Assembly: GCA_963756875.1 (NCBI GenBank)
Contig: CAVWPA010000003.1
Span: forward strand, 544,001 to 608,000
Direction of reading: 5' to 3'
DNA from: an uncultured Verrucomicrobiae bacterium
Lineage (GTDB): Bacteria > Verrucomicrobiota > Verrucomicrobiia > Chthoniobacterales > UBA10450
DNA: 64,000 nucleotides
Part shown: one piece after another, positions 1-64,000 of the stretch
How positions within the stretch are numbered: position 1 is the first letter of the stretch
Layout of the letters: each line of letters opens with the position of its first letter
Notes under the pieces: model-generated
The model's input: only the letters and a program-made list of their open reading frames with translations
Database searches by the model: none
Told to the model about the DNA's origin: nothing
Position numbers and translations under genes: made by a program

Positions 1-1
1 G

Positions 2-1780
2 AAACGCGCGGCCTGGGCGGCGCGTTATTTCCAGGAGGAAGTTTTCCCCGTGCTTACGCCGCTTGCGGTCGATGCGAGCCATCCGTTTCCGCAGCTGCTG
101 AACAAGAGTCACAATTTGCTGGTGCGCGCCAAGACGCAACGCGGCGGCGAGCCGTTGCATGCCATCGTCCAGGTGCCGCGCGTCGTGCCCCGATTGATTT
201 TGCTGCCGCGAGGCAAGGGGGAAGATGAACCCTGGGATTACATCTATCTGGCTTCCCTGATCAAGCAGCATATCGGCGAGCTGTTTCCCGGCTTGATCAT
301 TGACGACGCGCACGCCTTTCGCGTCACGCGGAACAGCGATCTCTATATCGACGACGAAGAGGCGGAGAATTTATTGCGTACCATCGAGCAGGAACTGCAA
401 CGCTCCAGCCGGGGCGACGCCGTCCGGCTGGAAGTGGAAGCCGATTGCCCGAAGGATTTTCGCGAGTTGCTCCTCGAGTTTTTCGATCTGACGGATGCCG
501 ACGTTTATAAGGTCGACGGTCCGCTTTCCATGACCCATCTCACGCCGCTCATTACCAATGACGCGTTCGCGAATCTGAAGGACCGTCCGTTTCAACCGGG
601 CCGCGACCCGGCACTTCCGCCGCACGCGGACATCTTTGAAGTGCTCCGCCGGCAGGATGTTTTGCTCCATCACCCTTACGACAGCTTCGATCCGGTCGTG
701 GAGTTCATCGAGGAGGCCGCTCAGGATCCTCAGGTGCTCGCGATTAAGATCACGCTTTATCGGACCAGCGGCGACTCGCCCATCGTCGGGGCGCTGATCG
801 ACGCAGCGAATGCGGGCAAGCAGGTCACAGCCATCGTGGAATTGCGCGCGCGATTCGACGAAGCGGTGAACATTCAATGGGCGCGCCGTTTGGAGGAAGC
901 GGGCGCGCACGTCATTTACGGCGTGGTCGGTCTGAAAACGCATTGCAAGGCGCTGCTCATCGTGCGGCGCGACACGGACCGCATCCGGCATTATGTCCAT
1001 CTCGGAACAGGCAATTATCATCCGCGGACCGCGCGCACCTACACCGATTTCAGCCTTTTTACGAGCGAGCCGAAGTTGACCGAAGAAGTCTCGATTGTCT
1101 TCAACACGCTGACTGGACTGGCTGGCTATCCCGGCTTGAAAAAGCTGATGGTCGCGCCGTTCGACCTGAAGCGGCGGCTGATCGGTTTGATCGAACGGGA
1201 ACGCGACCACGCGCTTGCCGGGAAACCAGCCCGCATCATCGCCAAGTTTAATTCGCTGGTGGATCAGGAGATCATCGAGAAACTTTACGAAGCTTCCTGC
1301 GCGGACGTGACCATCGATTTGATCGTGCGCGGCATTTGTTGTCTGCGTCCGAAAATCCCCGATCTAAGCGAAAATATTCATGTTGTCAGCATCGTGGGCC
1401 GTTTTCTCGAGCACAGCCGGATCTATCATTTTGCCAATGATGGGAAGCCCGAAGTTTTCTTGTCGAGCGCGGACTGGATGCCGCGGAACTTTTTGCGACG
1501 GGTAGAGGTGGCATTTCCGATCGAGACTCCTGCTCTTCGCGATCAAATCATCAACGAAGTGCTGCCGAGATTTCTGAACGATCGAGTGAAAGCGCGGGAG
1601 TTGCAGCCGGACGGAAGTTATCGCCGGCTGAAGCCTGAAGGCCAGGAGCCGCGCGCCCAGGCGCAATGGCATTTCAGGGAGCGTTCGCGAGAGCGGGCGA
1701 AAAAGCTGCGCCGTCCGAAAACGCCGCCGCGAGCTGATAAGTTGATCCCCATCACCGTTGTGCCGCCGAAACAATCGTGA
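2..1780 (+). CDS. ppk1: Polyphosphate kinase 1 (5'-truncated by window edge)
   Basis: Frame is open from base 2 (…YFQEEVFPVLTPLAVD). PPK1 motifs DVLLHHPYDSF, IKITLYRTS, ELRARFDE, LKTHCK, HLGTGNY, SIVGRFLEHSR, SADWMPRN. Confidence 0.97.
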   Translation, partial: KRAAWAARYFQEEVFPVLTPLAVDASHPFPQLLNKSHNLLVRAKTQRGGEPLHAIVQVPRVVPRLILLPRGKGEDEPWDYIYLASLIKQHIGELFPGLIIDDAHAFRVTRNSDLYIDDEEAENLLRTIEQELQRSSRGDAVRLEVEADCPKDFRELLLEFFDLTDADVYKVDGPLSMTHLTPLITNDAFANLKDRPFQPGRDPALPPHADIFEVLRRQDVLLHHPYDSFDPVVEFIEEAAQDPQVLAIKITLYRTSGDSPIVGALIDAANAGKQVTAIVELRARFDEAVNIQWARRLEEAGAHVIYGVVGLKTHCKALLIVRRDTDRIRHYVHLGTGNYHPRTARTYTDFSLFTSEPKLTEEVSIVFNTLTGLAGYPGLKKLMVAPFDLKRRLIGLIERERDHALAGKPARIIAKFNSLVDQEIIEKLYEASCADVTIDLIVRGICCLRPKIPDLSENIHVVSIVGRFLEHSRIYHFANDGKPEVFLSSADWMPRNFLRRVEVAFPIETPALRDQIINEVLPRFLNDRVKARELQPDGSYRRLKPEGQEPRAQAQWHFRERSRERAKKLRRPKTPPRADKLIPITVVPPKQS

Positions 1781-2466
1781 AGAAAAAGATTCTGGTGATC
1801 GATGTTGGCGGCAGCAACGTCAAGCTGATGATCTCCCGCGCCCGGAAACGAAAGTTCAAGTCCGGACCAAAAATGACGCCGCGGGAAATGGTTTCCCAAA
1901 TCAAATCAACCGTCGACGGTTGGAAATACAACGCAATTTCCATCGGGTTTCCGGCGCCTGTGCGTGACGGGCGCATCGCAGACGAACCGAAGCACCTTGG
2001 GAAAGGCTGGGTCGGATTCAATTTCGAAAGGGCTCTGAGGAAACCGGTACGTCTCATCAACGATGCAGCCATGCAGGCACTCGGCAGTTATCGCGGCGGC
2101 CGCATGCTTTTTCTAGGGCTTGGCACCGGCCTCGGCTCTACGCTGATCTGGAATAAAAACGTGCTACAACTCGAGCTGGGCGACCTGCCTTACTACAAGG
2201 GCGAAATCATCGAGAAATACCTCGGCAAATCCGGGCGGACCCAGCTTGGCCAGAAAGATTGGCGGCGGAGGGTGGCTTATACCGTCACACAGCTGAAAAA
2301 ATCGCTTATTGCCGATTACGTTGTGCTCGGCGGCGGCAACGCTAAAAAACTGGATTCGCTTCCACGCGGCGCCGAGCGCGGTCACAATCGCAATGCGTTT
2401 TTGGGCGGGACGCGGTTGTGGCAAAACGAACCCCGGACCGGCCGGCCGAAATGGCAGATCATGTAG
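1777..2466 (+). CDS. ppgK: ROK family kinase, polyphosphate glucokinase-like (copy 1)
   Basis: LVIDVGGSNVK, INDAAMQALG, LGLGTGLGS, VLGGGN motifs; GTGA overlap with ppk1. Confidence 0.8.
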   Translation: MKKKILVIDVGGSNVKLMISRARKRKFKSGPKMTPREMVSQIKSTVDGWKYNAISIGFPAPVRDGRIADEPKHLGKGWVGFNFERALRKPVRLINDAAMQALGSYRGGRMLFLGLGTGLGSTLIWNKNVLQLELGDLPYYKGEIIEKYLGKSGRTQLGQKDWRRRVAYTVTQLKKSLIADYVVLGGGNAKKLDSLPRGAERGHNRNAFLGGTRLWQNEPRTGRPKWQIM

Positions 2467-2483
2467 CGCTGAAAGCGCCAGAT

Positions 2484-2573
2484 GTTAAAAGAGTTGAAAA
2501 CTTACATGGTTACAACGTGGCGCCGCCGAGTTAGTGCCGTTTTAACCTTGTAACCCTTTTAACGTTTGTAACT
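2484..2573. repeat. Inverted pair of 8-mer tandem repeats (GTTA[A/C]Ann)n…(nnT[G/T]TAAC)n
   Basis: gttaaaagagttgaaaacttacatggttacaa … tttaaccttgtaacccttttaacgtttgtaac; second copy at 16073-16160. Confidence 0.7.
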
Positions 2574-2582
2574 TCTCAAGTA

Positions 2583-3044
2583 GTGCGTCTTTATTTCCTC
2601 AGGCACGGCGACGCCGATTGGCCCGACTGGGACAAACCGGACGATCAACGGCCGCTGACTAAACGCGGTAAAAAGGAAATGCACGCGATCGGCAAGTTTC
2701 TGTCGAAGCTCCAGGTTCGGCCCGATCTCATTTTGACCAGCCCGCTCCCGCGCGCATCGCAAACCGCCGAGATCGCTGCCGAACATTTGGAAATGAAATG
2801 CCGCGAAGAAAAATTGCTCGCTCCCGGGTTTGGCAAAAGAGAACTCGAGCGTTTGCTCGAAAAGTATCCGGAAGAAAGTTTAATGCTGGTTGGTCATGAG
2901 CCGGACTTCAGTGGCGCGATCGCTGGACTGACCGGCGCGTCGCTCAAACTTTCCAAAGCCGGCCTGGCGTTGGTGGATGTCGATCTGCCATTTGGGAAGG
3001 GCCGGCTCCTCTGGCTTTTCCCGCCCAAGGTCATGAAGAAGTGA
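2583..3044 (+). CDS. sixA: Phosphohistidine phosphatase SixA
   Basis: RHGDA, D.QRPLT..G, TSPLPRA.QTA, LVGHEP motifs. Confidence 0.9.
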   Translation: MRLYFLRHGDADWPDWDKPDDQRPLTKRGKKEMHAIGKFLSKLQVRPDLILTSPLPRASQTAEIAAEHLEMKCREEKLLAPGFGKRELERLLEKYPEESLMLVGHEPDFSGAIAGLTGASLKLSKAGLALVDVDLPFGKGRLLWLFPPKVMKK

Positions 3045-3050
3045 GCTGCT

Positions 3051-3968
3051 CTATTTTTCGGCCGGCGGGCGCTTTTTCTTTTTCGACTTCCAATCTTTGA
3101 TGAAAATCGAGATGCGTTTGGCAAACGCTTTCGGCGGCTCGGCGTAAAATCGTCTGCCGAGTTCGGTCGCATCGCGCTGCAGTTTTTGACTCCGTTTGCG
3201 GACCAGCCTGTCTAGTGCGGCGCGCTCATCTTGAAGCGTGGGATCCGTCGCCTCTTGATCGAATCGCGCAACAAGAAATGCGAGATCATGGTCGAGGCCC
3301 AGCAGCTCTCCCAGAGCTTTGGCGTCATTCGCGATTTTCTCCAAAACGACCCGGTTGAGTGGCCGAAGCAGGCGAAGTTGATACCATAATTCTTTCACTT
3401 TTTTTCGCCATTTGTGAAAATTTTCCGGGCTCGGTTTTTCCACTACCTTTGCCAGGGCCGCGCGCCCGCGTCTGTAGGATTTGGCGACAGATCCGCAAAC
3501 TTGTTTCCAGGTCAAATCGTCGAGCTGCCAGCTCGAGAGACGTTTTCCGACAGCTTCCAGCCGCGGCACGACTTGTTTTTGCCAATCGTCGAACGCCGCG
3601 GAAAAGCTTTCCCGTTCCATCGACAATAATTCCTCCAGTTTGGGAAATGGATTATGAGCCGGATCGTGCGCGACCTTAAGCTGAGTGAGTGTTTGCAGAC
3701 GAACGTGCGCATCGCGCAGATCCGAGAGGAGTTTCCCGACGTGGCTGATACAACGGTCCTCTCGTTCGTATCGCTCCTTTCCCTTGCCGTCCGACGTCAG
3801 GCGAAGCGCAGCTCTAAGTTTCTTCAGATGTTTGCGCGTCTCATGGACGGTTTCGCCGCGCTGCTTCGCCGGACGGCGCCCCAATTGAAGGGCCGATTGG
3901 ATCTCTTCACGAAATATTCGTTTCAAGCCTTGTGACGGGGACTCCTGCGACTTGAATCGGTAGCTCAT
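3051..3968 (-). CDS. CHAD domain (polyphosphate-binding) protein
   Basis: Duplicated H..RK..KKLR / FHKWRKKVKELWY and RD / LG..HD motifs; basic and helical; polyP gene context. Confidence 0.88.
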   Translation of the reverse strand: MSYRFKSQESPSQGLKRIFREEIQSALQLGRRPAKQRGETVHETRKHLKKLRAALRLTSDGKGKERYEREDRCISHVGKLLSDLRDAHVRLQTLTQLKVAHDPAHNPFPKLEELLSMERESFSAAFDDWQKQVVPRLEAVGKRLSSWQLDDLTWKQVCGSVAKSYRRGRAALAKVVEKPSPENFHKWRKKVKELWYQLRLLRPLNRVVLEKIANDAKALGELLGLDHDLAFLVARFDQEATDPTLQDERAALDRLVRKRSQKLQRDATELGRRFYAEPPKAFAKRISIFIKDWKSKKKKRPPAEK

Positions 3969-3984
3969 CGCTCGAGCAGGATTG

Positions 3985-4458
3985 CTACTCGGTCGCCAGT
4001 CTCACATTGCTGTAGCGCTTTTCGCCCGTGACCTCGCGGCCGAACCAGGTGGGCGGCTTGAATTTCCGGCAGGCGGACTGAGTCGGGAATTCCACTTCTG
4101 CGACGACGAGCCCGGCGTGGGCCCCCCGGTAGGAGTCGATTTCGATGGTCAGGCTTTTCCACGGGATTTCGTGGCGCAGTTTTCGGAGTCTTCGCCCGAC
4201 CGTGGCCGGCCAAAGTGCGGCGAATTGTTTCGGACTAAGTTCGATCTCGCGTTCTTCGCGCGAACTGCCGCGGCCGACCTTGAAGGTAAGAGTGGCTCGC
4301 TTCCCTTTCTTGCGAAGGCGCACATGTCTTCCTCCTGCCTCGTTTGCCAGATAGCCCTGGGCAATCGGAAAACTACGGAAGTGGTTGAGCCCCGGCGGCA
4401 ATTCTTTGACGAGAAACTTACGCTCGATTTCGCGGCCGTTTTTTACCGTGGCGTTCAT
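3985..4458 (-). CDS. CYTH domain protein (inorganic triphosphatase/adenylate cyclase-like)
   Basis: EIERKFLV, QGYL, VRLR, LTFK, AEVEF, WFGREVT..RYSN motifs. Confidence 0.92.
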   Translation of the reverse strand: MNATVKNGREIERKFLVKELPPGLNHFRSFPIAQGYLANEAGGRHVRLRKKGKRATLTFKVGRGSSREEREIELSPKQFAALWPATVGRRLRKLRHEIPWKSLTIEIDSYRGAHAGLVVAEVEFPTQSACRKFKPPTWFGREVTGEKRYSNVRLATE

Positions 4459-4702
4459 CTCGTCGTGAAATTAAATCCTAGAGGCGATTAATTCCGCGGT
4501 CGAGCCTTTCGAGCATTACCATAATATCGGCGGATTGAACAAACGAGTCATTGCTCTGCAGACGCTTCCCTCCGGGAAAGGCGACGCTGAGGTGATCAAC
4601 GCACGCGGCCGGCCGCGGCCCGACCCGCCTTCGCCACGCTTCGGCGCGGCAAGCAGAGCGAGGTGGCTATGGCTGAATTTGTGTGCAAGCGAATGGCCCG
4701 CT

Positions 4703-4933
4703 TCAACCGGCGGCGCCGCGTTGGAGCAATGTGCTCAATGCACCGGCGGCGACGAAAATCGGCCAGGCGGAAAGGGCGACGATAAGGGCGAAGAAAATTA
4801 GTTCGATGGCAAACTCCCAATTCCTTTCGCGCGCGAAATAGTCTCGGGTTAACTTGCGGAACGATCGGCGCACTGCGGGCGCTTCCTGTGGTGTCCGTCT
4901 GGTTACCGTTTTTCTCACTTTGATGATGCTCAT
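4703..4933 (-). CDS. Small single-TM membrane protein, 76 aa (microprotein family copy A)
   Basis: ATG at 4933 (MSIIKV…), one hydrophobic helix, gapless similarity to ORF 40033-40323, immediately downstream of a Pho-box-like site. Confidence 0.65.
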   Translation of the reverse strand: MSIIKVRKTVTRRTPQEAPAVRRSFRKLTRDYFARERNWEFAIELIFFALIVALSAWPIFVAAGALSTLLQRGAAG

Positions 4934-4971
4934 AACTGAGCGTTGGATAATCCGATGAGCGGGAGGTGTCA

Positions 4972-5012
4972 GGTTACGAATTGTGAAGATCGCGTGACAA
5001 ACCGGTGACACC
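4972..5012 (-). promoter_or_regulatory. Pho-box-like (PhoB/OmpR-type) tandem direct repeats
   Basis: Minus strand TGTCAC-cggtt-TGTCAC-gcgat-CTTCAC-aatt-CGTAAC with 11/11/10-bp period, about 40 bp upstream of ATG 4933. Confidence 0.6.
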
Positions 5013-5122
5013 CTGAAGCTCCTTAATTCTGACTCATTTTGTAGCGGGGGCGCGGTCAGCGGCTTGGGCTGCGGGTTGTTGGCTTGCGCTCGGGAGAGCG
5101 GCGTAGTTTGATCGGTCCGTAA

Positions 5123-5575
5123 ATGGTCGCTGAAACTCCCGATAAATCCCGAGGCGCGGATGTGATCGTCCATGGTAATGCAAAGGATTTCCGGCAGGAG
5201 ATTCAGGCAGGCCCGCACCGGCTGGTCGCGGACGAACCGGTAGCGGACGGCGGCGGCGCCAAGGGGCCGTCTCCCTACGGCCTTTTGCTGGCTGCCCTGG
5301 GATCGTGCACATCGATGACCATCGGATTGTATGCGCGGCGAAAAGGCTGGCCGCTCGAAGAGATCACTGTTTCGCTCCGGCACTCAAAAATCTACGCCAT
5401 GGATTGCGCGGAATGCGAGACGAAGGAAGGCAAGATCGACCGGATCGAGCGGGACATTCATCTGACCGGATCGTTGACTGACGAACAGCGCGCCAGGTTG
5501 ATGCAGATCGCAGATATGTGCCCTGTTCACCGGACTCTGACATCCGAGATCAACATTAAGACCCGCGCGGTTTAA
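5123..5575 (+). CDS. OsmC/YhfA family protein
   Basis: ADEP…GG…GPSPY.LLLAALGSCT and CPVHRTL motifs. Confidence 0.9.
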   Translation: MVAETPDKSRGADVIVHGNAKDFRQEIQAGPHRLVADEPVADGGGAKGPSPYGLLLAALGSCTSMTIGLYARRKGWPLEEITVSLRHSKIYAMDCAECETKEGKIDRIERDIHLTGSLTDEQRARLMQIADMCPVHRTLTSEINIKTRAV

Positions 5576-5602
5576 GGTCCCATCGTGGATGGGAGTTCCA
5601 TG

Positions 5603-5654
5603 GGTAGGGTCAGCGCTCTGCGCTGACCGGACGGCGCAGCGCGCCGTCCCTACC
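5603..5654. repeat. GTAG-tagged REP-like palindromic dimer
   Basis: GGTAGGGTCAGCGC-tct-GCGCTGACC-GGACGGCGC-agc-GCGCCGTCCCTACC. Confidence 0.8.
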
Positions 5655-5675
5655 AGATCGGGATCACGTCCGCGA

Positions 5676-6863
5676 TCAGCGTTCGTGCAGGGCGATGCTT
5701 GAGCCGACCCATGTTTTGCCCTTGTTGAAATCGACGCCCATCATTTTGCCCTGGCTCATCCGGGCGAGATTATTTACGAGAACGGGTTCGCCATTGGCCG
5801 GCCAGAGGAACATCATTCGCAACTCCGCTTTCGATTTGGAACCGTCCGGTGTCGGCACAAACGGCACATAATCGATCTTCCTTTGCAAAATCCATTCGTG
5901 CGGAGTTTTTAACGCAGAGATTTTTTCATGCGCCGGTTCCATGTCGACTCCGATTCCAGCGAAGGAGTAGAGCGGTTTTAAAACATAATCGGCGATGTTC
6001 TCGCCGGCCGGAAATTCATCGGCGAAGAATGCGGGCGCAGTGTGTTCGGTTTTGATGAAAGGCAACGAATGTTTGCTGATCCGGTAATACCAGTTGGGAT
6101 GCGTCACCCAGGTGACATCGAGATCGTCCTGGAAACGGAACGGCAGCTCAAGATCGGCGCGCCGCGCCAACTCGTCGAAAATGACCCGATTATAGATGCG
6201 TTCGATTCGCACATCGCGTCCGTCGCGCTCGTAGAATAGTTGCCGCCCCCGCTTTTTCACTTTCGTCAGGCAAACCGTCCGCACGCCGAGCAGCGACTCC
6301 GTGCAGGCAAAATCGGTCCGCGTTTTCTGTTTCTCCGGCTCGATCTCCAGCAGGACCACGTTCTCCGGTTTGGCGTCGGCCACAATGGTCCGCCGCAGCA
6401 ACTCGATGTAAGCCTCGTCCGTGATTCCGCCAAATGACGATGTCCAGTTCGGCGGAATGGCCGGATATGCTTTGCGCATGCAACCAAGCGAGAGAAATTG
6501 AAATCCGAACAAGCTCGGGAAAGCCTGCAACTCGATCAGTCGCGGGACCAGTCGACCGCCCTCCTCGCAAATGCCGAGGTCGACGAGCAAAAATTCCGGA
6601 TGCGCCGACTCGCCAGGCACTTCCGAGCCGGCTGGGATCGCCGACGCGGCGTGCTTCGCGAACGCCGCGGTTTGTGTTTGCGCCGCGATCTTGTTCGCGG
6701 CGTAAACGGCTTCATCCGTGAATTCGCGGGTCAGGAAAATTGGCGTTTCCGAAACGGAGAAGTCGGCCGGCCATCGTGTGCTCTCATTCACGCAACGCAG
6801 GAACGACGCGTACTTCTCCACTGTGAAATCGGCGTTAAATCGATCGCGAAGTTGGGGATGCAT
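5676..6863 (-). CDS. ATP-grasp-like ligase (circularly permuted / glutathionylspermidine-synthase-like), unknown substrate
   Basis: PRLIELQAFPS, HPNWYYRISK, YVLKPLYSFAG.GV, WILQRK, ELRMM motifs typical of ATP-grasp-derived ligases. Confidence 0.6.
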   Translation of the reverse strand: MHPQLRDRFNADFTVEKYASFLRCVNESTRWPADFSVSETPIFLTREFTDEAVYAANKIAAQTQTAAFAKHAASAIPAGSEVPGESAHPEFLLVDLGICEEGGRLVPRLIELQAFPSLFGFQFLSLGCMRKAYPAIPPNWTSSFGGITDEAYIELLRRTIVADAKPENVVLLEIEPEKQKTRTDFACTESLLGVRTVCLTKVKKRGRQLFYERDGRDVRIERIYNRVIFDELARRADLELPFRFQDDLDVTWVTHPNWYYRISKHSLPFIKTEHTAPAFFADEFPAGENIADYVLKPLYSFAGIGVDMEPAHEKISALKTPHEWILQRKIDYVPFVPTPDGSKSKAELRMMFLWPANGEPVLVNNLARMSQGKMMGVDFNKGKTWVGSSIALHER

Positions 6864-6900
6864 TCCGGGCGGGGACGGATCTCCGAGCCGTCCAGCTTAT

Positions 6901-7920
6901 CTACACCAGAAACTTGCCACGTTGCATAACCTGTTCGCCGTCAAACCAGATGTCAAAGTCGCGGCCAACGCAGTCGATGTGCGTTTTGGAGATCCAGTTC
7001 GCGCCGGTGTGCTCGGCGTACGGGTGGCCGAAGGCGATGTGAACCCCCGGAATCTTTTCGTCCTGCAAGATATGCCCGATCACGTGCGTGCACGCGATGT
7101 TCGTGCCAATGGCAAATTCGCCGACACGATTGCTGTTTTCATCCGTGCTGGTGTAAAGGCGGAAATCGTCGCGCAGGTCCTTATTTTCCGAACGGAGATC
7201 GACGATCCGGTTGTTCTCGACCTCGATGGTAAGCGGGCTTGCCTCAAGATCGCCGTAGCGCTCGCACAGATAATCGCCAACTACGCCGTCAACGACAAAT
7301 GTCCCGTTTGTGTTCATGGGGGAAGTGAAAATTTCGCCGCCCGGAAGGTTGCCCCATTTGTCCTTTGTGATGATGCCGCTGGTTTTGAGCCACTTGAGCT
7401 TTGGAGAGAACTCCCCGACAAATTCGGTGCCGTGCTGTGTCTTACATGTGATGCGCTCTGCCTGACGCGCGCGTTCGACCAGTCGCTGGCTTAAATCATC
7501 CACGGCGTGGAAATCCGCACGCATGCCTTCCAGCATGATCTGCCGGTTGATGTTCACCATGTGGGCGTGGCGGATCCGGTGGTGGTTGACTACCGCCGTC
7601 ATTTCCGTGCGGGAACCGAGTTCGCCCGGCTGGCTTTGCGCCGCGAAGATCGACGCCTGCGAGCAGGCCAGGTCGTCCAGGATGATCTCGGGCATGAACT
7701 GAAGCGGGCGCCGCGCGTGATGCTCCAGCACAAACAGGCTGTATTCGGAACCGACACGTTCCACCTCCGTTTGCAATGCCGCCGCGATTTCGCGGGTGGC
7801 GGAGTCGGTGATAATCGTCATCCGCTCCCGCGGCTTGAGTCGCAAACAAACATTGATGGCATTGTGCGCACCGGGCATCAGCTCCGGATCAATCGGGTGG
7901 AAGTAAGCGCGGTCTGGCAT
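6901..7920 (-). CDS. Aminopeptidase, M29 (thermophilic metalloprotease)-like
   Basis: NLPGGEIFTSP, GEFAIGTN, QDEKIPGVHIAFG, HIDC metal-ligand motifs. Confidence 0.85.
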   Translation of the reverse strand: MPDRAYFHPIDPELMPGAHNAINVCLRLKPRERMTIITDSATREIAAALQTEVERVGSEYSLFVLEHHARRPLQFMPEIILDDLACSQASIFAAQSQPGELGSRTEMTAVVNHHRIRHAHMVNINRQIMLEGMRADFHAVDDLSQRLVERARQAERITCKTQHGTEFVGEFSPKLKWLKTSGIITKDKWGNLPGGEIFTSPMNTNGTFVVDGVVGDYLCERYGDLEASPLTIEVENNRIVDLRSENKDLRDDFRLYTSTDENSNRVGEFAIGTNIACTHVIGHILQDEKIPGVHIAFGHPYAEHTGANWISKTHIDCVGRDFDIWFDGEQVMQRGKFLV

Positions 7921-8046
7921 TTTCGAAAGTGCTCAGTTTTACGCTGAAACTTCGCGCGAGCAAATGGGCTTTGTCAGATCGGGGCCTGGCAAGGTCTCGA
8001 ATTTCTTGCGGCTGCGCTGTAAAAACAGGCCGACAAAGCTCGATCG

Positions 8047-9180
8047 TTACGCCGCCTTAACATTTGGAACATTCAACTGTTCGTACGTTTCGGCCACGAT
8101 TTGATCGACCACGGCATTGATATCGCCGGTCCGTTCCCACACTGCCAGCTGCCGGTCCGCTCCAGTGCCTTCGCGCATGATGCGTTCGATATGCGCCAGT
8201 TCGGCGTGACTGCCGAGCTCGTCGATCTCCGGCGCGATGAACTCGAGCATTTCGTGGAGTAGATCGCGCTCGTCCACCTCGCATTTGCGTCCGAAATCGA
8301 TCAACTTCCCGTCAAGCCCGTAGCGCGCGGCGCGCCACCGGTTTTCATCGATCAGACGGCGCGGATACATGCGGAAGGTAACGTTTTCCCGGCGCAACTT
8401 GTGTAATTTCACGACAATTGCCTGGATCAGAGCAGCGAGGGCGATGGTGTCGTCGACTCGCGACTGCGCATCGCAGATACGAAATTCGATGGTGTTAAAA
8501 AATGGATGGAGCCGAATATCCCACCAGATCTTCTTGGCATTATCGATGCAATTGGTGGAAACAAGCAGTTTCAGGTAATTGTCATAATCCGACAGCGACT
8601 CGAATACGTCGGGAATTCCAGTGCGCGGGAACCGCTCAAAAATCATTTGCCGATATGCCTTTAACCCGGTGTTCTGTCCCAGCCAGAAAGGCGAATTGAC
8701 CGAGAGCGCGTAAATGTGCGGGAGGAAATAGCGCGCCTGATTCATGACGTCGATCGCTTCTTCGCGATCCGGAATTCCCACATGCACGTGCAGCGCAAAA
8801 ATGAGATTGGCACGCGCAATCTGCTGCATGTCCTGTACGATCGTGGCATAGCGCTCGTCGGCCGTGATCAACTGGTCCATCCAGTGCGAAAACGGGTGTG
8901 TCCCGGCCGAGCCGATCTTTAGTCCATCATGCGCTGCGAGCACTGCCAACTGGCTTCGCAGTTCGATCACTTGTTGCCTCGCGTCGCACGTGTCTCTGCA
9001 GATCTCTGTATCCAGTTCGACGACCGACTGGTGCATCTCCGGTTTGACGTGTTGTTTTAAAATGATTTTTCCGTCCGCCAGGATTTCCTGAATGTGCGCG
9101 TGCAGGGCGCGCGTTTGCGGGTTGATGATCTGGAATTCCTCCTCGATGCCGAGGGTGAAGGTGTGATCGCGGTAAACCAT
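8047..9180 (-). CDS. ybdK: Carboxylate-amine ligase YbdK/GCS2 family (copy 2)
   Basis: TLGIEEEFQ, GTHPFS, LHVHVG, NSPFW, FPRTGIP, WWDIR.HP, EFRICD, ENRWRAARYG. Confidence 0.92.
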   Translation of the reverse strand: MVYRDHTFTLGIEEEFQIINPQTRALHAHIQEILADGKIILKQHVKPEMHQSVVELDTEICRDTCDARQQVIELRSQLAVLAAHDGLKIGSAGTHPFSHWMDQLITADERYATIVQDMQQIARANLIFALHVHVGIPDREEAIDVMNQARYFLPHIYALSVNSPFWLGQNTGLKAYRQMIFERFPRTGIPDVFESLSDYDNYLKLLVSTNCIDNAKKIWWDIRLHPFFNTIEFRICDAQSRVDDTIALAALIQAIVVKLHKLRRENVTFRMYPRRLIDENRWRAARYGLDGKLIDFGRKCEVDERDLLHEMLEFIAPEIDELGSHAELAHIERIMREGTGADRQLAVWERTGDINAVVDQIVAETYEQLNVPNVKAA

Positions 9181-9280
9181 CGGTGTCAGACTAATTCCTA
9201 CTGGGCCGGCAGACTCTCCCTCGCTTGGCGTTTGCTTTGCAAAAATTGTTCAGATCGCGGGCGCCGCAACATCGCACCCG

Positions 9281-10405
9281 TTACGCGGCTTTCGTGTTCA
9301 ACCCTTCATAGGTTTCCGCAACGATCTGGTCGACCACGGCTTTCATGTCGTGTGTTCGCTCGTACGCGGCCAGTTGCCGATCTGCGCCCGTTCCTTCGCG
9401 CATGACCCGTTCGATGTGCGCCATTTCCCGCTTGCTGCCAAGCTCACCGACCTCGGTTGAAACGAACTCGAGCAGCTCCCCCAGCAAACTGCGCGCGTCG
9501 ACTTCGGCTTCCTTGCCGAAATCGATCAGTTTTCCGTCGATTCCGTAACGCGCCGCGCGCCAGCGATTTTCGTCGAGGAGGCGGCGTCGATAAACACGAA
9601 AAGTGATGTTCTGCCAGGTCAGTTTGTAAAGCTTGGCAATCACAGCCTGGATCAGCGCAGCGATGGCCAGGGTATCATCTATTCGTGATTGCGCGTCGCA
9701 TACCCGCACCTCAAGCGTGTTAAAAACCGGGTGAAGCCGAATGTCCCACCAGATCTTCTTTGGGTTGTCGATACAGCCGGTTTTGATGAGCAATTTGCAA
9801 TAATCTTCGTACTCGGAGAGCGACTCGAAGGAGTCGGGAATGCCGGTGCGGGGAAAACGTTCGAACACCTTCAGGCGATAACCTTTCAGGCCGGTGTTGC
9901 GGCCGACCCAGAACGGCGAGTTGACCGAAAGCGCATAAATATGCGGCAGGAAATAACGCACCTGATTCATGACGTGAATGGCCGATTCGCGATCGGGGAT
10001 TCCGACGTGCACGTGCAATCCAAAGATGAGATTGGCTCGTGCCAGCAACTGCATGTCTTTGACGATTTCCTGATAGCGCTCGCCTTCGGTGATCAATTGA
10101 TCGTGCCAATGGGAAAAAGGATGCGTCCCGACCGAGGCAATCTTGAGGCCGCCGCGTCCGGCTAGCTCGGCCAGTCTGCTGCGCAATTCGCCGACGTGCT
10201 CCCGAGCACACGAAATCGAATCGCAAATCTCAGTGCCCAGCTCGACTACCGATTGATGCATTTCCGGCTTGATCTGTTCTTTCAGTGTGACTTTGCCGCC
10301 TTCGAGAATTTCCTGAATATGCGAGCGCAATTCGCGCGAAACGGGGTCGATAATCGCAAACTCCTCCTCGATCCCGAGAGTGAACGTATGCTCCTTGGCG
10401 CTCAT
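9281..10405 (-). CDS. ybdK: Carboxylate-amine ligase YbdK/GCS2 family (copy 1)
   Basis: Same GCS2 motifs as its neighbour; start taken at MSAKEHTF. Confidence 0.92.
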   Translation of the reverse strand: MSAKEHTFTLGIEEEFAIIDPVSRELRSHIQEILEGGKVTLKEQIKPEMHQSVVELGTEICDSISCAREHVGELRSRLAELAGRGGLKIASVGTHPFSHWHDQLITEGERYQEIVKDMQLLARANLIFGLHVHVGIPDRESAIHVMNQVRYFLPHIYALSVNSPFWVGRNTGLKGYRLKVFERFPRTGIPDSFESLSEYEDYCKLLIKTGCIDNPKKIWWDIRLHPVFNTLEVRVCDAQSRIDDTLAIAALIQAVIAKLYKLTWQNITFRVYRRRLLDENRWRAARYGIDGKLIDFGKEAEVDARSLLGELLEFVSTEVGELGSKREMAHIERVMREGTGADRQLAAYERTHDMKAVVDQIVAETYEGLNTKAA

Positions 10406-10439
10406 GGCGGACCACAAATGTCCTTCAAAAACAACACGC

Positions 10440-10548
10440 TGTCATCCCGAGTCGCGGAGACGACGAGGGACCTCGCAAAAACACAATGATCACACAGGTT
10501 GCCTTGTGTGAGGCCTCGCCGTTGCGAGATCCTTCAGCTGCGCTCAGA
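10440..10548 (+). repeat. GTCATCC-tagged (CGTC-type) palindromic repeat
   Basis: TGTCATCCCGAG…GAGGGACCTCGC…GCGAGATCCTTC…GCTCAG; a related half-element GATCCTTGGCTTCGCTCGGGACAAC lies near 19845. Confidence 0.55.
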
Positions 10549-10655
10549 AGCACGAATTTCGAATCAATGACGAAGCACCCGCCTTCGCTGTGCTGCGGCG
10601 CGGCAGGCAAATGACGAATGCCCATTCGTGATGCGCAACGCGCTTGTTGATTTCG

Positions 10656-11639
10656 TCATTTTTCTTCCAGCTCTTGTGCGAGTTCGCCTAACGAACGTTT
10701 CGTCACCGCGGCCTGCATGAACCTGCCCCAGCTCAAATTGTCACGGCCGGGAACGTGTTCGCGCGCTTTGCGTATGGCCATCTCCGAGACCGCTTCCACC
10801 ACCCATTCGAAGCTCGGCTGGCCGATCATGGCCGCTTCCGCGTCCGGGGCGGGGTTGCAAAAATCGATCGCGACCGGAACACCGTCGCGTATTGCAAACT
10901 CAACCGTGTTCAGATCGTAGCCGAGAAACTGATTCAGTTTAACCACGCCTTCTTCCACCTTTTCCACAACCTCCTTTGGCGCGTGCCATTCTGTTTGATA
11001 GCGCAAATGGTAGGGATGTCGCGGCTCATACGGCATGAGGCGAACATGGCGCTGGTCGATGGAGTAACAGCGAAAGTACATGTCGAATTTTACTTCCTCC
11101 TGCAGCATCATGACCAGTTGGCCGGTCTCGTTGTAAGCGCGAAAAAACTCCTCCCGGTTGTGTAATCGGTAGACATTTTTCCAGCCGCCGCCCGCGTATG
11201 GTTTGAAAAACGCCGGCCAGCCGACGTAGCTGAAAATTCCCTCCCAATCGAGCGGGTAACCGAGATTGCGAAACGATTTGTCGTTCGTGTCAGGCGGCGG
11301 TTGGTTGGACGGCAGCAAAACTGTGCGCGGAACGGCCACGTCGATTTTGGTGGCCAGGGCATTGTTAAAAAACTTCTCATCGGCGCTCCACCAAAACGGA
11401 TTGTTCACGACAGCCGTCCCGCTCAGCGCGGCGTTTTTAAGCCAGGCCCGATAGAAGGGCACGTCCTGCGAGATCCGGTCGATCACGACATCGTAGCCGC
11501 ATGGCTCGCCTTGAAGCACCTTCTCGATCTTGACGAACTCCGCGACAATCTCTTTGCCACCCGTCTTCTGGTTGACGCGATCGACGAACGCCGGAGGGAA
11601 ACTATGTTCCTGGCCAAAAAGGATTCCGATTTTTTTCAT
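10656..11639 (-). CDS. RimK/glutathione-synthase-like ATP-grasp ligase
   Basis: IDRISQ, NNPFWWSADEKF, VPRTVLLP, FFKPYAGGGWK, MLQE, TVEFA, IDFCNP motifs. Confidence 0.82.
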   Translation of the reverse strand: MKKIGILFGQEHSFPPAFVDRVNQKTGGKEIVAEFVKIEKVLQGEPCGYDVVIDRISQDVPFYRAWLKNAALSGTAVVNNPFWWSADEKFFNNALATKIDVAVPRTVLLPSNQPPPDTNDKSFRNLGYPLDWEGIFSYVGWPAFFKPYAGGGWKNVYRLHNREEFFRAYNETGQLVMMLQEEVKFDMYFRCYSIDQRHVRLMPYEPRHPYHLRYQTEWHAPKEVVEKVEEGVVKLNQFLGYDLNTVEFAIRDGVPVAIDFCNPAPDAEAAMIGQPSFEWVVEAVSEMAIRKAREHVPGRDNLSWGRFMQAAVTKRSLGELAQELEEK

Positions 11640-11649
11640 AAATTCGTTA

Positions 11650-11744
11650 GGTAGGGACAGCTCTCTGAGCCGTCCGATTTATTCAGTCTCCGGTGCGCTG
11701 CGCAAGAGGAATTCGCCGGACGCTCACGAAGGTGCGTCCCTACC
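11650..11744. repeat. GTAG-tagged REP-like inverted pair
   Basis: GGTAGGGAC…GTCC … GGACG…CGTCCCTACC. Confidence 0.75.
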
Positions 11745-11749
11745 ATTCC

Positions 11750-14137
11750 TTAAAATCGCTTCGGGTGCCAATTCGGCTTGGAGAGGCTGCCTTCGCCCTT
11801 GTATTCGAAAAGCTTGTAAACCGGCATGAGCAGGAGACCCGGCCCCTTCGGGCTGATGCGCACGTCGAAATCGATTCGATCGTCGAGAAAGTAAATATTT
11901 CCGTGGCCAACCATGTCGAAGAGTTTGCCCGCCACGTCGAAATCGTCGGTATGGATGACTCCATCCTTCACGGTAAAGCTGGCACTGGCTGTTCGGGCGA
12001 TGCTGTAGCCTGCGCCGGGCAGGAGATGATTCAAAATTCCCGATAGCGGGCCGAAAACCGGGATTGCAAAAACGTCGCCATTGGCCACTTCCAATTTTCC
12101 GCTCCCTTGCATCTTTCGCGAATCGCTGCCCAGTCCATCGAAATCGTAAACCGCGTTCAATTCGCCCTGCGCGGTCTTGTAGTTGTAATAGAGATCGGTG
12201 AGTCGCGGGAAATTGACACTTTTGACGGCGATGGTCGCGTGATAATGCGAATCGTTGTGCGCGAGGGAAATATCGGCGTGGCCGCGCACAGTTCCTGAAA
12301 AGAGCGTGCCGTTCAGATCGTTGATCTGCAAACGATCGGTCGTAAATAGCAGTTTGCTGGAAACACGGTCGAAGGGCAGCGTCTTTCCTAGGAAATCGTA
12401 AGCCATTCCCCCTGGAGAATCGACATGGATGTCCAGCCGTGTCTTCTTGCCGCCTTGAAACTGGTAAACGCCGTCGGCGGTAATATTCGGCGGCTGCCGG
12501 AACTTATAAGGCGTGACGGTTTTCCAAAGCTTCGGATCGATCCAGAAAATCACGTCCGCCGGCCACAACGCCGTCTTGATATTGGCAATCCGTACTTCGT
12601 GTTTCGCAAAGTCATAGGTGAAGCTTCCCGTGCCGACGCCTTCGTCGCGCGCCACCCGCAGATCGTCGTAAGTCACCGCGCCGTCGCCGAAGTGAATTTT
12701 CGCACTGGCACTCTTTGCCCACACTCCCCGGAACCGCGCCCGGCCCATGGTGACGGTTCCGTCGCCATGCCAGTCTTCCGGCTTCCGATCCGGACCGCGA
12801 ATGGCGAGGTGGACGGCGGGCGGACGTGGCCACTCCCACTCGCCCAAAAGCTCCTGTAACTCAGGCGAGACAAATACACGGAACACGGCCGGGTTTATTG
12901 TGCTGTCGATGTTGAGCCGAAAATCGCCCGGTGAATCCAGACAATCCGCCCGCAGTTCTCCGCTGGAGTGAGCAACATGGACGTCACGCAAAAGCGTGCG
13001 CTCGCCATCCCAGGAAAAACCGACATTGAAATTCGAAAGCGGCACCGTTTTGTAGGCGAAATTGTCGGCGCTGACATGGCCGATCACTTTTAGCTGAGGG
13101 CGTGCTTCGGTAAAATTGGCGGAGCCGGAGAGTTCGATTTGTGGCGGCGAATTAAACGTCGCGTCAGCCAGAAGACGGCCCATGCCGGCAGCTGCGAGAA
13201 ACGATTTGAGATCGAGGCTGCTGCGCGCCTGGAAATTGGCCAGCTTCTTTTGGCGGCTCCAATCGCCGCGCGCGGCAAAACTGCCGGCGCTATCCTTCCA
13301 TTCGCACTGCGTAATGTTGAGCGTCTGATCGCTCCATTCGGCGGCGGCAAATAAATCGCGCATCTCATAATTTTCCAGGCGCAACTGTTTCCCTCGCAGA
13401 GTCGCATCGACGTGTGCGTTCTCAATTTGCGCAAGATCGCCGCTGAATTTCACCTGCAGCCACGGCGGTCCGGCTGGAAAGCGGAACTTTTTCAGTTCGG
13501 CGGCTACCCGGCGCAGGATCGACAACCGTGTGTGCCATTCCTGGTCCGTTATCGGAGCCGACGGTTGATAATTTTCACGCTTGATCAGCTGGCCGCTCGC
13601 GGAAATGCGCACCCCGCAAAAAATCCCCTCGGCCTGACTGACATCGATTTGCTCCGGCGGAAAATAGACGTGAGCGTGGAAATTCGTCAGCTGCGCCTCG
13701 TCGCTTTTCCCCTCGGCCTCGTTGAGCGGCAGAGTGATTCGTGCGTTGCGGACATCGATTGCGTTCAGAAATGGCTGGTGATGAAAAAGCGCGGCGTAAT
13801 TAATATCGAGTGCGATCTCACTCACCACCGCGAGCGTCTTCTCACGCCTCTTGTAATCAAAGACACGAACATCCTGAGCGACGAGTCCGCGGAATGGATC
13901 GAGCGTAAGGCGTCCGATGGAGGCTTCGACACCGCGCTTGTGCAGCTCTTCCACCACCCGGTGCCGCCATTGCTGGCCGAAACCCTGGCGCGCCAGGTAC
14001 CAGCCGCCGCCAAGCGCGCCGGCGAGGACCAGAATGATAAAAAGACGAATTGCAACTTTTGCCCTGCGGCGCGCAGAAAGCGACCGCTTGTCTCGCGCGA
14101 GGGCGGCCGGTTGCGGTTCTTCGAGAACTTGCGACAT
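11750..14137 (-). CDS. AsmA-like / DUF3971 envelope lipid-transport protein
   Basis: N-terminal TM anchor, long beta-rich body, AsmA C-terminal pattern (G.G.LEVANG…ASF.VKDGVIHTDDF…G.G.I); start uncertain. Confidence 0.72.
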   Translation of the reverse strand: MSQVLEEPQPAALARDKRSLSARRRAKVAIRLFIILVLAGALGGGWYLARQGFGQQWRHRVVEELHKRGVEASIGRLTLDPFRGLVAQDVRVFDYKRREKTLAVVSEIALDINYAALFHHQPFLNAIDVRNARITLPLNEAEGKSDEAQLTNFHAHVYFPPEQIDVSQAEGIFCGVRISASGQLIKRENYQPSAPITDQEWHTRLSILRRVAAELKKFRFPAGPPWLQVKFSGDLAQIENAHVDATLRGKQLRLENYEMRDLFAAAEWSDQTLNITQCEWKDSAGSFAARGDWSRQKKLANFQARSSLDLKSFLAAAGMGRLLADATFNSPPQIELSGSANFTEARPQLKVIGHVSADNFAYKTVPLSNFNVGFSWDGERTLLRDVHVAHSSGELRADCLDSPGDFRLNIDSTINPAVFRVFVSPELQELLGEWEWPRPPAVHLAIRGPDRKPEDWHGDGTVTMGRARFRGVWAKSASAKIHFGDGAVTYDDLRVARDEGVGTGSFTYDFAKHEVRIANIKTALWPADVIFWIDPKLWKTVTPYKFRQPPNITADGVYQFQGGKKTRLDIHVDSPGGMAYDFLGKTLPFDRVSSKLLFTTDRLQINDLNGTLFSGTVRGHADISLAHNDSHYHATIAVKSVNFPRLTDLYYNYKTAQGELNAVYDFDGLGSDSRKMQGSGKLEVANGDVFAIPVFGPLSGILNHLLPGAGYSIARTASASFTVKDGVIHTDDFDVAGKLFDMVGHGNIYFLDDRIDFDVRISPKGPGLLLMPVYKLFEYKGEGSLSKPNWHPKRF

Positions 14138-14151
14138 GTGTTGGTTACAGA

Positions 14152-14598
14152 ATGATCTCCATCTCCAGCCTTCCTGCAATAAACGCCTCGCTCAACTTTG
14201 TGAGTACCCTGTTTATTTCGATCGGCTGGTACTGGATCCGGAAGGGATTCTGGCGCCGCCACATGGTCTGCATGATCGCGGCTGTCACCTCATCGACACT
14301 TTTTTTGGTCGGCTATATCGTTTATCACGCGCACGTCGGCGAGAAATCGACGCATTTTGCGGCGGGCGGATTAGTCGCGTGGATTTACTTTCCGATGCTG
14401 ATTTCACACATCCTGCTGGCGTTTGTCACGCTACCGCTGGTCATCGTCACCCTGGTCCAGGTTTTTCGCCGGCGATGGGATCGGCACCGGGCCATTGCGC
14501 GATGGACCCTGCCGATCTGGCTTTACGTTTCCGTGACCGGGGTTCTCGTTTACCTCATGCTTTACCAATGGTTTCCGCCACCTGGCATTTCCAGGTAG
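14152..14598 (+). CDS. DUF420 membrane protein
   Basis: LPAINASLN, H..CM, LFLVGY..YH, LISHI.LA, HR.IARWTLPIWLYVSVTGVLVY. Confidence 0.9.
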   Translation: MISISSLPAINASLNFVSTLFISIGWYWIRKGFWRRHMVCMIAAVTSSTLFLVGYIVYHAHVGEKSTHFAAGGLVAWIYFPMLISHILLAFVTLPLVIVTLVQVFRRRWDRHRAIARWTLPIWLYVSVTGVLVYLMLYQWFPPPGISR

Positions 14599-14685
14599 GG
14601 ATGGCTCTCCCTCGCTTCCCCATGTTGCAACTGCCGCGGAATTGATGTTTGATCACGGGACGCAGCGCCGCTGCCGAACAAATTT

Positions 14686-15141
14686 ATGGTGACGATCGCA
14701 ACGTTTAATGAGGCGGCCAAGGCCAAGAACCTCAAAGCGCGCCTTCAACAGGCGGGCTTGCATACCGACATTCATAATGAAGCTCCCTTGCAGCAGGTTG
14801 CCTTCATGTCCAGGCCGCATGCCAACGTCAAGGTGCTGGTCGAAGACAGCGACTTCGAGCGCGCCCAAAACCTGATGATCGAGTGGGAGGCGAGCGATCC
14901 GGACATCGCTTTGGCCCTGGTTCGTTGCCCACAGTGCGGCTCCTCGCGGATCCAATATCCTCAATTGACCCGCAAGTTTATCACGCCCGACATCGCCAGC
15001 GTTCTTCTTACACTCAGGATTTTTCCCAAGGAATTTTATTGCGAGGATTGCCACTTCACCTGGACCGAAGAGAAACAGCGAACGATCGGGCGGCTGTGGC
15101 ATCGCTTTTTTCCCGGAAACGAATCGAAACCCACCGGTTAG
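14686..15141 (+). CDS. DUF2007-like putative signal-transducing protein with Zn-ribbon
   Basis: N-terminus VTIATF…A…KARL..AG; CPQCGS…CEDC.FTW Cys motifs. Confidence 0.65.
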   Translation: MVTIATFNEAAKAKNLKARLQQAGLHTDIHNEAPLQQVAFMSRPHANVKVLVEDSDFERAQNLMIEWEASDPDIALALVRCPQCGSSRIQYPQLTRKFITPDIASVLLTLRIFPKEFYCEDCHFTWTEEKQRTIGRLWHRFFPGNESKPTG

Positions 15142-15219
15142 GCCGGGCAACATTTGCCTGCGGCACGTCGCGGCTGAAAATTACGGGCCGGAAAGGTTCA
15201 TGATCGCGAATTCTCATCG

Positions 15220-16059
15220 ATGAAGTGGCTTTTTGCTCTACTGCTGGCGATCGTCATTTTTGGCGGCGCCGCCTGGTTCGGTTACAACTTTGTCTTCAAG
15301 CAGGACATCGAAGTCCGGAGGGAACAGCGCGGCGAAATCACGCCGGAACCCAGGGTCGATATTAGTCTGCCGGAGTTTCAGGCGGCCGCGAAGTTACGCC
15401 AGGAAGGCAAATTAAGTGAGGCCCGTGCGGCGCTCACCGCATTCATTCAAAAATACCCGGCCGGTCAGCACGTCGAGGAAGCGAAGGACCTGCTGGGCGA
15501 GGTCAACGTCGATATCCTCCTTTCTCGCACGCCTTCGCCGGAAAAGCAGGAATACATCGTTCGGTCGGGCGACGTGCTGCAGAAAATCGCCCGCAAGCTG
15601 AAATCGACGCCCGAACTCATCATGCGCATGAACAATTTGAGCGGCACCATGCTGCACATCGGCGATCGCCTGCTCGTTTCGCATCCGCAATTTTCGATGA
15701 TCATCGACCGAAAACCGAAATTGATCGTGCTGCTGGATCACGATGCGTTTTTCAAACAGTACCACATAAGGGAAGAAAAGCTGCCACCCAGGCGGCCCGC
15801 GAAGGTCACCACGAGGGTTTCTGAAGTGATGGCCTGGAAAAATGGCAAGCGGATCGGATTCGGAAGCAAGGATTACGTTAGCAGCACCCGCTGGATCCGG
15901 CTGGCCGCATCGATCTATATGATTTATTCTGTGCCCGATGCGACCCATCCCGAACTTGCGCAGCCGCCGCCGGCGTCGGGCTTTGGCCTCGACGCCAGCG
16001 ATGTCGAAGAGCTGAGCAGTCTTGTCAACAGCCGGACGCCTGTCACCATTACGGACTGA
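15220..16059 (+). CDS. Membrane-anchored TPR + LysM protein with degenerate L,D-transpeptidase-like domain
   Basis: N-terminal TM, TPR-like FIQKYPAG..VEEAK, LysM YIVRSGDVLQKIARK…NNL….HIGDRL. Confidence 0.75.
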   Translation: MKWLFALLLAIVIFGGAAWFGYNFVFKQDIEVRREQRGEITPEPRVDISLPEFQAAAKLRQEGKLSEARAALTAFIQKYPAGQHVEEAKDLLGEVNVDILLSRTPSPEKQEYIVRSGDVLQKIARKLKSTPELIMRMNNLSGTMLHIGDRLLVSHPQFSMIIDRKPKLIVLLDHDAFFKQYHIREEKLPPRRPAKVTTRVSEVMAWKNGKRIGFGSKDYVSSTRWIRLAASIYMIYSVPDATHPELAQPPPASGFGLDASDVEELSSLVNSRTPVTITD

Positions 16060-16072
16060 GATTTGTGGAAAG

Positions 16073-16160
16073 GTTAAAAGAGTTACAAGTGTTACATTGT
16101 TAAAAATGGATGACCGGAGCTTGCTACGCCTGCAACCTTGTAACTTTTTAACGTTGTAGC
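16073..16160. repeat. Inverted pair of 8-mer tandem repeats (second copy)
   Basis: gttaaaagagttacaagtgttacattgttaaa … tgcaaccttgtaactttttaacgttgtagc. Confidence 0.7.
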
Positions 16161-16177
16161 CTTTTTAGCGTTTTCTC

Positions 16178-17164
16178 ATGGACCCGCAGCCGCTCGATTT
16201 CGAAAAGCCAATCTTTGAGCTGAAACGCCGGTTGGAGGACCTGAAGGAACACTCCGACCAGCACGACGTCGATCTCGACTCCGAGGTGGAAGCAATCGAA
16301 GCGAAGATTCGCGAAACGCGGCGTCAGATTTACGGCAACCTCACGGCCTGGCAGCGAGTGCAAATTGCGCGGCACGTGCAGCGGCCTTTCGCGCTCGATT
16401 ATATCGAACGTTGTTTCACCGGCTGGATCGAGCTGCACGGTGACCGGCATTTTGCCGACGACAAGGCAATGCCGTGCGGTCTGGCCATGCTCGGCTCTCA
16501 ACGGTGTGTCGTTATCACCCACCAAAAGGGCCGCAACACGAAAGAAAACGTAATGCGCAACTTTGGATGCGCGCATCCGGAAGGTTATCGCAAAGGATTG
16601 CGTTTAATGAAGCTGGCCGAAAAATTCAGAATGCCTGTCATTTCACTGATCGATACTCCGGGCGCGTATCCGGGCATTGGCTCGGAAGAACGTCACATTT
16701 CCGAAGCGATTGCGGTGAATCTGCGCGAGATGATGAACCTGCCCGTGCCGATTGTCGCCGCAGTCATCGGAGAAGGGGGCTCGGGCGGCGCGCTCGGGAT
16801 CGGTGTCGCCGATCGCGTTCTTATTCTGGAGAACGCCTATTACTCCGTCATCAGCCCGGAAGCCTGCTCCGCAATTCTCTGGCGCGACCGGCGTCACGCG
16901 CCGGAGGCAGCCGAAGCGTTGAAATTGACTGCGCAGGATCTGTTGAAACTCCATGTCGTGGATGAAGTTGTTGCGGAGCCCGAGGAAGGCGCGCATCGCG
17001 ATTACGATACAGCCGCGGCAAATCTTGGGACGGCGCTTCGTCAGAACCTGGAGCGGGTCATAAAAATCCCGGTCGAAGAATTGCTCGAGAGGCGCTATAA
17101 CAAATTCCGTGCCCTTGGCAATTTTGCCGAAGGCAGGGCCTCAACTTCATCGGCGCGCTCCTGA
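16178..17164 (+). CDS. accA: Acetyl-CoA carboxylase carboxyltransferase alpha subunit
   Basis: LDFEKPI, WQRVQIARH, ELHGDR, RNFG..HPEGYRK, IDTPGAYPG, GEGGSGGALGI, YSVISPE. Confidence 0.97.
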   Translation: MDPQPLDFEKPIFELKRRLEDLKEHSDQHDVDLDSEVEAIEAKIRETRRQIYGNLTAWQRVQIARHVQRPFALDYIERCFTGWIELHGDRHFADDKAMPCGLAMLGSQRCVVITHQKGRNTKENVMRNFGCAHPEGYRKGLRLMKLAEKFRMPVISLIDTPGAYPGIGSEERHISEAIAVNLREMMNLPVPIVAAVIGEGGSGGALGIGVADRVLILENAYYSVISPEACSAILWRDRRHAPEAAEALKLTAQDLLKLHVVDEVVAEPEEGAHRDYDTAAANLGTALRQNLERVIKIPVEELLERRYNKFRALGNFAEGRASTSSARS

Positions 17165-17166
17165 TC

Positions 17167-17964
17167 GTGTTTCGGCGACATCTTTATTCATCTGCATGGT
17201 TCGCCGGCCTGGCGTTTTTCTGCGCGGCCGCGTCGCATGATGCGGTCCGGCCAAAGTTCCGATTTGGCCGCGACACGTTCGCTTTCACAAATAACACCGT
17301 TTTCGAATACAAGGGAGGCCACGCGCACCTTCGGAAGAACGACCCGCAAGAACGCAAGCGCCGTTATACCCGGCGCTGTTTTGTGATGTGCCGCACCACA
17401 ATGCAGTTTTACAAATTCGCGCGCTTCGATCCTCACGGAGCGCCGTTGGACGATGAGCAACTTGCCGCGCGCATCCGCATGGTTACCAAGCGTGCCGCAT
17501 GGGATCCGCCACTGCCGGAGAATCGGCGGATCGTTTTTCCGGGCTACGCCAACCTTCATGCAATCAGCAAAGCGCGGCAGGGGGTCTTTCAGAAGAACAT
17601 CGGCCTTGGCTGGCCGACTTATTTTCGCCTCGGCAACAACCGAATGGTTTGGGATTACAGCCGCGGGTATCAAGAGCAGATGCACAGGAACATGGACGCG
17701 GCCCTGGAGCGCGGCCAGTTGTTTGTCGGTTATCTCACGACGTTTCCCAGCTTTACCATTAATCATTCCGTGCTGGTGTACGCGCACAAGCCTGGCGGCG
17801 CCGATGGTCGCGATCATTATCTCGTTTTCGATCCCAACCACAGCGATAAGCCGCGCAACCTGGCCTGGTCGCCACGCGACCGCGCGTTTTATTATGAAAA
17901 AGACTGGGACTTTGTGGGCGGGCGCGTTCGCCTGTTTCAAGTTTACGGCAAACCGTTGCAGTAA
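17167..17964 (+). CDS. Secreted hypothetical protein, possible papain-like Cys-His-Asp hydrolase
   Basis: Signal-peptide-like N-terminus; FAFTN…RCFVM, NHSVLVY, YLVFDPN. Confidence 0.6.
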   Translation: MFRRHLYSSAWFAGLAFFCAAASHDAVRPKFRFGRDTFAFTNNTVFEYKGGHAHLRKNDPQERKRRYTRRCFVMCRTTMQFYKFARFDPHGAPLDDEQLAARIRMVTKRAAWDPPLPENRRIVFPGYANLHAISKARQGVFQKNIGLGWPTYFRLGNNRMVWDYSRGYQEQMHRNMDAALERGQLFVGYLTTFPSFTINHSVLVYAHKPGGADGRDHYLVFDPNHSDKPRNLAWSPRDRAFYYEKDWDFVGGRVRLFQVYGKPLQ

Positions 17965-18032
17965 AGCGTCATCCAATTAAAGGAACAAGCGCTGCCAGAC
18001 CCGCCCATTCCATTGAGCGGCAGGACGAAAAC

Positions 18033-18092
18033 TGTGGCGGCAGACATGTCGCCTGCGTCTGTCGCGATGCAGCCGGCACGGCTGCCACTACA
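18033..18092. repeat. GTRG-tagged REP-like inverted pair
   Basis: TGTGGCGGCAGAC..GTCGCCTGC…GCAGCCG-gca-CGGCTGCCACTACA, between convergent genes. Confidence 0.65.
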
Positions 18093-18112
18093 GAAATAGC
18101 CGCGAACGTAAC

Positions 18113-18910
18113 TCACGGCGGAAATAGAAACCGCAGAGCCGGCTCGACGCGTGCAGCCCACGCGCCTTCGCTGTGGTCTCCCCCTTCGGCTTCCATGTAA
18201 AGAAGGTCGTCCCCAACTTTCCAGCCTTTCTCGACCAGACGATTGCATAATTCGCGCGCCTGTTCCCAGCCGGGTTCATTGGTTCCGGTATCGAGCCAGA
18301 TTCTCACCGGCGGTTTTTGTTCGATTGAATCGACCAGCCGGTAGATGGCGAATTCGTCCCACCAGATCGATGGAGACATTACCATCAACCGCGTAAACGC
18401 GTGCGGATACAAAATTCCAATCGCCAGCGTGACCAGTCCGCCCAGCGACGATCCACCCAGGCCGGTAAACTCCGCTTCCGGCTTCGTCCGGTATTTATTG
18501 TCGATGTACGGTTTGAGTTCTTCCATCAGGAACCCGCCATATTGGCGCGCGAGCCCGCGGCTCCGTTTTTTCCGTTTTGCCTTGGCGTCGATCACTCCGC
18601 GGGTCGGCGCGTACTCGTCGATGCGATGCTCGCCCATGTTCGCGACCGCGACGACGATAAGTGGTTCGATTAGGTTTTCGCGAACCAGTCGCTCCACCGT
18701 TTCGTCAACGCCCCATTCCACACCCGCAAACGCTGTCGCGGCGTCGAAAACATTCTGTCCGTCGTGCAAATATAAAACCGGATAGCGTTTTCTGGGGAGA
18801 GATCGATAACCCGGCGGGAGGTATACCAGAACGTCGCGCCTGTTTCCCAGAATCGTGGACGGGAAACGGCGATGACGTTTGATGTTTCCGGTCAGGGTAT
18901 GTTTCGCCAT
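18113..18910 (-). CDS. Alpha/beta hydrolase, putative esterase (IroE/Fes-like)
   Basis: VYLPPGY, YPVLYLHDGQN.F, GGSSLGG nucleophile elbow, HSEGAW; start at MAKHTL. Confidence 0.88.
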   Translation of the reverse strand: MAKHTLTGNIKRHRRFPSTILGNRRDVLVYLPPGYRSLPRKRYPVLYLHDGQNVFDAATAFAGVEWGVDETVERLVRENLIEPLIVVAVANMGEHRIDEYAPTRGVIDAKAKRKKRSRGLARQYGGFLMEELKPYIDNKYRTKPEAEFTGLGGSSLGGLVTLAIGILYPHAFTRLMVMSPSIWWDEFAIYRLVDSIEQKPPVRIWLDTGTNEPGWEQARELCNRLVEKGWKVGDDLLYMEAEGGDHSEGAWAARVEPALRFLFPP

Positions 18911-19037
18911 GTAAAACCAGATGCTTGGTTGAAGTGGAATGGAGCGCAAGTCTCCGATGCGCGGTTCAGATGAATTCCTCTCCACGGCGAACTTGCGATT
19001 TAGACGGGTCGCAGCCAAACTGGCGGCCTTCAAACCG

Positions 19038-19748
19038 ATGAACGAACGCTACGTTAAGTGGTACACGCCTTATCTCAGTCGCGAGTTTGAAATGCTGATC
19101 TTTGGAAACGGCGGCGGTCTGCCGCTGCTTTTATTTCCCACGTCTAATGCGCGTTATTACGAGAACAAGGACTTTGGGCTGGTAGGCGCCATCAGCGGTT
19201 TCATCGATTCGGGCAGAGTGACCGTTTACTGCCCGGACGCCATCGACCGGGACAGTTTGTACAACAAATCGATTCATCCCGCCGACCGAATGCGGACGTA
19301 CAACGCCTATGAAAACGTGATCGTAAACGACGTGTTCGATCGGGCACGGCGCGAATGCAATTGTCAGCGCGTTGCAGTTTGCGGGGCGAGCCTGGGTGCC
19401 TATCACGCGGGCAACATCGCGTTTCGTCACCCGGATTTAGTCAGCTATTTCATCAGCTTGAGCGGTTCGTTCGATATCAGCTCATTTTTTGACGGCTATT
19501 ACGACGACAACATCTATTTCAACAGCCCGTTTCATTATCTGGCGAACTGCCCCGACCCCTGGAAATACAACCACATGGGCATCATCGTCAGCACCGGCGA
19601 ATGGGACGTGACTCGCCAGGAAAGCGTGCGGCTCTCGGAGATCCTCAACTCAAAAGGGATTCGCCATTTCTTCGACGACCGGAAATGGTCCGGCCACGAT
19701 TGGAATTACTGGGCCGATTCGCTGCCGTACTACCTGTCGCTGCTGTGA
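19038..19748 (+). CDS. Alpha/beta hydrolase, esterase family
   Basis: FPTS, GASLGAYH, SLSGSFD, GHDWNYW; start at MNERYVKW. Confidence 0.85.
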   Translation: MNERYVKWYTPYLSREFEMLIFGNGGGLPLLLFPTSNARYYENKDFGLVGAISGFIDSGRVTVYCPDAIDRDSLYNKSIHPADRMRTYNAYENVIVNDVFDRARRECNCQRVAVCGASLGAYHAGNIAFRHPDLVSYFISLSGSFDISSFFDGYYDDNIYFNSPFHYLANCPDPWKYNHMGIIVSTGEWDVTRQESVRLSEILNSKGIRHFFDDRKWSGHDWNYWADSLPYYLSLL

Positions 19749-19775
19749 GCGCGCTCCGCGCTTTTGATTTTTAAT

Positions 19776-19839
19776 TGTAGGGCGTTTCTGTGAAACGCCA
19801 ATTGTGATGAGCAGCGTCCGCCGCGGCGGACGCCCTACA
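19776..19839. repeat. GTAG-tagged REP-like inverted pair
   Basis: TGTAGGGCGTTTC..GAAACGCC…GCGTCCGCCGCGGCGGACGCCCTACA. Confidence 0.75.
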
Positions 19840-19964
19840 CAATCCGATCCTTGGCTTCGCTCGGGACAACGCGTATCGCGGCATCAGAGAGGTCGGCGTC
19901 TACAATCTTGCTGTATGCGGGAAGTTGGCAGGTTTCGTATTGTTAGTCTGAACACACCTTGGTG

Positions 19965-20831
19965 ATGACAGAAAAACGAATCGTTCTTGGCGCGCACATG
20001 TCGATTGGCGGCGGCGCGCACATGGCAATAGAGCGTGCCCGCTCGATTCGCTGCAATGCCATGCAGATTTTCGTAAAAAACAACATGCAATGGTTCGCGC
20101 GCCCACTTACGCGCGACGAAATTTCCTCTTTTCTCGAACATCGGCAACGCGGCGAACTTTTGTCGGTCTTTGCGCATGCCAATTATCTCATCAATCTCGC
20201 CGCCACGAACCCGCGGTTTTACGCTAATTCGTTGCGCGCGTTGTCGGAAGAACTGATACGCGCCGATCAACTTGAATTGCCGTTCCTCGTTTTGCATCCG
20301 GGCGCGCATCTTGGCATGGGCGAAGAAGCAGGGCTCAACAAGATTGTCGCGTCCATCGACAAAGTGTTGCGCAAAATCCCAAAAGTGAAAACCCGCATTG
20401 CGCTGGAAACGACTGCCGGACAAGGATCGTGCCTGGGTCACACTTTCGAGCAGATCGCTTACATTATCGGCAACGCCCGCGAGCCGGAGCGGCTCTCCGT
20501 TTGCCTCGACACGGCACACGTTTTTGCCGCCGGTTACGATATCGGCAGCGAAGAGGCCACCCGGAAAACATTTCGCGAATTCGATCGTCTCATCGGACTG
20601 GACAGGTTGGTGGCGATCCACGTGAACGATTCCAAAACGGCGCGTGGCTCCCGTGTAGATCGGCACCAGCACATCGGCAAAGGAAAAATCGGGCTCGATG
20701 CTTTCCGTTTCATCGTACGCGACCGCCGCTTTGGGAAAATTCCGAAAGTGCTGGAAACGCCGAAGGGGAAGGAGCTGCGGGAAGATGTGATGAACCTAAG
20801 GACGTTGCGAGCGCTTGCCCGCAACAAATGA
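19965..20831 (+). CDS. nfo: Endonuclease IV (deoxyribonuclease IV)
   Basis: LGAHMSI, HANYLINLA, VLHPG, LETTAGQG, CLDTAH, HVNDSK, DRHQHIGKG, LETP. Confidence 0.96.
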   Translation: MTEKRIVLGAHMSIGGGAHMAIERARSIRCNAMQIFVKNNMQWFARPLTRDEISSFLEHRQRGELLSVFAHANYLINLAATNPRFYANSLRALSEELIRADQLELPFLVLHPGAHLGMGEEAGLNKIVASIDKVLRKIPKVKTRIALETTAGQGSCLGHTFEQIAYIIGNAREPERLSVCLDTAHVFAAGYDIGSEEATRKTFREFDRLIGLDRLVAIHVNDSKTARGSRVDRHQHIGKGKIGLDAFRFIVRDRRFGKIPKVLETPKGKELREDVMNLRTLRALARNK

Positions 20832-21380
20832 CGAAGCACGAATGACCAATGACGAAAAAGAGGCGTTCTCTATTTCACTATCCGGAGTTTCGTGCATTCG
20901 TCATTTATTTGATGAACCGAATGGCGAGGGGATAACGGTAAAGTTTTCCTTCGCTCGCTTGAATGGACGCGATGATGACGAACACCGTGTTCAGCACCCA
21001 AAGCACGATCAGAATCGGGATGCCGATAAGAACGAGACAAAGAATCGCGGCGATTGCGTCGTAAATCAGCATGGAGATCTGAAAGTTGAGCGATTCCTTT
21101 CCATGCGCGTCGATCTCGGCCGAATCGCCGCGTTTGATCAGCCAAACGATGAGCGGGCCGAGAAGATGACCGAGAAAATGAAGAAACAATCCGAGCAACG
21201 CGCTTGCGTGGCAAAGCACGCACCAGAGACGGACATCGGAGGAGGTCGAAGGGGCAGTCGGCGATGGAAGCGGGGGCGGGGGCGGTGATTGGTCCATATC
21301 TGTTTAAGTTTAATGACGAATGACGAATGTCTAATGACGAAAGGGAGACGCCACTTAATTCAGCATTCAGGTTTGGTCAT
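20828..21380. repeat. Heptamer (AATGACG) tandem repeats flanking the DUF4870 gene on both sides
   Basis: atgacgaagcacgaatgaccaatgacga…tttcgtgcattcgtcatt (20828-20904); aatgacgaatgacgaatgtctaatgacgaa…cattcaggtttggtcatt (21312-21380); also 10566-10660. Confidence 0.65.
20905..21297 (-). CDS. DUF4870 membrane protein
   Basis: LCHAS, GPLIVWL, HGKESLNFQI, YRYPLAIRFIK. Confidence 0.9.
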   Translation of the reverse strand: MDQSPPPPPLPSPTAPSTSSDVRLWCVLCHASALLGLFLHFLGHLLGPLIVWLIKRGDSAEIDAHGKESLNFQISMLIYDAIAAILCLVLIGIPILIVLWVLNTVFVIIASIQASEGKLYRYPLAIRFIK

Positions 21381-21446
21381 TTTGCACCATCGTGGCATCG
21401 GCTTCCAGCCGATACGCTGCAAAATCGGCAGGATGCCGATTTCACT

Positions 21447-22706
21447 TTATCCCTTTACTCGCTCGATGTGGGCGCCGAGTTCACTTAGTTTTTCATCGAG
21501 GTGTTCGTAGCCGCGGTCGATGTGATAAACCCGGCTGACCTCGGTGACGCCTTCCGCTTTCAGCCCGGCGAGCACGAGCGCGGCGGACGCGCGCAAATCG
21601 CTCGCCATTACTGGCGCTCCGAGGAGACGGTCGACGCCGCGAATCACAGCGGTGGCGCCTTCCAGGTCCATTTGTGCTCCCATGCGCTTTAATTCGGCAA
21701 CGTGCATGTAACGCTGCGGGAAAATATTCTCCGTGATTACGCTGGTGCCTTCCGTTGTGGAAAGCAACGCGCACATTTGCGCCTGCATATCTGTCGGAAA
21801 TCCCGGATACGGCTCAGTGCCCAGCTCCAGCGGGACGGCTGTGCCATTCGGTGAAATCGAGATCGTCTCTTTATCGATGCTTACTGGAAATCCACACTTT
21901 TTCAGGGCCTCTGTGACCGCGGTCAAATGCAACGGCTCGACGCGTTTGAGAGTAACGCCTGCCCCGGAAATCGCGCCTGCCACGAGAAATGTTCCGGCTT
22001 CGATCCGATCCGGAATAATATCGTGTTCGGTGCCATGCAGTTCGGGAACGCCTTCGATGATAATGCGGCGTGTTCCGGCGCCTTCGATTTTCGCGCCCAT
22101 TTTGTTCAGAAAGTTTGCCAGATCCACCACTTCCGGTTCCTGAGCGGCGCCTTCGATGACGGTTGTGCCTTCGGTCAGAACGGCGGCCATCATGATATTG
22201 TCCGTGCCGAGAACAGTCGGACCGAATTTGCCATGGGCTGTGACAATCGCTCCGGTAAGCTTCGGCGCGAAGACTTTGACGTTTCCACTTTCGACGCGCA
22301 CGGCGGCGCCGAGCGCTTCGAAGCCTTTCAAATGCAAATCGATCGGCCGATCGCCGATAACGCAGCCGCCCGGCATCGAGACCGTCGCTTCCTTGCAGCG
22401 GCCGAGTAACGGCCCGAGCACGCAGACCGAGGCGCGCATTTTTCGAACAACGTCGTATGGTGCGACCGAGGCCACGTTTTCGGCCGTCACGCTAACCGTG
22501 CCGCTGGCGCGTTCCACCTGCGCGCCGAGGTGCGTCAGGATTTGCAGCATGTAATGGGTGTCGCTCAGGTCCGGCACGCGCCGAATGATGCACGGCTCGC
22601 GCGTCAGCAGCGTGGCCGCCAGGATCGGCAGCGCGGAGTTTTTCGAGCCGCTAATCTTGATAGAGCCCGAGAGGGGATGGCCGCCGTGGATGCGTATCTT
22701 ATCCAT
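21447..22706 (-). CDS. murA: UDP-N-acetylglucosamine 1-carboxyvinyltransferase
   Basis: SGSKNSALPIL, KMRAS, PGGCVIGDRPIDLH, PDRIEAGT, PGFPTDMQAQ, DLRAS, HIDRGYE. Confidence 0.97.
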   Translation of the reverse strand: MDKIRIHGGHPLSGSIKISGSKNSALPILAATLLTREPCIIRRVPDLSDTHYMLQILTHLGAQVERASGTVSVTAENVASVAPYDVVRKMRASVCVLGPLLGRCKEATVSMPGGCVIGDRPIDLHLKGFEALGAAVRVESGNVKVFAPKLTGAIVTAHGKFGPTVLGTDNIMMAAVLTEGTTVIEGAAQEPEVVDLANFLNKMGAKIEGAGTRRIIIEGVPELHGTEHDIIPDRIEAGTFLVAGAISGAGVTLKRVEPLHLTAVTEALKKCGFPVSIDKETISISPNGTAVPLELGTEPYPGFPTDMQAQMCALLSTTEGTSVITENIFPQRYMHVAELKRMGAQMDLEGATAVIRGVDRLLGAPVMASDLRASAALVLAGLKAEGVTEVSRVYHIDRGYEHLDEKLSELGAHIERVKG

Positions 22707-23541
22707 ACTTGGCAAAGAGGAACCGCGGAGTACCTGCATAATCCTTTTTCGACTCGATGTCGTGATAATTTTTTTGCGCGAGAAGGTCGCAGAGCGCTTC
22801 GCGCTGGCCGATCCCAATCTCCAGCGCGAGCAGGCCGCCCGGCTGGAAATGCACTGGCGCCCGCTCGATGAGCGCGCGGACCAGCTCGTCGCCGTGCTCG
22901 CCTCCGAACAGCGCGGTCTCGGGGTCCCGCAAAACCTCCGGCGAAAGTGATTGTCGATCTTGCATGGCGATATATGGAAGATTCGCGACAATCACATCGA
23001 ATCTTTCAGGATTTTTTTCGAGAAGGTTACTCTGAGTGAATTGGACCCGCGCGCTCAAGCCGAGCCGCTCCGCGTTCTCCCGCGCCAGGGCCAGCGCATC
23101 TTCTGAAACATCGACAGCAAAAATTTGCGCGTCCGGAAACTTGTTCGCCAGACTCAGGGCGATGACACCCGATCCGGTCCCCACGTCGACGATTCGAAGC
23201 CCGGAGCCCGGAGCGCGGAGCATGGGGCCCAGCGACTCGACGAGCTCTTCTGTTTCCGGCCGGGGAACCAGGGCTCGTTTGTCGCAAAGAAACGTCTGTC
23301 CGCAAAACTCGACCGTGCCCAGCAAATGCTGAAGAGGCTCGCCTTCACCGCGCCTTCGGACCAGCTCGCGCAGTGGCGCAAGCTCCGACTCGTTCAGCGG
23401 GCGCTCGAATTCCAGATAAAGTTCCATGCGCGTGCGTCCGAGCACGTGCGCGAGCAGATGCTCCGCGTTCAAACGCGGATTCTCGATCTTTCGTTTGTTC
23501 AAAAAATCGGCGCTCGCTTGCAGCACTTCGAGCAAAGTCAT
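22699..23541 (-). CDS. prmC: Release factor glutamine methyltransferase
   Basis: GEPLQHL, LVPRPETE, DVGTGSG.IA, NLPY; downstream of prfA. Confidence 0.95.
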   Translation of the reverse strand: MTLLEVLQASADFLNKRKIENPRLNAEHLLAHVLGRTRMELYLEFERPLNESELAPLRELVRRRGEGEPLQHLLGTVEFCGQTFLCDKRALVPRPETEELVESLGPMLRAPGSGLRIVDVGTGSGVIALSLANKFPDAQIFAVDVSEDALALARENAERLGLSARVQFTQSNLLEKNPERFDVIVANLPYIAMQDRQSLSPEVLRDPETALFGGEHGDELVRALIERAPVHFQPGGLLALEIGIGQREALCDLLAQKNYHDIESKKDYAGTPRFLFAKYG

Positions 23542-23544
23542 GGA

Positions 23545-23988
23545 TTACACGCCGATGTCTTCATTCCACAATTCCGGATTCTTCGCGATGAACTCACGCA
23601 TCATATCGATGCACTCCTGGTCCTCGATCAGGTCAAGGATCACGCCGTTGCTACGCAGCAAATCTTCGGGGCCCTTGAACGTGACATTCTCACCGATCAC
23701 CACTCGTGGAACTTGATAAAGCAGAATCGCTCCCGCGCACATGGCGCAAGGCGAAAGCGTCGTGTAGATCGTGCATCGGCGATACACCTCGGTCTTTTGT
23801 CGCCCGGCGTTTTCGAGGCAATTCATTTCGGCGTGATGAATGACGCTCCCTTTTTGCACGCGCTGATTGCGTCCGCGTCCAATGATTTCGCCGTCGCAAA
23901 CAAGCACAGACCCGATCGGTATGCCGCCTTCCCTGAGACCGCGCCTTGCCTCTTCCATTGCAGCGCGAAGGAAAACGTCGCCGCTCAT
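23545..23988 (-). CDS. Zn-dependent nucleoside/cytosine deaminase (yeast FCY1-like)
   Basis: [28 protein letters not shown]-terminus. Confidence 0.85.
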
Positions 23989-25064
23989 GCGCTCAAAGAC
24001 GTTTCCTTCAGTCGCTCCGACACGTCTGCGATCTGCAGCGCGCCGATCAACTCCTCGAGGTCGCCCTCCATCACACGGTCCAGATTATAAAGCGTCAGAC
24101 CGATGCGATGATCCGTGACCCGGTTCTGCGGGAAATTATACGTCCGAATTTTCTCTTCCCTGCTGCCGGTACCGATCTGGCCGCGGCGCTGGGCGCTGTA
24201 TTTTTCCGCTTCTTCATGCTGTTTTCGCTCAAGCAGACGGGACCGTAGGATCGATAGCGCGCGTTCCTTGTTTTTGATCTGACTACGGCCATCCTGACAG
24301 CGAACAATCGTTCCCGTCGGGATATGCAGGACCTGCACCGCCGAATCGGTGGTGTTCACGCCTTGGCCGCCCGGACCGCCCGCGCGGGAGACTTCAATCC
24401 GCAAATCTTCCGGCTTCAGCTCAACATCGACATCTTCAGCCTCGGGCAGCACCGCAACGGTTGCAGTCGATGTATGAATGCGGCCCTGCGCTTCCGTTGC
24501 CGGGACGCGTTGGACACGATGCACGCCGCTTTCGTAGCGTAATTTGCGAAAAACCGACGCACCGGAAACGCGGAAGATCACTTCCTTGAGGCCGCCCAAT
24601 TCCGAAGGACTCGATTCCAGGTCCTCGACTTTTAACCCGGCCGATTCGGCATAGCGATTGTACATCCGGTAAAGATCGGCCGCGAAAATGGCGGCTTCGC
24701 TGCCACCTGTGCCGGCGCGAATCTCCACAATCGCGTCCCGGTCTTCGTTTTCATCGGGCGGCAGCAGCGCGATTTGCAATTCGCGCTCGAGGTCGGCGAC
24801 TCGCTTTTCGAGATCGGGGATCTCGTCATCGGCCATGGCCGCCATTTCAACGTCCGGGGAGGTGGCCAGTTCGCGATTATTGTCGAGCTGCTTTCGCGCC
24901 AGCTCGAGTTCGTTCCATCGGGCGAGCAAATTCTTGATGCCGGCGTGTTCGCGCATGATTTCGCCGGCGCGTTTACGATTGTCGAAAAGGCGCGGGTCGG
25001 CAATTTCGCGTTCGAGTTCTTCGAAGCGCTCGCGTTTGCGTTGGATGAGAAGATCAAAGTCCAT
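23985..25064 (-). CDS. prfA: Peptide chain release factor 1
   Basis: [24 protein letters not shown] (PxT), [11 protein letters not shown]. Confidence 0.97.
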
Positions 25065-25066
25065 AT

Positions 25067-25120
25067 TGTAGCCGCGGTCGCCGACCGCGGAGGAGGCCGG
25101 GGTTGACGACCCCAGCTACA
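25067..25120. repeat. GTAG-tagged REP-like inverted pair between rpmE and prfA
   Basis: TGTAGCCGCGGTCGCCGACCGCGG…GGGGTTGACGACCCCAGCTACA. Confidence 0.75.
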
Positions 25121-25128
25121 CAATTCAG

Positions 25129-25356
25129 CTAAACTTTCTTGCCGACGCGCGCGGCTTTGGTGCTGCCGTAACGGCGCGCGAACTTCTCGACGCGACCGGC
25201 GGTGTCGATAAATTTTTGTTCGCCGGTGAAAAACGGATGACAAGCGGCACAAATACCGATTCTAATATCGCGGCGTGTGGAACGCGTGTGGTAAACCGCG
25301 CCGCATGCGCACACGATGTCGGTCTCGTGATATTCCGGATGGATACTCGCTTTCAT
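25129..25356 (-). CDS. rpmE: 50S ribosomal protein L31 (Zn-binding type)
   Basis: [34 protein letters not shown]. Confidence 0.97.
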
Positions 25357-25405
25357 CTTCAAAAAGGAGCGCGAACTTAACCGCGTGGGGCCTCTCGTGC
25401 AAGGG

Positions 25406-26860
25406 ATGAAATCGACCGACGCCCTGCTGGAGAGCTGGGGCAGAACCCTCTCATTAAAAAGGGCGGCGCCTGCTATTTTCAACACACGCGGCGGAATCGT
25501 GCGCACGTTTCAGGGGATAGAAACGCGCGCCCGCGAATTCGAACCGAAACTCAGACCGTTTGATGCCGGGAATGTGGTCGCGATCCAAATCGGCAACCAC
25601 GCGGATTGGCCTTCGCTCTTGATCGCCTGTCTGCGCCAGCGGCTTGTCGTTCTCCCGCTCGAGCGGTCGATTAGCGAAGGTGAGCGTCAGGCGGCGCTGG
25701 CAGTTTGCCGCGTGAAAGCTGTAGTGACCACCGTCTCTGGCGGCAAAGAGATCGGAGTTACAGAATTCCTGCCGGGGACCCGCCTTCGCGAGGCTACGGC
25801 GCGGCAAGCGGCGGCCTCTACAAGGGCGGCCACTACGGAAGAGGACTGGCGCGGAAATCCTCCGTCGCTCCTGAAATTAACTTCCGGAACAACGGCTGCT
25901 CCTCGCGCTGTCCGGTTCCGCAGCGAGCAACTGGTTGCCGATTGCGAGAACATTTGCGCGACAATGGGGATCGGCGATGCCGATCTCAATTTCGGCGTCA
26001 TTCCCGTTTCTCACTCGTACGGATTCAGCAACCTGCTGAGTCCGCTGATCGCTCGTGGCGTGCCGCTGGCATTGAGCCAGGACCGCACTCCGCGCGCGGT
26101 GCTGGCCGATCTTGTCCACAGCAACGCGACCGTTTTCCCGGGAATGCCTGTTTTTTACCAGGCGCTTTGTAAAGTAGAAGACGCTCCGGCTCTGCCGAAA
26201 CTGCGGCTCTGCATTTCGGCAGGTGCACCGTTGCCGAGGGCCGTAGCGCAAGACTTTCAGTCGAAATTCAAACTACGGATTCATTCCTTTTACGGTGCGT
26301 CGGAATGCGGCGGTATTTGCTACGACCGCCGGGCGGCAGACGGGAGCGAAGGTTTCGTGGGCGGGCCGATGAAAAACGTTGAGTTGGAGATTGTCGAACC
26401 GGATGCGGCGGCGAGCCAGGTTCGGGTGCGGAGCGCGGCGGCAGGCGACGGTTATTTCCCGGAGCCTGACGAAGAAAAACTCGGCAACGGAATTTTTGTT
26501 CCCGACGATCTGCTGACGCGGGAAGGCCCCGGATTCAAAATAACGGGTCGCATTTCAGACATGATCAATGTGGCAGGGAAAAAAGTAAGCCCGGCGGAGG
26601 TGGAAGCCCGGCTGCTGAGCTTTCCCGGGGTGCGGCAAGCGGTTGTCTTCGGTCGCGACTCCGCCCTGCGCAGCGAGGAAGTGGTAGCGTGCGTCGTGTC
26701 GGAGCCGGGCGTGCGGGAAAGCGATCTACTGGAGATCTGCCGCCAGGAGTTGAGCGCGTGGCAGGTGCCAAAGCGAATCCACATTGTGGATGCGATTCCG
26801 GTAAACGAGCGGGGCAAAATCAGCCGGCGGGCCCTGGCGCGTCAGTTTGCGCTGCAGTAG
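25406..26860 (+). CDS. Class I adenylate-forming enzyme (acyl-CoA synthetase-like)
   Basis: [44 protein letters not shown]. Confidence 0.88.
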
Positions 26861-26936
26861 TCGCGCCCTAAAGGGATGCACCTGCAAAAAAAGTATTTTG
26901 CATTTCGCGAGAAGCAGGCATCTCTAAGCAGCAACA

Positions 26937-29129
26937 GTGAGAGAAGAAACAACCAAACAGGATGCACGGATTCTGGTTTTAGAGCCGGACGAACAGTTGG
27001 CGTCCGCAATTCTAGGCGCCTTAAAGCAGGCCGCGCCCCAGGCACTGGTGCAGATGGCGCACAATCTGGGGGAAGCCCAACAGCTTGTTCTTGGGGTGAA
27101 ACCCGATCTTTTCGTTCTGGATGTCGATGCGACCGAGGATCTTGGGCAGGATTTTCTTTACGATTTACGCACGAGCCACCCCAATGCCCGCGCAATTATC
27201 CTGACCGGCATTCATTTGCCCGGTCATCGCGAACAGGTTTCCGGCCTGGGCGCAATTCATTTTCTCGAGAAGCCATTTTCGCACGCAGATTTTGTTGAGC
27301 TCGTCCAATCGTCGCTGAAGCCCCCGGCCGGCGCGGAGAGCGAAAAGTTCCAGGGGACGCTGCGCGATCTCCATGTCGCCGACATTATTCAGCTGAAATG
27401 CATGAGCGGCACGACATCGGTGGTCGAGTTTACCGGGCCACGCGGGGAAAAGGCGCGGGTTTTCTTCGAGAAAGGCCAGATCCGCCATGCGACTTCTCCC
27501 GGCAGGGAGGGACTGGCCGCATTCAACCAGATCGTGAACTGGAAGGGCGGCACGATTTCGGAAGTTTCGCAGCCGGGGCCGAGCCCGCGCACGATTACGC
27601 AGGACTGGCAGGTGTTGTTGATGGAAGCAGTGCGCAGCATTGATGAGACGAATGCAATCAGCCAACAGAAGGCCACTGGCGGTGCGCCGGGCCGCAAAAT
27701 ACTCGTGATCGACGACAGCCTGATGTTGCTCAGCTTCGTCCAGGAAGTCTTGATAGAAGCACATTACGACGTGACAACGGCGCCGACAGGCGAAGAAGGG
27801 TTGCGGGCCGCGAAAAAAACCATGCCCGACCTGATTTTGCTCGATTTTATTTTGCCGGATATTAAGGGCGACGAAGTCTGCCGAAGGCTGCTGGAAGATC
27901 CGGAGACCGCCGCTTTCCCGGTGCTCTATATGTCCGGATTTACCGCCCATATGCAGCCGGACGCGGCGGGTAGTCCGAATGTGATTGGGTTCTTGAATAA
28001 ACCGTTCACTTCGGATTTGCTTATAAAAACCGTGGAGACCCATATGCCGAAATCACCGGAAGAACCGGACCCAGTCGAACCGCAAGTTTCACCAGGCGAG
28101 CAACAAGCCGACGCGGCGGAATTTCCAGTTGAACAGGAAGCTAATTATCATGAAACAGCCCAGACCGAGCCGGAGCCTGAGGCACCGGTGGAGGCGGCAT
28201 GGTGGAGTGGCGCGCCTTCTCCTGACGAACCGGCGGTGGCCGGTCCGACCGAGCCCTTCGCCCCAATGACCGAGTTCGGGCCGGAGAGCGCGACATCGCC
28301 GGCGAATGTGGAAGAGAATTTGCCCGATGAATCGGTGACAGCAGGGTTTTTTTTCTGCGGTGACACCCGATTTTTCTCACTTCACTGGGCACTGCAGACG
28401 ATTGCGAAAGAAAAACTCACCGGCTGGCTGCGGTCCTTCTGGGAGAGGGAACCGGTTGATCTTCTTGCACGAGACGGGCAGATCGTGATCGCGACTACGC
28501 AAGATGTGGAGTTTTACTGCCCGGAAATACCGATCACGCTGGCCAACGTCGATTCCGAAAAGATTGCCAATGCTCGCAATGAGCAGCGAAAAACAGGCTG
28601 TCCGCTCTTTCTCACACTTGCTGAGGAGAACCTGATTTTGCAGGAACCGGCCGCCCAGCTGGTGCAGCATCACGGACAAAAACTCTTTGCGCAGCTTTGG
28701 AGCGCGCTGCGTGTGCGTTTCGTTTTCAATCAGGGCGATCTGCCATCTTACGCCGACAATATCCCGGGCGAAGCGGACGTCGATCAGTGGGCGCTTGCGA
28801 CGTTGCGCTTGGTTCAATTCCAGGAATTGGGAAACCGCGCGAATTACGATCCCACCTCGATTCCCGCTTATACCAAGGATGGCTACGAGCGCGTGCAGAA
28901 TCTGCGGCTCACCGTGGCCGAGGCGCAGTTTGCCTCGCAATTCAACGGTGCCCGTTCCATTCAACAGATCGCCAAGAATCTGCGGCTCGACTTCAAGTTT
29001 GCACGATTAACGCTGTTCCGCTTTCTGGCGCTCGAAATCATCGAATGCTGGCCCGCCAACACGGCTGCCGGACGGGAAAGCCAGGGCCTTTTCCAGCGCA
29101 TCGCTCATTCCATCGGCATCGGCGAATAG
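26937..29129 (+). CDS. Response regulator, REC-DUF4388-REC-acidic linker-DUF4388-like (PatA-like)
   Basis: Two receiver domains (DLFVLD; ILVIDDS…DLILLD…KPF). FQGTLRDL.VADIIQL…FFEKGQIRHA…W..G…LLMEAVR.ID is typical of DUF4388. Confidence 0.78.
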   Translation: MREETTKQDARILVLEPDEQLASAILGALKQAAPQALVQMAHNLGEAQQLVLGVKPDLFVLDVDATEDLGQDFLYDLRTSHPNARAIILTGIHLPGHREQVSGLGAIHFLEKPFSHADFVELVQSSLKPPAGAESEKFQGTLRDLHVADIIQLKCMSGTTSVVEFTGPRGEKARVFFEKGQIRHATSPGREGLAAFNQIVNWKGGTISEVSQPGPSPRTITQDWQVLLMEAVRSIDETNAISQQKATGGAPGRKILVIDDSLMLLSFVQEVLIEAHYDVTTAPTGEEGLRAAKKTMPDLILLDFILPDIKGDEVCRRLLEDPETAAFPVLYMSGFTAHMQPDAAGSPNVIGFLNKPFTSDLLIKTVETHMPKSPEEPDPVEPQVSPGEQQADAAEFPVEQEANYHETAQTEPEPEAPVEAAWWSGAPSPDEPAVAGPTEPFAPMTEFGPESATSPANVEENLPDESVTAGFFFCGDTRFFSLHWALQTIAKEKLTGWLRSFWEREPVDLLARDGQIVIATTQDVEFYCPEIPITLANVDSEKIANARNEQRKTGCPLFLTLAEENLILQEPAAQLVQHHGQKLFAQLWSALRVRFVFNQGDLPSYADNIPGEADVDQWALATLRLVQFQELGNRANYDPTSIPAYTKDGYERVQNLRLTVAEAQFASQFNGARSIQQIAKNLRLDFKFARLTLFRFLALEIIECWPANTAAGRESQGLFQRIAHSIGIGE

Positions 29130-29159
29130 GCGCCGACGCCGCGATGTCCGCCTGCGGGC

Positions 29160-29852
29160 ATGAAAAAGCATACTCTCGTTATCGACATCGGCGGCACTCA
29201 CGTGAAACTGATGATGTCAAACGGCGAGCAACAGCAATTTGATTCCGGACCAAAAATGCGACCGAAAGAGTTGGTCGCAGGCGTCAAAGAAACGACCAGG
29301 AGCTGGAGATTCGCCGCCGTCTCAATCGGGTTTCCTGCTCCGGTGCGGCAAGGCCGTATTGCCAGAGATCCGAAGCATCTCGGCCCCGGCTGGGTGGGAT
29401 TCAATTTTCGGAGGGCTTTAAAAAAGCCCGTGCACGTGATCAATGACGCCGCCATGCAGGCGCTCGGAAGTTACCGCGACAGGGGACGAATGCTTTTTCT
29501 GGGATTGGGCACAGGCCTTGGCTCCGCTCTGGTTTGGAAACAAACTTTAATGCCCCTCGAGCTCGGCGATCTTCCTTACCGCGACCGCAGGATCATCGAA
29601 GATTATCTTGGCATTCCCGGCCTGGAGTTACTCGGCGAAAAAGGATGGAAACGCGAGGTCCTCTACGCCGTCATGCAGCTGAAGCGGGCTTTCATCGCCG
29701 ATTACATCGTGCTCGGTGGCGGCAATGTGCATCGATTCAAAAAACTGCCCAAAGGGGTTGCGCGGGGCGCAAATGAAAATGCGTTTCGCGGCGGAGTTCG
29801 TCTTTGGGAAACCGAACCGCGCACCGGCAGTTTAACATGGCGCGTGATCTGA
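29160..29852 (+). CDS. ROK family kinase, polyphosphate glucokinase-like (copy 2)
   Basis: Close paralog of 1777-2466 (SIGFPAPVR.GRIA..PKHLG.GWVGFNF, INDAAMQALGSY). Confidence 0.85.
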   Translation: MKKHTLVIDIGGTHVKLMMSNGEQQQFDSGPKMRPKELVAGVKETTRSWRFAAVSIGFPAPVRQGRIARDPKHLGPGWVGFNFRRALKKPVHVINDAAMQALGSYRDRGRMLFLGLGTGLGSALVWKQTLMPLELGDLPYRDRRIIEDYLGIPGLELLGEKGWKREVLYAVMQLKRAFIADYIVLGGGNVHRFKKLPKGVARGANENAFRGGVRLWETEPRTGSLTWRVI

Positions 29853-30410
29853 AAAATCCGCCGGCTCGTTGAGATTGCGATAAAGCCCGGCGTCCCGATC
29901 CCCAACGCGGAAAACGCTTAACCGTCCCGCTCGCACCAATTTTTTGCTCAGTGTTTGGAACGAAAAGTCGTTTCCAGCCAGGGCCGCGAGCAGATCTTCA
30001 CGGCATTCCGCCGGATAGATCGCCGACAACGGCTCGGCACGGTCTCCGATCGTCGGAATCACGCCGCAGCCCGGCTTGATTTCGTCGCACAACAAGCGCA
30101 GGTGCGCTTCGGTCATTAACGGCATGTCGATGGCGAGAGCAAGGAGATGGTCGCTCCTCATTTGGACAAGCGACGCGGCCAGGCCACTTAACGGCCCGCG
30201 CGATGGCGGATCGTCCGCGACGAACCTGATGTCGCGCGGTCTCCAGATCGGCTCGGTTCGCGCGGAAATAAAAATTTCCGCCGGCTGCAATGCGCGCAAG
30301 AGATCGAGCTGAATTTGCCACAGCGGTTTCCCGCGAAAAAGAAGAGCAGCCTTATCGCTTCCCATCCGGCGCGATTCGCCGCCTGCGAGCAGCACCGCGC
30401 TGATGTTCAT
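29832..30410 (-). CDS. mobA: Molybdenum cofactor guanylyltransferase
   Basis: LLAGGESRRMG.DKA, GPLSGL, DMP, EPL.AIY, NLNEP. Confidence 0.92.
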   Translation of the reverse strand: MNISAVLLAGGESRRMGSDKAALLFRGKPLWQIQLDLLRALQPAEIFISARTEPIWRPRDIRFVADDPPSRGPLSGLAASLVQMRSDHLLALAIDMPLMTEAHLRLLCDEIKPGCGVIPTIGDRAEPLSAIYPAECREDLLAALAGNDFSFQTLSKKLVRAGRLSVFRVGDRDAGLYRNLNEPADFSDHAPC

Positions 30411-30895
30411 CCAACCGATTCGAGAACGCGCGCGGTGGAAGCCATTTTGCCATCGCTTAAAATCTTCGCGCGCAATCCTCCGCGACCCTTGAGAAATTCT
30501 TCCGCGCCTGGCGCAACCGCGCGGTCCATCCAATAACATGGCGCGCATTCCTGGGTGCCGTGGAAACGGACCCCTTGAATTTCAAAATCCTGCCCGATCA
30601 GCTTATTCAGATCGGTATTGCGCGTGAACACATTGCGCCGCACCGAACCTGGCGAACAGTTCTGCACTCCGAGCGCGCCGCAGAGCTGATCGAACACTTC
30701 GAGCGAGAAAAATGTGATCTGCCCTTTGTAATCGTCCTTGAAATCGAAATACCGGTCACCGCGGATTCCTCGACCGGCCACGCATTCGATCATCGGCACT
30801 TCGATTCCCGGATACCGGTCCGGTTCGCGTCCGTGATGGGCCACAAAATTGTGGCCCTGTGAAATATAAAGATGACAGATTTCCACCTCGCTCAT
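30407..30895 (-). CDS. MOSC domain protein
   Basis: GRGIRGDRY, QIT, RRN, C.PC, GRGGLRAKIL. Confidence 0.88.
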   Translation of the reverse strand: MSEVEICHLYISQGHNFVAHHGREPDRYPGIEVPMIECVAGRGIRGDRYFDFKDDYKGQITFFSLEVFDQLCGALGVQNCSPGSVRRNVFTRNTDLNKLIGQDFEIQGVRFHGTQECAPCYWMDRAVAPGAEEFLKGRGGLRAKILSDGKMASTARVLESVG

Positions 30896-30921
30896 GGTAA
30901 CATCGGGAACCGCCGTTTCAC

Positions 30922-31734
30922 ATGAAAGAAGGAGGAATCGACTCGGGCAAAATCATCACGCGCAAGGGTGACGGCAAGCTGGAATATCATGCCGACGATC
31001 TCACCATCGAGGAACCGCTCGAGATCCGCGTCGGGAGCAAAGTGTTGGCCACGACCATGCGCACCCCGGGCCATGATGACGAACTCGCAGCCGGTTTCCT
31101 GATTTCGGAAGGGATTGTTCGGAAGCTCGATGAAATCGAAAAAATTTCGCCGAGTCGCGACAATGTGGTCAATGTTGATCCTGCCCTGGGCATAAAGCTG
31201 AAGCTGAATTCCACGCAGCGATTTGGAACGATCTCCAGTAGTTGCGGAATCTGTGGCAAAGCCGGGATCGACGCGATTCGCCAGAATTTTCCGCCGATTC
31301 ATTCCGCGAAAAACATTCGGATCGATGTCGACACATTGCTGTCGCTTCCGGAAAAATTACGGGAACGGCAGGGCGACTTTGCGCGCACGGGCGGGATTCA
31401 CGCTGCCGGAATTTTCGATATCAACGGGGGCGAACCGCAATTCGTTCGCGAAGACATCGGCCGTCACAACGCCGTCGACAAGGCAATCGGCCGCGCCCTT
31501 TTCGACGGGCTGCTGCCTTTGGATCGGCATGTTCTCCTGGTCAGCGGCCGTGTATCCTTCGAGATCGTGCAGAAAGCGCTGGCAGCCGGAATTCCGATTA
31601 TCGCCGCCGTTTCGGCGCCGTCCTCACTGGCGGTGAGTTTCGCCCGCGAAAGCAATCAAACCCTGATCGGATTCCTTCGTCCACCCTCGTTCAACATCTA
31701 TTCGCACACGGAACGCGTGATTTTGGAACGCTGA
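30922..31734 (+). CDS. fdhD: Formate dehydrogenase accessory sulfurtransferase
   Basis: EEPLEIR, TMRTPG.D.ELAAGFL.SEG, SSCGICG, TGGIHAAG, EDIGRHNAVDK, SGR.SFE.VQK. Confidence 0.95.
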   Translation: MKEGGIDSGKIITRKGDGKLEYHADDLTIEEPLEIRVGSKVLATTMRTPGHDDELAAGFLISEGIVRKLDEIEKISPSRDNVVNVDPALGIKLKLNSTQRFGTISSSCGICGKAGIDAIRQNFPPIHSAKNIRIDVDTLLSLPEKLRERQGDFARTGGIHAAGIFDINGGEPQFVREDIGRHNAVDKAIGRALFDGLLPLDRHVLLVSGRVSFEIVQKALAAGIPIIAAVSAPSSLAVSFARESNQTLIGFLRPPSFNIYSHTERVILER

Positions 31735-31762
31735 GCTCAATTGGCTCCGCTCAAACGCGAGT

Positions 31763-31823
31763 TGTCGGCCGTCTGTGTCAGACGGCATTTGCTTAGACCG
31801 GCGTCTGACACAGACGCCCTACA
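31763..31823. repeat. GTAG-tagged REP-like inverted pair
   Basis: GCCGTCTG-tgt-CAGACGGC…GGCGTCTG-aca-CAGACGCCCTACA; supplies the TAG stop of the methyltransferase. Confidence 0.75.
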
Positions 31824-32682
31824 ATTGATCTTGTTGCTTCCCCAGCAGGCAAACCGCAGACCATGGACGATTCGCGCGAAACCGGGTTGGCGAGATTTTC
31901 GCGATGAGACGCAGAAAGAACGGCAGCCGGTGTATTTCGGCTGCCGCGTGGAGAATTGGATGCGCCTCTTCAGGCTTCCAACCACAGTGTGTGAAAAATT
32001 CAGGACCCTCCTGCGGCGCAAATCTCAGCGGGGCGCCCGCCTGATCGAGGGGCGCGCCCATCTTTTTCGCCAACATTTTCATCAGCGCGGGGGAAGCCAA
32101 ATCAATGATCCAGTTTTGAAAGGGCGCTGAAGCGGCGAGATCCCTGGCAAGCGCCGCGACTTCCTCTTCGGTCAGGTAAACGAGCAACCCCTCGGTAACA
32201 ATCAACACTCGGTTCGCTCGTCGGCCCAATTCTGAGAACAGTTCGCGACGAGCTGCGGCATTCGAGAGATCCAACCGAACACGCTCCAGCGCACACACCG
32301 GCTTCTCGCTTCGAAGGATCTCTTCCTTGTATCCGAGAATTTCCGGCAGATCGACTTCGATCCATTGCAAAGAAGGGGGCAAGTCCATGCGGTACGGGCG
32401 AGTGTCGAGCCCTGCGGCGAGATTGACGACCATGTCCGCGCCTTTGTGTATTTGATCGGAGATGAATTGGTCGAACAGCCACGTGCGCGCGACGAAAGGC
32501 CAGGAATGTTTTTCGGTGAACGGGATGGACGCGGCGATGTGCTCCCCGCGTTCGCCTGCGAGTCTGCGCGCGAACGGATCGCGAAATACCGCGTCAGGCC
32601 GTTCCGTTTCTCGCGCGCGATAAACGGCCACCCAACGCGCCGTGTCGGAGATATTGCGAATTTGTGATTCCGGCTCGTTCAT
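31819..32682 (-). CDS. SAM-dependent methyltransferase (LCM/TIGR00027-like)
   Basis: TARWVA.YRARE, F.DPFA, RT..FD, LAAGLDTRPYR, EVDLP, TEGLL.YL; start at MNEPESQ. Confidence 0.9.
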   Translation of the reverse strand: MNEPESQIRNISDTARWVAVYRARETERPDAVFRDPFARRLAGERGEHIAASIPFTEKHSWPFVARTWLFDQFISDQIHKGADMVVNLAAGLDTRPYRMDLPPSLQWIEVDLPEILGYKEEILRSEKPVCALERVRLDLSNAAARRELFSELGRRANRVLIVTEGLLVYLTEEEVAALARDLAASAPFQNWIIDLASPALMKMLAKKMGAPLDQAGAPLRFAPQEGPEFFTHCGWKPEEAHPILHAAAEIHRLPFFLRLIAKISPTRFRANRPWSAVCLLGKQQDQL

Positions 32683-32715
32683 CTGCTCTTTGAATATAAG
32701 CCAGCGAAGAGGGAA

Positions 32716-32800
32716 ACGTCGAACGTCCAACGCTGAACGCCCAATGTCGAACTGGCATCTTCTGAATTGGACGTTGAGCGTTGGACGTTGGGCGTTCGGC
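32716..32800. repeat. Heptamer tandem repeats (CGTTGGA/CGTTGAG family) in inverted arrangement
   Basis: acgtcgaacgtccaacgctgaacgcccaatgtcga … ttggacgttgagcgttggacgttgggcgttcggcgtt. Same family near 54548, 55883, 59364, 59521 and 63915. Confidence 0.75.
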
Positions 32801-32820
32801 GTTTGCTTCCTTCTTCGGAC

Positions 32821-32902
32821 TGCCAGGGAGGGGACTCGAACCCCTAAGGATTGCTCCACCAGATCCTAAGTCTGGCGCGTCTGCCAATTTCGCCACCCTG
32901 GC
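32821..32902 (-). tRNA. tRNA-Leu (anticodon TAG)
   Basis: GCCAGGG…TGGCAGACGCG-CCAGA-CTTAGGA-TCTGG, long variable arm, GGTTCGAGTCC, …CCCTGGCA. CCA is not encoded. Confidence 0.96.
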
Positions 32903-32975
32903 TGCCGAAGTTTAGATTTTAAGTTCCGGATGCGTGAATTCAAACGCCGATTACAGCATGGATCTTCGCCGCGTT

Positions 32976-32993
32976 TTGACACAGAAACGTAAC
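32976..32993 (+). promoter_or_regulatory. Possible Pho box
   Basis: TTGACAC-agaa-ACGTAAC with 11-bp period, about 60 bp upstream of the PlcP-like gene. Confidence 0.4.
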
Positions 32994-33050
32994 AAAACTC
33001 ACTTTGTCCTTGGCGTTCGTTAGGTGATAAATTGGTCCCAAGCTTCAAGG

Positions 33051-33905
33051 ATGCGATACCTCAATGCGCCGCAGCCTTCGCTTGCAGAGCCGGCCCGCGA
33101 AGTCGGCGGCGAGCGGCGTTTTCGCGCGGCTTGGATCTCGGACATTCACCTGGGCACGCGCAGCAGTAACGCGCTGGCATTGCTGGATTTTCTGCGAGAT
33201 CACGACGTGGCCACGCTTTATGTGGTGGGAGACCTCATTGATATCTGGCAGCTTCGGCGCGGGATTTACTGGCCACAGCAGCAAAATGACGTCATCCAGA
33301 AAATTTTGCGGAAGGCGCGAAAAGGGACGCATGTCATCTATATCCCGGGCAACCACGATGAGTTTGTGGCCGGGTTCGAGGGAAACTACGGGAACATCAC
33401 AATTCAGAAGCATGCAATCCACACTACGACCGACGGCCGGCGGATCCTGGTCATTCACGGGCATGAGCTGGACACGGTGGTGCAGAACGCGAAGTGGCTG
33501 GCGTTTGCCGGCGACGTTGGCTACCAATTTCTGTTATCGCTGAATCCGGCGATCAATTTCGTGCGCAGACACTTTGGCCTGGGCTATTGGTCGCTAAGCG
33601 CCTACGCCAAGAAGCGGGTTAAAGACGCGGTCAGTTTCGTGGGCCAATTTGAGAAGGCCGTCGCCCATTTTGCGGAGAAGTATTCGGTGGACGCGGTGCT
33701 CTGCGGTCATATTCACAGCGCCGCCATCCGGCAGATAGAAGACATTACGTATTATAATTGCGGCGATTGGGTGGAAACCTGCTCGGCGCTGGTCGAGCGC
33801 AACGATGGAACGATTGAAATGGTAAAGTACGAGCCGTTCTCCGCGGCGAGGCCGTCGTCGGTCCCTCCGCAACGCCTTATGCCTGTCGAGGCGGGCCGAA
33901 TGTGA
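33051..33905 (+). CDS. Metallophosphoesterase, LpxH2/PlcP-like (UDP-2,3-diacylglucosamine diphosphatase family / phospholipase C)
   Basis: ISDIHLG, VGDLID.W, PGNHD, IHG, WSLSAY.K, CGHIH, YYNCGDWVE. Confidence 0.85.
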   Translation: MRYLNAPQPSLAEPAREVGGERRFRAAWISDIHLGTRSSNALALLDFLRDHDVATLYVVGDLIDIWQLRRGIYWPQQQNDVIQKILRKARKGTHVIYIPGNHDEFVAGFEGNYGNITIQKHAIHTTTDGRRILVIHGHELDTVVQNAKWLAFAGDVGYQFLLSLNPAINFVRRHFGLGYWSLSAYAKKRVKDAVSFVGQFEKAVAHFAEKYSVDAVLCGHIHSAAIRQIEDITYYNCGDWVETCSALVERNDGTIEMVKYEPFSAARPSSVPPQRLMPVEAGRM

Positions 33906-34063
33906 GAGACATGAATCGACCGCGCGCCCGGTTGGACTGAACTTCTCTATTTCGCAGCATTAGACAAAATCATTCGCCGGCGGCGTCTAGTAATTGAATC
34001 CAATTGCAGATCTCCTGCATCCTATTGGTTAACGAATAAGCAGATGCGGCTACTTCTTTTCAT

Positions 34064-36481
34064 ATGATGACTGATCTTCGTTTCGCTCTTCGCCAATTAT
34101 TTAAATCGCCCGGGTTTACTTTGCTGGCGTTGATCACGCTGGCTTTGGGCATCGGGCTGAACACCGCCATCTTCAGCCTGATCAACGATCTGTTCCTAAA
34201 GGGCCTGCCTTTTAAGGAGCCGTCCCGGGTTTTGCACCTTTACTGCGGAGTGAAAGGCCAGGAACCGCTGAATTATCCGATCTCGGCGCCCCGCTTTCTG
34301 CATTATCGCGAAGGTCAGACAATTTTTTCGGGCATCGCCGCGGAGAGATTCTCCACGTTTACGCTCACGGGAGTGGGTGAGCCGGTCCAGTTCTTTGGCA
34401 GAAAAGTAACATCCAACTATTTTGACGTGCTCGGTGTTCGGCCCATTCACGGCCGCAATTTTCTGCCGAAGGAAGAAGAAACGGCTGACGTGGCGCTCGT
34501 GTCGGAGAATTTCTGGCAGAAACAACTGGGCGGCGATCCGAATGTCATCGGCCGCAGCATCACCCTGGATGGAGTGGCGCACACGATTGTCGGCGTTCTG
34601 CCGAACATGCCGGCCGCCTGGTTTGGGCCGAACGCACAAATCTGGACGACGAAACCGATGGAGATTCCCGGATTTTCCCACGAACGAATGATGCGCGGGA
34701 CCGGTTTTCTGCGGGTAATCGGCCGACTGAAACCCGGCGTGACTCTGCAGCAGGCGCGCGCGGCATTGCCTTCACTCGAACAGAGTTATCGTGCCGAGAA
34801 TCCCGGCAAGATAGACAGTCTCTTCGTCACCGTAGTGAAAACGTTGCCGGAGGATGTGAGCGGCGATTTGCGGCCGGCCTTTACAACACTGCTTGCCGCG
34901 GTGGCTTTCGTGTTGCTCATCGCGTGCAGCAACGTTGCCAATTTGTTGCTGGTTCGTTTCAGCGGCCGGCGCCGCGAGATCGCGTTGCGCATGGCGCTGG
35001 GCGCGTCGCGCGCGAGCGTTCTCCGGCTCTTCATTTTCGAAAGTCTGCTGGTAAGCGTGGCGGCGGGCGTCGTAGGTGCTTTGCTGGCGTGGCGGTTGGT
35101 GCCGCTCGTTCCGAAAATGGCGGCGAACTTTCTCCCGCTCGAGCCCACGAACGGTGCGGGACTTTCGATCCCGGTGCTTGGATTCACCGTTGCGCTTTCG
35201 CTGCTTACAGGATTGCTCATGGGAATTTATCCCGCGTGGCAAAGCTCGCGCGCCGATCTGGTGGAGGGCCTCAAGGAAGGCGGTCGCGGAACCAGCGGCA
35301 GCCTTCGTCAGCAACGCTTTCGGAAAGTTCTGGTCGGCGCGCAGGTCGCGCTCTCGGTCACATTAGTCGCAGGCGCGGCCCTGCTGATTACCAGTTTTGT
35401 GCAATTGAGCCGGCAGAATATTGGCTTCAACCCCGAAAACCTCTGGGTGGGCGGCATCACGCTGCGTCAGGCTCAATACCCGGATGTTGCCACCCGCGCG
35501 CGATTTATCGACAGGACCCTGGCCGCGTTGCACGCCGTTCCCGGGATCGAAAGCGCGTCGCTCAGCTCCGACATTCCTTTGAACGGCGGAAGCCTGGTCT
35601 TTTACGCGCGTGCCGACCGTGAAGTTTTGCCCGTGGAGAAGCGTGCAGCGGCTCCCGGACATGAAGTTTCGCTGGGATATTTTCGCAACTGGGGGATTCC
35701 CATTTTATCCGGACGCGACTTCAACAAACATGATACTGCCGATGTGCAGAAAGTGGTGCTGATTAGTCAGGCAGGCGCGCGAAAAGTTTTTGGCAACGAA
35801 AATCCAATCGGCCACACGCTTTTGCTGACGAGCGACGGTGTGCCGGCGCAAATTATTGGCATTGTGGGAGACGTGCGCGGGCAGCGAGTGGCCCAACCGA
35901 CAGACATGGAATTTTACCGGTCGCTGGCGCAGGCCAATTTCCCATTCTTCAGTATCGCGGTCCGCAGCAGACTCAAACCGGAACCGGTGACCAAGCTTGT
36001 GCAATCGGCGCTGGCCCCGATCGATCCCGGGCTTGCCATCGCCCAACCGCAAGCGATGGACACGATCGTCGCCCAGGCGCTGGGCCAGGCGCGATTGATG
36101 ATGTGGTTGCTTGGGATCTTTGCGGGCGTTGCTTTGTTGCTGGCCACGGTGGGGATTTACGGCGCGGTTGCTTACACGGTTGAGCAGCGCACCGGGGAAA
36201 TCGGCGTGCGTATGGCGCTCGGCGCGCAGACCGCCGACATCCTGCGATTAATCGTAAACCAGGGGATGCGACCTGTCGTTTTTGGTCTGGTCGCCGGTTT
36301 AGCAGCGGCGCTTGCGCTGGGACGGTTGATTGCTTCGCAGCTTTATCAAACTTCGACGCACAGTCCGACACTGCTTTCGGCCACGCTCGTCATTCTCGGT
36401 GCGGCGGCGTTGGCCGCCTGTCTGATTCCTGCGAAGCGCGCAACGCTTGTCAATCCTGTCGAAGCGTTGCGGGCGGAATAG
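34064..36481 (+). CDS. ABC transporter permease, duplicated MacB/FtsX (ADOP-type)
   Basis: DLRFALRQL.KSPGF, ALGIG.NTAIFS, LLIACSNVANL, RREIA.R.ALGA, EIGVRMALGA, P..RA..VNPVEALRAE. Confidence 0.93.
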   Translation: MMTDLRFALRQLFKSPGFTLLALITLALGIGLNTAIFSLINDLFLKGLPFKEPSRVLHLYCGVKGQEPLNYPISAPRFLHYREGQTIFSGIAAERFSTFTLTGVGEPVQFFGRKVTSNYFDVLGVRPIHGRNFLPKEEETADVALVSENFWQKQLGGDPNVIGRSITLDGVAHTIVGVLPNMPAAWFGPNAQIWTTKPMEIPGFSHERMMRGTGFLRVIGRLKPGVTLQQARAALPSLEQSYRAENPGKIDSLFVTVVKTLPEDVSGDLRPAFTTLLAAVAFVLLIACSNVANLLLVRFSGRRREIALRMALGASRASVLRLFIFESLLVSVAAGVVGALLAWRLVPLVPKMAANFLPLEPTNGAGLSIPVLGFTVALSLLTGLLMGIYPAWQSSRADLVEGLKEGGRGTSGSLRQQRFRKVLVGAQVALSVTLVAGAALLITSFVQLSRQNIGFNPENLWVGGITLRQAQYPDVATRARFIDRTLAALHAVPGIESASLSSDIPLNGGSLVFYARADREVLPVEKRAAAPGHEVSLGYFRNWGIPILSGRDFNKHDTADVQKVVLISQAGARKVFGNENPIGHTLLLTSDGVPAQIIGIVGDVRGQRVAQPTDMEFYRSLAQANFPFFSIAVRSRLKPEPVTKLVQSALAPIDPGLAIAQPQAMDTIVAQALGQARLMMWLLGIFAGVALLLATVGIYGAVAYTVEQRTGEIGVRMALGAQTADILRLIVNQGMRPVVFGLVAGLAAALALGRLIASQLYQTSTHSPTLLSATLVILGAAALAACLIPAKRATLVNPVEALRAE

Positions 36482-36493
36482 GTAACGCCGCAT

Positions 36494-36531
36494 GTCCCAA
36501 AAACGGAACAGCATCTTCCCAGACATGGAAC
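36494..36531 (+). promoter_or_regulatory. Putative bEBP enhancer (two 16-bp quasi-palindromes, 22 bp apart)
   Basis: GTCCCAAAAACGGAAC (36494) and TTCCCAGACATGGAAC (36516); mirrors the pair at 39825/39847. Confidence 0.65.
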
Positions 36532-36608
36532 ATCTGCGACCGCTTCATTCGAACCTGCCGAATCTCAATTGTCTGGAGTCCAGCTATTTATAACTGCAGT
36601 TCATTTCG

Positions 36609-36624
36609 TGGCACACGGGGTGCA
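36609..36624 (+). promoter_or_regulatory. Sigma-54 promoter (-24/-12)
   Basis: TGGCAC-ACGGG-GTGCA, 45 bp upstream of ATG 36654. Confidence 0.72.
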
Positions 36625-36653
36625 TAACGAGTGGCATCAACCAAACAAAACCT

Positions 36654-36869
36654 ATGAACGAACAATTCGAATCCACTTACGCCCTGTTAATGCGCTCGGA
36701 AGAAAAAGGACGCAGCATTCTGGAAATTGTGCTCTACGCCGCCTTCATTCTCAGTGCGATCGCCGGTATCTGGCAGCTTGCACAAACTCCGGTAAACATT
36801 ACTGCTCCCGGACTGGAGCGGTGCACTGTATGCCAAATCTCCGACGCGCAGGTTCCTGAGCGGAGCTAA
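36654..36869 (+). CDS. Small single-TM membrane protein, 71 aa, with C-terminal CxxC (microprotein family copy B)
   Basis: ATG directly after a sigma-54 promoter; TM segment EIVLYAAFILSAIAGIW; CTVC. Confidence 0.65.
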   Translation: MNEQFESTYALLMRSEEKGRSILEIVLYAAFILSAIAGIWQLAQTPVNITAPGLERCTVCQISDAQVPERS

Positions 36870-37012
36870 AGCTAATCCACTCAGCACTCATCGGGCGACC
36901 ATTAGCTGCGCGGAAGTTGCGTCTTTCCGATGGTTATTTCGCGCAGCGAGTGACGGTAGATTCAGCTTTCATCGGATTGACACCGCGCCGGAAACGCGGT
37001 TGAGAAGTAGCC

Positions 37013-38359
37013 GTGGCCAGAGTCTTAATCGCGGATGATCAGCGCGACGTGCTTGAAGCGCTTCGCATTCTTCTAAAGAGCGAAGGCCACCAGACCGATG
37101 CGGTGACTTCGCTGGCAGGCGTTTTCAACTCGTTGGAAAAGCGAGATTACTCGCTCCTGATGATGGATCTTAATTACACGCGTGACACGACCTCGGGTCA
37201 GGAAGGCCTGGAAGTTATCCCAAAGATTCAGCAGATCGACGGCACTTTGCCGATCGTAGTCATGACGGCCTGGGCAACGATCGATCTTGCGGTTGAGGCG
37301 ATGAAACGCGGCGCGCGCGATTTCGTGACAAAACCGTGGGACAACGAACGGTTGTTGACGATTGTCCGTACGCAGATCGAACTTGCCGGGGCCTTGCGCC
37401 GCGGCCAAAAGCTCGAGGCGGAAAACCAGCTGCTCCGCGGCACTGCGCCGAATCTCATCGCGGAATCTTCCACGATGCGGCCGGTCATCGAAATGATCTC
37501 ACAGGTCGCGCCATCCGACGCGAATGTGCTGGTCACCGGAGAAAACGGAACGGGAAAGGGATTGGTGGCGCAAGCGCTCCACTCGCTCTCGCCGCGCGCT
37601 GCCAAATCGATGATTACGGTAAACATGGGCGGCCTCTCCGAGACACTTTTCGAGAGCGAGCTGTTTGGACACGTGAAAGGAGCATTCACCGATGCCAAGA
37701 GCGATCGCGCCGGCCGATTCGAGCTCGCGGACGGAAGCACGCTTTTTATGGACGAAATCGCGAACATTCCGCTCAATCAGCAGGCAAAATTGCTCCGCGT
37801 GATCGAGACCGGCGAATTCGAGCGGGTAGGTTCTTCAAGAACCTTGCACGCAAATGTTCGGATTATTTCCGCCACGAACGCGAACCTGAATGATGAAGTT
37901 GCTGCCGGTCGCTTTCGTCGGGATTTGCTCTTCCGGTTAAACACAATCGAAATCCCGTTGCCTCCGCTGCGCGACCGGCGCGACGATATCATGCCGCTGG
38001 CGGGGCATTTTTTGCGCCAGCATGTCCAGCGGTATCGCAAACAGATTGCCGGGTTCGACGAAACGGCCCGGGAACGGCTGATGCAACATTCTTTTCCGGG
38101 CAATGTTCGAGAACTGGATCACGTCATCGAGCGCGCTGTTTTGATGACGCGCAGCCCGCAGATCAAAGCGGCGGACCTGGGTCTGGCGACTGGCCGGGAC
38201 GATTCACGAAGTCTCGAAGAGATGAGCCTCGAAGAAGTCGAAGCTTTTCTGATCAAAAAAGCGCTGGCGAGAAATGACGGGAACGCGCGCAAAGCCGCCG
38301 AGGCGCTGGGGTTGAGTCGAAGCGCATTTTATCGGCGGCTTCAACAATATGGATTATGA
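37013..38359 (+). CDS. Sigma-54-dependent response regulator (NtrC/Fis family bEBP)
   Basis: REC (IADD…MDLN), TGENGTGK, ESELFGH.KGAFTDA, RDLLFRLN, FPGNVREL, C-terminal HTH. Confidence 0.96.
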   Translation: MARVLIADDQRDVLEALRILLKSEGHQTDAVTSLAGVFNSLEKRDYSLLMMDLNYTRDTTSGQEGLEVIPKIQQIDGTLPIVVMTAWATIDLAVEAMKRGARDFVTKPWDNERLLTIVRTQIELAGALRRGQKLEAENQLLRGTAPNLIAESSTMRPVIEMISQVAPSDANVLVTGENGTGKGLVAQALHSLSPRAAKSMITVNMGGLSETLFESELFGHVKGAFTDAKSDRAGRFELADGSTLFMDEIANIPLNQQAKLLRVIETGEFERVGSSRTLHANVRIISATNANLNDEVAAGRFRRDLLFRLNTIEIPLPPLRDRRDDIMPLAGHFLRQHVQRYRKQIAGFDETARERLMQHSFPGNVRELDHVIERAVLMTRSPQIKAADLGLATGRDDSRSLEEMSLEEVEAFLIKKALARNDGNARKAAEALGLSRSAFYRRLQQYGL

Positions 38360-38442
38360 ACTGTGGAGGCGGCCTCGCGTGCCGGCTGGCGGCAAGTCCA
38401 AACACTTCGCTGGGCGACACCTTCGCCGCGCACAGGGCAGAA

Positions 38443-39780
38443 ATGAATCCGGCGATCGAAGAAGGCCGGCATCGTGTTTCGCACGAGAACCATCTGACAT
38501 GGCTCGCCTTCGGAGCCGCTGCGCCGGCGATTGTCGTCGTCCTTATCATTCTTTGGTTTGGGGATTACAGCGCCAAGGTGCAATGGACGCTGACCCTTCT
38601 CATTATCGGCTCCTTTGTGGGATTCATCGCCAGCGCTCGCGAACGTCTCGTTCGTCCGCTGCAAACAATGACGAATCTCCTGGCGGCGCTGCGGGAAGGA
38701 GACTATTCGATCCGCGCGCGCGGCGCGCGAGACAACGATGCTCTTGGCGAGGCGCTCCTTGAAATCAATTTGTTAGGCGAAACGCTGCGCGTGCAGCGAC
38801 TTGGCGCATTCGAAGCGACCGCGCTGCTTCGCACGATCATGGCGGAGATCGACGTGGCAGTATTTACCTTCGATCCCGACCGGCGCCTGCGCTTGGTGAA
38901 TCGCGCCGGCGAACATTTGCTCGGGCATCCCATGGACAAACTGCTCGGCCGCAACGCAGACCAGCTGGGACTCGCGATTTGCCTGGATTCGAACGAAGAC
39001 GCGCCGCTCACGTTGAATTTTCCCGGCGCGTCCGGGCGGTGGGGTGTTCGACGAAGCACTTTTCGCGAACACGGCTTGCCGCATGAGTTGCTGGTGCTCA
39101 CCGATCTCAGCCGCACCTTGCGCGAAGAAGAACGCAGCGCGTGGCAGCGGCTCGTTCGCGTGCTCGGACACGAAATGAACAACTCGCTGGCGCCGATCAA
39201 ATCGATCGCTGCCAGCCTGGAGACACTTCTTCAACGTCAACCGCCGCCGGTCGACTGGCAGGACGATGCGCGCAGCGGCTTGAAGTCGATTGCTGCGAGA
39301 GCAGGCGCGCTGAGCCGTTTTATGGAAGCGTACGCCAGGCTGGCGCGTTTGCCCCCGCCGCAAAAAGAAGACATCGATCTTGGAGAACTCGTTCGGCGGG
39401 TGGTGAATCTGGAGCCGCGTTTGCGAGTGAATGTTTTACCGGGTCCGGAAGCAAGAATCAGCGCCGATGCTGCTCAGATCGAGCAGGCATTGATCAATCT
39501 CGTGCACAACGCGGTCGATGCGTCACTGGAAACTGGCGGCAAAGTTTCGATGGGCTGGCGCGCGAACGGAGACTGCGTGGAAGTTTTTATCGACGACGAG
39601 GGTCATGGAATCATGAACCCGACCAATTTGTTCGTTCCGTTTTTCACAACCAAACCGGAAGGGTCCGGCATCGGTCTGGCGCTCAGCCGCCAGATTGCGG
39701 AAGCGCACGGCGGTTCGCTCAGCGTCAGCAACCGCCTCAATCGCGCCGGAGCGGAAGCGCTGCTTCGGATTCCTCGTTAG
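38443..39780 (+). CDS. Sensor histidine kinase (2 TM, HAMP/PAS-like)
   Basis: WQRLVRVLGHEMNNSLAPI (H box), NLVHNA, D.G.G, FVPFFTTK, GSGIGL. Alternative start at 38356. Confidence 0.93.
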   Translation: MNPAIEEGRHRVSHENHLTWLAFGAAAPAIVVVLIILWFGDYSAKVQWTLTLLIIGSFVGFIASARERLVRPLQTMTNLLAALREGDYSIRARGARDNDALGEALLEINLLGETLRVQRLGAFEATALLRTIMAEIDVAVFTFDPDRRLRLVNRAGEHLLGHPMDKLLGRNADQLGLAICLDSNEDAPLTLNFPGASGRWGVRRSTFREHGLPHELLVLTDLSRTLREEERSAWQRLVRVLGHEMNNSLAPIKSIAASLETLLQRQPPPVDWQDDARSGLKSIAARAGALSRFMEAYARLARLPPPQKEDIDLGELVRRVVNLEPRLRVNVLPGPEARISADAAQIEQALINLVHNAVDASLETGGKVSMGWRANGDCVEVFIDDEGHGIMNPTNLFVPFFTTKPEGSGIGLALSRQIAEAHGGSLSVSNRLNRAGAEALLRIPR

Positions 39781-39824
39781 AGCAAAAATAGGAGACGCTC
39801 TGCGCAACGAGCGCCTCTAGAACA

Positions 39825-39862
39825 GTCCCAAAAGCGGGACGAAGGAGTCCCGCAACTGGAGC
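39825..39862 (+). promoter_or_regulatory. Putative bEBP enhancer (two 16-bp quasi-palindromes, 22 bp apart)
   Basis: GTCCCAAAAGCGGGAC (39825, perfect GTCCC/GGGAC arms) and GTCCCGCAACTGGAGC (39847). Confidence 0.7.
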
Positions 39863-39938
39863 AGTTTTTCTAACATCGTTTTTTTGATCATGTTGTAAAC
39901 TGCTTATGTTCAATTATTTGTGACTTTGTTTTGTGCGG

Positions 39939-39954
39939 TGGCACGCGCATTGCA
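39939..39954 (+). promoter_or_regulatory. Sigma-54 promoter (-24/-12)
   Basis: TGGCAC-GCGCA-TTGCA, consensus match, preceded by an AT-rich tract. Confidence 0.85.
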
Positions 39955-40032
39955 ATAGGGAGCGCGCGACAGGAAAAACTTGAATCCAATCAGTCACCGA
40001 GACGCATCTTAAAAGAACAAAGCATTATTAAT

Positions 40033-40323
40033 ATGAAACCCGTTTCACTCATTCAGAACAGCCAGCAGGACGCGAATCGCCGCTTTCCGGTGATCGACCG
40101 CAATTATCACGCGCTCGAGCTTGGCGAATTCAAATCGCGCTGCGCCGGAACATTGCCTTCCTCTTTCGCACAGATTAGCTGCAACTATTTTAACGTCGAA
40201 GCGCGCCGCCATTTTCTCATCGAAGGCGTTTTGTTTGCCATGATCGCGGTCACGGCGATGCCCGCGATTTGGGATTGCGGTCGCGCGATTATCCAACTGC
40301 TGCGCGCGGTCGGTGGAATGTGA
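40033..40323 (+). CDS. Small single-TM membrane protein, 96 aa (microprotein family copy C)
   Basis: ATG at 40033 (MKPVSL…) after a sigma-54 promoter; gapless similarity to 4703-4933 and 36654-36869. Confidence 0.68.
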   Translation: MKPVSLIQNSQQDANRRFPVIDRNYHALELGEFKSRCAGTLPSSFAQISCNYFNVEARRHFLIEGVLFAMIAVTAMPAIWDCGRAIIQLLRAVGGM

Positions 40324-40416
40324 TGTAGCGGAAACTCAACCCCGATGGCAAATCCCGAAAGAAAAACGGAAAATACGATTGTGCGGCCCACCGGGTTCAC
40401 CTCGAACTTGTCCTCG

Positions 40417-41670
40417 ATGGACATTCCCCGTCCTGATGTTGCTGCCAAAAAGCGCAAGCGCCGGATTATCACGATCGCCGCGGTCGCAGTCGGGGTCATT
40501 CTTGCCACGATTGGTTTGTCCCGGTTAAAGCCCGCTGTGCCGACGGTCGAGCGTTCGACAGTCTGGATCGATACGGTGAAGCGCGGTCCGATGGTGCGAC
40601 AGGTCCGCGGACTCGGGACGCTCGTTCCGGAAGAAATTCGGTGGATACCGGCGAATACAGAGGGGCGCGTGGAAAAAATTGTGGTGCGGCCGGGAGCGCA
40701 CGTGGAGCCGGACACGGTGATTCTGGAAATGAGCAGCCCGGAATTGGAACAGGCGGCACATGACGCCGAACTGCAATTAAAGGCCGCGGAATCAGAACTG
40801 GTCACTTTGCGTGCGACGCTGCAACGCGGGTTGCTCGACCAGGAAGCGACAACGGCCAAGGCCAAATCGGATTACGAACAGGCGAAGATGGAGCGCGAGA
40901 CCGATGACCAGCTGGCGAAGAACGGTCTGATCGCAGTGCTTCAATATAAAACGGCGCAAGTAAAGGAGGCCGAGCTGAAGAACCGGGAAGATATCGAGGA
41001 GAAGCGCCTCAGCTTTGCCCGGGACTCAATCGATCCACAGCTCGCATCCAAGCAGGCGGCGGTCGATCAAGCTCAGGAGCTGGCCAAGTTGAAGGCCGAC
41101 CAGGTGCAAGCGTTACACGTGCGCGCCGGCATGTCCGGAGTTTTACAGCAGTTGCCTGTTGACGTTGGGCAGCGAGTGAAAAGCGGTGACAATCTCGCCC
41201 GCGTTGCCGATCCAACAAAACTCAAGGCACAAATCAAGATCGCGGAAACGCAGGCCAAGGATATTCAGATAAGCCAGAAGGCCGTCATCGACACGCGAAA
41301 CGGAGTCGTGGATGGGCATGTGATTCGCGTGGACCCCGCGGTCGAACAGGGAACGGTCACTGTCGATGTTGCAATTGACGGCAAACTGCCCAAAGGGGCG
41401 CGCCCTGATTTGAGCGTCGACGGCACGATCGAGCTGGAACGTCTCAACGATGTCGTCTACGTCGGTCGCCCGGCTTTCGGACAGGAGAACAACACGGTCG
41501 GCATGTTCAAAATTGTCCCTGGCAGTAACGAAGCCGTTCGCACCCCGGTGAAACTGGGCAAGAGCTCGGTCAACACGATTGAAATTTTAAGCGGTCTCCA
41601 ACCAGGCGACCAGGTGATTTTATCCGACACCAGCGCGTGGGACTCCCACGAACGCATCCGACTCAATTAA
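40417..41670 (+). CDS. HlyD/MacA-family periplasmic adaptor (membrane fusion protein)
   Basis: MDIPRP, N-terminal TM, VRGLGTLVP, EGRVEKI, coiled coil, ARPDLSVDG.IE, GL.PGD.VI. Alternative start at 40345. Confidence 0.92.
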   Translation: MDIPRPDVAAKKRKRRIITIAAVAVGVILATIGLSRLKPAVPTVERSTVWIDTVKRGPMVRQVRGLGTLVPEEIRWIPANTEGRVEKIVVRPGAHVEPDTVILEMSSPELEQAAHDAELQLKAAESELVTLRATLQRGLLDQEATTAKAKSDYEQAKMERETDDQLAKNGLIAVLQYKTAQVKEAELKNREDIEEKRLSFARDSIDPQLASKQAAVDQAQELAKLKADQVQALHVRAGMSGVLQQLPVDVGQRVKSGDNLARVADPTKLKAQIKIAETQAKDIQISQKAVIDTRNGVVDGHVIRVDPAVEQGTVTVDVAIDGKLPKGARPDLSVDGTIELERLNDVVYVGRPAFGQENNTVGMFKIVPGSNEAVRTPVKLGKSSVNTIEILSGLQPGDQVILSDTSAWDSHERIRLN

Positions 41671-41724
41671 TCGCGTCCAGTAACACCCAACTCACAATCA
41701 GAAACCAAAACCATCCATACCAAC

Positions 41725-42423
41725 ATGAACAACGGATCAACTCCTCTTATTCATCTCGAAAACGTCACCAAGGTTTTCCTAACGGACGAAGTGGAAACGC
41801 ACGCGCTTTCGGGGATTCACCTGGACATTCGCCCCGGCGAATATATTTCCATCGCCGGACCGTCCGGCTGCGGTAAATCGACGCTGTTGTCGATCCTCGG
41901 CCTGCTCGACGCGCCGTCGGACGGCAGTTATTCGCTCAAGGGCCACGAAGTCGCGAACCTTTCGTTTCCCGATCGCGCGCGCATTCGTAATCGAGAGATC
42001 GGTTTCATTTTTCAAAGTTTCAACCTCATCGGGGATCTGACCGTTTACGAGAACGTCGAGCTGCCGTTGACCTATCGCGGGATGTCCGCGGGCGAACGCA
42101 GGCAGTACGTGACGGAAGCGCTCGACCGCGTCGGAATGGGCCATCGGGCCAAACATTTGCCGAGCCAGCTTTCCGGCGGTCAGCAACAGCGCGTGGCTGT
42201 GGCCCGCGCGCTGGCGGGGAAGCCGGCAATTCTTCTGGCCGACGAGCCAACCGGCAATCTCGATTCGCGGAATGGCGAGGCCGTGATGGAGTTGTTGAAG
42301 GAACTGCACGCCGTCGGCGCGACGATCTGCATGGTCACACACGATGAGCGCTTTGCTCAGCATGCCGACCGCACAGTGCATTTGTTCGACGGTCGCGTGG
42401 TGGAGGACAGGATTGCAGCGTGA
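41725..42423 (+). CDS. ABC transporter ATP-binding protein (MacB/LolD-like)
   Basis: GPSGCGKST, LSGGQQQR, ADEPTGNLD, VTHD. Confidence 0.95.
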   Translation: MNNGSTPLIHLENVTKVFLTDEVETHALSGIHLDIRPGEYISIAGPSGCGKSTLLSILGLLDAPSDGSYSLKGHEVANLSFPDRARIRNREIGFIFQSFNLIGDLTVYENVELPLTYRGMSAGERRQYVTEALDRVGMGHRAKHLPSQLSGGQQQRVAVARALAGKPAILLADEPTGNLDSRNGEAVMELLKELHAVGATICMVTHDERFAQHADRTVHLFDGRVVEDRIAA

Positions 42424-42438
42424 GAATTCCCGCCCCAC

Positions 42439-45027
42439 ATGATTCGGGATTTCAAATTTGCGCTGCGGCAGCTTTTTAAAGCACCGGCGTTTACGATTGC
42501 GGCGGTAATCGTGCTCGCGCTCGGGATCGGCGCGAACACCGCCGTTTTCAGCCTCGTAAATACGCTTTTCTTTGCTCCTCCCTCATACGCGAAGCCGCAT
42601 GAAATGGTGCAGCTCTTTTCTCAGAACAAGAAAAACCCCAAAACATTTCGCGGTTTCTCCTACCCCACGTACCAGGATATCCGCGCGCAAAATACGGTCT
42701 TCAGCGATGTGCTGAGCTTCAATCTGGCATTGGTCGGTTTGGGCCAGAAAGGCGACACGCGGCGCGCATTCGCCGCCATTGTCAGTTCAAATTACTTTTC
42801 GGTTCTTGGGGTGCCATTGGCGGGGGGCCGGGCGTTTTTGCCGGAAGAGGAAACGCCCGGTCGCAACGCGCCGGTCGCGATTGTCAGTTACAATTACTGG
42901 CAGAAGCACGATCTCGATCCGGCGGTACTCGGCTCGCAGTTGCTGATCAACGGCCAGCCGTTCACGATCGTCGGAATCGCCCCCAAAGGGTTCACCGGCA
43001 CGATGCAGGTTTTCTCGCCCGAGGTCTGGCTGCCACTCGGCGTTTACGATCAGATTCAGAACGATTTTGCTTCCGACAACCAAACGGGACTTGCGGATCG
43101 CAAAGGAACGCAATTGCTGATTTTGGGCCGGTTTAAGCCGGGGATGACCGCAGCAACCGCAAAGCCGGCGCTTGAAGGGTTGGCCGCGAACCTGGAGAAA
43201 ACGTATCCCGTCGAGCAAAAAAATCAGACGTTCATCACACGGCCCGTGTCGCGGAATTCGGTGAGCACGAATCCATCCCCCGCGGGCGGATTGAGCTCGA
43301 TTGCGCCGCTGCTCCTCGGAATGGCAATCGTGGTGCTGCTGGTGGCGTGCCTGAATCTTGCAAACATGCTGCTGGCGCGGGGCACGGCACGGCGCAAGGA
43401 AATCGCCATCCGGCTCGCGCTCGGCGGCAGCCGTCTATTGATCGTGCGCCAGCTGCTCATCGAAGGTTTTGTGCTGGCGTTGCTCGGCGGCATCGGGGGC
43501 CTTTTGATTGGACTTTGGTCGTCCGATCTGTTGGTTGGTTCGCTGCGCAGGCTGATGCCGCTCGACATGGTCTGGCTGAACGGGCCCAACCCCGCGGTGC
43601 TGGCGGCGACATTTGGATTTTGTTTGTTAGGCACTCTTCTCTTTGCGCTGGGGCCGGCGTTAAAAATTTCGCGCAGCACGGTGGCAGCCGACTTGAAGGA
43701 ACATGCCGGCGAGGATGTTGTCCGCCGCCGCTGGAAATTTCTCCCGCGCAACCTGCTCGTCGTCGTGCAGATCGCATTTTCCCTCGCGCTGCTTACCGCC
43801 GCAGCGTTGTTCATCCGTGGCGCGGGCAAAGCCGCGTCCGTCGATACCGGACTGAAACCCGGCGCAAGTTACCTTATGGAAGTCGATGCCAGCCTGGCCG
43901 GTTACGCCCCAAAGCGCGCAGAGGAACTTTATCAGCGTTTAAGCGAGCGACTCGCTGCGTTGCCGGGAGTGGAACACGTGAGCATCTCCACAACCGTTCC
44001 GTTCGGCATGATTTCGCTGGATCGGCATATCCAGCGCGCCGGATTCCGTCCCGGACCCGACGCCAAGCCGGCCACCGCTGCTGAAGGCCTCGCCTTTGAT
44101 GCGGACTGGGACAGCGTGGGCGCGGACTACTTCTCGACTGTCGGTTTGCCCGTGATTCGCGGTCGCGCATTTACCGAAGCCGAAGCAACGCAGCCTGGCC
44201 CGAAGGTGGCGATCATCGACGAAGTTCTGGCAAAGAAGCTTTGGCCGGACGGCGATGCTCTTGGACAACGCGTCCAGTATGCACGCGACAACGCGCCAGT
44301 GTCCCAGCGGGACGGATCGGCGGGGGTGGGAATGAATGCGGACCTTGGCGAAGACAAGAAAAAGGGCGAGACGATTGAAATCATCGGCATCGTGCCTGCG
44401 ACGCGACACCAATTATTCGAGAAAGACCCAGGCGGTGCGATTTATTTGCCATTTGCGCGCGGATTCCAAAGCGACGTTAACTTCTTCGTCCGATTTCGCC
44501 CGACCATTGCGAGAAATGAGGCTGCCACCGCCGACTTGTTACGACGCACTGTGCGTGAGGTTGATCCCGCGATCCCGATTCTTTCTTTAAAAACATTCGC
44601 GCGGCATCTCGATTCGAACCTGGAACTCTGGGTTGTACGCGCCGGGGCAACACTGTTTTCCATCTTTGGCGCACTCGCCCTTGGTCTGGCGGTCGTTGGT
44701 CTCTACGGCGTCAAAGCATATTCTGTTGCCCGTCGAACACGAGAGATCGGGATTCGCATGGCGCTGGGCGCGAAGCCGGCAGCGGTTTTGCGGCTGATTA
44801 TGACGGAGGGCTCCATCATGCTTTTGAGTGGCGTTGCGATCGGCCTTCTTCTGGCCATGGCAACCGGCAAGGTGCTTAGCGGAATGTTATACGAGGTCGG
44901 CGCGCTCGATCCCGTCGCCTTTACCGCCGCGCCTCTCGTGCTTGCCGCCGCAGCACTCGTCGCCACCTGGCTGCCGGCCCGTCGTGCGGCCGCGTTGAAT
45001 CCGATCGAAGCGCTTCGTTACGAATGA
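42439..45027 (+). CDS. ABC transporter permease, duplicated MacB/FtsX (ADOP-type)
   Basis: Same duplicated permease motifs; ends NPIEALRYE. Confidence 0.93.
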   Translation: MIRDFKFALRQLFKAPAFTIAAVIVLALGIGANTAVFSLVNTLFFAPPSYAKPHEMVQLFSQNKKNPKTFRGFSYPTYQDIRAQNTVFSDVLSFNLALVGLGQKGDTRRAFAAIVSSNYFSVLGVPLAGGRAFLPEEETPGRNAPVAIVSYNYWQKHDLDPAVLGSQLLINGQPFTIVGIAPKGFTGTMQVFSPEVWLPLGVYDQIQNDFASDNQTGLADRKGTQLLILGRFKPGMTAATAKPALEGLAANLEKTYPVEQKNQTFITRPVSRNSVSTNPSPAGGLSSIAPLLLGMAIVVLLVACLNLANMLLARGTARRKEIAIRLALGGSRLLIVRQLLIEGFVLALLGGIGGLLIGLWSSDLLVGSLRRLMPLDMVWLNGPNPAVLAATFGFCLLGTLLFALGPALKISRSTVAADLKEHAGEDVVRRRWKFLPRNLLVVVQIAFSLALLTAAALFIRGAGKAASVDTGLKPGASYLMEVDASLAGYAPKRAEELYQRLSERLAALPGVEHVSISTTVPFGMISLDRHIQRAGFRPGPDAKPATAAEGLAFDADWDSVGADYFSTVGLPVIRGRAFTEAEATQPGPKVAIIDEVLAKKLWPDGDALGQRVQYARDNAPVSQRDGSAGVGMNADLGEDKKKGETIEIIGIVPATRHQLFEKDPGGAIYLPFARGFQSDVNFFVRFRPTIARNEAATADLLRRTVREVDPAIPILSLKTFARHLDSNLELWVVRAGATLFSIFGALALGLAVVGLYGVKAYSVARRTREIGIRMALGAKPAAVLRLIMTEGSIMLLSGVAIGLLLAMATGKVLSGMLYEVGALDPVAFTAAPLVLAAAALVATWLPARRAAALNPIEALRYE

Positions 45028-45050
45028 CCGGCTGAGATCGACATCGTTTT

Positions 45051-47528
45051 ATGCTGAACGAGATCAAGGTTGCGCTGCGCGGGTTGCTGAAAAGCCCGGG
45101 GTTCTGCGCAATTGCGATCGCCACACTGGCCCTGGCCATCGGCGCGAACAGCGCTGTCGTGAGCCTGGTCAATGCGCTGCTCGTTAGGCCATTGCCGTAC
45201 GAAAATCCCGCAAAACTGGTTTTGATCTGGGAACAGTTCAAGGCCCAGGGGCTGGAACGCATTCCGGTATCGGCGCCGGAGTACGTCGATCTTGAACATG
45301 AATTTGGAAAATGCGCGCAGCTCGCGGCCTTTGATTACCGTAGCTTCAACCTTGGCGGGGGAGGCAGGCCGGAGAGAATTTCCGGTGCCGCCGTGTCGCC
45401 GGCATTGTTTCCACTCCTCGGTGTGGAACCCGTTGCCGGGCGGACGTTTGCCCGGGAGGAACAAGGCCTGGGTCGCGACGACGTCGTTGTGATCGGCCAG
45501 CGGCTCTGGAAACGGCGATTCAACTCGGATCCGGATCTAATCGGCAAATCTCTGCTGCTCAACGGCCGCAGTTACACCGTGATCGGAGTAATGCCGGCAA
45601 GTTTTGAATTCCCGATTCCGCTTTTTGGCGTTCAAGGCAATCAATTCGCCGAACGCGTCGATATCTGGAAGCCCGTGGCGTTTACTCAAACCCAACTGAA
45701 GAATCGCGGGAATCGCAATTACGGCGTGATCGCCCGCTTGCGCGATGGAATGACGGTCAAGCGAGCGCAAGCGGAGCTCGACAGCTTGATTAGCAACTGG
45801 CGCCGCCAATACCCCGACAATTACGGAAGCGGAGAAAGTTTCGGGGCGAAGATTTATCCGTTGTCGGACCAGGTGATTGGAGGAATGCGGGTGGGCCTTG
45901 GGATCCTGCTTGGCGCGGTCGTGTTCGTTTTGCTTATTGCCTGCGCCAATATGGCGACAATGTTGTTGGCTCGTGCCAGCGCGCGCGAACGCGAACTGGC
46001 CATCCGTGTCGCCCTCGGCGCCGGCCAGTGGCGACTTTTGCGGCAAATGCTCACCGAAAGTGTTCTGCTCGCCGTCGGCGGCGGTATCGCAGGCGTGCTT
46101 CTTTCGCTTTGGGGAATTGAATTTTTGAAACGTGCCGGGGCGCGCACCGTGCCGCGTCTCGACCAAGTCGGCGTCGATCCCACCGTGCTCGTGGTAATGG
46201 CCGCCGTTGCTATTGGGACCGGAATTTTGTTCGGACTGCTTCCAGCTTTGGCGAGTTCGAAACCGGAGCTCACGGAAGCGCTAAAGGAAGGTGGCCGGGG
46301 TTCGAGTTCCGGCCCGCGCCGCAATCGCATCCGTAATACCCTGGTGGTTGCCGAAATCGCGCTCGCGCTCGTGCTGCTGATTAACGCGGGCCTCCTGATG
46401 AAGAGCTTTTCCCGGCTGCAGTCCGTCAATCCTGGGTTTAATCCGCACAACGTGCTGACAATGGAAATCTCGCTGCCGCAACTCAAGTATCCGTCGCCGG
46501 GAGCTTCTTATTTGGGAACGGGAACGACGATCAGCTTTTTTACCGAGGCAAACAGGCGCATCGCGAAACTGCCCGGCGTGGAAGCCAGCGCAGCAACAAA
46601 CGTTCTCCCGATGAGCGGGACGAACACCGATTCCTCCTTCGAAATTGAAGGACGCATTACCAGCGGCGGCGGCCCCGGTCCGGACGAGGAAATTCGAACG
46701 ATCACGCCCGACTATTTCCGCGTTCTGCAAACGCCGCTTTTGCAAGGGCGCTTCTTCAACGACGCGGACACGGCCGGTTCGCCGCCGGTGGTCATTGTGA
46801 ACCGCGCGCTGGCCCGAAAATATTTCCCGAACGGCAATGCCCTTGGGAAACACATCACGCTTGATGATCCGCGCCACAATCCACGATGGATCACAATTGT
46901 GGGCATTGTCGGCGACATCAGGCACCGCGGGCTTGATGTCGATCCACAACCGGAATATTACCTGCCGCACACGCAGATGCCCGCGCGCGGCATGATCCTT
47001 GTCGCGCGCAGCACCCAGGATCCCCGTTCGCTGGCCTCCGCGATTCGCCGCGAGATTCAATCAATCGACCCGGATGAGCCAGTCGCGAATATCCGCACAC
47101 TGGACGCCGTCGTTTCCGATTCTCTCGCGCCCCGCCGGCTGGCAGTGATGCTTCTCGGTGCGTTCGCAGCCATCGCGTTGTTGCTTTCGGCCGTCGGCAT
47201 CTATGGCGTGATTTCGTATCTGGTCGTGCAGCGCACTCACGAGATCGGTGTGCGCATGGCGCTGGGCGCACAGCGCCAAGATGTGCTCCGTCTCGTGGTC
47301 GGGCATGCCGCAAAACTTGTCGGAATCGGCACGGTCCTCGGGTTGATCCTCGCGCTTCTCTCCAGTCGGGTGGTGGCCACGTTGCTTTACGGCGTTGGCG
47401 CGTTCGATCCGGTGACAATCGCACTTTTCACCGTTGCGCTCATTTCGGTGGCGCTGCTGGCAAGTTACATCCCGGCCCTTCGCGCCACGCGGGCCGACCC
47501 CATGATCGCACTCAGTCACACCAACTAA
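45051..47528 (+). CDS. ABC transporter permease, duplicated MacB/FtsX (ADOP-type)
   Basis: Same motifs; ends ADPMIALSHTN. Confidence 0.93.
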   Translation: MLNEIKVALRGLLKSPGFCAIAIATLALAIGANSAVVSLVNALLVRPLPYENPAKLVLIWEQFKAQGLERIPVSAPEYVDLEHEFGKCAQLAAFDYRSFNLGGGGRPERISGAAVSPALFPLLGVEPVAGRTFAREEQGLGRDDVVVIGQRLWKRRFNSDPDLIGKSLLLNGRSYTVIGVMPASFEFPIPLFGVQGNQFAERVDIWKPVAFTQTQLKNRGNRNYGVIARLRDGMTVKRAQAELDSLISNWRRQYPDNYGSGESFGAKIYPLSDQVIGGMRVGLGILLGAVVFVLLIACANMATMLLARASARERELAIRVALGAGQWRLLRQMLTESVLLAVGGGIAGVLLSLWGIEFLKRAGARTVPRLDQVGVDPTVLVVMAAVAIGTGILFGLLPALASSKPELTEALKEGGRGSSSGPRRNRIRNTLVVAEIALALVLLINAGLLMKSFSRLQSVNPGFNPHNVLTMEISLPQLKYPSPGASYLGTGTTISFFTEANRRIAKLPGVEASAATNVLPMSGTNTDSSFEIEGRITSGGGPGPDEEIRTITPDYFRVLQTPLLQGRFFNDADTAGSPPVVIVNRALARKYFPNGNALGKHITLDDPRHNPRWITIVGIVGDIRHRGLDVDPQPEYYLPHTQMPARGMILVARSTQDPRSLASAIRREIQSIDPDEPVANIRTLDAVVSDSLAPRRLAVMLLGAFAAIALLLSAVGIYGVISYLVVQRTHEIGVRMALGAQRQDVLRLVVGHAAKLVGIGTVLGLILALLSSRVVATLLYGVGAFDPVTIALFTVALISVALLASYIPALRATRADPMIALSHTN

Positions 47529-47529
47529 T

Positions 47530-48198
47530 ATGATCAAGCTGCGCCGAGTCGAACGTTTCCATCCGCTGGCCAAGGGGAAATTCTTTTATGTCCTGCGCGA
47601 CATCAACATCGACATCGAGGAAGGCGAATTCGTTTCCGTCATGGGGCCGTCCGGCGCCGGGAAATCGACGCTGCTCCACATCCTCGGAATGCACGACCAC
47701 GGTTGGAGCGGCGAGTATTTTCTGGGCGAAACGGCGGTCCATCCGCTCAAGGCAAAAGAGCGAGCAGCGCTGCGCAACGAGCAGATCGGATTTGTGTTTC
47801 AGCAATATCATCTGCTCGATGACCTCACCGTTTACGAAAATCTCGATATCCCGCTCTCGTATCGCAAGGTAGGCAAAAAGGAGCGGGAAAGCCTGGTCGC
47901 AGACACGCTGGACCGTTTTCAGATTGTCGGGAAAAAGGATCTGTATCCGAGTCAATTGTCCGGCGGACAGCAACAACTCGTCGGAGTAGCGCGCGCCATC
48001 ATCGCCAAGCCCAAACTTTTATTGGCTGACGAGCCGACTGGAAATCTCCACTCGAGCCAGGGCGAAGAGATCATGAATTTGTTCAAAAGATTGAACGCTG
48101 AAGGCACCACCATCGTGCAGGTGACCCATTCGGAAAAGAACGCCGCTTACGGCAACCGGATCATCCAATTGCGCGACGGCTGGATTGTGGAGAAGTAA
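47530..48198 (+). CDS. ABC transporter ATP-binding protein (second copy)
   Basis: GPSGAGKST, LSGGQQQL, ADEPTGNLH, VTHS. Confidence 0.95.
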   Translation: MIKLRRVERFHPLAKGKFFYVLRDINIDIEEGEFVSVMGPSGAGKSTLLHILGMHDHGWSGEYFLGETAVHPLKAKERAALRNEQIGFVFQQYHLLDDLTVYENLDIPLSYRKVGKKERESLVADTLDRFQIVGKKDLYPSQLSGGQQQLVGVARAIIAKPKLLLADEPTGNLHSSQGEEIMNLFKRLNAEGTTIVQVTHSEKNAAYGNRIIQLRDGWIVEK

Positions 48199-48214
48199 AG
48201 AAAGGACAAATCGT

Positions 48215-50720
48215 ATGATTCTCGATTCGTTTCGGCAGGATGTGCGGGTTGGTCTCCGTGTTTTGTTCAAGGAGAAATCGTTTTGTTTTCTGGCGGTGCT
48301 TGTTCTCGGTCTCGGAATCGGCGGCGCCACCACGCAGTTCACTGTGGTCAACGCCATTGCCCTGCGTGGCTTTTCCTTTCCGCATCCCGAGCAATTGGTC
48401 AGCGTGGGATTGATCGACCCCCAGGCCAACGCGCAAAATAATAATTTCGGTATCGGGACCATTCCAACGGCTCAGGATTACCTCGATTTGAAGGCCGCGC
48501 AGAAGTCGTTTTCGCAAATAGCCGGTTATTTGAGCGGATCGACCATTAACGTCACTTATAAAAATAACCCGCAGCGTTACACCGGCGCTTACGTTACCGA
48601 CGAAATATTCAAGATGATTGGCGTCGCGCCGGTCATGGGACGCGATTTCACTGCCGACGACAACAAGCCCGGCGCGGAAAAAGTGACAATTCTGGGTCAC
48701 GATATCTGGCAACGCGACTTTAACGGCGATCCCCACATCGTCGGCCAAAGCATTCGTATTAATGGAAAGCCCGCGACCATCATCGGCGTGATGCCGCCGA
48801 ACTTTAAATTCCCGTTTTCCGACGACCTTTGGGTGCCTCTTTTTAATGAGTATCCTCCAAAACCGCGCGGCGAACTGTTGATCGGCGCGAATAATGCCGC
48901 GCCCGCGGTGATCGGTCGTCTTAAACCGGGAGTGAGCATCGATCAGGCGAACGCTGAACTGGTGGGTCTGGCTCGTCGTTTGGCGCAGGAGTATCCGAAG
49001 ACGAATCAAAACTGGATTTCAGCCAGCGTGCAGCCGCTTCTTAACGCCATGGCGCCGATCCAATTGCGTCAGACCGTTTGGGCGATGCTGGCCGCTGTCG
49101 TTTTCGTTTTGCTCATCGCCTGCGTGAACGTGATGAACATGCAATTTGGCCGCACCGCTCTTCGGGCAAAGGAACTGGCGATTCGCGGCGCACTCGGCGC
49201 CACACGCTGGAGAATTGTCCGCCAGATGTTGACCGAGAGCCTGGTAGTCGCGGTGCTGGGGGCGGCCGTAGGCATTGTCATTGCCTACTGGGGCGTGGAT
49301 CTTTTTGTCCGCGCCACGAACGCGCTGCCTTTTCCGTTGCCGTACCTGGATTCGATTCAAAATTGACGGTCCCGTTCTCCTGTTCACCGTCGCGATCACC
49401 TTGGTGGCCACTGTCGCTTCCGGACTCGTCCCGGCATTGCTGAGCGCCCACGGCAACGCCGCTGCGATCATGAAGGAAGGCGGACGCGGAAATAGCAGCC
49501 GCCTGGTCAATATCATCACCCGCGTGCTTGTGGTCGGCCAGATCGCCTTGACCGCCGCCCTGCTGATTGCGGCCACGTTGCAAATCAAATCAATCCGAAA
49601 TCAAATGACCTTGAACTACGGCTACGACGAAAATGCCGTCTACACCGCGCGCATGGCCTTGATGGAAGGGGCTTACCCAACGCAGGACTCCAGACGGCAG
49701 TTTTTTCTTCGCGCGGTGCGGGCGCTGCGGGCGAACCCGCAATTCAGCGCTGCCGCCATGACGGATCGCTTTCGCATGACTTTTGCCGGGCAGGGCCAGT
49801 ATGAAGTCGACGGCCAAACGTACATGACCGACCGGGATCGGCCGCGCGGCAACTTCGAATCGGTTTCGGACGACTACTTTTCCACTCTCGGATTACGAAT
49901 TTTGGAAGGGCGCGACTTCACGGCCGACGACACCGACTCCAAACAGCCGGTGGCAATCGTGAACGCGAGTTTCGCGCATAAGTACTGGGGTAACCAAAGT
50001 CCCATCGGGCGGCAGATTCGAATCTACAATCCGGGCCAGCCGCAACCGTGGCGCACGATTGTTGGGGTGGTCCCGGATACTCTGATGCAGGGGCCGTTCG
50101 ACCAGCAAACCGATAATGCCGGCTTCTACATGCCGTTGCTCGGAGCCCAGCCGGCAACTCAATTTTGTACCATCGTGGTTCGTCCGCGCCCCGGCCAACG
50201 AGCGGACACGCTTGGACCCGCGTTGAGCAAGGCCGTTGCCGAGATCGATTCGAATTTGCCGACTTATTTCGCCGGGACACCGGCTCGCTTGCACGATGAA
50301 ATTCTGGCCGCAAGCCGCATTATCGCGACACTGTTCGGCATCTTCGGCGCGGTGGCATTCATTCTGTCCGCCGTCGGCCTCTACGGTGTGATGAGTTTTT
50401 CCGTCAACCAACGCACCCAGGAATTTGGCATTCGCATGGCTCTTGGTGCCGACGCCGCGCGAATTTTTCGCATGGTGATGAAGCAGGGCGCGTGGCAGTT
50501 GGTCATCGGACTGGTTCTGGGCGCGGGCGGCGCGGCACTGCTTCTCGGAGTGCTCGCCGCGGCTGCTTTGCAAAATATTCTTTTCAAGGTAAACGCGCTC
50601 GATCCCTTCATTTATTTCGCCGTCGCGGGATCGCTCACCGTCGTCGCAGCAGCCTCCTGTTTTGTTCCTGCGCGCCGCGCCACCCGCGTCGATCCCATTG
50701 TCGCGCTTCGCTATGAGTAA
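48215..50720 (+). pseudogene. ADOP-type ABC permease split by a +1 frameshift near 49345 (pseudogene or sequencing error)
   Basis: ORFs 48215-49366 and 49275-50720 join into one permease if one C is removed from TACCTGG (…LPY-WIRFKIDGPV…). Confidence 0.8.
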
Positions 50721-50898
50721 ACTCCGGAGGTCCGGGTTATGAAGACTAACCCCGTTGCAGCCTTGCGATTCGAATAAGTTCCACTCGCCGGCAGTCCGGG
50801 TTAACTGAGGCGGACAGAGTAGATGCCCTGCTTACTCTTGCCACAGGTTCGGTGTGCGTTACCATCTTCATGGTACTTTTTGCAATGCCTCCCGAAAC

Positions 50899-52080
50899 AT
50901 GTCTGCCGTGATCGCACGATTCTTTTTTGTTTGCGGCACGCTGCTGATTTTCGCGAGCGTTGCGCTCGGCGCAGGTAAATATCAGCGCACCAAAGACGAT
51001 AAAACCACAGTCTGGAACGCGAATCCCAAACCCGGCGACACAGCGACCTGGTTCGGGGGTCGAGACAGCGACGGATACGCGAGCGGGTTTGGCACGCTCA
51101 CCTGGTACACAGCCAGCGGCAGGGTTTACGGCCGCTATTACGGCAACATGGTCCACGGCAAATTTGATGGATCGGTGAATCTCCATTTAAAAGGAAGAAC
51201 AGCGCACGCCATCTTTACCGATGGCCAGCGAACCAGCCGCTGGGCGGCGGGTCGCGCGCCGTCCCGGATCCCCGAGCAGCAAGGCAAGCCCTCCAAACAT
51301 GAGCTCGCTGTCGCGAAGGCGGAAGCTCCGGAAGGCGTCCCGGAACCGTCGGCTACTCCAAGACAGAGGCCAACGCCAGGCGTGGAGCATTTGATAGCGA
51401 AGAAACCGGCGCCGACGCCGCGGCCTGGGCCGGTCATTGTGAGAGCGGAAAAAGTTACACCTCTTGCGAAGAAACCGGCATCGACGCCGAGGCCCGCGCC
51501 GGTCATTGCGAAAAAGGAAAGAATTAAGCCTCTTGCCAAGCTTCCCGAGCCTTCGGCTGCGCCGAGTCGGAGCCCATCGCCTCCTCCTTCGGTTGCATCG
51601 GCAAATACTGGCGTGGCTCGCGTCGAACACTCAATCAAAGAGACACCGGCGGAAGGACCGTTACCGGCCGCCAGTTCGCCTGCGAAAAAGATTGTCTCGA
51701 AACCGGCCGCTACTCAAAACACGAAAACTAAAATGGATGCTTCCTTGCAGGCACTGATCGGCCCGCCATCTTCGCTGCGGAAAAACGTCGCCACCGGCGG
51801 CTGGTCCGAGGGCGAAAAGGCTGAGCCAGGGTCATCGCCGGCTGCGAATACACGCCTCACAAAGAAGGAAGTGATCGATCTGGCGGACGCAGAAGCGCGC
51901 GCGCGGGGCTACAATCCCGCCGAATTCCAGCGCCCACAGCCGCAGTATAGTCCAGCCGAACAAAGATGGCTGCTGTTTTACGATCAGAAGGCGGGCGGTG
52001 AGATGCCGGAGATTGGAAAATATTTCACGGTCATCGTCGACGATAAAACGAAGAAGACGTCGCTGACCCCGGCGCATTGA
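50899..52080 (+). CDS. Secreted Pro-rich protein (MORN-like N-domain, repetitive linker, small C-domain)
   Basis: Signal peptide; W.G…GYASG.GTLTWY….Y.GNM..GKFDG; 69-bp period repeat AKKPA(P/S)TPRP.PVI. Confidence 0.65.
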   Translation: MSAVIARFFFVCGTLLIFASVALGAGKYQRTKDDKTTVWNANPKPGDTATWFGGRDSDGYASGFGTLTWYTASGRVYGRYYGNMVHGKFDGSVNLHLKGRTAHAIFTDGQRTSRWAAGRAPSRIPEQQGKPSKHELAVAKAEAPEGVPEPSATPRQRPTPGVEHLIAKKPAPTPRPGPVIVRAEKVTPLAKKPASTPRPAPVIAKKERIKPLAKLPEPSAAPSRSPSPPPSVASANTGVARVEHSIKETPAEGPLPAASSPAKKIVSKPAATQNTKTKMDASLQALIGPPSSLRKNVATGGWSEGEKAEPGSSPAANTRLTKKEVIDLADAEARARGYNPAEFQRPQPQYSPAEQRWLLFYDQKAGGEMPEIGKYFTVIVDDKTKKTSLTPAH

Positions 52081-52089
52081 ACCTTGCCC

Positions 52090-54468
52090 TTAGTCCGTCG
52101 CGCGCGCAGTCGATCGTATTTCTTGCGCAGCCGCCCCGGCGTCCGCCGCCGGAGTAATGCTAATCACGACGAACTTGCTTGTCGGCGTGTTTGATCGCTC
52201 CGCGACACTGTTGATCGGAACCAGAACATTTCCCTCCGGAAAATAGGTAGCCGTACAGCCTCGTGCGATCGAATGAGGCGCGATCTGAAAATGGCGCGCG
52301 CAACGTTTCTCGTTCTCTCCAAAGTGGCTGGTGAGATCGACAATCTGTCCCTGGGTTAATCCGGCTTCTTTTATGTCCTCCGGATTCATGAAGAGCACGC
52401 GGCGTCCGTTGTAGATGCCGCGATAGCGATCGTCCAAACCATAAATGTGCGTGTTGAACTGATCGTGGGACCGAATCGTCATCAAAATGAATTTCCCCGC
52501 GCTCAATTCGTTGCGCGGGATCGGATGCACGGTGAAAAGCGCTTTGCCGGTTTTATTATTAAACTTCCGGTGATCGCGCGCGGCGTTAGGCAGATAGAAA
52601 ATATCTTGAGAGATCCGCTTGTTAAAATTTTCAAAACCGGGAATCACATGTTCGATGTGATCGCGGATACGGTTGTAATCGGCAATTAGTCCTTCCCAAT
52701 CGACCGGGCTGCGAGCGCTCAGCGTCGCCCACGCCATGCCGGCAACGATCGCCGGCTCGCTGCGAAGCTGGTCGCTCGCCGGCTCGAGCACCCCGCGCGA
52801 TGGATTAATGATGCCCATCGAGTCCTCGACCGTGACGAATTGTTCGCCCGTCGCCTGTCGATCGATTTCCGAGCGGCCAAGACACGGGAGAATCAGTGCG
52901 ATCTCCCCGGTAATAAGATGAGAACGATTGAGCTTGGTCGAAACATGCGCGGTTAGACGGCACTTTTGAAGCGCCTCGGCGGTAAACTCCGTGTCCGGCG
53001 CGGCGGAAAGGAAGTTGCCGCCCATTGCAATAAATGCGCGGATCGCGCCGCGATGCATCTGCTTGATTGTCTCGACCGTATCGGTGCCATGCTCGCGCGG
53101 TGGATCGAAACCGAACTCGCTTCCGAGCTTTTGCCGGAACGTTTCGTTCATGCGTTCCCAGATTCCCATCGTCCGATCGCCCTGGACATTGGAATGACCG
53201 CGCACCGGACATGGACCCGTTCCGGGACGTCCGATATTTCCGCCGAGCAGCAGAAAATTCATGATCTCCTGAATGGTCCCGACAGCATTGCGATGCTGGG
53301 TCAATCCCATTGCCCAGCAACAAATGATGCGTTTCGAGTTGATCGCGATCTCAGCCGCGGCCCGGATCTGCTCTCGCGTCACACCGCTGCTCACGAGAAT
53401 ATCGTCCCAGCTCGCTTTTTCCAGGTCGTCGACGAACTGCTCGAAGCCGGCCGTGAAATCCTTGATGAATCCCTGATCGAAAACCGTGCCCGGCCGCTTG
53501 CGCTCTTCGGCCAGCATCTCTTTCATGATCCCCTTCAGCACCGCGATGTCGCCATTGATTCTGATCGGCAACCAGAGATCGCTCAGCTTCTGGCCTTCGC
53601 CAAACAATAACCCGGGCGCGCGCAGGGGATTTTTTAGCTCCTGCGGATTCTTGAATCGGAAATTGCCGACCTCGGGCATCGGATTGATCGAGACAATTTT
53701 AGCGCCCGCTTCCTTCGCCTGCTGCAGGCTGTCTAACATTCGCGGGTGATTTGTTCCCGGATTCTGACCGATGATAAAGATCGCGTCGGCGCGGGGAAAG
53801 TCGTGGAGCGTAACGCATCCCTTTCCGACCCCGATCACTTCGTTCAACGCAGTGCCGCTCGACTCGTGGCACATGTTCGAGCAATCCGGCAGATTATTGG
53901 TTCCAAACTGGCGAACAAATAACTGATAGAGAAACGCGGTCTCGTTGCTGGTTCGGCCGCTGGTGTAAAACGCGGCTGCATTCGGACTTGGAAGCGCATT
54001 GAGTTCGGTGGCAATCAGCTGGAAGGCATCATTCCACGAAATCGACTGGTAATGGGTTGCGCCGGCCGGCTTGATTAGCGGCTGCGTCAAGCGCCCCTGT
54101 TGCCCAAGCCAGAAATCGCTTTGGCTTCGCAGATCGTCTAACGAGTGCTGCCGGAAAAAGCCTTCGGTCAGTCGCTTGGTCGTCGCTTCATCGGCGACGG
54201 CCTTTGCACCGTTCTCGCAGAATTCCGCCACCTTCCGATCCTGATCTGGACTTGGCCATGCGCAGCTCTGGCAATCGAATCCCTTCTTCTTATTTATCGC
54301 GAGGAGCGTCTTGAGCGCGCGCATCGGTCCCATTTCGCGCAGACCAAAGCGAACCGTCTGGTAAATCGCCGGCAAACCGGCGGCAACCTTTGATCCCGAT
54401 AACACGTCCGCCGGTTCCTGCTCGACCGGCGGCTGCGCACCGGGCACTGGATCTTGCTCGAGGGCCAT
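52090..54468 (-). CDS. FdhF/YdeP family molybdopterin oxidoreductase
   Basis: GFDCQSCAWP, EFCENGAKA, FYTSGRTSNE, NNLPDCSNMCHE, GQNPGTNHPRM, RGHSNVQGDRT, RSHDQFNT.IY. Confidence 0.94.
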   Translation of the reverse strand: MALEQDPVPGAQPPVEQEPADVLSGSKVAAGLPAIYQTVRFGLREMGPMRALKTLLAINKKKGFDCQSCAWPSPDQDRKVAEFCENGAKAVADEATTKRLTEGFFRQHSLDDLRSQSDFWLGQQGRLTQPLIKPAGATHYQSISWNDAFQLIATELNALPSPNAAAFYTSGRTSNETAFLYQLFVRQFGTNNLPDCSNMCHESSGTALNEVIGVGKGCVTLHDFPRADAIFIIGQNPGTNHPRMLDSLQQAKEAGAKIVSINPMPEVGNFRFKNPQELKNPLRAPGLLFGEGQKLSDLWLPIRINGDIAVLKGIMKEMLAEERKRPGTVFDQGFIKDFTAGFEQFVDDLEKASWDDILVSSGVTREQIRAAAEIAINSKRIICCWAMGLTQHRNAVGTIQEIMNFLLLGGNIGRPGTGPCPVRGHSNVQGDRTMGIWERMNETFRQKLGSEFGFDPPREHGTDTVETIKQMHRGAIRAFIAMGGNFLSAAPDTEFTAEALQKCRLTAHVSTKLNRSHLITGEIALILPCLGRSEIDRQATGEQFVTVEDSMGIINPSRGVLEPASDQLRSEPAIVAGMAWATLSARSPVDWEGLIADYNRIRDHIEHVIPGFENFNKRISQDIFYLPNAARDHRKFNNKTGKALFTVHPIPRNELSAGKFILMTIRSHDQFNTHIYGLDDRYRGIYNGRRVLFMNPEDIKEAGLTQGQIVDLTSHFGENEKRCARHFQIAPHSIARGCTATYFPEGNVLVPINSVAERSNTPTSKFVVISITPAADAGAAAQEIRSTARATD

Positions 54469-54609
54469 GGATCTTTGATCAAGTATCGAGCATCTAGCAT
54501 CCAGTATCCAGTATCCAGAATCGCTCTGCGACTTCTGACTTCAGCATTGGACGTTGCGGGTTCGACGTTTTCCGTTTTCGTCCGACTTCCGCGCTCTCGC
54601 CCTCGCCCC

Positions 54610-55737
54610 TTACCGCTTTGCGTCTTCAATCCCCCGCCGCGTCGTCAAGTAAACCGCGAAACTCCCGAGCCAATGTCCGCCTTCGTAATGCTCCCCGGTC
54701 ACCGCCGCCAGCCCTGCGCGACGATGCGCATCCGCCGTCGCTTGTAACGCTGGCCGGCGCGGATCGTCCGCCGGCAATCCGGAAATGATTCCTTCCAGCA
54801 TCCACGCCCGGCTCAAATTCAATCCATCCAGATGCGCAAGCTTCGGATCGCTCGGATCGGGCGAAACCACCGGCTTTAACCAGTCTGCGATTTCCTTCTC
54901 ATTACTGCCAGTCCGGCTCGGACTCGGAATTTGCGGCATGAATCCTTTTAACCACGTCGCGAATTGTTTCGGAGGAAGAACCCGTCGCATCACGTCCGCT
55001 TCGCCGAGACATGGCGAAAGAAAATCTTCTCCGGAAGGTTCGTAGGCGAGGGGACAATTTTTGTCCGCGAGAAAGAATTTCTTCGCCGAATCGCTGCAAA
55101 GTTTGGCGAGTGGTTGATTGCCGGTCGACCGCGCGTAATCCAGGATCAATCCGAGCGCGAACGCGGTTTGATCGTGCTCGCCGATCCGGACCGGGTTCGA
55201 AAGTTTCGGCAACCATGTCGTCAGGCGTTCCACGGCTGTGTCTTCGAGCGGCTTTAGATTCGCCGACCACGTTCGCGCCTGCGGATCGTTCCATTCATGC
55301 AGTTCCGCGCACAATTGCAGGAGCCACGCCAGCCCGTAAGGCCGCTCAAAACTTGCCCGGCCTTTCCCATTCAGATAAGCGGCTTCCTGTTTGATGTTCT
55401 CAGCGGTCAAACTCTGCGCCAGCGCCTTGCGTGCGTCGGCGGCGAACGGCGCATTGGGAAACGTGCGCAACAGGCGCACCAGCAGCCAATGTCCGTGCAC
55501 CGACGAATGCCAGTCGTAACAGCCGCAAAACGCGGGAGTCAGTTTACGTGGCGGCGCGACGTCCGCATCGCTGTTGAGAACGTGCGCGATCTTGTTCGGA
55601 TACTCCTTATGCACGCAAGCCAGCGCCAGCTTCGCAAATCGTTCCGCCGCTTTCGCATCGAATTTTGGCGTCGGAGTATTTTCCGCGAATAGCGCGCCAC
55701 CAAGGACCAGAAGAAGCGCTGCGATCCCAACCTTCAT
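54610..55737 (-). CDS. DUF2891 family secreted protein
   Basis: EYPNK, PAF.GCYDWHSSVHGHW, FERPYG.AW, EPSG.DFLSP, HLDGLNLSRAW, YEG.HWL.SFA. Confidence 0.9.
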   Translation of the reverse strand: MKVGIAALLLVLGGALFAENTPTPKFDAKAAERFAKLALACVHKEYPNKIAHVLNSDADVAPPRKLTPAFCGCYDWHSSVHGHWLLVRLLRTFPNAPFAADARKALAQSLTAENIKQEAAYLNGKGRASFERPYGLAWLLQLCAELHEWNDPQARTWSANLKPLEDTAVERLTTWLPKLSNPVRIGEHDQTAFALGLILDYARSTGNQPLAKLCSDSAKKFFLADKNCPLAYEPSGEDFLSPCLGEADVMRRVLPPKQFATWLKGFMPQIPSPSRTGSNEKEIADWLKPVVSPDPSDPKLAHLDGLNLSRAWMLEGIISGLPADDPRRPALQATADAHRRAGLAAVTGEHYEGGHWLGSFAVYLTTRRGIEDAKR

Positions 55738-55820
55738 CGCTGAAATAATGCCGGTGGGGCGAGACTCTGTCGAGCCGACGAATTACCCAACGGCGATTGG
55801 GAAGCCGCTCCTCCTTGAAG

Positions 55821-55873
55821 GGTAGGGACGGCGCGCTGCGCCGTCCAGGACATCGCAGCGCGATGTCCCTACC
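55821..55873. repeat. GTAG-tagged REP-like palindromic dimer
   Basis: GGTAGGGACGGCGCGCTGCGCCGTCC-A-GGACATCGCAGCGCGATGTCCCTACC. Confidence 0.82.
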
Positions 55874-55961
55874 TCTTTCGGAGTTGGACGTTGGGCGTTC
55901 GGCGTTTCTGACCTCCGACGAGGCCCTTACCTCTTACCCCTTCGCTCTTCGCCCTTACCGC

Positions 55962-58900
55962 TTATTTCTTCGCTGTCACTTTGTCCGCTTCCTCGACGTC
56001 GGCTTTCAGCTTTTGCTCGCCTTCCTTGGCTTTCTGATCGAGTTCGCTGAACACAGCGGATTGTGCCGCAGTGGGCTTGCCATACGACAAGTCAATGTCC
56101 GACGCCAGGTACGCGAGATGATCGCGCAGCTTGGTCCCATAGAGCAGATCGCCTTCGCTCGATCTACTGGCCAACTCCGCCACACTGTCGATGTCGCGGG
56201 TGAGCGCGGCCAGAGCGCCGGCGGCCTGCGCGTCGGTCACGCTCTTGGCGGAAACGGCCTTCTGCAGCTTGTCGCGTGCGGCCAGCGCTTCGTTAATCTG
56301 CTTATTCAGCGCATCGAGGTCCGCATGAATCTTTAGATCTAAATCCAAGCGCGCTTCCAGGTCCTCTTTTGTGGCATGAAGCCGCGGATCGAGAGCGACC
56401 GCAAAGCTCTGTTGCGTTTTCTGTCCGCCATAATTGAGCACAACCGAATACGTGCCAGGTGCCACGACGGGACCCTCGACCGAATCCTCCAGGCCGCCTG
56501 CCGCGATTGGAGCATGGAAGCCGGTTATCTCCGTCGCATACGGATAACGCAGGTCCCACTGGAGCCGATTCATCCCCGGCTCGACAGCAGCAAGCTTCGC
56601 TTCCTTTTCTCGAATTTTCTGATCTGTGCTCTTCTCGCTGTGGTCCACTTCGGCGGCAACATTTTCCAGATGGCCGCCGACCTGCGCTTCGCTCACCCGT
56701 TCTTTCTCCTTTATCTCTTTTTCCGTGGCCAGGTGCAGCGGGATGCTACGAATCACTTTTCCTTGTGCATCGGTGAATTCGAGCGTTGCCGGCGTTTTGC
56801 CGTCGTAGTTTTGAGGAATGTGAAAGAAAACGGTCGCGCCGAACGGCGGGTTATAACCGGCATCGGGAGGACGTCTTCTGTCTGGATCGAAAGCGCCATA
56901 ATCATGAGTCAGCCACGCCTGTTCCGGAGCGAACAGGAAGCTGGCATTGGATTGCACGGCTGGATTTTTGGCCAGCTGTTCGAGAAACGCCAGATTATCA
57001 AGGACCCAAAAAGCGCGACCGTGAGTGGCTGCAACCACTTCGCCCTGGCGCGTATTAATGGCAATGTCGCGCACCTGCGCCACGGGCAGATTTAGCGTAA
57101 GCGGTTGCCAGTGGTCGCCTTCGTCCAGACTGAAATACACCGTGCTGCGAGTGCCGAGGAACAACAGTTTGGACTCGTTAGGGTCTTGCCGGATATCGAA
57201 GACAAATTCGGTTTCCGGCAGGCCGGCCGTAATCGCGGTCCAATGCTTGCCCAGATCGGTGGTCTTAAAGACGTACGGCTTGAAATCGTCCAACATGTAG
57301 CGCCGTGCCGTCAGATACGCGGTCTGCTTGTCGGTGTGTGACGGCTCGATGCAACTGATCCATGACTCGGGCAGCCCGGGCGGAGTCACCTTTTCCCAGT
57401 TCTTTCCGCCATCCGTGGTGACGTGGGCGAGACCGTCGTCGGATCCGGCCCAAATGAGATTAGCGTCGAGAGGCGAAACCGCGAGCGCCGAAACCAAAGG
57501 ATAGATTTCCGCTCCTGACTGGTCGAGATCGATGGGGCCGCCGCTGGGAACTTGCCTGCTTTTCTCGTTGCGGGTGAGATCGGGCGAGATTTGAGTCCAG
57601 GTCGCGCCGTAGTCGTCGCTCTTAAATACATATTGCGCAGACGTGAACAGTTCCTTCGGATTTGCCGGCGAAAACAGAATGGGATGTGTCCATCCCCACC
57701 GATACTTTAGCTCGCCTGACGATGCGCCCTCCTGGTAATGCGGCCACGGGCTCACGCTCCGGTATTCGTCCGTGCGCCGATCGTGTTTCACGAAGATGCT
57801 GTAGTATCCGCTGCCGTAAGTGATTTCGGGATCTCCCGGTTGCGGCACGGAGTAAGTGCTTTCGCCATAGGCAACGCTGTGCCACGCGGCCAGCGGAATC
57901 GTTCCACCGGCGTGGGCGCTCGGCCCTTCAAAAGCGCCTTCGTCCTGCTGCGCGCCGTAAATGTGAAACGGAAACTGGTCGTCAATGTTAACATGATAGA
58001 ACTGGCCGGTTGGCTGGTTGTGCTCGGTGCTCCATGTCTTGCCGGCATCGGTCGAGACGGTCGCGCCGCCATCATTGCCCTCGAGCAGAATCCGGGTGTC
58101 GTCCGGGTTGATCCACACCACGTGATTATCGCCGTGCGGCGTTTTCAACTTGTTGAATGTTTTGCCGCCGTCACGTGAAACCCACAGCGCATCCACCTCG
58201 GGCGCGTAAACGGTGTTGGGATCCTTGGGATCCGCATAAATCGTCATGTAATAAAAAGCGCGTTGCCGCAGTTTCATCTCCTCATTCACGCGCTTCCATG
58301 TGGCGCCGGCGTCATCCGAACGGAACACGCCGCCTTCCTTTGCCTGAATGATGGCGTACACCGTGTTCGGTTTGCTCGCAGCAATGGAGACGCCGATGCG
58401 TCCCAGCACCGTCGTCGGCAAACCGGGATTGCGCGTGATATTGGACCAATGCGCGCCGCCGTCGGTGCTCTTATATATGCCGCTGCCCGGACCGCCGCTT
58501 ATAAGCCCCCACGGCGTGCGGATCGCCTGCCACATCGTGGCGTACATCACGCCCGGATGATTCGGGTCCATCACCAGACAGATGGCGCCGGTGTTGTTGT
58601 CCACGAACAAAATTTTCTTCCAGGATTTGCCGCCATCGGTGGACTTGAAAATGCCGCGGTTGGGATCGGGCGCGAACACGTGCCCCATGGAAGCGACATA
58701 AACAACGTTGGGATTCTTGGGATCAACGAGGATTGCGCTGATCGCGTGGGCGTCGCGCAAACCGGCAAACTGCCACGTTTTGCCGGTGTCGGTGGATTTG
58801 TAAACGCCGTCGCCGGGGATCACATTGGCGCGAATATCGGCTTCGCCGGTGCCGACATAAAGAATCTTGGGATCGGACGGTGCCACGGCTACTGCGCCGA

Positions 58901-59207
58901 TGCTGGAACTCGGCCCCGGCAGCTTGCCATCAGTGATGTTCTCCCATTCGACGCCGTTGTCCGTGCTTTTCCAGACGCCGCCGCCCACCGTTCCGGCATA
59001 AAACAGGTTATTGTTTCCCCGAACGCCGGTCACCGTGACCACTCGCCCGCCGATGAACGGCCCGATGGAACGCCACTTGAGCTTGCTCATCAGGTCTTGC
59101 GTAGCAAGGGCCTTCGATTGTTGAGATTGCGCGAGCGCAGGAAGCAACGCAGCGAAAGCGAAAACAAAAAGCGTGCGGACATTCACAAAACCAAAAACAT
59201 TTTTCAT
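55962..59207 (-). CDS. Secreted BNR/Asp-box (VPS10/sortilin-like) beta-propeller glycosyl hydrolase-like protein
   Basis: WRSIGP..GGR, many S.D.G.TW Asp-boxes, ISPDLT, ATHGR.FWVLD, C-terminal helical tail. Confidence 0.88.
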   Translation of the reverse strand: MKNVFGFVNVRTLFVFAFAALLPALAQSQQSKALATQDLMSKLKWRSIGPFIGGRVVTVTGVRGNNNLFYAGTVGGGVWKSTDNGVEWENITDGKLPGPSSSIGAVAVAPSDPKILYVGTGEADIRANVIPGDGVYKSTDTGKTWQFAGLRDAHAISAILVDPKNPNVVYVASMGHVFAPDPNRGIFKSTDGGKSWKKILFVDNNTGAICLVMDPNHPGVMYATMWQAIRTPWGLISGGPGSGIYKSTDGGAHWSNITRNPGLPTTVLGRIGVSIAASKPNTVYAIIQAKEGGVFRSDDAGATWKRVNEEMKLRQRAFYYMTIYADPKDPNTVYAPEVDALWVSRDGGKTFNKLKTPHGDNHVVWINPDDTRILLEGNDGGATVSTDAGKTWSTEHNQPTGQFYHVNIDDQFPFHIYGAQQDEGAFEGPSAHAGGTIPLAAWHSVAYGESTYSVPQPGDPEITYGSGYYSIFVKHDRRTDEYRSVSPWPHYQEGASSGELKYRWGWTHPILFSPANPKELFTSAQYVFKSDDYGATWTQISPDLTRNEKSRQVPSGGPIDLDQSGAEIYPLVSALAVSPLDANLIWAGSDDGLAHVTTDGGKNWEKVTPPGLPESWISCIEPSHTDKQTAYLTARRYMLDDFKPYVFKTTDLGKHWTAITAGLPETEFVFDIRQDPNESKLLFLGTRSTVYFSLDEGDHWQPLTLNLPVAQVRDIAINTRQGEVVAATHGRAFWVLDNLAFLEQLAKNPAVQSNASFLFAPEQAWLTHDYGAFDPDRRRPPDAGYNPPFGATVFFHIPQNYDGKTPATLEFTDAQGKVIRSIPLHLATEKEIKEKERVSEAQVGGHLENVAAEVDHSEKSTDQKIREKEAKLAAVEPGMNRLQWDLRYPYATEITGFHAPIAAGGLEDSVEGPVVAPGTYSVVLNYGGQKTQQSFAVALDPRLHATKEDLEARLDLDLKIHADLDALNKQINEALAARDKLQKAVSAKSVTDAQAAGALAALTRDIDSVAELASRSSEGDLLYGTKLRDHLAYLASDIDLSYGKPTAAQSAVFSELDQKAKEGEQKLKADVEEADKVTAKK

Positions 59208-59652
59208 AATTCAATCCCTCCTCGGGAATTCTTTTTTTAATCGTCGCGCGTGTCAATAATATACCAACTCGGCTCAGGCCCTCGAAAGATCCAAGTTCCA
59301 AAATCCAAACCCCGAAGAAACTCCAAAGCTCAAATTAAGAAAGATTCTTGTAGCCACGGCGCTGGATGTTGGGCGTTTTCTGCTCCGACGTCTGACCCTG
59401 AACTTTAATCCTGCTCTTTCACTTTCACATGCACTCCCGTAAGTCCGTGGAAACACAAACAAAGCAGAGTAAGTGAAAGTGAATGTGTAAGATTCATGAT
59501 TTGCCCCGTTTTTCCGACTTCGGCGTTGGACGTTGAGCGTTGGATGTTGGGCGTTTTCTGACTTCCTTCTCCCTAGCCCTTGCCCCTTTGCTCTTTGCGC
59601 TTCCCCCGGCCTGCCCCTTGCTCATTACGATGTGTACGTTACTTTTTCGCCC

Positions 59653-60438
59653 GTGAAACCCGTAGTCCTCCCACTCGCTTCCCTTCTTTCACTGCTGCCA
59701 ATCTGCGCATTTGCGGGCAGCAACGTCGTCAACCTCTCCCACTACGACATGATGCATCCTGACTTTATCGGGATGAAAAACGAAGGCATCGTCGGCGTGA
59801 TTCATGAGGCGACTTATCCGCGGTACGAGCGCGACGACAAATATTATCGGCGACAGGTGGCCGCGACCGACGCCGGATTATTGTGGGGCGCGTATCATTT
59901 CGGCGACGGAACAAATCCCATCCGGCAGGCCGACCATTTTCTGAGAGTTGTTGAATCATCGCGGGTGCGGACGCCGTTTCAACTCGACGATCCTTCAAAG
60001 CCCGGCCCCGGCGTGTTACTGGTGCTCGATTTTGAACACAACGGCCATTATCCCGGCGGCACGATGACCGTTGGTCAGGCGGTGGCCTTCGTGGAGCGGA
60101 TCAAGCAGCGCACCGGGAAATATCCGGGTCTGTATGGCAGCGAGTATCGTCTGCGACAGATGTTGTACGGGCGCGGGTCGAATGAATCGTACCGGCGCAC
60201 GTTATCGAATTGCTGGCTTTGGATCGCCAATTATCACGACCAACCGCGCAACACATCGCCCTGGAGCACCTGGCGGCTGTGGCAATATTGCGGCGACGGC
60301 AAATGCGATTTGCGTCCTCGCCACAGGTTTCCGAAAAGCATCTCGAACATTAGAAAAGCCGAGCGCAACATCTTCCGCGGGACCGACGTCGCCCTTCGCA
60401 ACTTCTGGACCCAAAACGCCTGGCATCCCGAGGGCTGA
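59653..60438 (+). CDS. Glycoside hydrolase family 25 (lysozyme-like)
   Basis: GAYHF, QADHF, VLDFE, LWIANY, W.LWQY; signal-like N-terminus; GTG start inferred. Confidence 0.82.
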   Translation: MKPVVLPLASLLSLLPICAFAGSNVVNLSHYDMMHPDFIGMKNEGIVGVIHEATYPRYERDDKYYRRQVAATDAGLLWGAYHFGDGTNPIRQADHFLRVVESSRVRTPFQLDDPSKPGPGVLLVLDFEHNGHYPGGTMTVGQAVAFVERIKQRTGKYPGLYGSEYRLRQMLYGRGSNESYRRTLSNCWLWIANYHDQPRNTSPWSTWRLWQYCGDGKCDLRPRHRFPKSISNIRKAERNIFRGTDVALRNFWTQNAWHPEG

Positions 60439-60883
60439 GCAGGCGTGTCGCCTGCGAGAGATCATGATCTTGCTCATGCTCATGATCCTGATCGATACTA
60501 GATACTCGATCCTGGATGTTTCCTGCTGTAGGGGCGGGGCTTTCAAAACTCTGTCGAGCCGAGAAATCGCTGCCGCACGCGGTCTCGTGCTCGTGATCAA
60601 AGCCGGGAGCCAGGAGCGTGGAGCTCGCTGGTGGATCGGCCGCTCCGCCGGGCGATGCTAAAAATTTGGCAGCCTTTGGCAGCGTAGAAGTAACATCGAG
60701 CAAGGGACTGCTCGATCCACCTTTTCCCGCTTCCTCTTAGTCTTACTCCTGATCCTGATCGAAGCTCGAAGCGAGGCGCACCACGGCCCGCCGGATTCTA
60801 GATACCGGATCCTAGATACCACACACCAGAGACTGGATCTTAGATACTAAATACCACATACTGGGTCCTAGGTCCGGTAATCC

Positions 60884-61589
60884 ATGCTAGTCAGCCATTG
60901 TAAGCATTTTATCTACACGAAAACGGTCAAAACAGCGGGCACTTCCATCGAAGTCTATTTTGAACCGTATTGCGTGCCAGAAGGGGAATGGAGATTTCAA
61001 CACGGCCACACGGAATACGAAAGTGATTCGGGAATTATCGGTTATCGCGGAAAGAAGAACGGGGAGAAGAGATGGTTCAATCACATGCCTGCGGCGACGA
61101 TTCAAAGACAACTGGGCAAAGCGATTTGGGATGAGGTACTTCAAATTCTGCGTTGTCCGAAATCCCTTCGACAAATTAGTTTCAGCCTTCCATTTCGCAG
61201 AAGGACAGAAGAGTCATCCTGTAGCCGGAGAGAAACCGAGAACCCGGGTCAAAAGCCTGGGAAACTCCATGGATCAACGTCCGGTCGAAGAACGATTCAG
61301 GTCATGGATAATGCAGGGAGCCTTTCGAATGGATCGCGGTGCATACACAATCGATGGGAAAATTTGCATGGATTACTTCATTCGGTATGAGGATATCGAG
61401 AACGGCGTAAAGCACGTTTGCCAGGTCCTCGAAATTCCGTTCGAACCGGAACGAATCCCAAGTTTAAAGGTTGGATTCCGTCCCCGCGGGCTCTCGCTGC
61501 GCGATTATTATTCTCCTGAAACAATCCAGCTCGTAGTCGAACGATACGCGTTTGAATTCGACAATTTCGGCTATTCCACGGTTCCCTGA
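60884..61589 (+). pseudogene. Sulfotransferase family 2 protein split by a +1 frameshift near 61135
   Basis: FIYTKTVKTAGTS (PAPS 5'-PSB) in the first frame; YFKFCVVRNPFDKLVS and D..IRYE in the second. Removing one G from GAGGTAC gives …IWDEYFKF…. Confidence 0.8.
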
Positions 61590-61597
61590 GCGTCCGG

Positions 61598-61805
61598 TGT
61601 AGAGGCGGCTGTGTCAGCCGCAACATTACCCTCAGACTTGCGCGTGAGGACACGCGCCCCTACACAAGATGCCCTTTTTCTCGATTCGCGGGTCGCGGAT
61701 TGATCTTAGCGCCTTCCGGCGAATCGGTCGGCGAAGCCGCAAACCTTGGTAGGGACGCCGCGCCGCGGCGTCCGCTTCCGGACATCGCAGCGCGATGTCC
61801 CTGCC
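61598..61805. repeat. Two GTAG-tagged REP-like pairs (61598-61664 and 61748-61805)
   Basis: TGTAGAGGCGGCTG…CCCTACA and GGTAGGGACGCCGC…GGACATCGCAGCGCGATGTCCC (second unit shared with 55821). Confidence 0.78.
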
Positions 61806-61899
61806 ACCCACTGATCTCCGACCTCGCACTTCCGACATCCGTTTTCTACTGGAAAAACAGTCAACCTTGCCCGAGAGTATTCGGCTGAGGTTTTTTGCT

Positions 61900-63903
61900 T
61901 TGCCAGAGAACAAACCGAATCCAACTGCAACAACAAAGTCAGCCGTGCCGGACGGCGCACGGGAGTCCGCTGCACCGTCTTCAGACCGCCAGTCCGGCTC
62001 GGACAGGGCCGATCTTCGCCCCGAGTTCATCCACGACGCCGTAATCCGCCTGGCCGGCAATTCGCAGGACGGCATCCAAACCGCCGGCGCATTTCTCGCC
62101 CGGCTCGCCGGACGCAGCGCGCAGGAAGTCATGACTTACATGACCATTCCGGCCACGATTTCCGGCGGCCCCTCGATTTTCCAGGTCCGTATCGGAACCG
62201 GCGAGGTGCTTTCCTCGGGCGACGAAGCCGATTTTCTTGTCGCGTTTTATCAACACAGTTACGAGGACCACATCGACTTTTTGAAGGAAGGCGGCGTGCT
62301 CCTTTACGATTCCGATAACGTCCAGCCGAACCTCGACGACAAACGTTTCGTGTATGTGGGCGTGCCGATTACCGGGCTCACCATCGAAGCGCTCGGCGGC
62401 ACCGCCAAGGACAAGGGCAAAAACATTTTCGTTCTCGGATTGATCGCAAAAATTTTCAGCCTCGACGTCGAAAAACTGAAACGCATCATCACCGAAAAAT
62501 TCGCCGGCAAAGACGAAAGCATCGTCAACACCGCGATGATGGCGTTCCAGTCCGGGTACGCTTATCCGGTCGGAAAAATCCTGACACACCATTATCAATT
62601 CGAAAAAGTCGAGAAACCCGGCGGCCGCGCCCAGATCACCATGGACGGCAACCAGGCGCTCGCCTACGGACTCATCGCTGCCGGCGTCCGTTACGGCGCC
62701 GGTTATCCCATTACGCCCTGGTCGTCGGTCATGGAGGTGCTTCGGAGCGAGTTCCCGAAATACGGCGGACTTTTTGTCCAGGCTGAGGACGAGCTCGGCG
62801 CCGTATCGATCGCGCTCGGCTTTTCGTATTCCGGATATCTCGCCGTGACCGGCAGCGCCGGCCCGGGCATTTCGTTGAAGACCGAGGCGATCGGTTGGGC
62901 GTCGATGGCCGAGATCCCGATCATTATTTGCAACATCCAGCGGGGCGGCCCGAGCACCGGTCTGCCGACCAACGTCGAGCAGAGCGATTTGCATCAGGCG
63001 ATTTACGGCGGGCACGGCGACAGTCCGCGCGTCGTGCTGGCCGCGAAAACCGTGGAAGACTGTTTTTACACCGCCATCGAAGCGGCGCGGATCGCGCGCA
63101 AATACAGCACACCCGTTTTCATTTTGAGCGATGCCTCTCTGGCCACGCGGATCGAAGCGTTCGACGAGCCGGACCTTTCCAAATTAATGCAGGACCCGAA
63201 ACCCGATCTGACTCCGCGGCAGACATTCAAACCGTACCCGCTCGATGCCATCACGCAGCACATCCCGCCGGGAACACGGGTCCTCGATGAAAAATATCCG
63301 CTGCTCTCCGGGCTCGAGCACGACGAGATGGGCCATCCGACCGGCAATCCGAAGGTGCACATGGCCATGACGGCCAAGCGCCGGAACAAATTGCGCAAGC
63401 TGGCCGAAGAAATTCCGGTCCCGGAAGTGTACGGCGACCAGGAAGGCGACACGCTGCTCGTCGGCTGGGGATCGACCTACGGTCCAATCCACGACGCGGT
63501 GACCATGGCACGCGAGCAGGGGAAGAAAGTCGGGTCGATTCATTTCCGTCATCTGCATCCGTTGCCGAACGGGCTCGAAAAGATCTTCGCCAAATTCAAG
63601 CGCGTGGTGGTGGTGGAGATGAACGACCAGGGCGTTTATGGGTTTGGCCAGTTCGCCACGATTTTGCGTGCGCGCTATTGCGAACCAAAGATCGAAAGCT
63701 TCACCAAGACCGACGGCCTAACCTTCCGCGTAAAAGAAATTCTCCAGGGCGTCTTCCCGGATTGGGCTGGTAGGGACGCCGCGCTGCGGCGTCCGCCTTC
63801 TTCGCCGAATGGAGAAAAAACTGTAGAGGCAGAAAATCGCCACTCCGGCTCGGAGCCGGCCGCGCGGGAGAAGTCCGCGAAGCAAGGAGCAAGGAGCGCC
63901 TGA
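61900..63903 (+). CDS. 2-oxoacid:acceptor (ferredoxin) oxidoreductase alpha subunit (KorA-like, gamma-alpha fusion)
   Basis: AGNSQDGIQTAG, GNQALA.G, GYPITP.S, QAEDE, QRGGPSTGLPT..EQSD, GLEH, GWGST, VEMN.; TTG start inferred. Confidence 0.93.
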   Translation: MPENKPNPTATTKSAVPDGARESAAPSSDRQSGSDRADLRPEFIHDAVIRLAGNSQDGIQTAGAFLARLAGRSAQEVMTYMTIPATISGGPSIFQVRIGTGEVLSSGDEADFLVAFYQHSYEDHIDFLKEGGVLLYDSDNVQPNLDDKRFVYVGVPITGLTIEALGGTAKDKGKNIFVLGLIAKIFSLDVEKLKRIITEKFAGKDESIVNTAMMAFQSGYAYPVGKILTHHYQFEKVEKPGGRAQITMDGNQALAYGLIAAGVRYGAGYPITPWSSVMEVLRSEFPKYGGLFVQAEDELGAVSIALGFSYSGYLAVTGSAGPGISLKTEAIGWASMAEIPIIICNIQRGGPSTGLPTNVEQSDLHQAIYGGHGDSPRVVLAAKTVEDCFYTAIEAARIARKYSTPVFILSDASLATRIEAFDEPDLSKLMQDPKPDLTPRQTFKPYPLDAITQHIPPGTRVLDEKYPLLSGLEHDEMGHPTGNPKVHMAMTAKRRNKLRKLAEEIPVPEVYGDQEGDTLLVGWGSTYGPIHDAVTMAREQGKKVGSIHFRHLHPLPNGLEKIFAKFKRVVVVEMNDQGVYGFGQFATILRARYCEPKIESFTKTDGLTFRVKEILQGVFPDWAGRDAALRRPPSSPNGEKTVEAENRHSGSEPAAREKSAKQGARSA

Positions 63904-63904
63904 T

Positions 63905-64000
63905 ATGAACGGAAAACGCCCAACGCTCAACGCCGAACGCCCAACGTCAAAGTCAGAAGGGGCAACCGCCGTTGCCGTCTCGGCGGCAACTCTCACAAAC
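63905..64000 (+). CDS. 5' end of next gene, probably the oxidoreductase beta subunit (truncated)
   Basis: ATG separated by one base from the alpha-subunit stop and open to the window end; identity inferred from context only. Confidence 0.45.
   Translation, partial: MNGKRPTLNAERPTSKSEGATAVAVSAATLTN

Follow-up and report, generated by a model that had tools for sequence, protein, structure and literature searches.

Two families of predicted small membrane proteins behind putative Pho-type and sigma-54 promoters in Udaeobacter-like bacteria

MgrB and SafA are small membrane proteins that are induced by two-component systems and act back on the sensor kinase PhoQ, and PspB, PspC and PspG are sigma-54 dependent small inner-membrane proteins of the phage-shock regulon, associated with envelope stress. 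Among small proteins linked to transporters, VraH is described as binding VraE, AcrZ as modulating AcrAB and YknW as acting on YknXYZ (PMC5985334). Also, YsaD, encoded by the first gene of a kinase-controlled Bce-like operon, is described as modulating signal relay (PMC7438565).

Here we describe three small genes, A, B and C, located in a stretch of 64,000 nucleotides of an uncultured Verrucomicrobiae genome (GCA_963756875.1, contig CAVWPA010000003.1, positions 544,001 to 608,000), referred to below as the window (Table 1). The locus that holds B and C is a complete conserved circuit in which a sensor-less kinase and an NtrC-type activator are combined with sigma-54 promoters, a defined enhancer and MacB-type exporters. 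Apart from transporters, this circuit yields only two products, both of them undescribed microproteins. Udaeobacter-like bacteria, for which tolerance of antibiotics has been reported, are uncultured and rank among the most abundant bacteria in soil.

Table 1. Features of the window, ordered by position.
Feature	Position	Strand	Detail
CHAD gene	3051..3968	-	downstream of A
CYTH gene	3985..4458	-	downstream of A
A	4703..4933	-	76-aa A/C-family protein, A-type subgroup
Pho-box-like array	4972..5010	-	TGTCAC, TGTCAC, CTTCAC, GTAACC; four hexamers, 11-nt spacing
ECF-like promoter motif	33995..34024	+	TGAATCC-N16-GCATCCTA; before 805-aa permease
Duplicated MacB-type permease, 805 aa	34064..36481	+	MacB_PCD + FtsX; upstream of B
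B enhancer doublet	36494..36531	+	GTCCC-N6-GGAAC / TCCC-N6-GGAAC
Putative sigma-54 promoter of B	36609..36624	+	TGGCAC-N5-GTGCA; 45 nt before ATG
B	36654..36869	+	71-aa B-family protein
NtrC-type sigma-54 activator	37013..38359	+	receiver + AAA+ + HTH_8
Histidine kinase	38443..39780	+	start 38443 consistent with orthologs
C enhancer	39825..39862	+	GTCCC-N6-GGGAC and a second, weaker copy
Putative sigma-54 promoter of C	39939..39954	+	TGGCAC-N5-TTGCA; 94 nt before ATG
Second, ECF-like promoter motif	39981..40011	+	TGAATCC-N17-GCATCTTA; in C leader
C	40033..40323	+	96-aa A/C-family protein, C-type subgroup
Exporter genes after C	40345..50720	+	HlyD-type adaptor, ABC ATPase, two duplicated MacB-type permeases, second ATPase, two FtsX-type permeases

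Coding evidence, family relations and distribution

All three ORFs of the preliminary description were recovered in place, and the chosen starts are backed by ortholog alignments (MS[VI]IT for A, MN for B, MKP for C). The genes also passed the check on codon-level conservation, with in-frame dN/dS values of 0.29-0.42 against 0.88-1.43 in shifted frames. Median values are 0.29 against 1.19 and 1.21 for the A type, 0.40 against 0.88 and 1.43 for the B family and 0.42 against 0.95 and 1.24 for C. A, B and C are protein-coding, conserved genes under selection. Their promoter-proximal position and the gap of 22 nt between the C stop and the HlyD start would also suit cis-acting leader ORFs, in which translation and not the product controls the downstream genes. 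This is a most improbable explanation, however, given the conservation at the amino-acid level (positions at least 90% conserved across paralogs), the length of 71-96 aa, the confinement of purifying selection to the reading frame and the existence of stand-alone paralogs.

The A protein is laid out as a basic N-terminus, an SFRxLTRxYFxxE motif, one transmembrane helix and a short tail. AlphaFold2 models B as a single long helix (residues 4-44) followed by an unstructured C-terminal tail with a CxxC, and C as a stretch without predicted structure (residues 1-44) followed by helices at 45-55 and 58-94, the latter containing the transmembrane segment, with pLDDT above 90 at positions 60-90. The hydrophobic helix of about 20 residues and the basic N-terminus seen in the alignments and models are typical of a membrane anchor. 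With the helix position taken from AlphaFold2 and the charge distribution read off the alignments, the A/C and B proteins are predicted to be N-in and tail-anchored: the N-terminus would lie in the cytoplasm, a single transmembrane helix close to the C-terminus, and a short tail on the outside.

The three proteins had been proposed to be paralogs of a single family, which stands for A and C but not for B. The 15 identities over 48 positions originally counted between A and C are reproduced in the ungapped family alignment, BLASTP aligns the two with 18/53 identities and one gap (E = 4e-6), jackhmmer seeded with C recovers A at 1e-19, and the A3 profile retrieves A (1.8e-17) and C (4.3e-29) from all ORFs of the genome. 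Membership of B was rejected, its kinship being supported by none of the statistical tests run. B matched C at E = 1e-3 in a single pairwise comparison and did not match A, and profile-profile comparison of the two families (hhalign) gave probabilities of 19.9% and 13.7%, which is chance level. Against the ORFs of the genome, the A/C profile placed B 98th of 40,062 (E = 49) and the B profile placed C 5th (E = 1.5), the latter profile retrieving B itself at 7.9e-33 and two own-genome paralogs at 6.4e-29 and 1e-26. The hhalign overlap covers the same 31 columns, in the same register, as the preliminary description had pointed out.

By these profile comparisons there are two separate families, both of them unnamed, one comprising A and C and the other B. 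The A/C family is defined by alignments A1 and A3, membership being a significant profile match over the SFRxISxxYFxxEARxxFxxE motif and the transmembrane core; such a match is found for A and C and fails for B. The B family is defined by alignment A2, membership being a profile match over the ESTYALLVRSEEKxRxxLE motif and a transmembrane helix ending in IWQFA, as found for B. Positions F45, Y52, F53, E56, E64 and F68 are at least 90% conserved across all A/C subgroups in a 115-row alignment. The genome holds four A/C copies, and B together with two B paralogs.

Both families are restricted, among the genomes searched, to the Udaeobacter-like family of Chthoniobacterales: the A/C family occurs in 29/29 genomes of this family, with 2-9 matches per genome, and the B family in 28/29, and each was found in 0/221 genomes from 15 other families of the order. 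The A/C profile matched 597 cluster representatives at E <= 1e-3, the best 150 of which are all 65-187 aa long, and matches in the ESM Atlas were only to hypothetical Verrucomicrobiota clusters. A word-based homolog search with C returned a single relative. As a query for related loci C alone gave no relative in contigs, and the NtrC-type protein was used instead.

Neither family had been assigned to anything known, and profile searches of Pfam, NCBIfam, PHROGs, PADLOC and PDB likewise gave no match for either. Pfam, which includes models of MgrB, AcrZ, PspB/C/G and Hok/TisB-type and DUF883-type proteins, returned no family for A and B; its one chance match, to C, had E = 0.15 and 11.7 bits where the cut-off is 28.9, and was also the only return for seven own-genome proteins at E <= 10. 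NCBIfam held nothing for either family, PHROGs nothing below E = 0.02 and PADLOC nothing, and the best E in PDB profile searches was only 0.042. In the library searched for literature on small (membrane) proteins of Udaeobacter or Verrucomicrobia neither family was found described. Being small, hydrophobic, multi-copy, lineage-restricted and stress-induced, the proteins could be imagined as toxic membrane peptides akin to type I toxins (TisB/Hok-like) that depolarise the membrane under stress. Yet the genes lie in sense operons with conserved synteny, neither an antisense gene nor a repeat was seen, no toxin family was matched in Pfam or PADLOC, and the cytoplasmic N-termini are long and conserved, all of which makes a toxin very hard to credit.

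Promoters, enhancers and gene order

The sigma-54 promoters and matching enhancers claimed to precede B and C are both present, at the same spacing. A sigma-54 promoter was defined by a GG and a GC element spaced 10 nt apart (TGGCAC-N5-TTGCW) and by an activator site roughly 100 nt upstream. The promoters of B and C are predicted, at the sequence level, to be of this type, and they have in common the enhancer GTCCC-N6-GGRAC located about 113-114 nt upstream. Only 2 of the 44 sigma-54-like sites of the genome are accompanied by this enhancer at matching spacing, and these are the promoters of B and C. All C orthologs analysed (53/53) carry the promoter with the enhancer at -112 to -115, the background rate of the enhancer being 0.018 matches per 220 nt, and 10 of the 13 B-family loci in other genera carry a sigma-54 promoter 31-48 nt before the ATG together with the same enhancer doublet. 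The composite promoter-enhancer pattern occurs at 11 sites in five other genomes, the reversed control giving 0. Of these sites, four precede B genes, four precede C genes and three lie directly before the gene of an 829-aa MacB-type permease, the third promoter of the regulon, which has no small ORF behind it.

The ECF-like motif of the C leader, shared with the 805-aa permease, also precedes the AC3 paralog and envelope proteins. A structured RNA was considered for the C leader and rejected (no consensus structure; 3 trivial pairs, no covariation), and the conserved blocks of the leader are read as a promoter motif rather than as RNA structure. Terminator-like sites after A and B are no commoner than in shuffles.

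A lies at the end of a pst/phoU/CHAD/CYTH phosphate cluster, and the Pho-box-like array reported before it is present as sequence. The four-repeat array is visible in 9/10 A-type upstream regions (the window and eight loci, not L126), and in the own genome the array before A is the only three-repeat match. A Pho box was taken to consist of hexamer or heptamer direct repeats with 11-nt spacing that replace the -35 region and are shared with pst promoters; CGTCAC-N5-CGTAAC is present upstream of pstS. The relaxed two-repeat pattern has 109 matches in the genome, and 3 were seen against 0.67 expected in the 33 kb scanned. A PhoB-type regulator may be expected to bind at the array before A, and the gene of a PhoB-like regulator is located some 12 kb away from A.

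As had been proposed, at least two regulons appear to be represented, with A in a putative Pho regulon and both B and C in one of the NtrC-type sigma-54 kind. The description of these products as lineage-specific, signal-regulated, conserved small membrane proteins is supported. The accompanying statement that each is the first gene behind its promoter is borne out for B and C; A is separated from the next gene by 245 nt. Members do not always lead operons, the AC4-type A/C subgroup being a stand-alone gene convergent with its neighbour.

Orthologs of the NtrC-type activator share 70-88% identity over 80 loci. The kinase has two transmembrane helices separated by a conserved outer loop of 8 residues (GDYSAKVQ) and followed by a HAMP-like stretch, and with so short an outer loop it probably senses via membrane partners. 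In the window, C is flanked by the kinase gene and the HlyD gene; in ten C-type loci scanned with Pfam, the next same-strand gene is HlyD in seven, and ABC and MacB-type genes are found in two more. The gene that follows B-family members (n = 13 loci) encodes a MacB-type permease in six cases, an NtrC-type protein in one and TetR in one. B of the window has the NtrC-type regulator and then the kinase downstream, and its own-genome paralog B3 is followed by genes for TetR, an adaptor and an AcrB-type pump. Other A/C contexts are those of A with CYTH/CHAD, of the AC3 type after a ComM-like gene and of the stand-alone AC4 type.

Four of the 80 NtrC loci with enough sequence (L057, L062, L069, L082) gave no A/C-family match, and Opitutaceae relatives of the NtrC/kinase/HlyD module have a sigma-54 promoter directly before the HlyD gene, with no C-like ORF. 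These Opitutaceae loci and the third promoter of the regulon, also free of a small ORF, indicate that no such protein is needed for the module to work. The idea that the NtrC gene is generally preceded by a small membrane ORF was considered and rejected, candidates being present in only 4 of the 75 loci that extend 650 nt or more upstream of that gene. These four small hydrophobic ORFs comprise one member of the B family (L079), one of the A/C family (L045), an unrelated Opitutaceae protein (L117) and a 65-aa candidate (L082). Upstream matches at L101 and L120 look like unrelated or fragmentary proteins.

The position of B and C at the head of exporter operons, as small first genes, could also mean that they are exported hydrophobic peptides, bacteriocin-like or signalling, and the cargo of the HlyD/ABC/MacB-type exporter downstream. 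MacB-type pumps are described as exporting peptides and small proteins (PMC5985334), and the nearest B orthologs carry a CxxC in their C-terminal tail. However, no signal peptide or double-glycine leader is visible in the B or C sequences, the basic N-terminus and hydrophobic helix are typical of an anchor, A/C paralogs are found far from any exporter, and conservation of the family extends to all genomes and is not patchy, so that a role as cargo seems decidedly improbable.

Possible roles of the small proteins

Gene context and regulon membership favour a tie with the MacB-type exporter module. Our main reading, to which we assign a probability of roughly 0.4, is that the microproteins, N-in and tail-anchored, serve the exporter-kinase module as accessory or feedback subunits. 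Each gene would be made only upon firing of its signal pathway, A being switched on under phosphate-starvation control and B and C under one NtrC-type/sigma-54 two-component system, with an additional ECF-like promoter in the case of C. The kinase, which has no outside sensor domain, would activate the NtrC-type regulator, upon which the MacB-type exporters, B and C would be made. B and C would be placed next to the exporter and/or the kinase in the membrane, where they may tune either transport or the signal that goes from the transporter back to the kinase, an action that would resemble that of AcrZ, VraH, YsaD or MgrB. It is the topology, the partners and the effect of these proteins that we infer. 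A dN/dS of 0.4 is high for a tight-interface subunit and counts against the subunit reading. Also, A/C paralogs occur in contexts without exporter or kinase, and therefore the core shared by the family cannot be exporter-specific.

Such paralogs would be accommodated if these were general stress-induced tail-anchored membrane proteins, with a conserved juxtamembrane and transmembrane core that serves the same purpose in all paralogs, such as holding a soluble partner or ribosomes at the membrane, or membrane stabilisation. The variable N-termini and promoters would then only set timing and working partner, and the exporter neighbourhood would be one context among several rather than a subunit relation. 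The 2-9 A/C matches per genome in unrelated but conserved contexts, the six positions at least 90% conserved across all A/C subgroups and the three types of control (Pho box, sigma-54 and ECF-like motif) are consistent with this explanation. Against it, C is fixed before the HlyD gene and B often before a MacB-type permease, with the same enhancer across genera, and there is no similarity to ElaB/YqjD-type or other Pfam families; we regard it as possible, if unlikely.

Quite unlikely, in our judgement, is that both families form a new class of signal-induced connector microproteins that dock on kinases without an outside domain and report the state of partner machinery back to them. Docking would take place via the conserved juxtamembrane glutamates and the transmembrane helix, on the NtrC-partner kinase for B and C and on a PhoR-like kinase for A, and the machinery reported on would be the MacB-type exporters and the Pst transporter. 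If true, one protein module would be reused across several regulons in the most abundant soil verrucomicrobial lineage.

Should the microproteins tune the exporter or its signalling, as in the accessory or feedback subunit reading, they would provide a new handle on the control of MacB-type pumps and would also show the reuse of a small membrane module across regulons. With no tuning role, they would nonetheless enlarge the poorly charted repertoire of small proteins in soil bacteria by two well-supported families.

Comparison with described systems

B and C share with PspB, PspC and PspG the small size, the predicted membrane location and a putative sigma-54 dependence. They have no Pfam match to them, and they differ from the phage-shock system in an activator that carries a receiver domain and is partnered by a kinase, and in a regulon made up of exporters. 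In the Pfam scan they have no sequence similarity to MgrB or SafA, the analogy drawn in the preliminary description, and the kinase of this locus offers no periplasmic domain to bind.

AcrZ from the AcrAB-TolC system in E. coli is described as a small single-helix protein that is co-regulated with an efflux pump and modulates it (PMC5985334), a parallel extended by paralog B3 with its TetR, adaptor and AcrB-type pump genes. The own-genome proteins differ from AcrZ in having no Pfam match at E <= 10 other than the single chance one. VraH of Staphylococcus aureus (VraDEH) is, according to the same source, a small membrane protein of a BceAB-type transporter that binds the permease and raises resistance (PMC5985334). 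Likened by description only, VraH has two transmembrane helices and lies downstream in its operon, whereas B and C have one predicted helix and come first.

YsaD of Lactococcus lactis (YsaDCB / TCS-G) is likewise the product of a small first gene in an operon of the MacB superfamily that is induced by an adjacent two-component system (PMC7438565). That paper describes it as a secreted peptide from a Gram-positive host, under an OmpR-type regulator (PMC7438565); compared by description only, B and C look membrane-anchored and sigma-54 dependent.

Coding status and relationships of the three microproteins

The three ORFs A, B and C were all found at the places claimed for them in the preliminary description (see table), in a 2.69-Mb genome assembled in three contigs and 87.6% complete. 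The starts chosen there are the same as the start points of orthologs; for A and C, alternative starts further upstream also exist and would give longer ORFs. Codon-level conservation is evident in each case, with dN/dS lower in frame than in the shifted frames. For C the median was 0.42 versus 0.95 and 1.24 (94 pairs from 52 orthologs, dS between 0.1 and 1), and 0.50 over 454 pairs with a wider cut (dS between 0.1 and 1.5). The corresponding values were 0.40 versus 0.88 and 1.43 for the B family (15 sequences, 23 pairs) and 0.29 versus 1.19 and 1.21 for the A type (9 sequences, 26 pairs). In-frame values of 0.29-0.50 therefore place A, B and C under purifying but fairly relaxed selection.

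Coordinates of the microprotein genes, their paralogs and the TGAATCC motif sites (C1 and C3 are contigs of the same genome)
Feature	Location	Strand	Length or source
A	window 4703-4933	-	76 aa
B	window 36654-36869	+	71 aa
C	window 40033-40323	+	96 aa
A/C paralog	C1:39586-39879	-	iterated search from C
A/C paralog	C1:52333-52644	+	iterated search from C
B paralog	C3:1470860-1471054	+	search from B
B paralog	C1:448619-448822	-	search from B
TGAATCC motif	window 39981-40011		
TGAATCC motif	window 33995-34024		
TGAATCC motif	C1:252681		
TGAATCC motif	C1:356129		
TGAATCC motif	C3:1140669		
TGAATCC motif	C3:1615343		
TGAATCC motif	C1:39932	-	
TGAATCC motif	C3:1269375	-	
TGAATCC motif	C3:1239934	-	

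The proposal that A, B and C form a single family of three paralogs holds in part. A and C are homologous (BLASTP E = 4e-6), the 15 identities counted between them were reproduced in the ungapped family alignment, and an iterated search started from C retrieved A at 1e-19. B did not join them, being missed by the A/C profile (E = 49, rank 98 of 40,062 ORFs in the genome), and profile-profile comparison gave probabilities of only 19.9% and 13.7% over 31 columns. The register E-x7-E-x3-[FY]-A is a true pattern common to B and A/C, but lends no statistical support to common descent. The two paralogs that B has of its own, the profile miss and the low profile-profile probability suggest that B belongs to a second, separate family, and it is treated as such here.

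Members of the A/C family have the core SFRxISxxYFxxEARxxFxxE, then a hydrophobic helix and finally a short amphipathic tail; F53, E56, E64 and F68 are invariant in 23 sequences and at least 90% conserved in 115. AlphaFold2 modelling of C (115-row alignment, pLDDT 75.5) predicts helices at 45-55 and 58-94 and no structure for residues 1-44. The subgroups diverge in this N-terminal part: the C, AC3 and AC4 types share an MKPT start and an FPxTDxNY motif, the N-terminus of A types is short and basic, and there is in addition a 'mini' type about 50 aa long. B is predicted to form one helix (4-44) with an unstructured 27-residue tail. This tail carries a CxxC (residues about 55-60), also found in orthologs at six related loci (L026-L029, L033, L079) and limited to those nearest the window copy, being absent from the paralogs B2 and B3. 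In both families the basic residues lie chiefly N-terminal to the helix, which suggests a probable N-in, tail-out topology.

Used alone as queries, C and A each matched all 24 other genomes examined from their taxonomic family and B matched 23 of the 24; in 16 genomes from other families of the order, only A had a match, a single weak one. Across the order (250 genomes), the A/C profile matched 29/29 genomes of this family and the B profile 28/29, with 0/221 elsewhere for both, at 1-9 (A/C) and 0-4 (B) matches per genome; three genomes flagged as unpublished (G002, G007, G014) are part of these distribution counts. A search of 1.84 billion cluster representatives with the A/C profile gave 597 matches at E <= 1e-3, of which 295 reached E <= 1e-10. 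The top 150 of the 597 are short (65-187 aa) and aligned up to the C-terminus, so that no fused form occurs among them. Related contigs include Chthoniobacterales and 'Candidatus Udaeobacter' soil MAGs. Adjoining tandem copies in two genomes (G008:C1:1585636-1586254, locus L134, and G175:C18:461339-461940) indicate that the A/C family grows by local duplication. The earlier statement that no known family covers these proteins is borne out: neither family matched Pfam, NCBIfam, PHROGs or PADLOC, or, in profile searches, a solved structure, and their neighbours in the ESM Atlas are Verrucomicrobiota clusters without a name.

Sigma-54 promoters and gene context of B and C

The sigma-54 promoters with matching enhancers that had been noted before B and C were recovered. 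TGGCAC-N5-GTGCA lies 45 nt before B and TGGCAC-N5-TTGCA 94 nt before C, and TCCC-N6-GGRAC begins 113-114 nt upstream of both promoters, with a clear second copy 22 nt further on at B. Only these two of 44 sigma-54-like sites in the genome have this architecture; a third site has a motif at -134. Among 53 C orthologs fitting an MK[PSTA] start (six others, beginning MKH or MKN, were left out), the strict promoter pattern occurs in 47 and, widened to TTGCG, in all 53, every one with an enhancer at -112 to -115 (genome-wide background, 0.018 matches per 220 nt). In other genera, a sigma-54 promoter precedes the ATG by 31-48 nt at 10 of 13 B-family loci, in all ten cases with the enhancer doublet GTCCC-N6-GGAAC / GTTCCC-N6-GGAAC. 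A composite enhancer-promoter pattern matched 11 sites in five other genomes versus none in a reversed control: four before B genes, four before C genes and three before an 829-aa MacB-type permease. Together with the B and C promoters, these sites indicate that the regulon of the NtrC-type activator is made up of B, C and genes for MacB-type exporters.

The third promoter lies ~32 nt before the orthologous permease gene (L165 G006:C4, L166 G020:C2, L167 G021:C1), with no small ORF in between at these loci; it was not seen in the 87.6% of the genome represented here.

In the window, an 805-aa MacB-type permease gene is followed by a promoter, B, an NtrC-type gene and a kinase gene, then by another promoter, which leads into C and the genes for an HlyD adaptor, one ABC ATPase, a pair of duplicated permeases, another ATPase and two permeases of the FtsX type. 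By ortholog comparison the kinase starts at 38443; its two transmembrane helices are joined by a short conserved loop, GDYSAKVQ, pointing to a kinase without an outside sensor domain. A Pfam scan of ten C-type loci from other genera placed HlyD next to C in seven and showed ABC and permease genes at two, the intervening stretch lying outside the scan; one (L160) deviates. Downstream of B-family genes, the next gene on the same strand encodes a MacB-type permease at six of the 13 loci (L029, one of the six, comes from an unpublished genome), an NtrC-type protein at one, TetR at one and other products at five. The paralog B3 lies upstream of TetR, adaptor and AcrB-type pump genes, and B2 downstream of a hybrid kinase and a triple-receiver protein.

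Across 80 loci of NtrC-type activator orthologs, a C-type gene follows the kinase gene in 59, one (L072) has an upstream A/C member only, and 20 lack an A/C match at E <= 1e-3. Judged from locus lengths, 14 of the 20 stop short of the expected place; four (L057, L062, L069, L082) have enough flanking sequence and yet no match, and there the gene may have been lost or relocated, or may have diverged too far. The remaining two are from Opitutaceae (activator 70-71% identical), where the sigma-54 promoter immediately precedes the HlyD gene and a C-like ORF is absent.

At two loci from related genomes, an AC4-type (stand-alone A/C subgroup) member directly precedes the NtrC-type gene, in B's place (L045:2368-2643, L064:7339-7749), with no sigma-54 promoter matched by the pattern used. 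At one of the two Opitutaceae loci, on a contig of Opitutaceae bacterium EW11, a sigma-54 promoter and an unrelated membrane ORF of 98 aa containing two hydrophobic stretches (L117:7597-7931) occupy this place between FtsX permease and NtrC-type genes.

Other promoter elements of the A/C family

The Pho-box-like array reported before A is present, as four hexamers (TGTCAC, TGTCAC, CTTCAC, GTAACC) at 11-nt spacing, the sole three-repeat match in the genome. It also precedes eight A-type genes of other loci, though not the divergent L126 copy. A closes a cluster of PhoB-like regulator, PhoR-like kinase, pstSCAB, phoU, 744-aa ORF, histidine phosphatase, CHAD and CYTH genes, the last two on the strand of A; pst and regulator names derive from gene order, size and one PhoU search. 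The cluster, which also holds a 229-aa ORF, spans window 1-5575 and the preceding 11 kb (C3:536679-549383). In the window and at L014, L015, L018 and L019, the A-type gene has CHAD downstream of it; other A-type copies adjoin phoU-pst genes or phosphoesterases. This context makes phosphate control of A well supported, presumably through binding of a PhoB-type regulator to the array. CGTCAC-N5-CGTAAC occurs upstream of pstS, a relaxed pattern too common to count as proof.

The C leader contains TGAATCC-N17-GCATCTTA, both blocks being invariant or nearly so in 40/40 long-leader orthologs, and no conserved RNA structure was found in it; eight C orthologs have short leaders without TGAATCC. The motif TGAATCC-N16/17-(C)GCATC[TC][TC]A has nine sites in the genome versus a rough chance expectation of about 3.6, each 36-85 nt before a same-strand ORF: C, the AC3 paralog, two 800-aa MacB-type permeases (one at 34064) and five others, of which several have N-termini of membrane or secretion type. 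The motif resembles an ECF-type promoter that would define a sigma regulon.

Possible functions and comparison with known systems

The A/C and B proteins fit small membrane proteins made only with a signal-induced machine; for B and C this would be the module of MacB-type exporters with its sensor-less kinase. B and C may be accessory or feedback subunits of this module, as analogy with VraH, AcrZ and YknW (PMC5985334) and with YsaD (PMC7438565) suggests, a reading to which we assign a probability of roughly 40%. Against it count the occurrence of the module with no protein of this kind in Opitutaceae and at the third promoter, and the recurrence of the A/C core in paralogs with quite different neighbours. 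The latter favours a more general membrane role, a reading of fairly low probability. Less likely readings are that B and C are exported peptides, which is doubtful, or that they are toxin-like peptides or cis-acting leader ORFs, both very improbable.

Signal-induced small membrane proteins encoded with a pump or two-component system are an already known kind. No description of either family was found in the literature searched on small proteins of Udaeobacter/Verrucomicrobia, and what is new here is the existence of two sequence families restricted to a single bacterial family, the repeated use of one of these sequence families under three promoter types, and the highly regular sigma-54/enhancer architecture.
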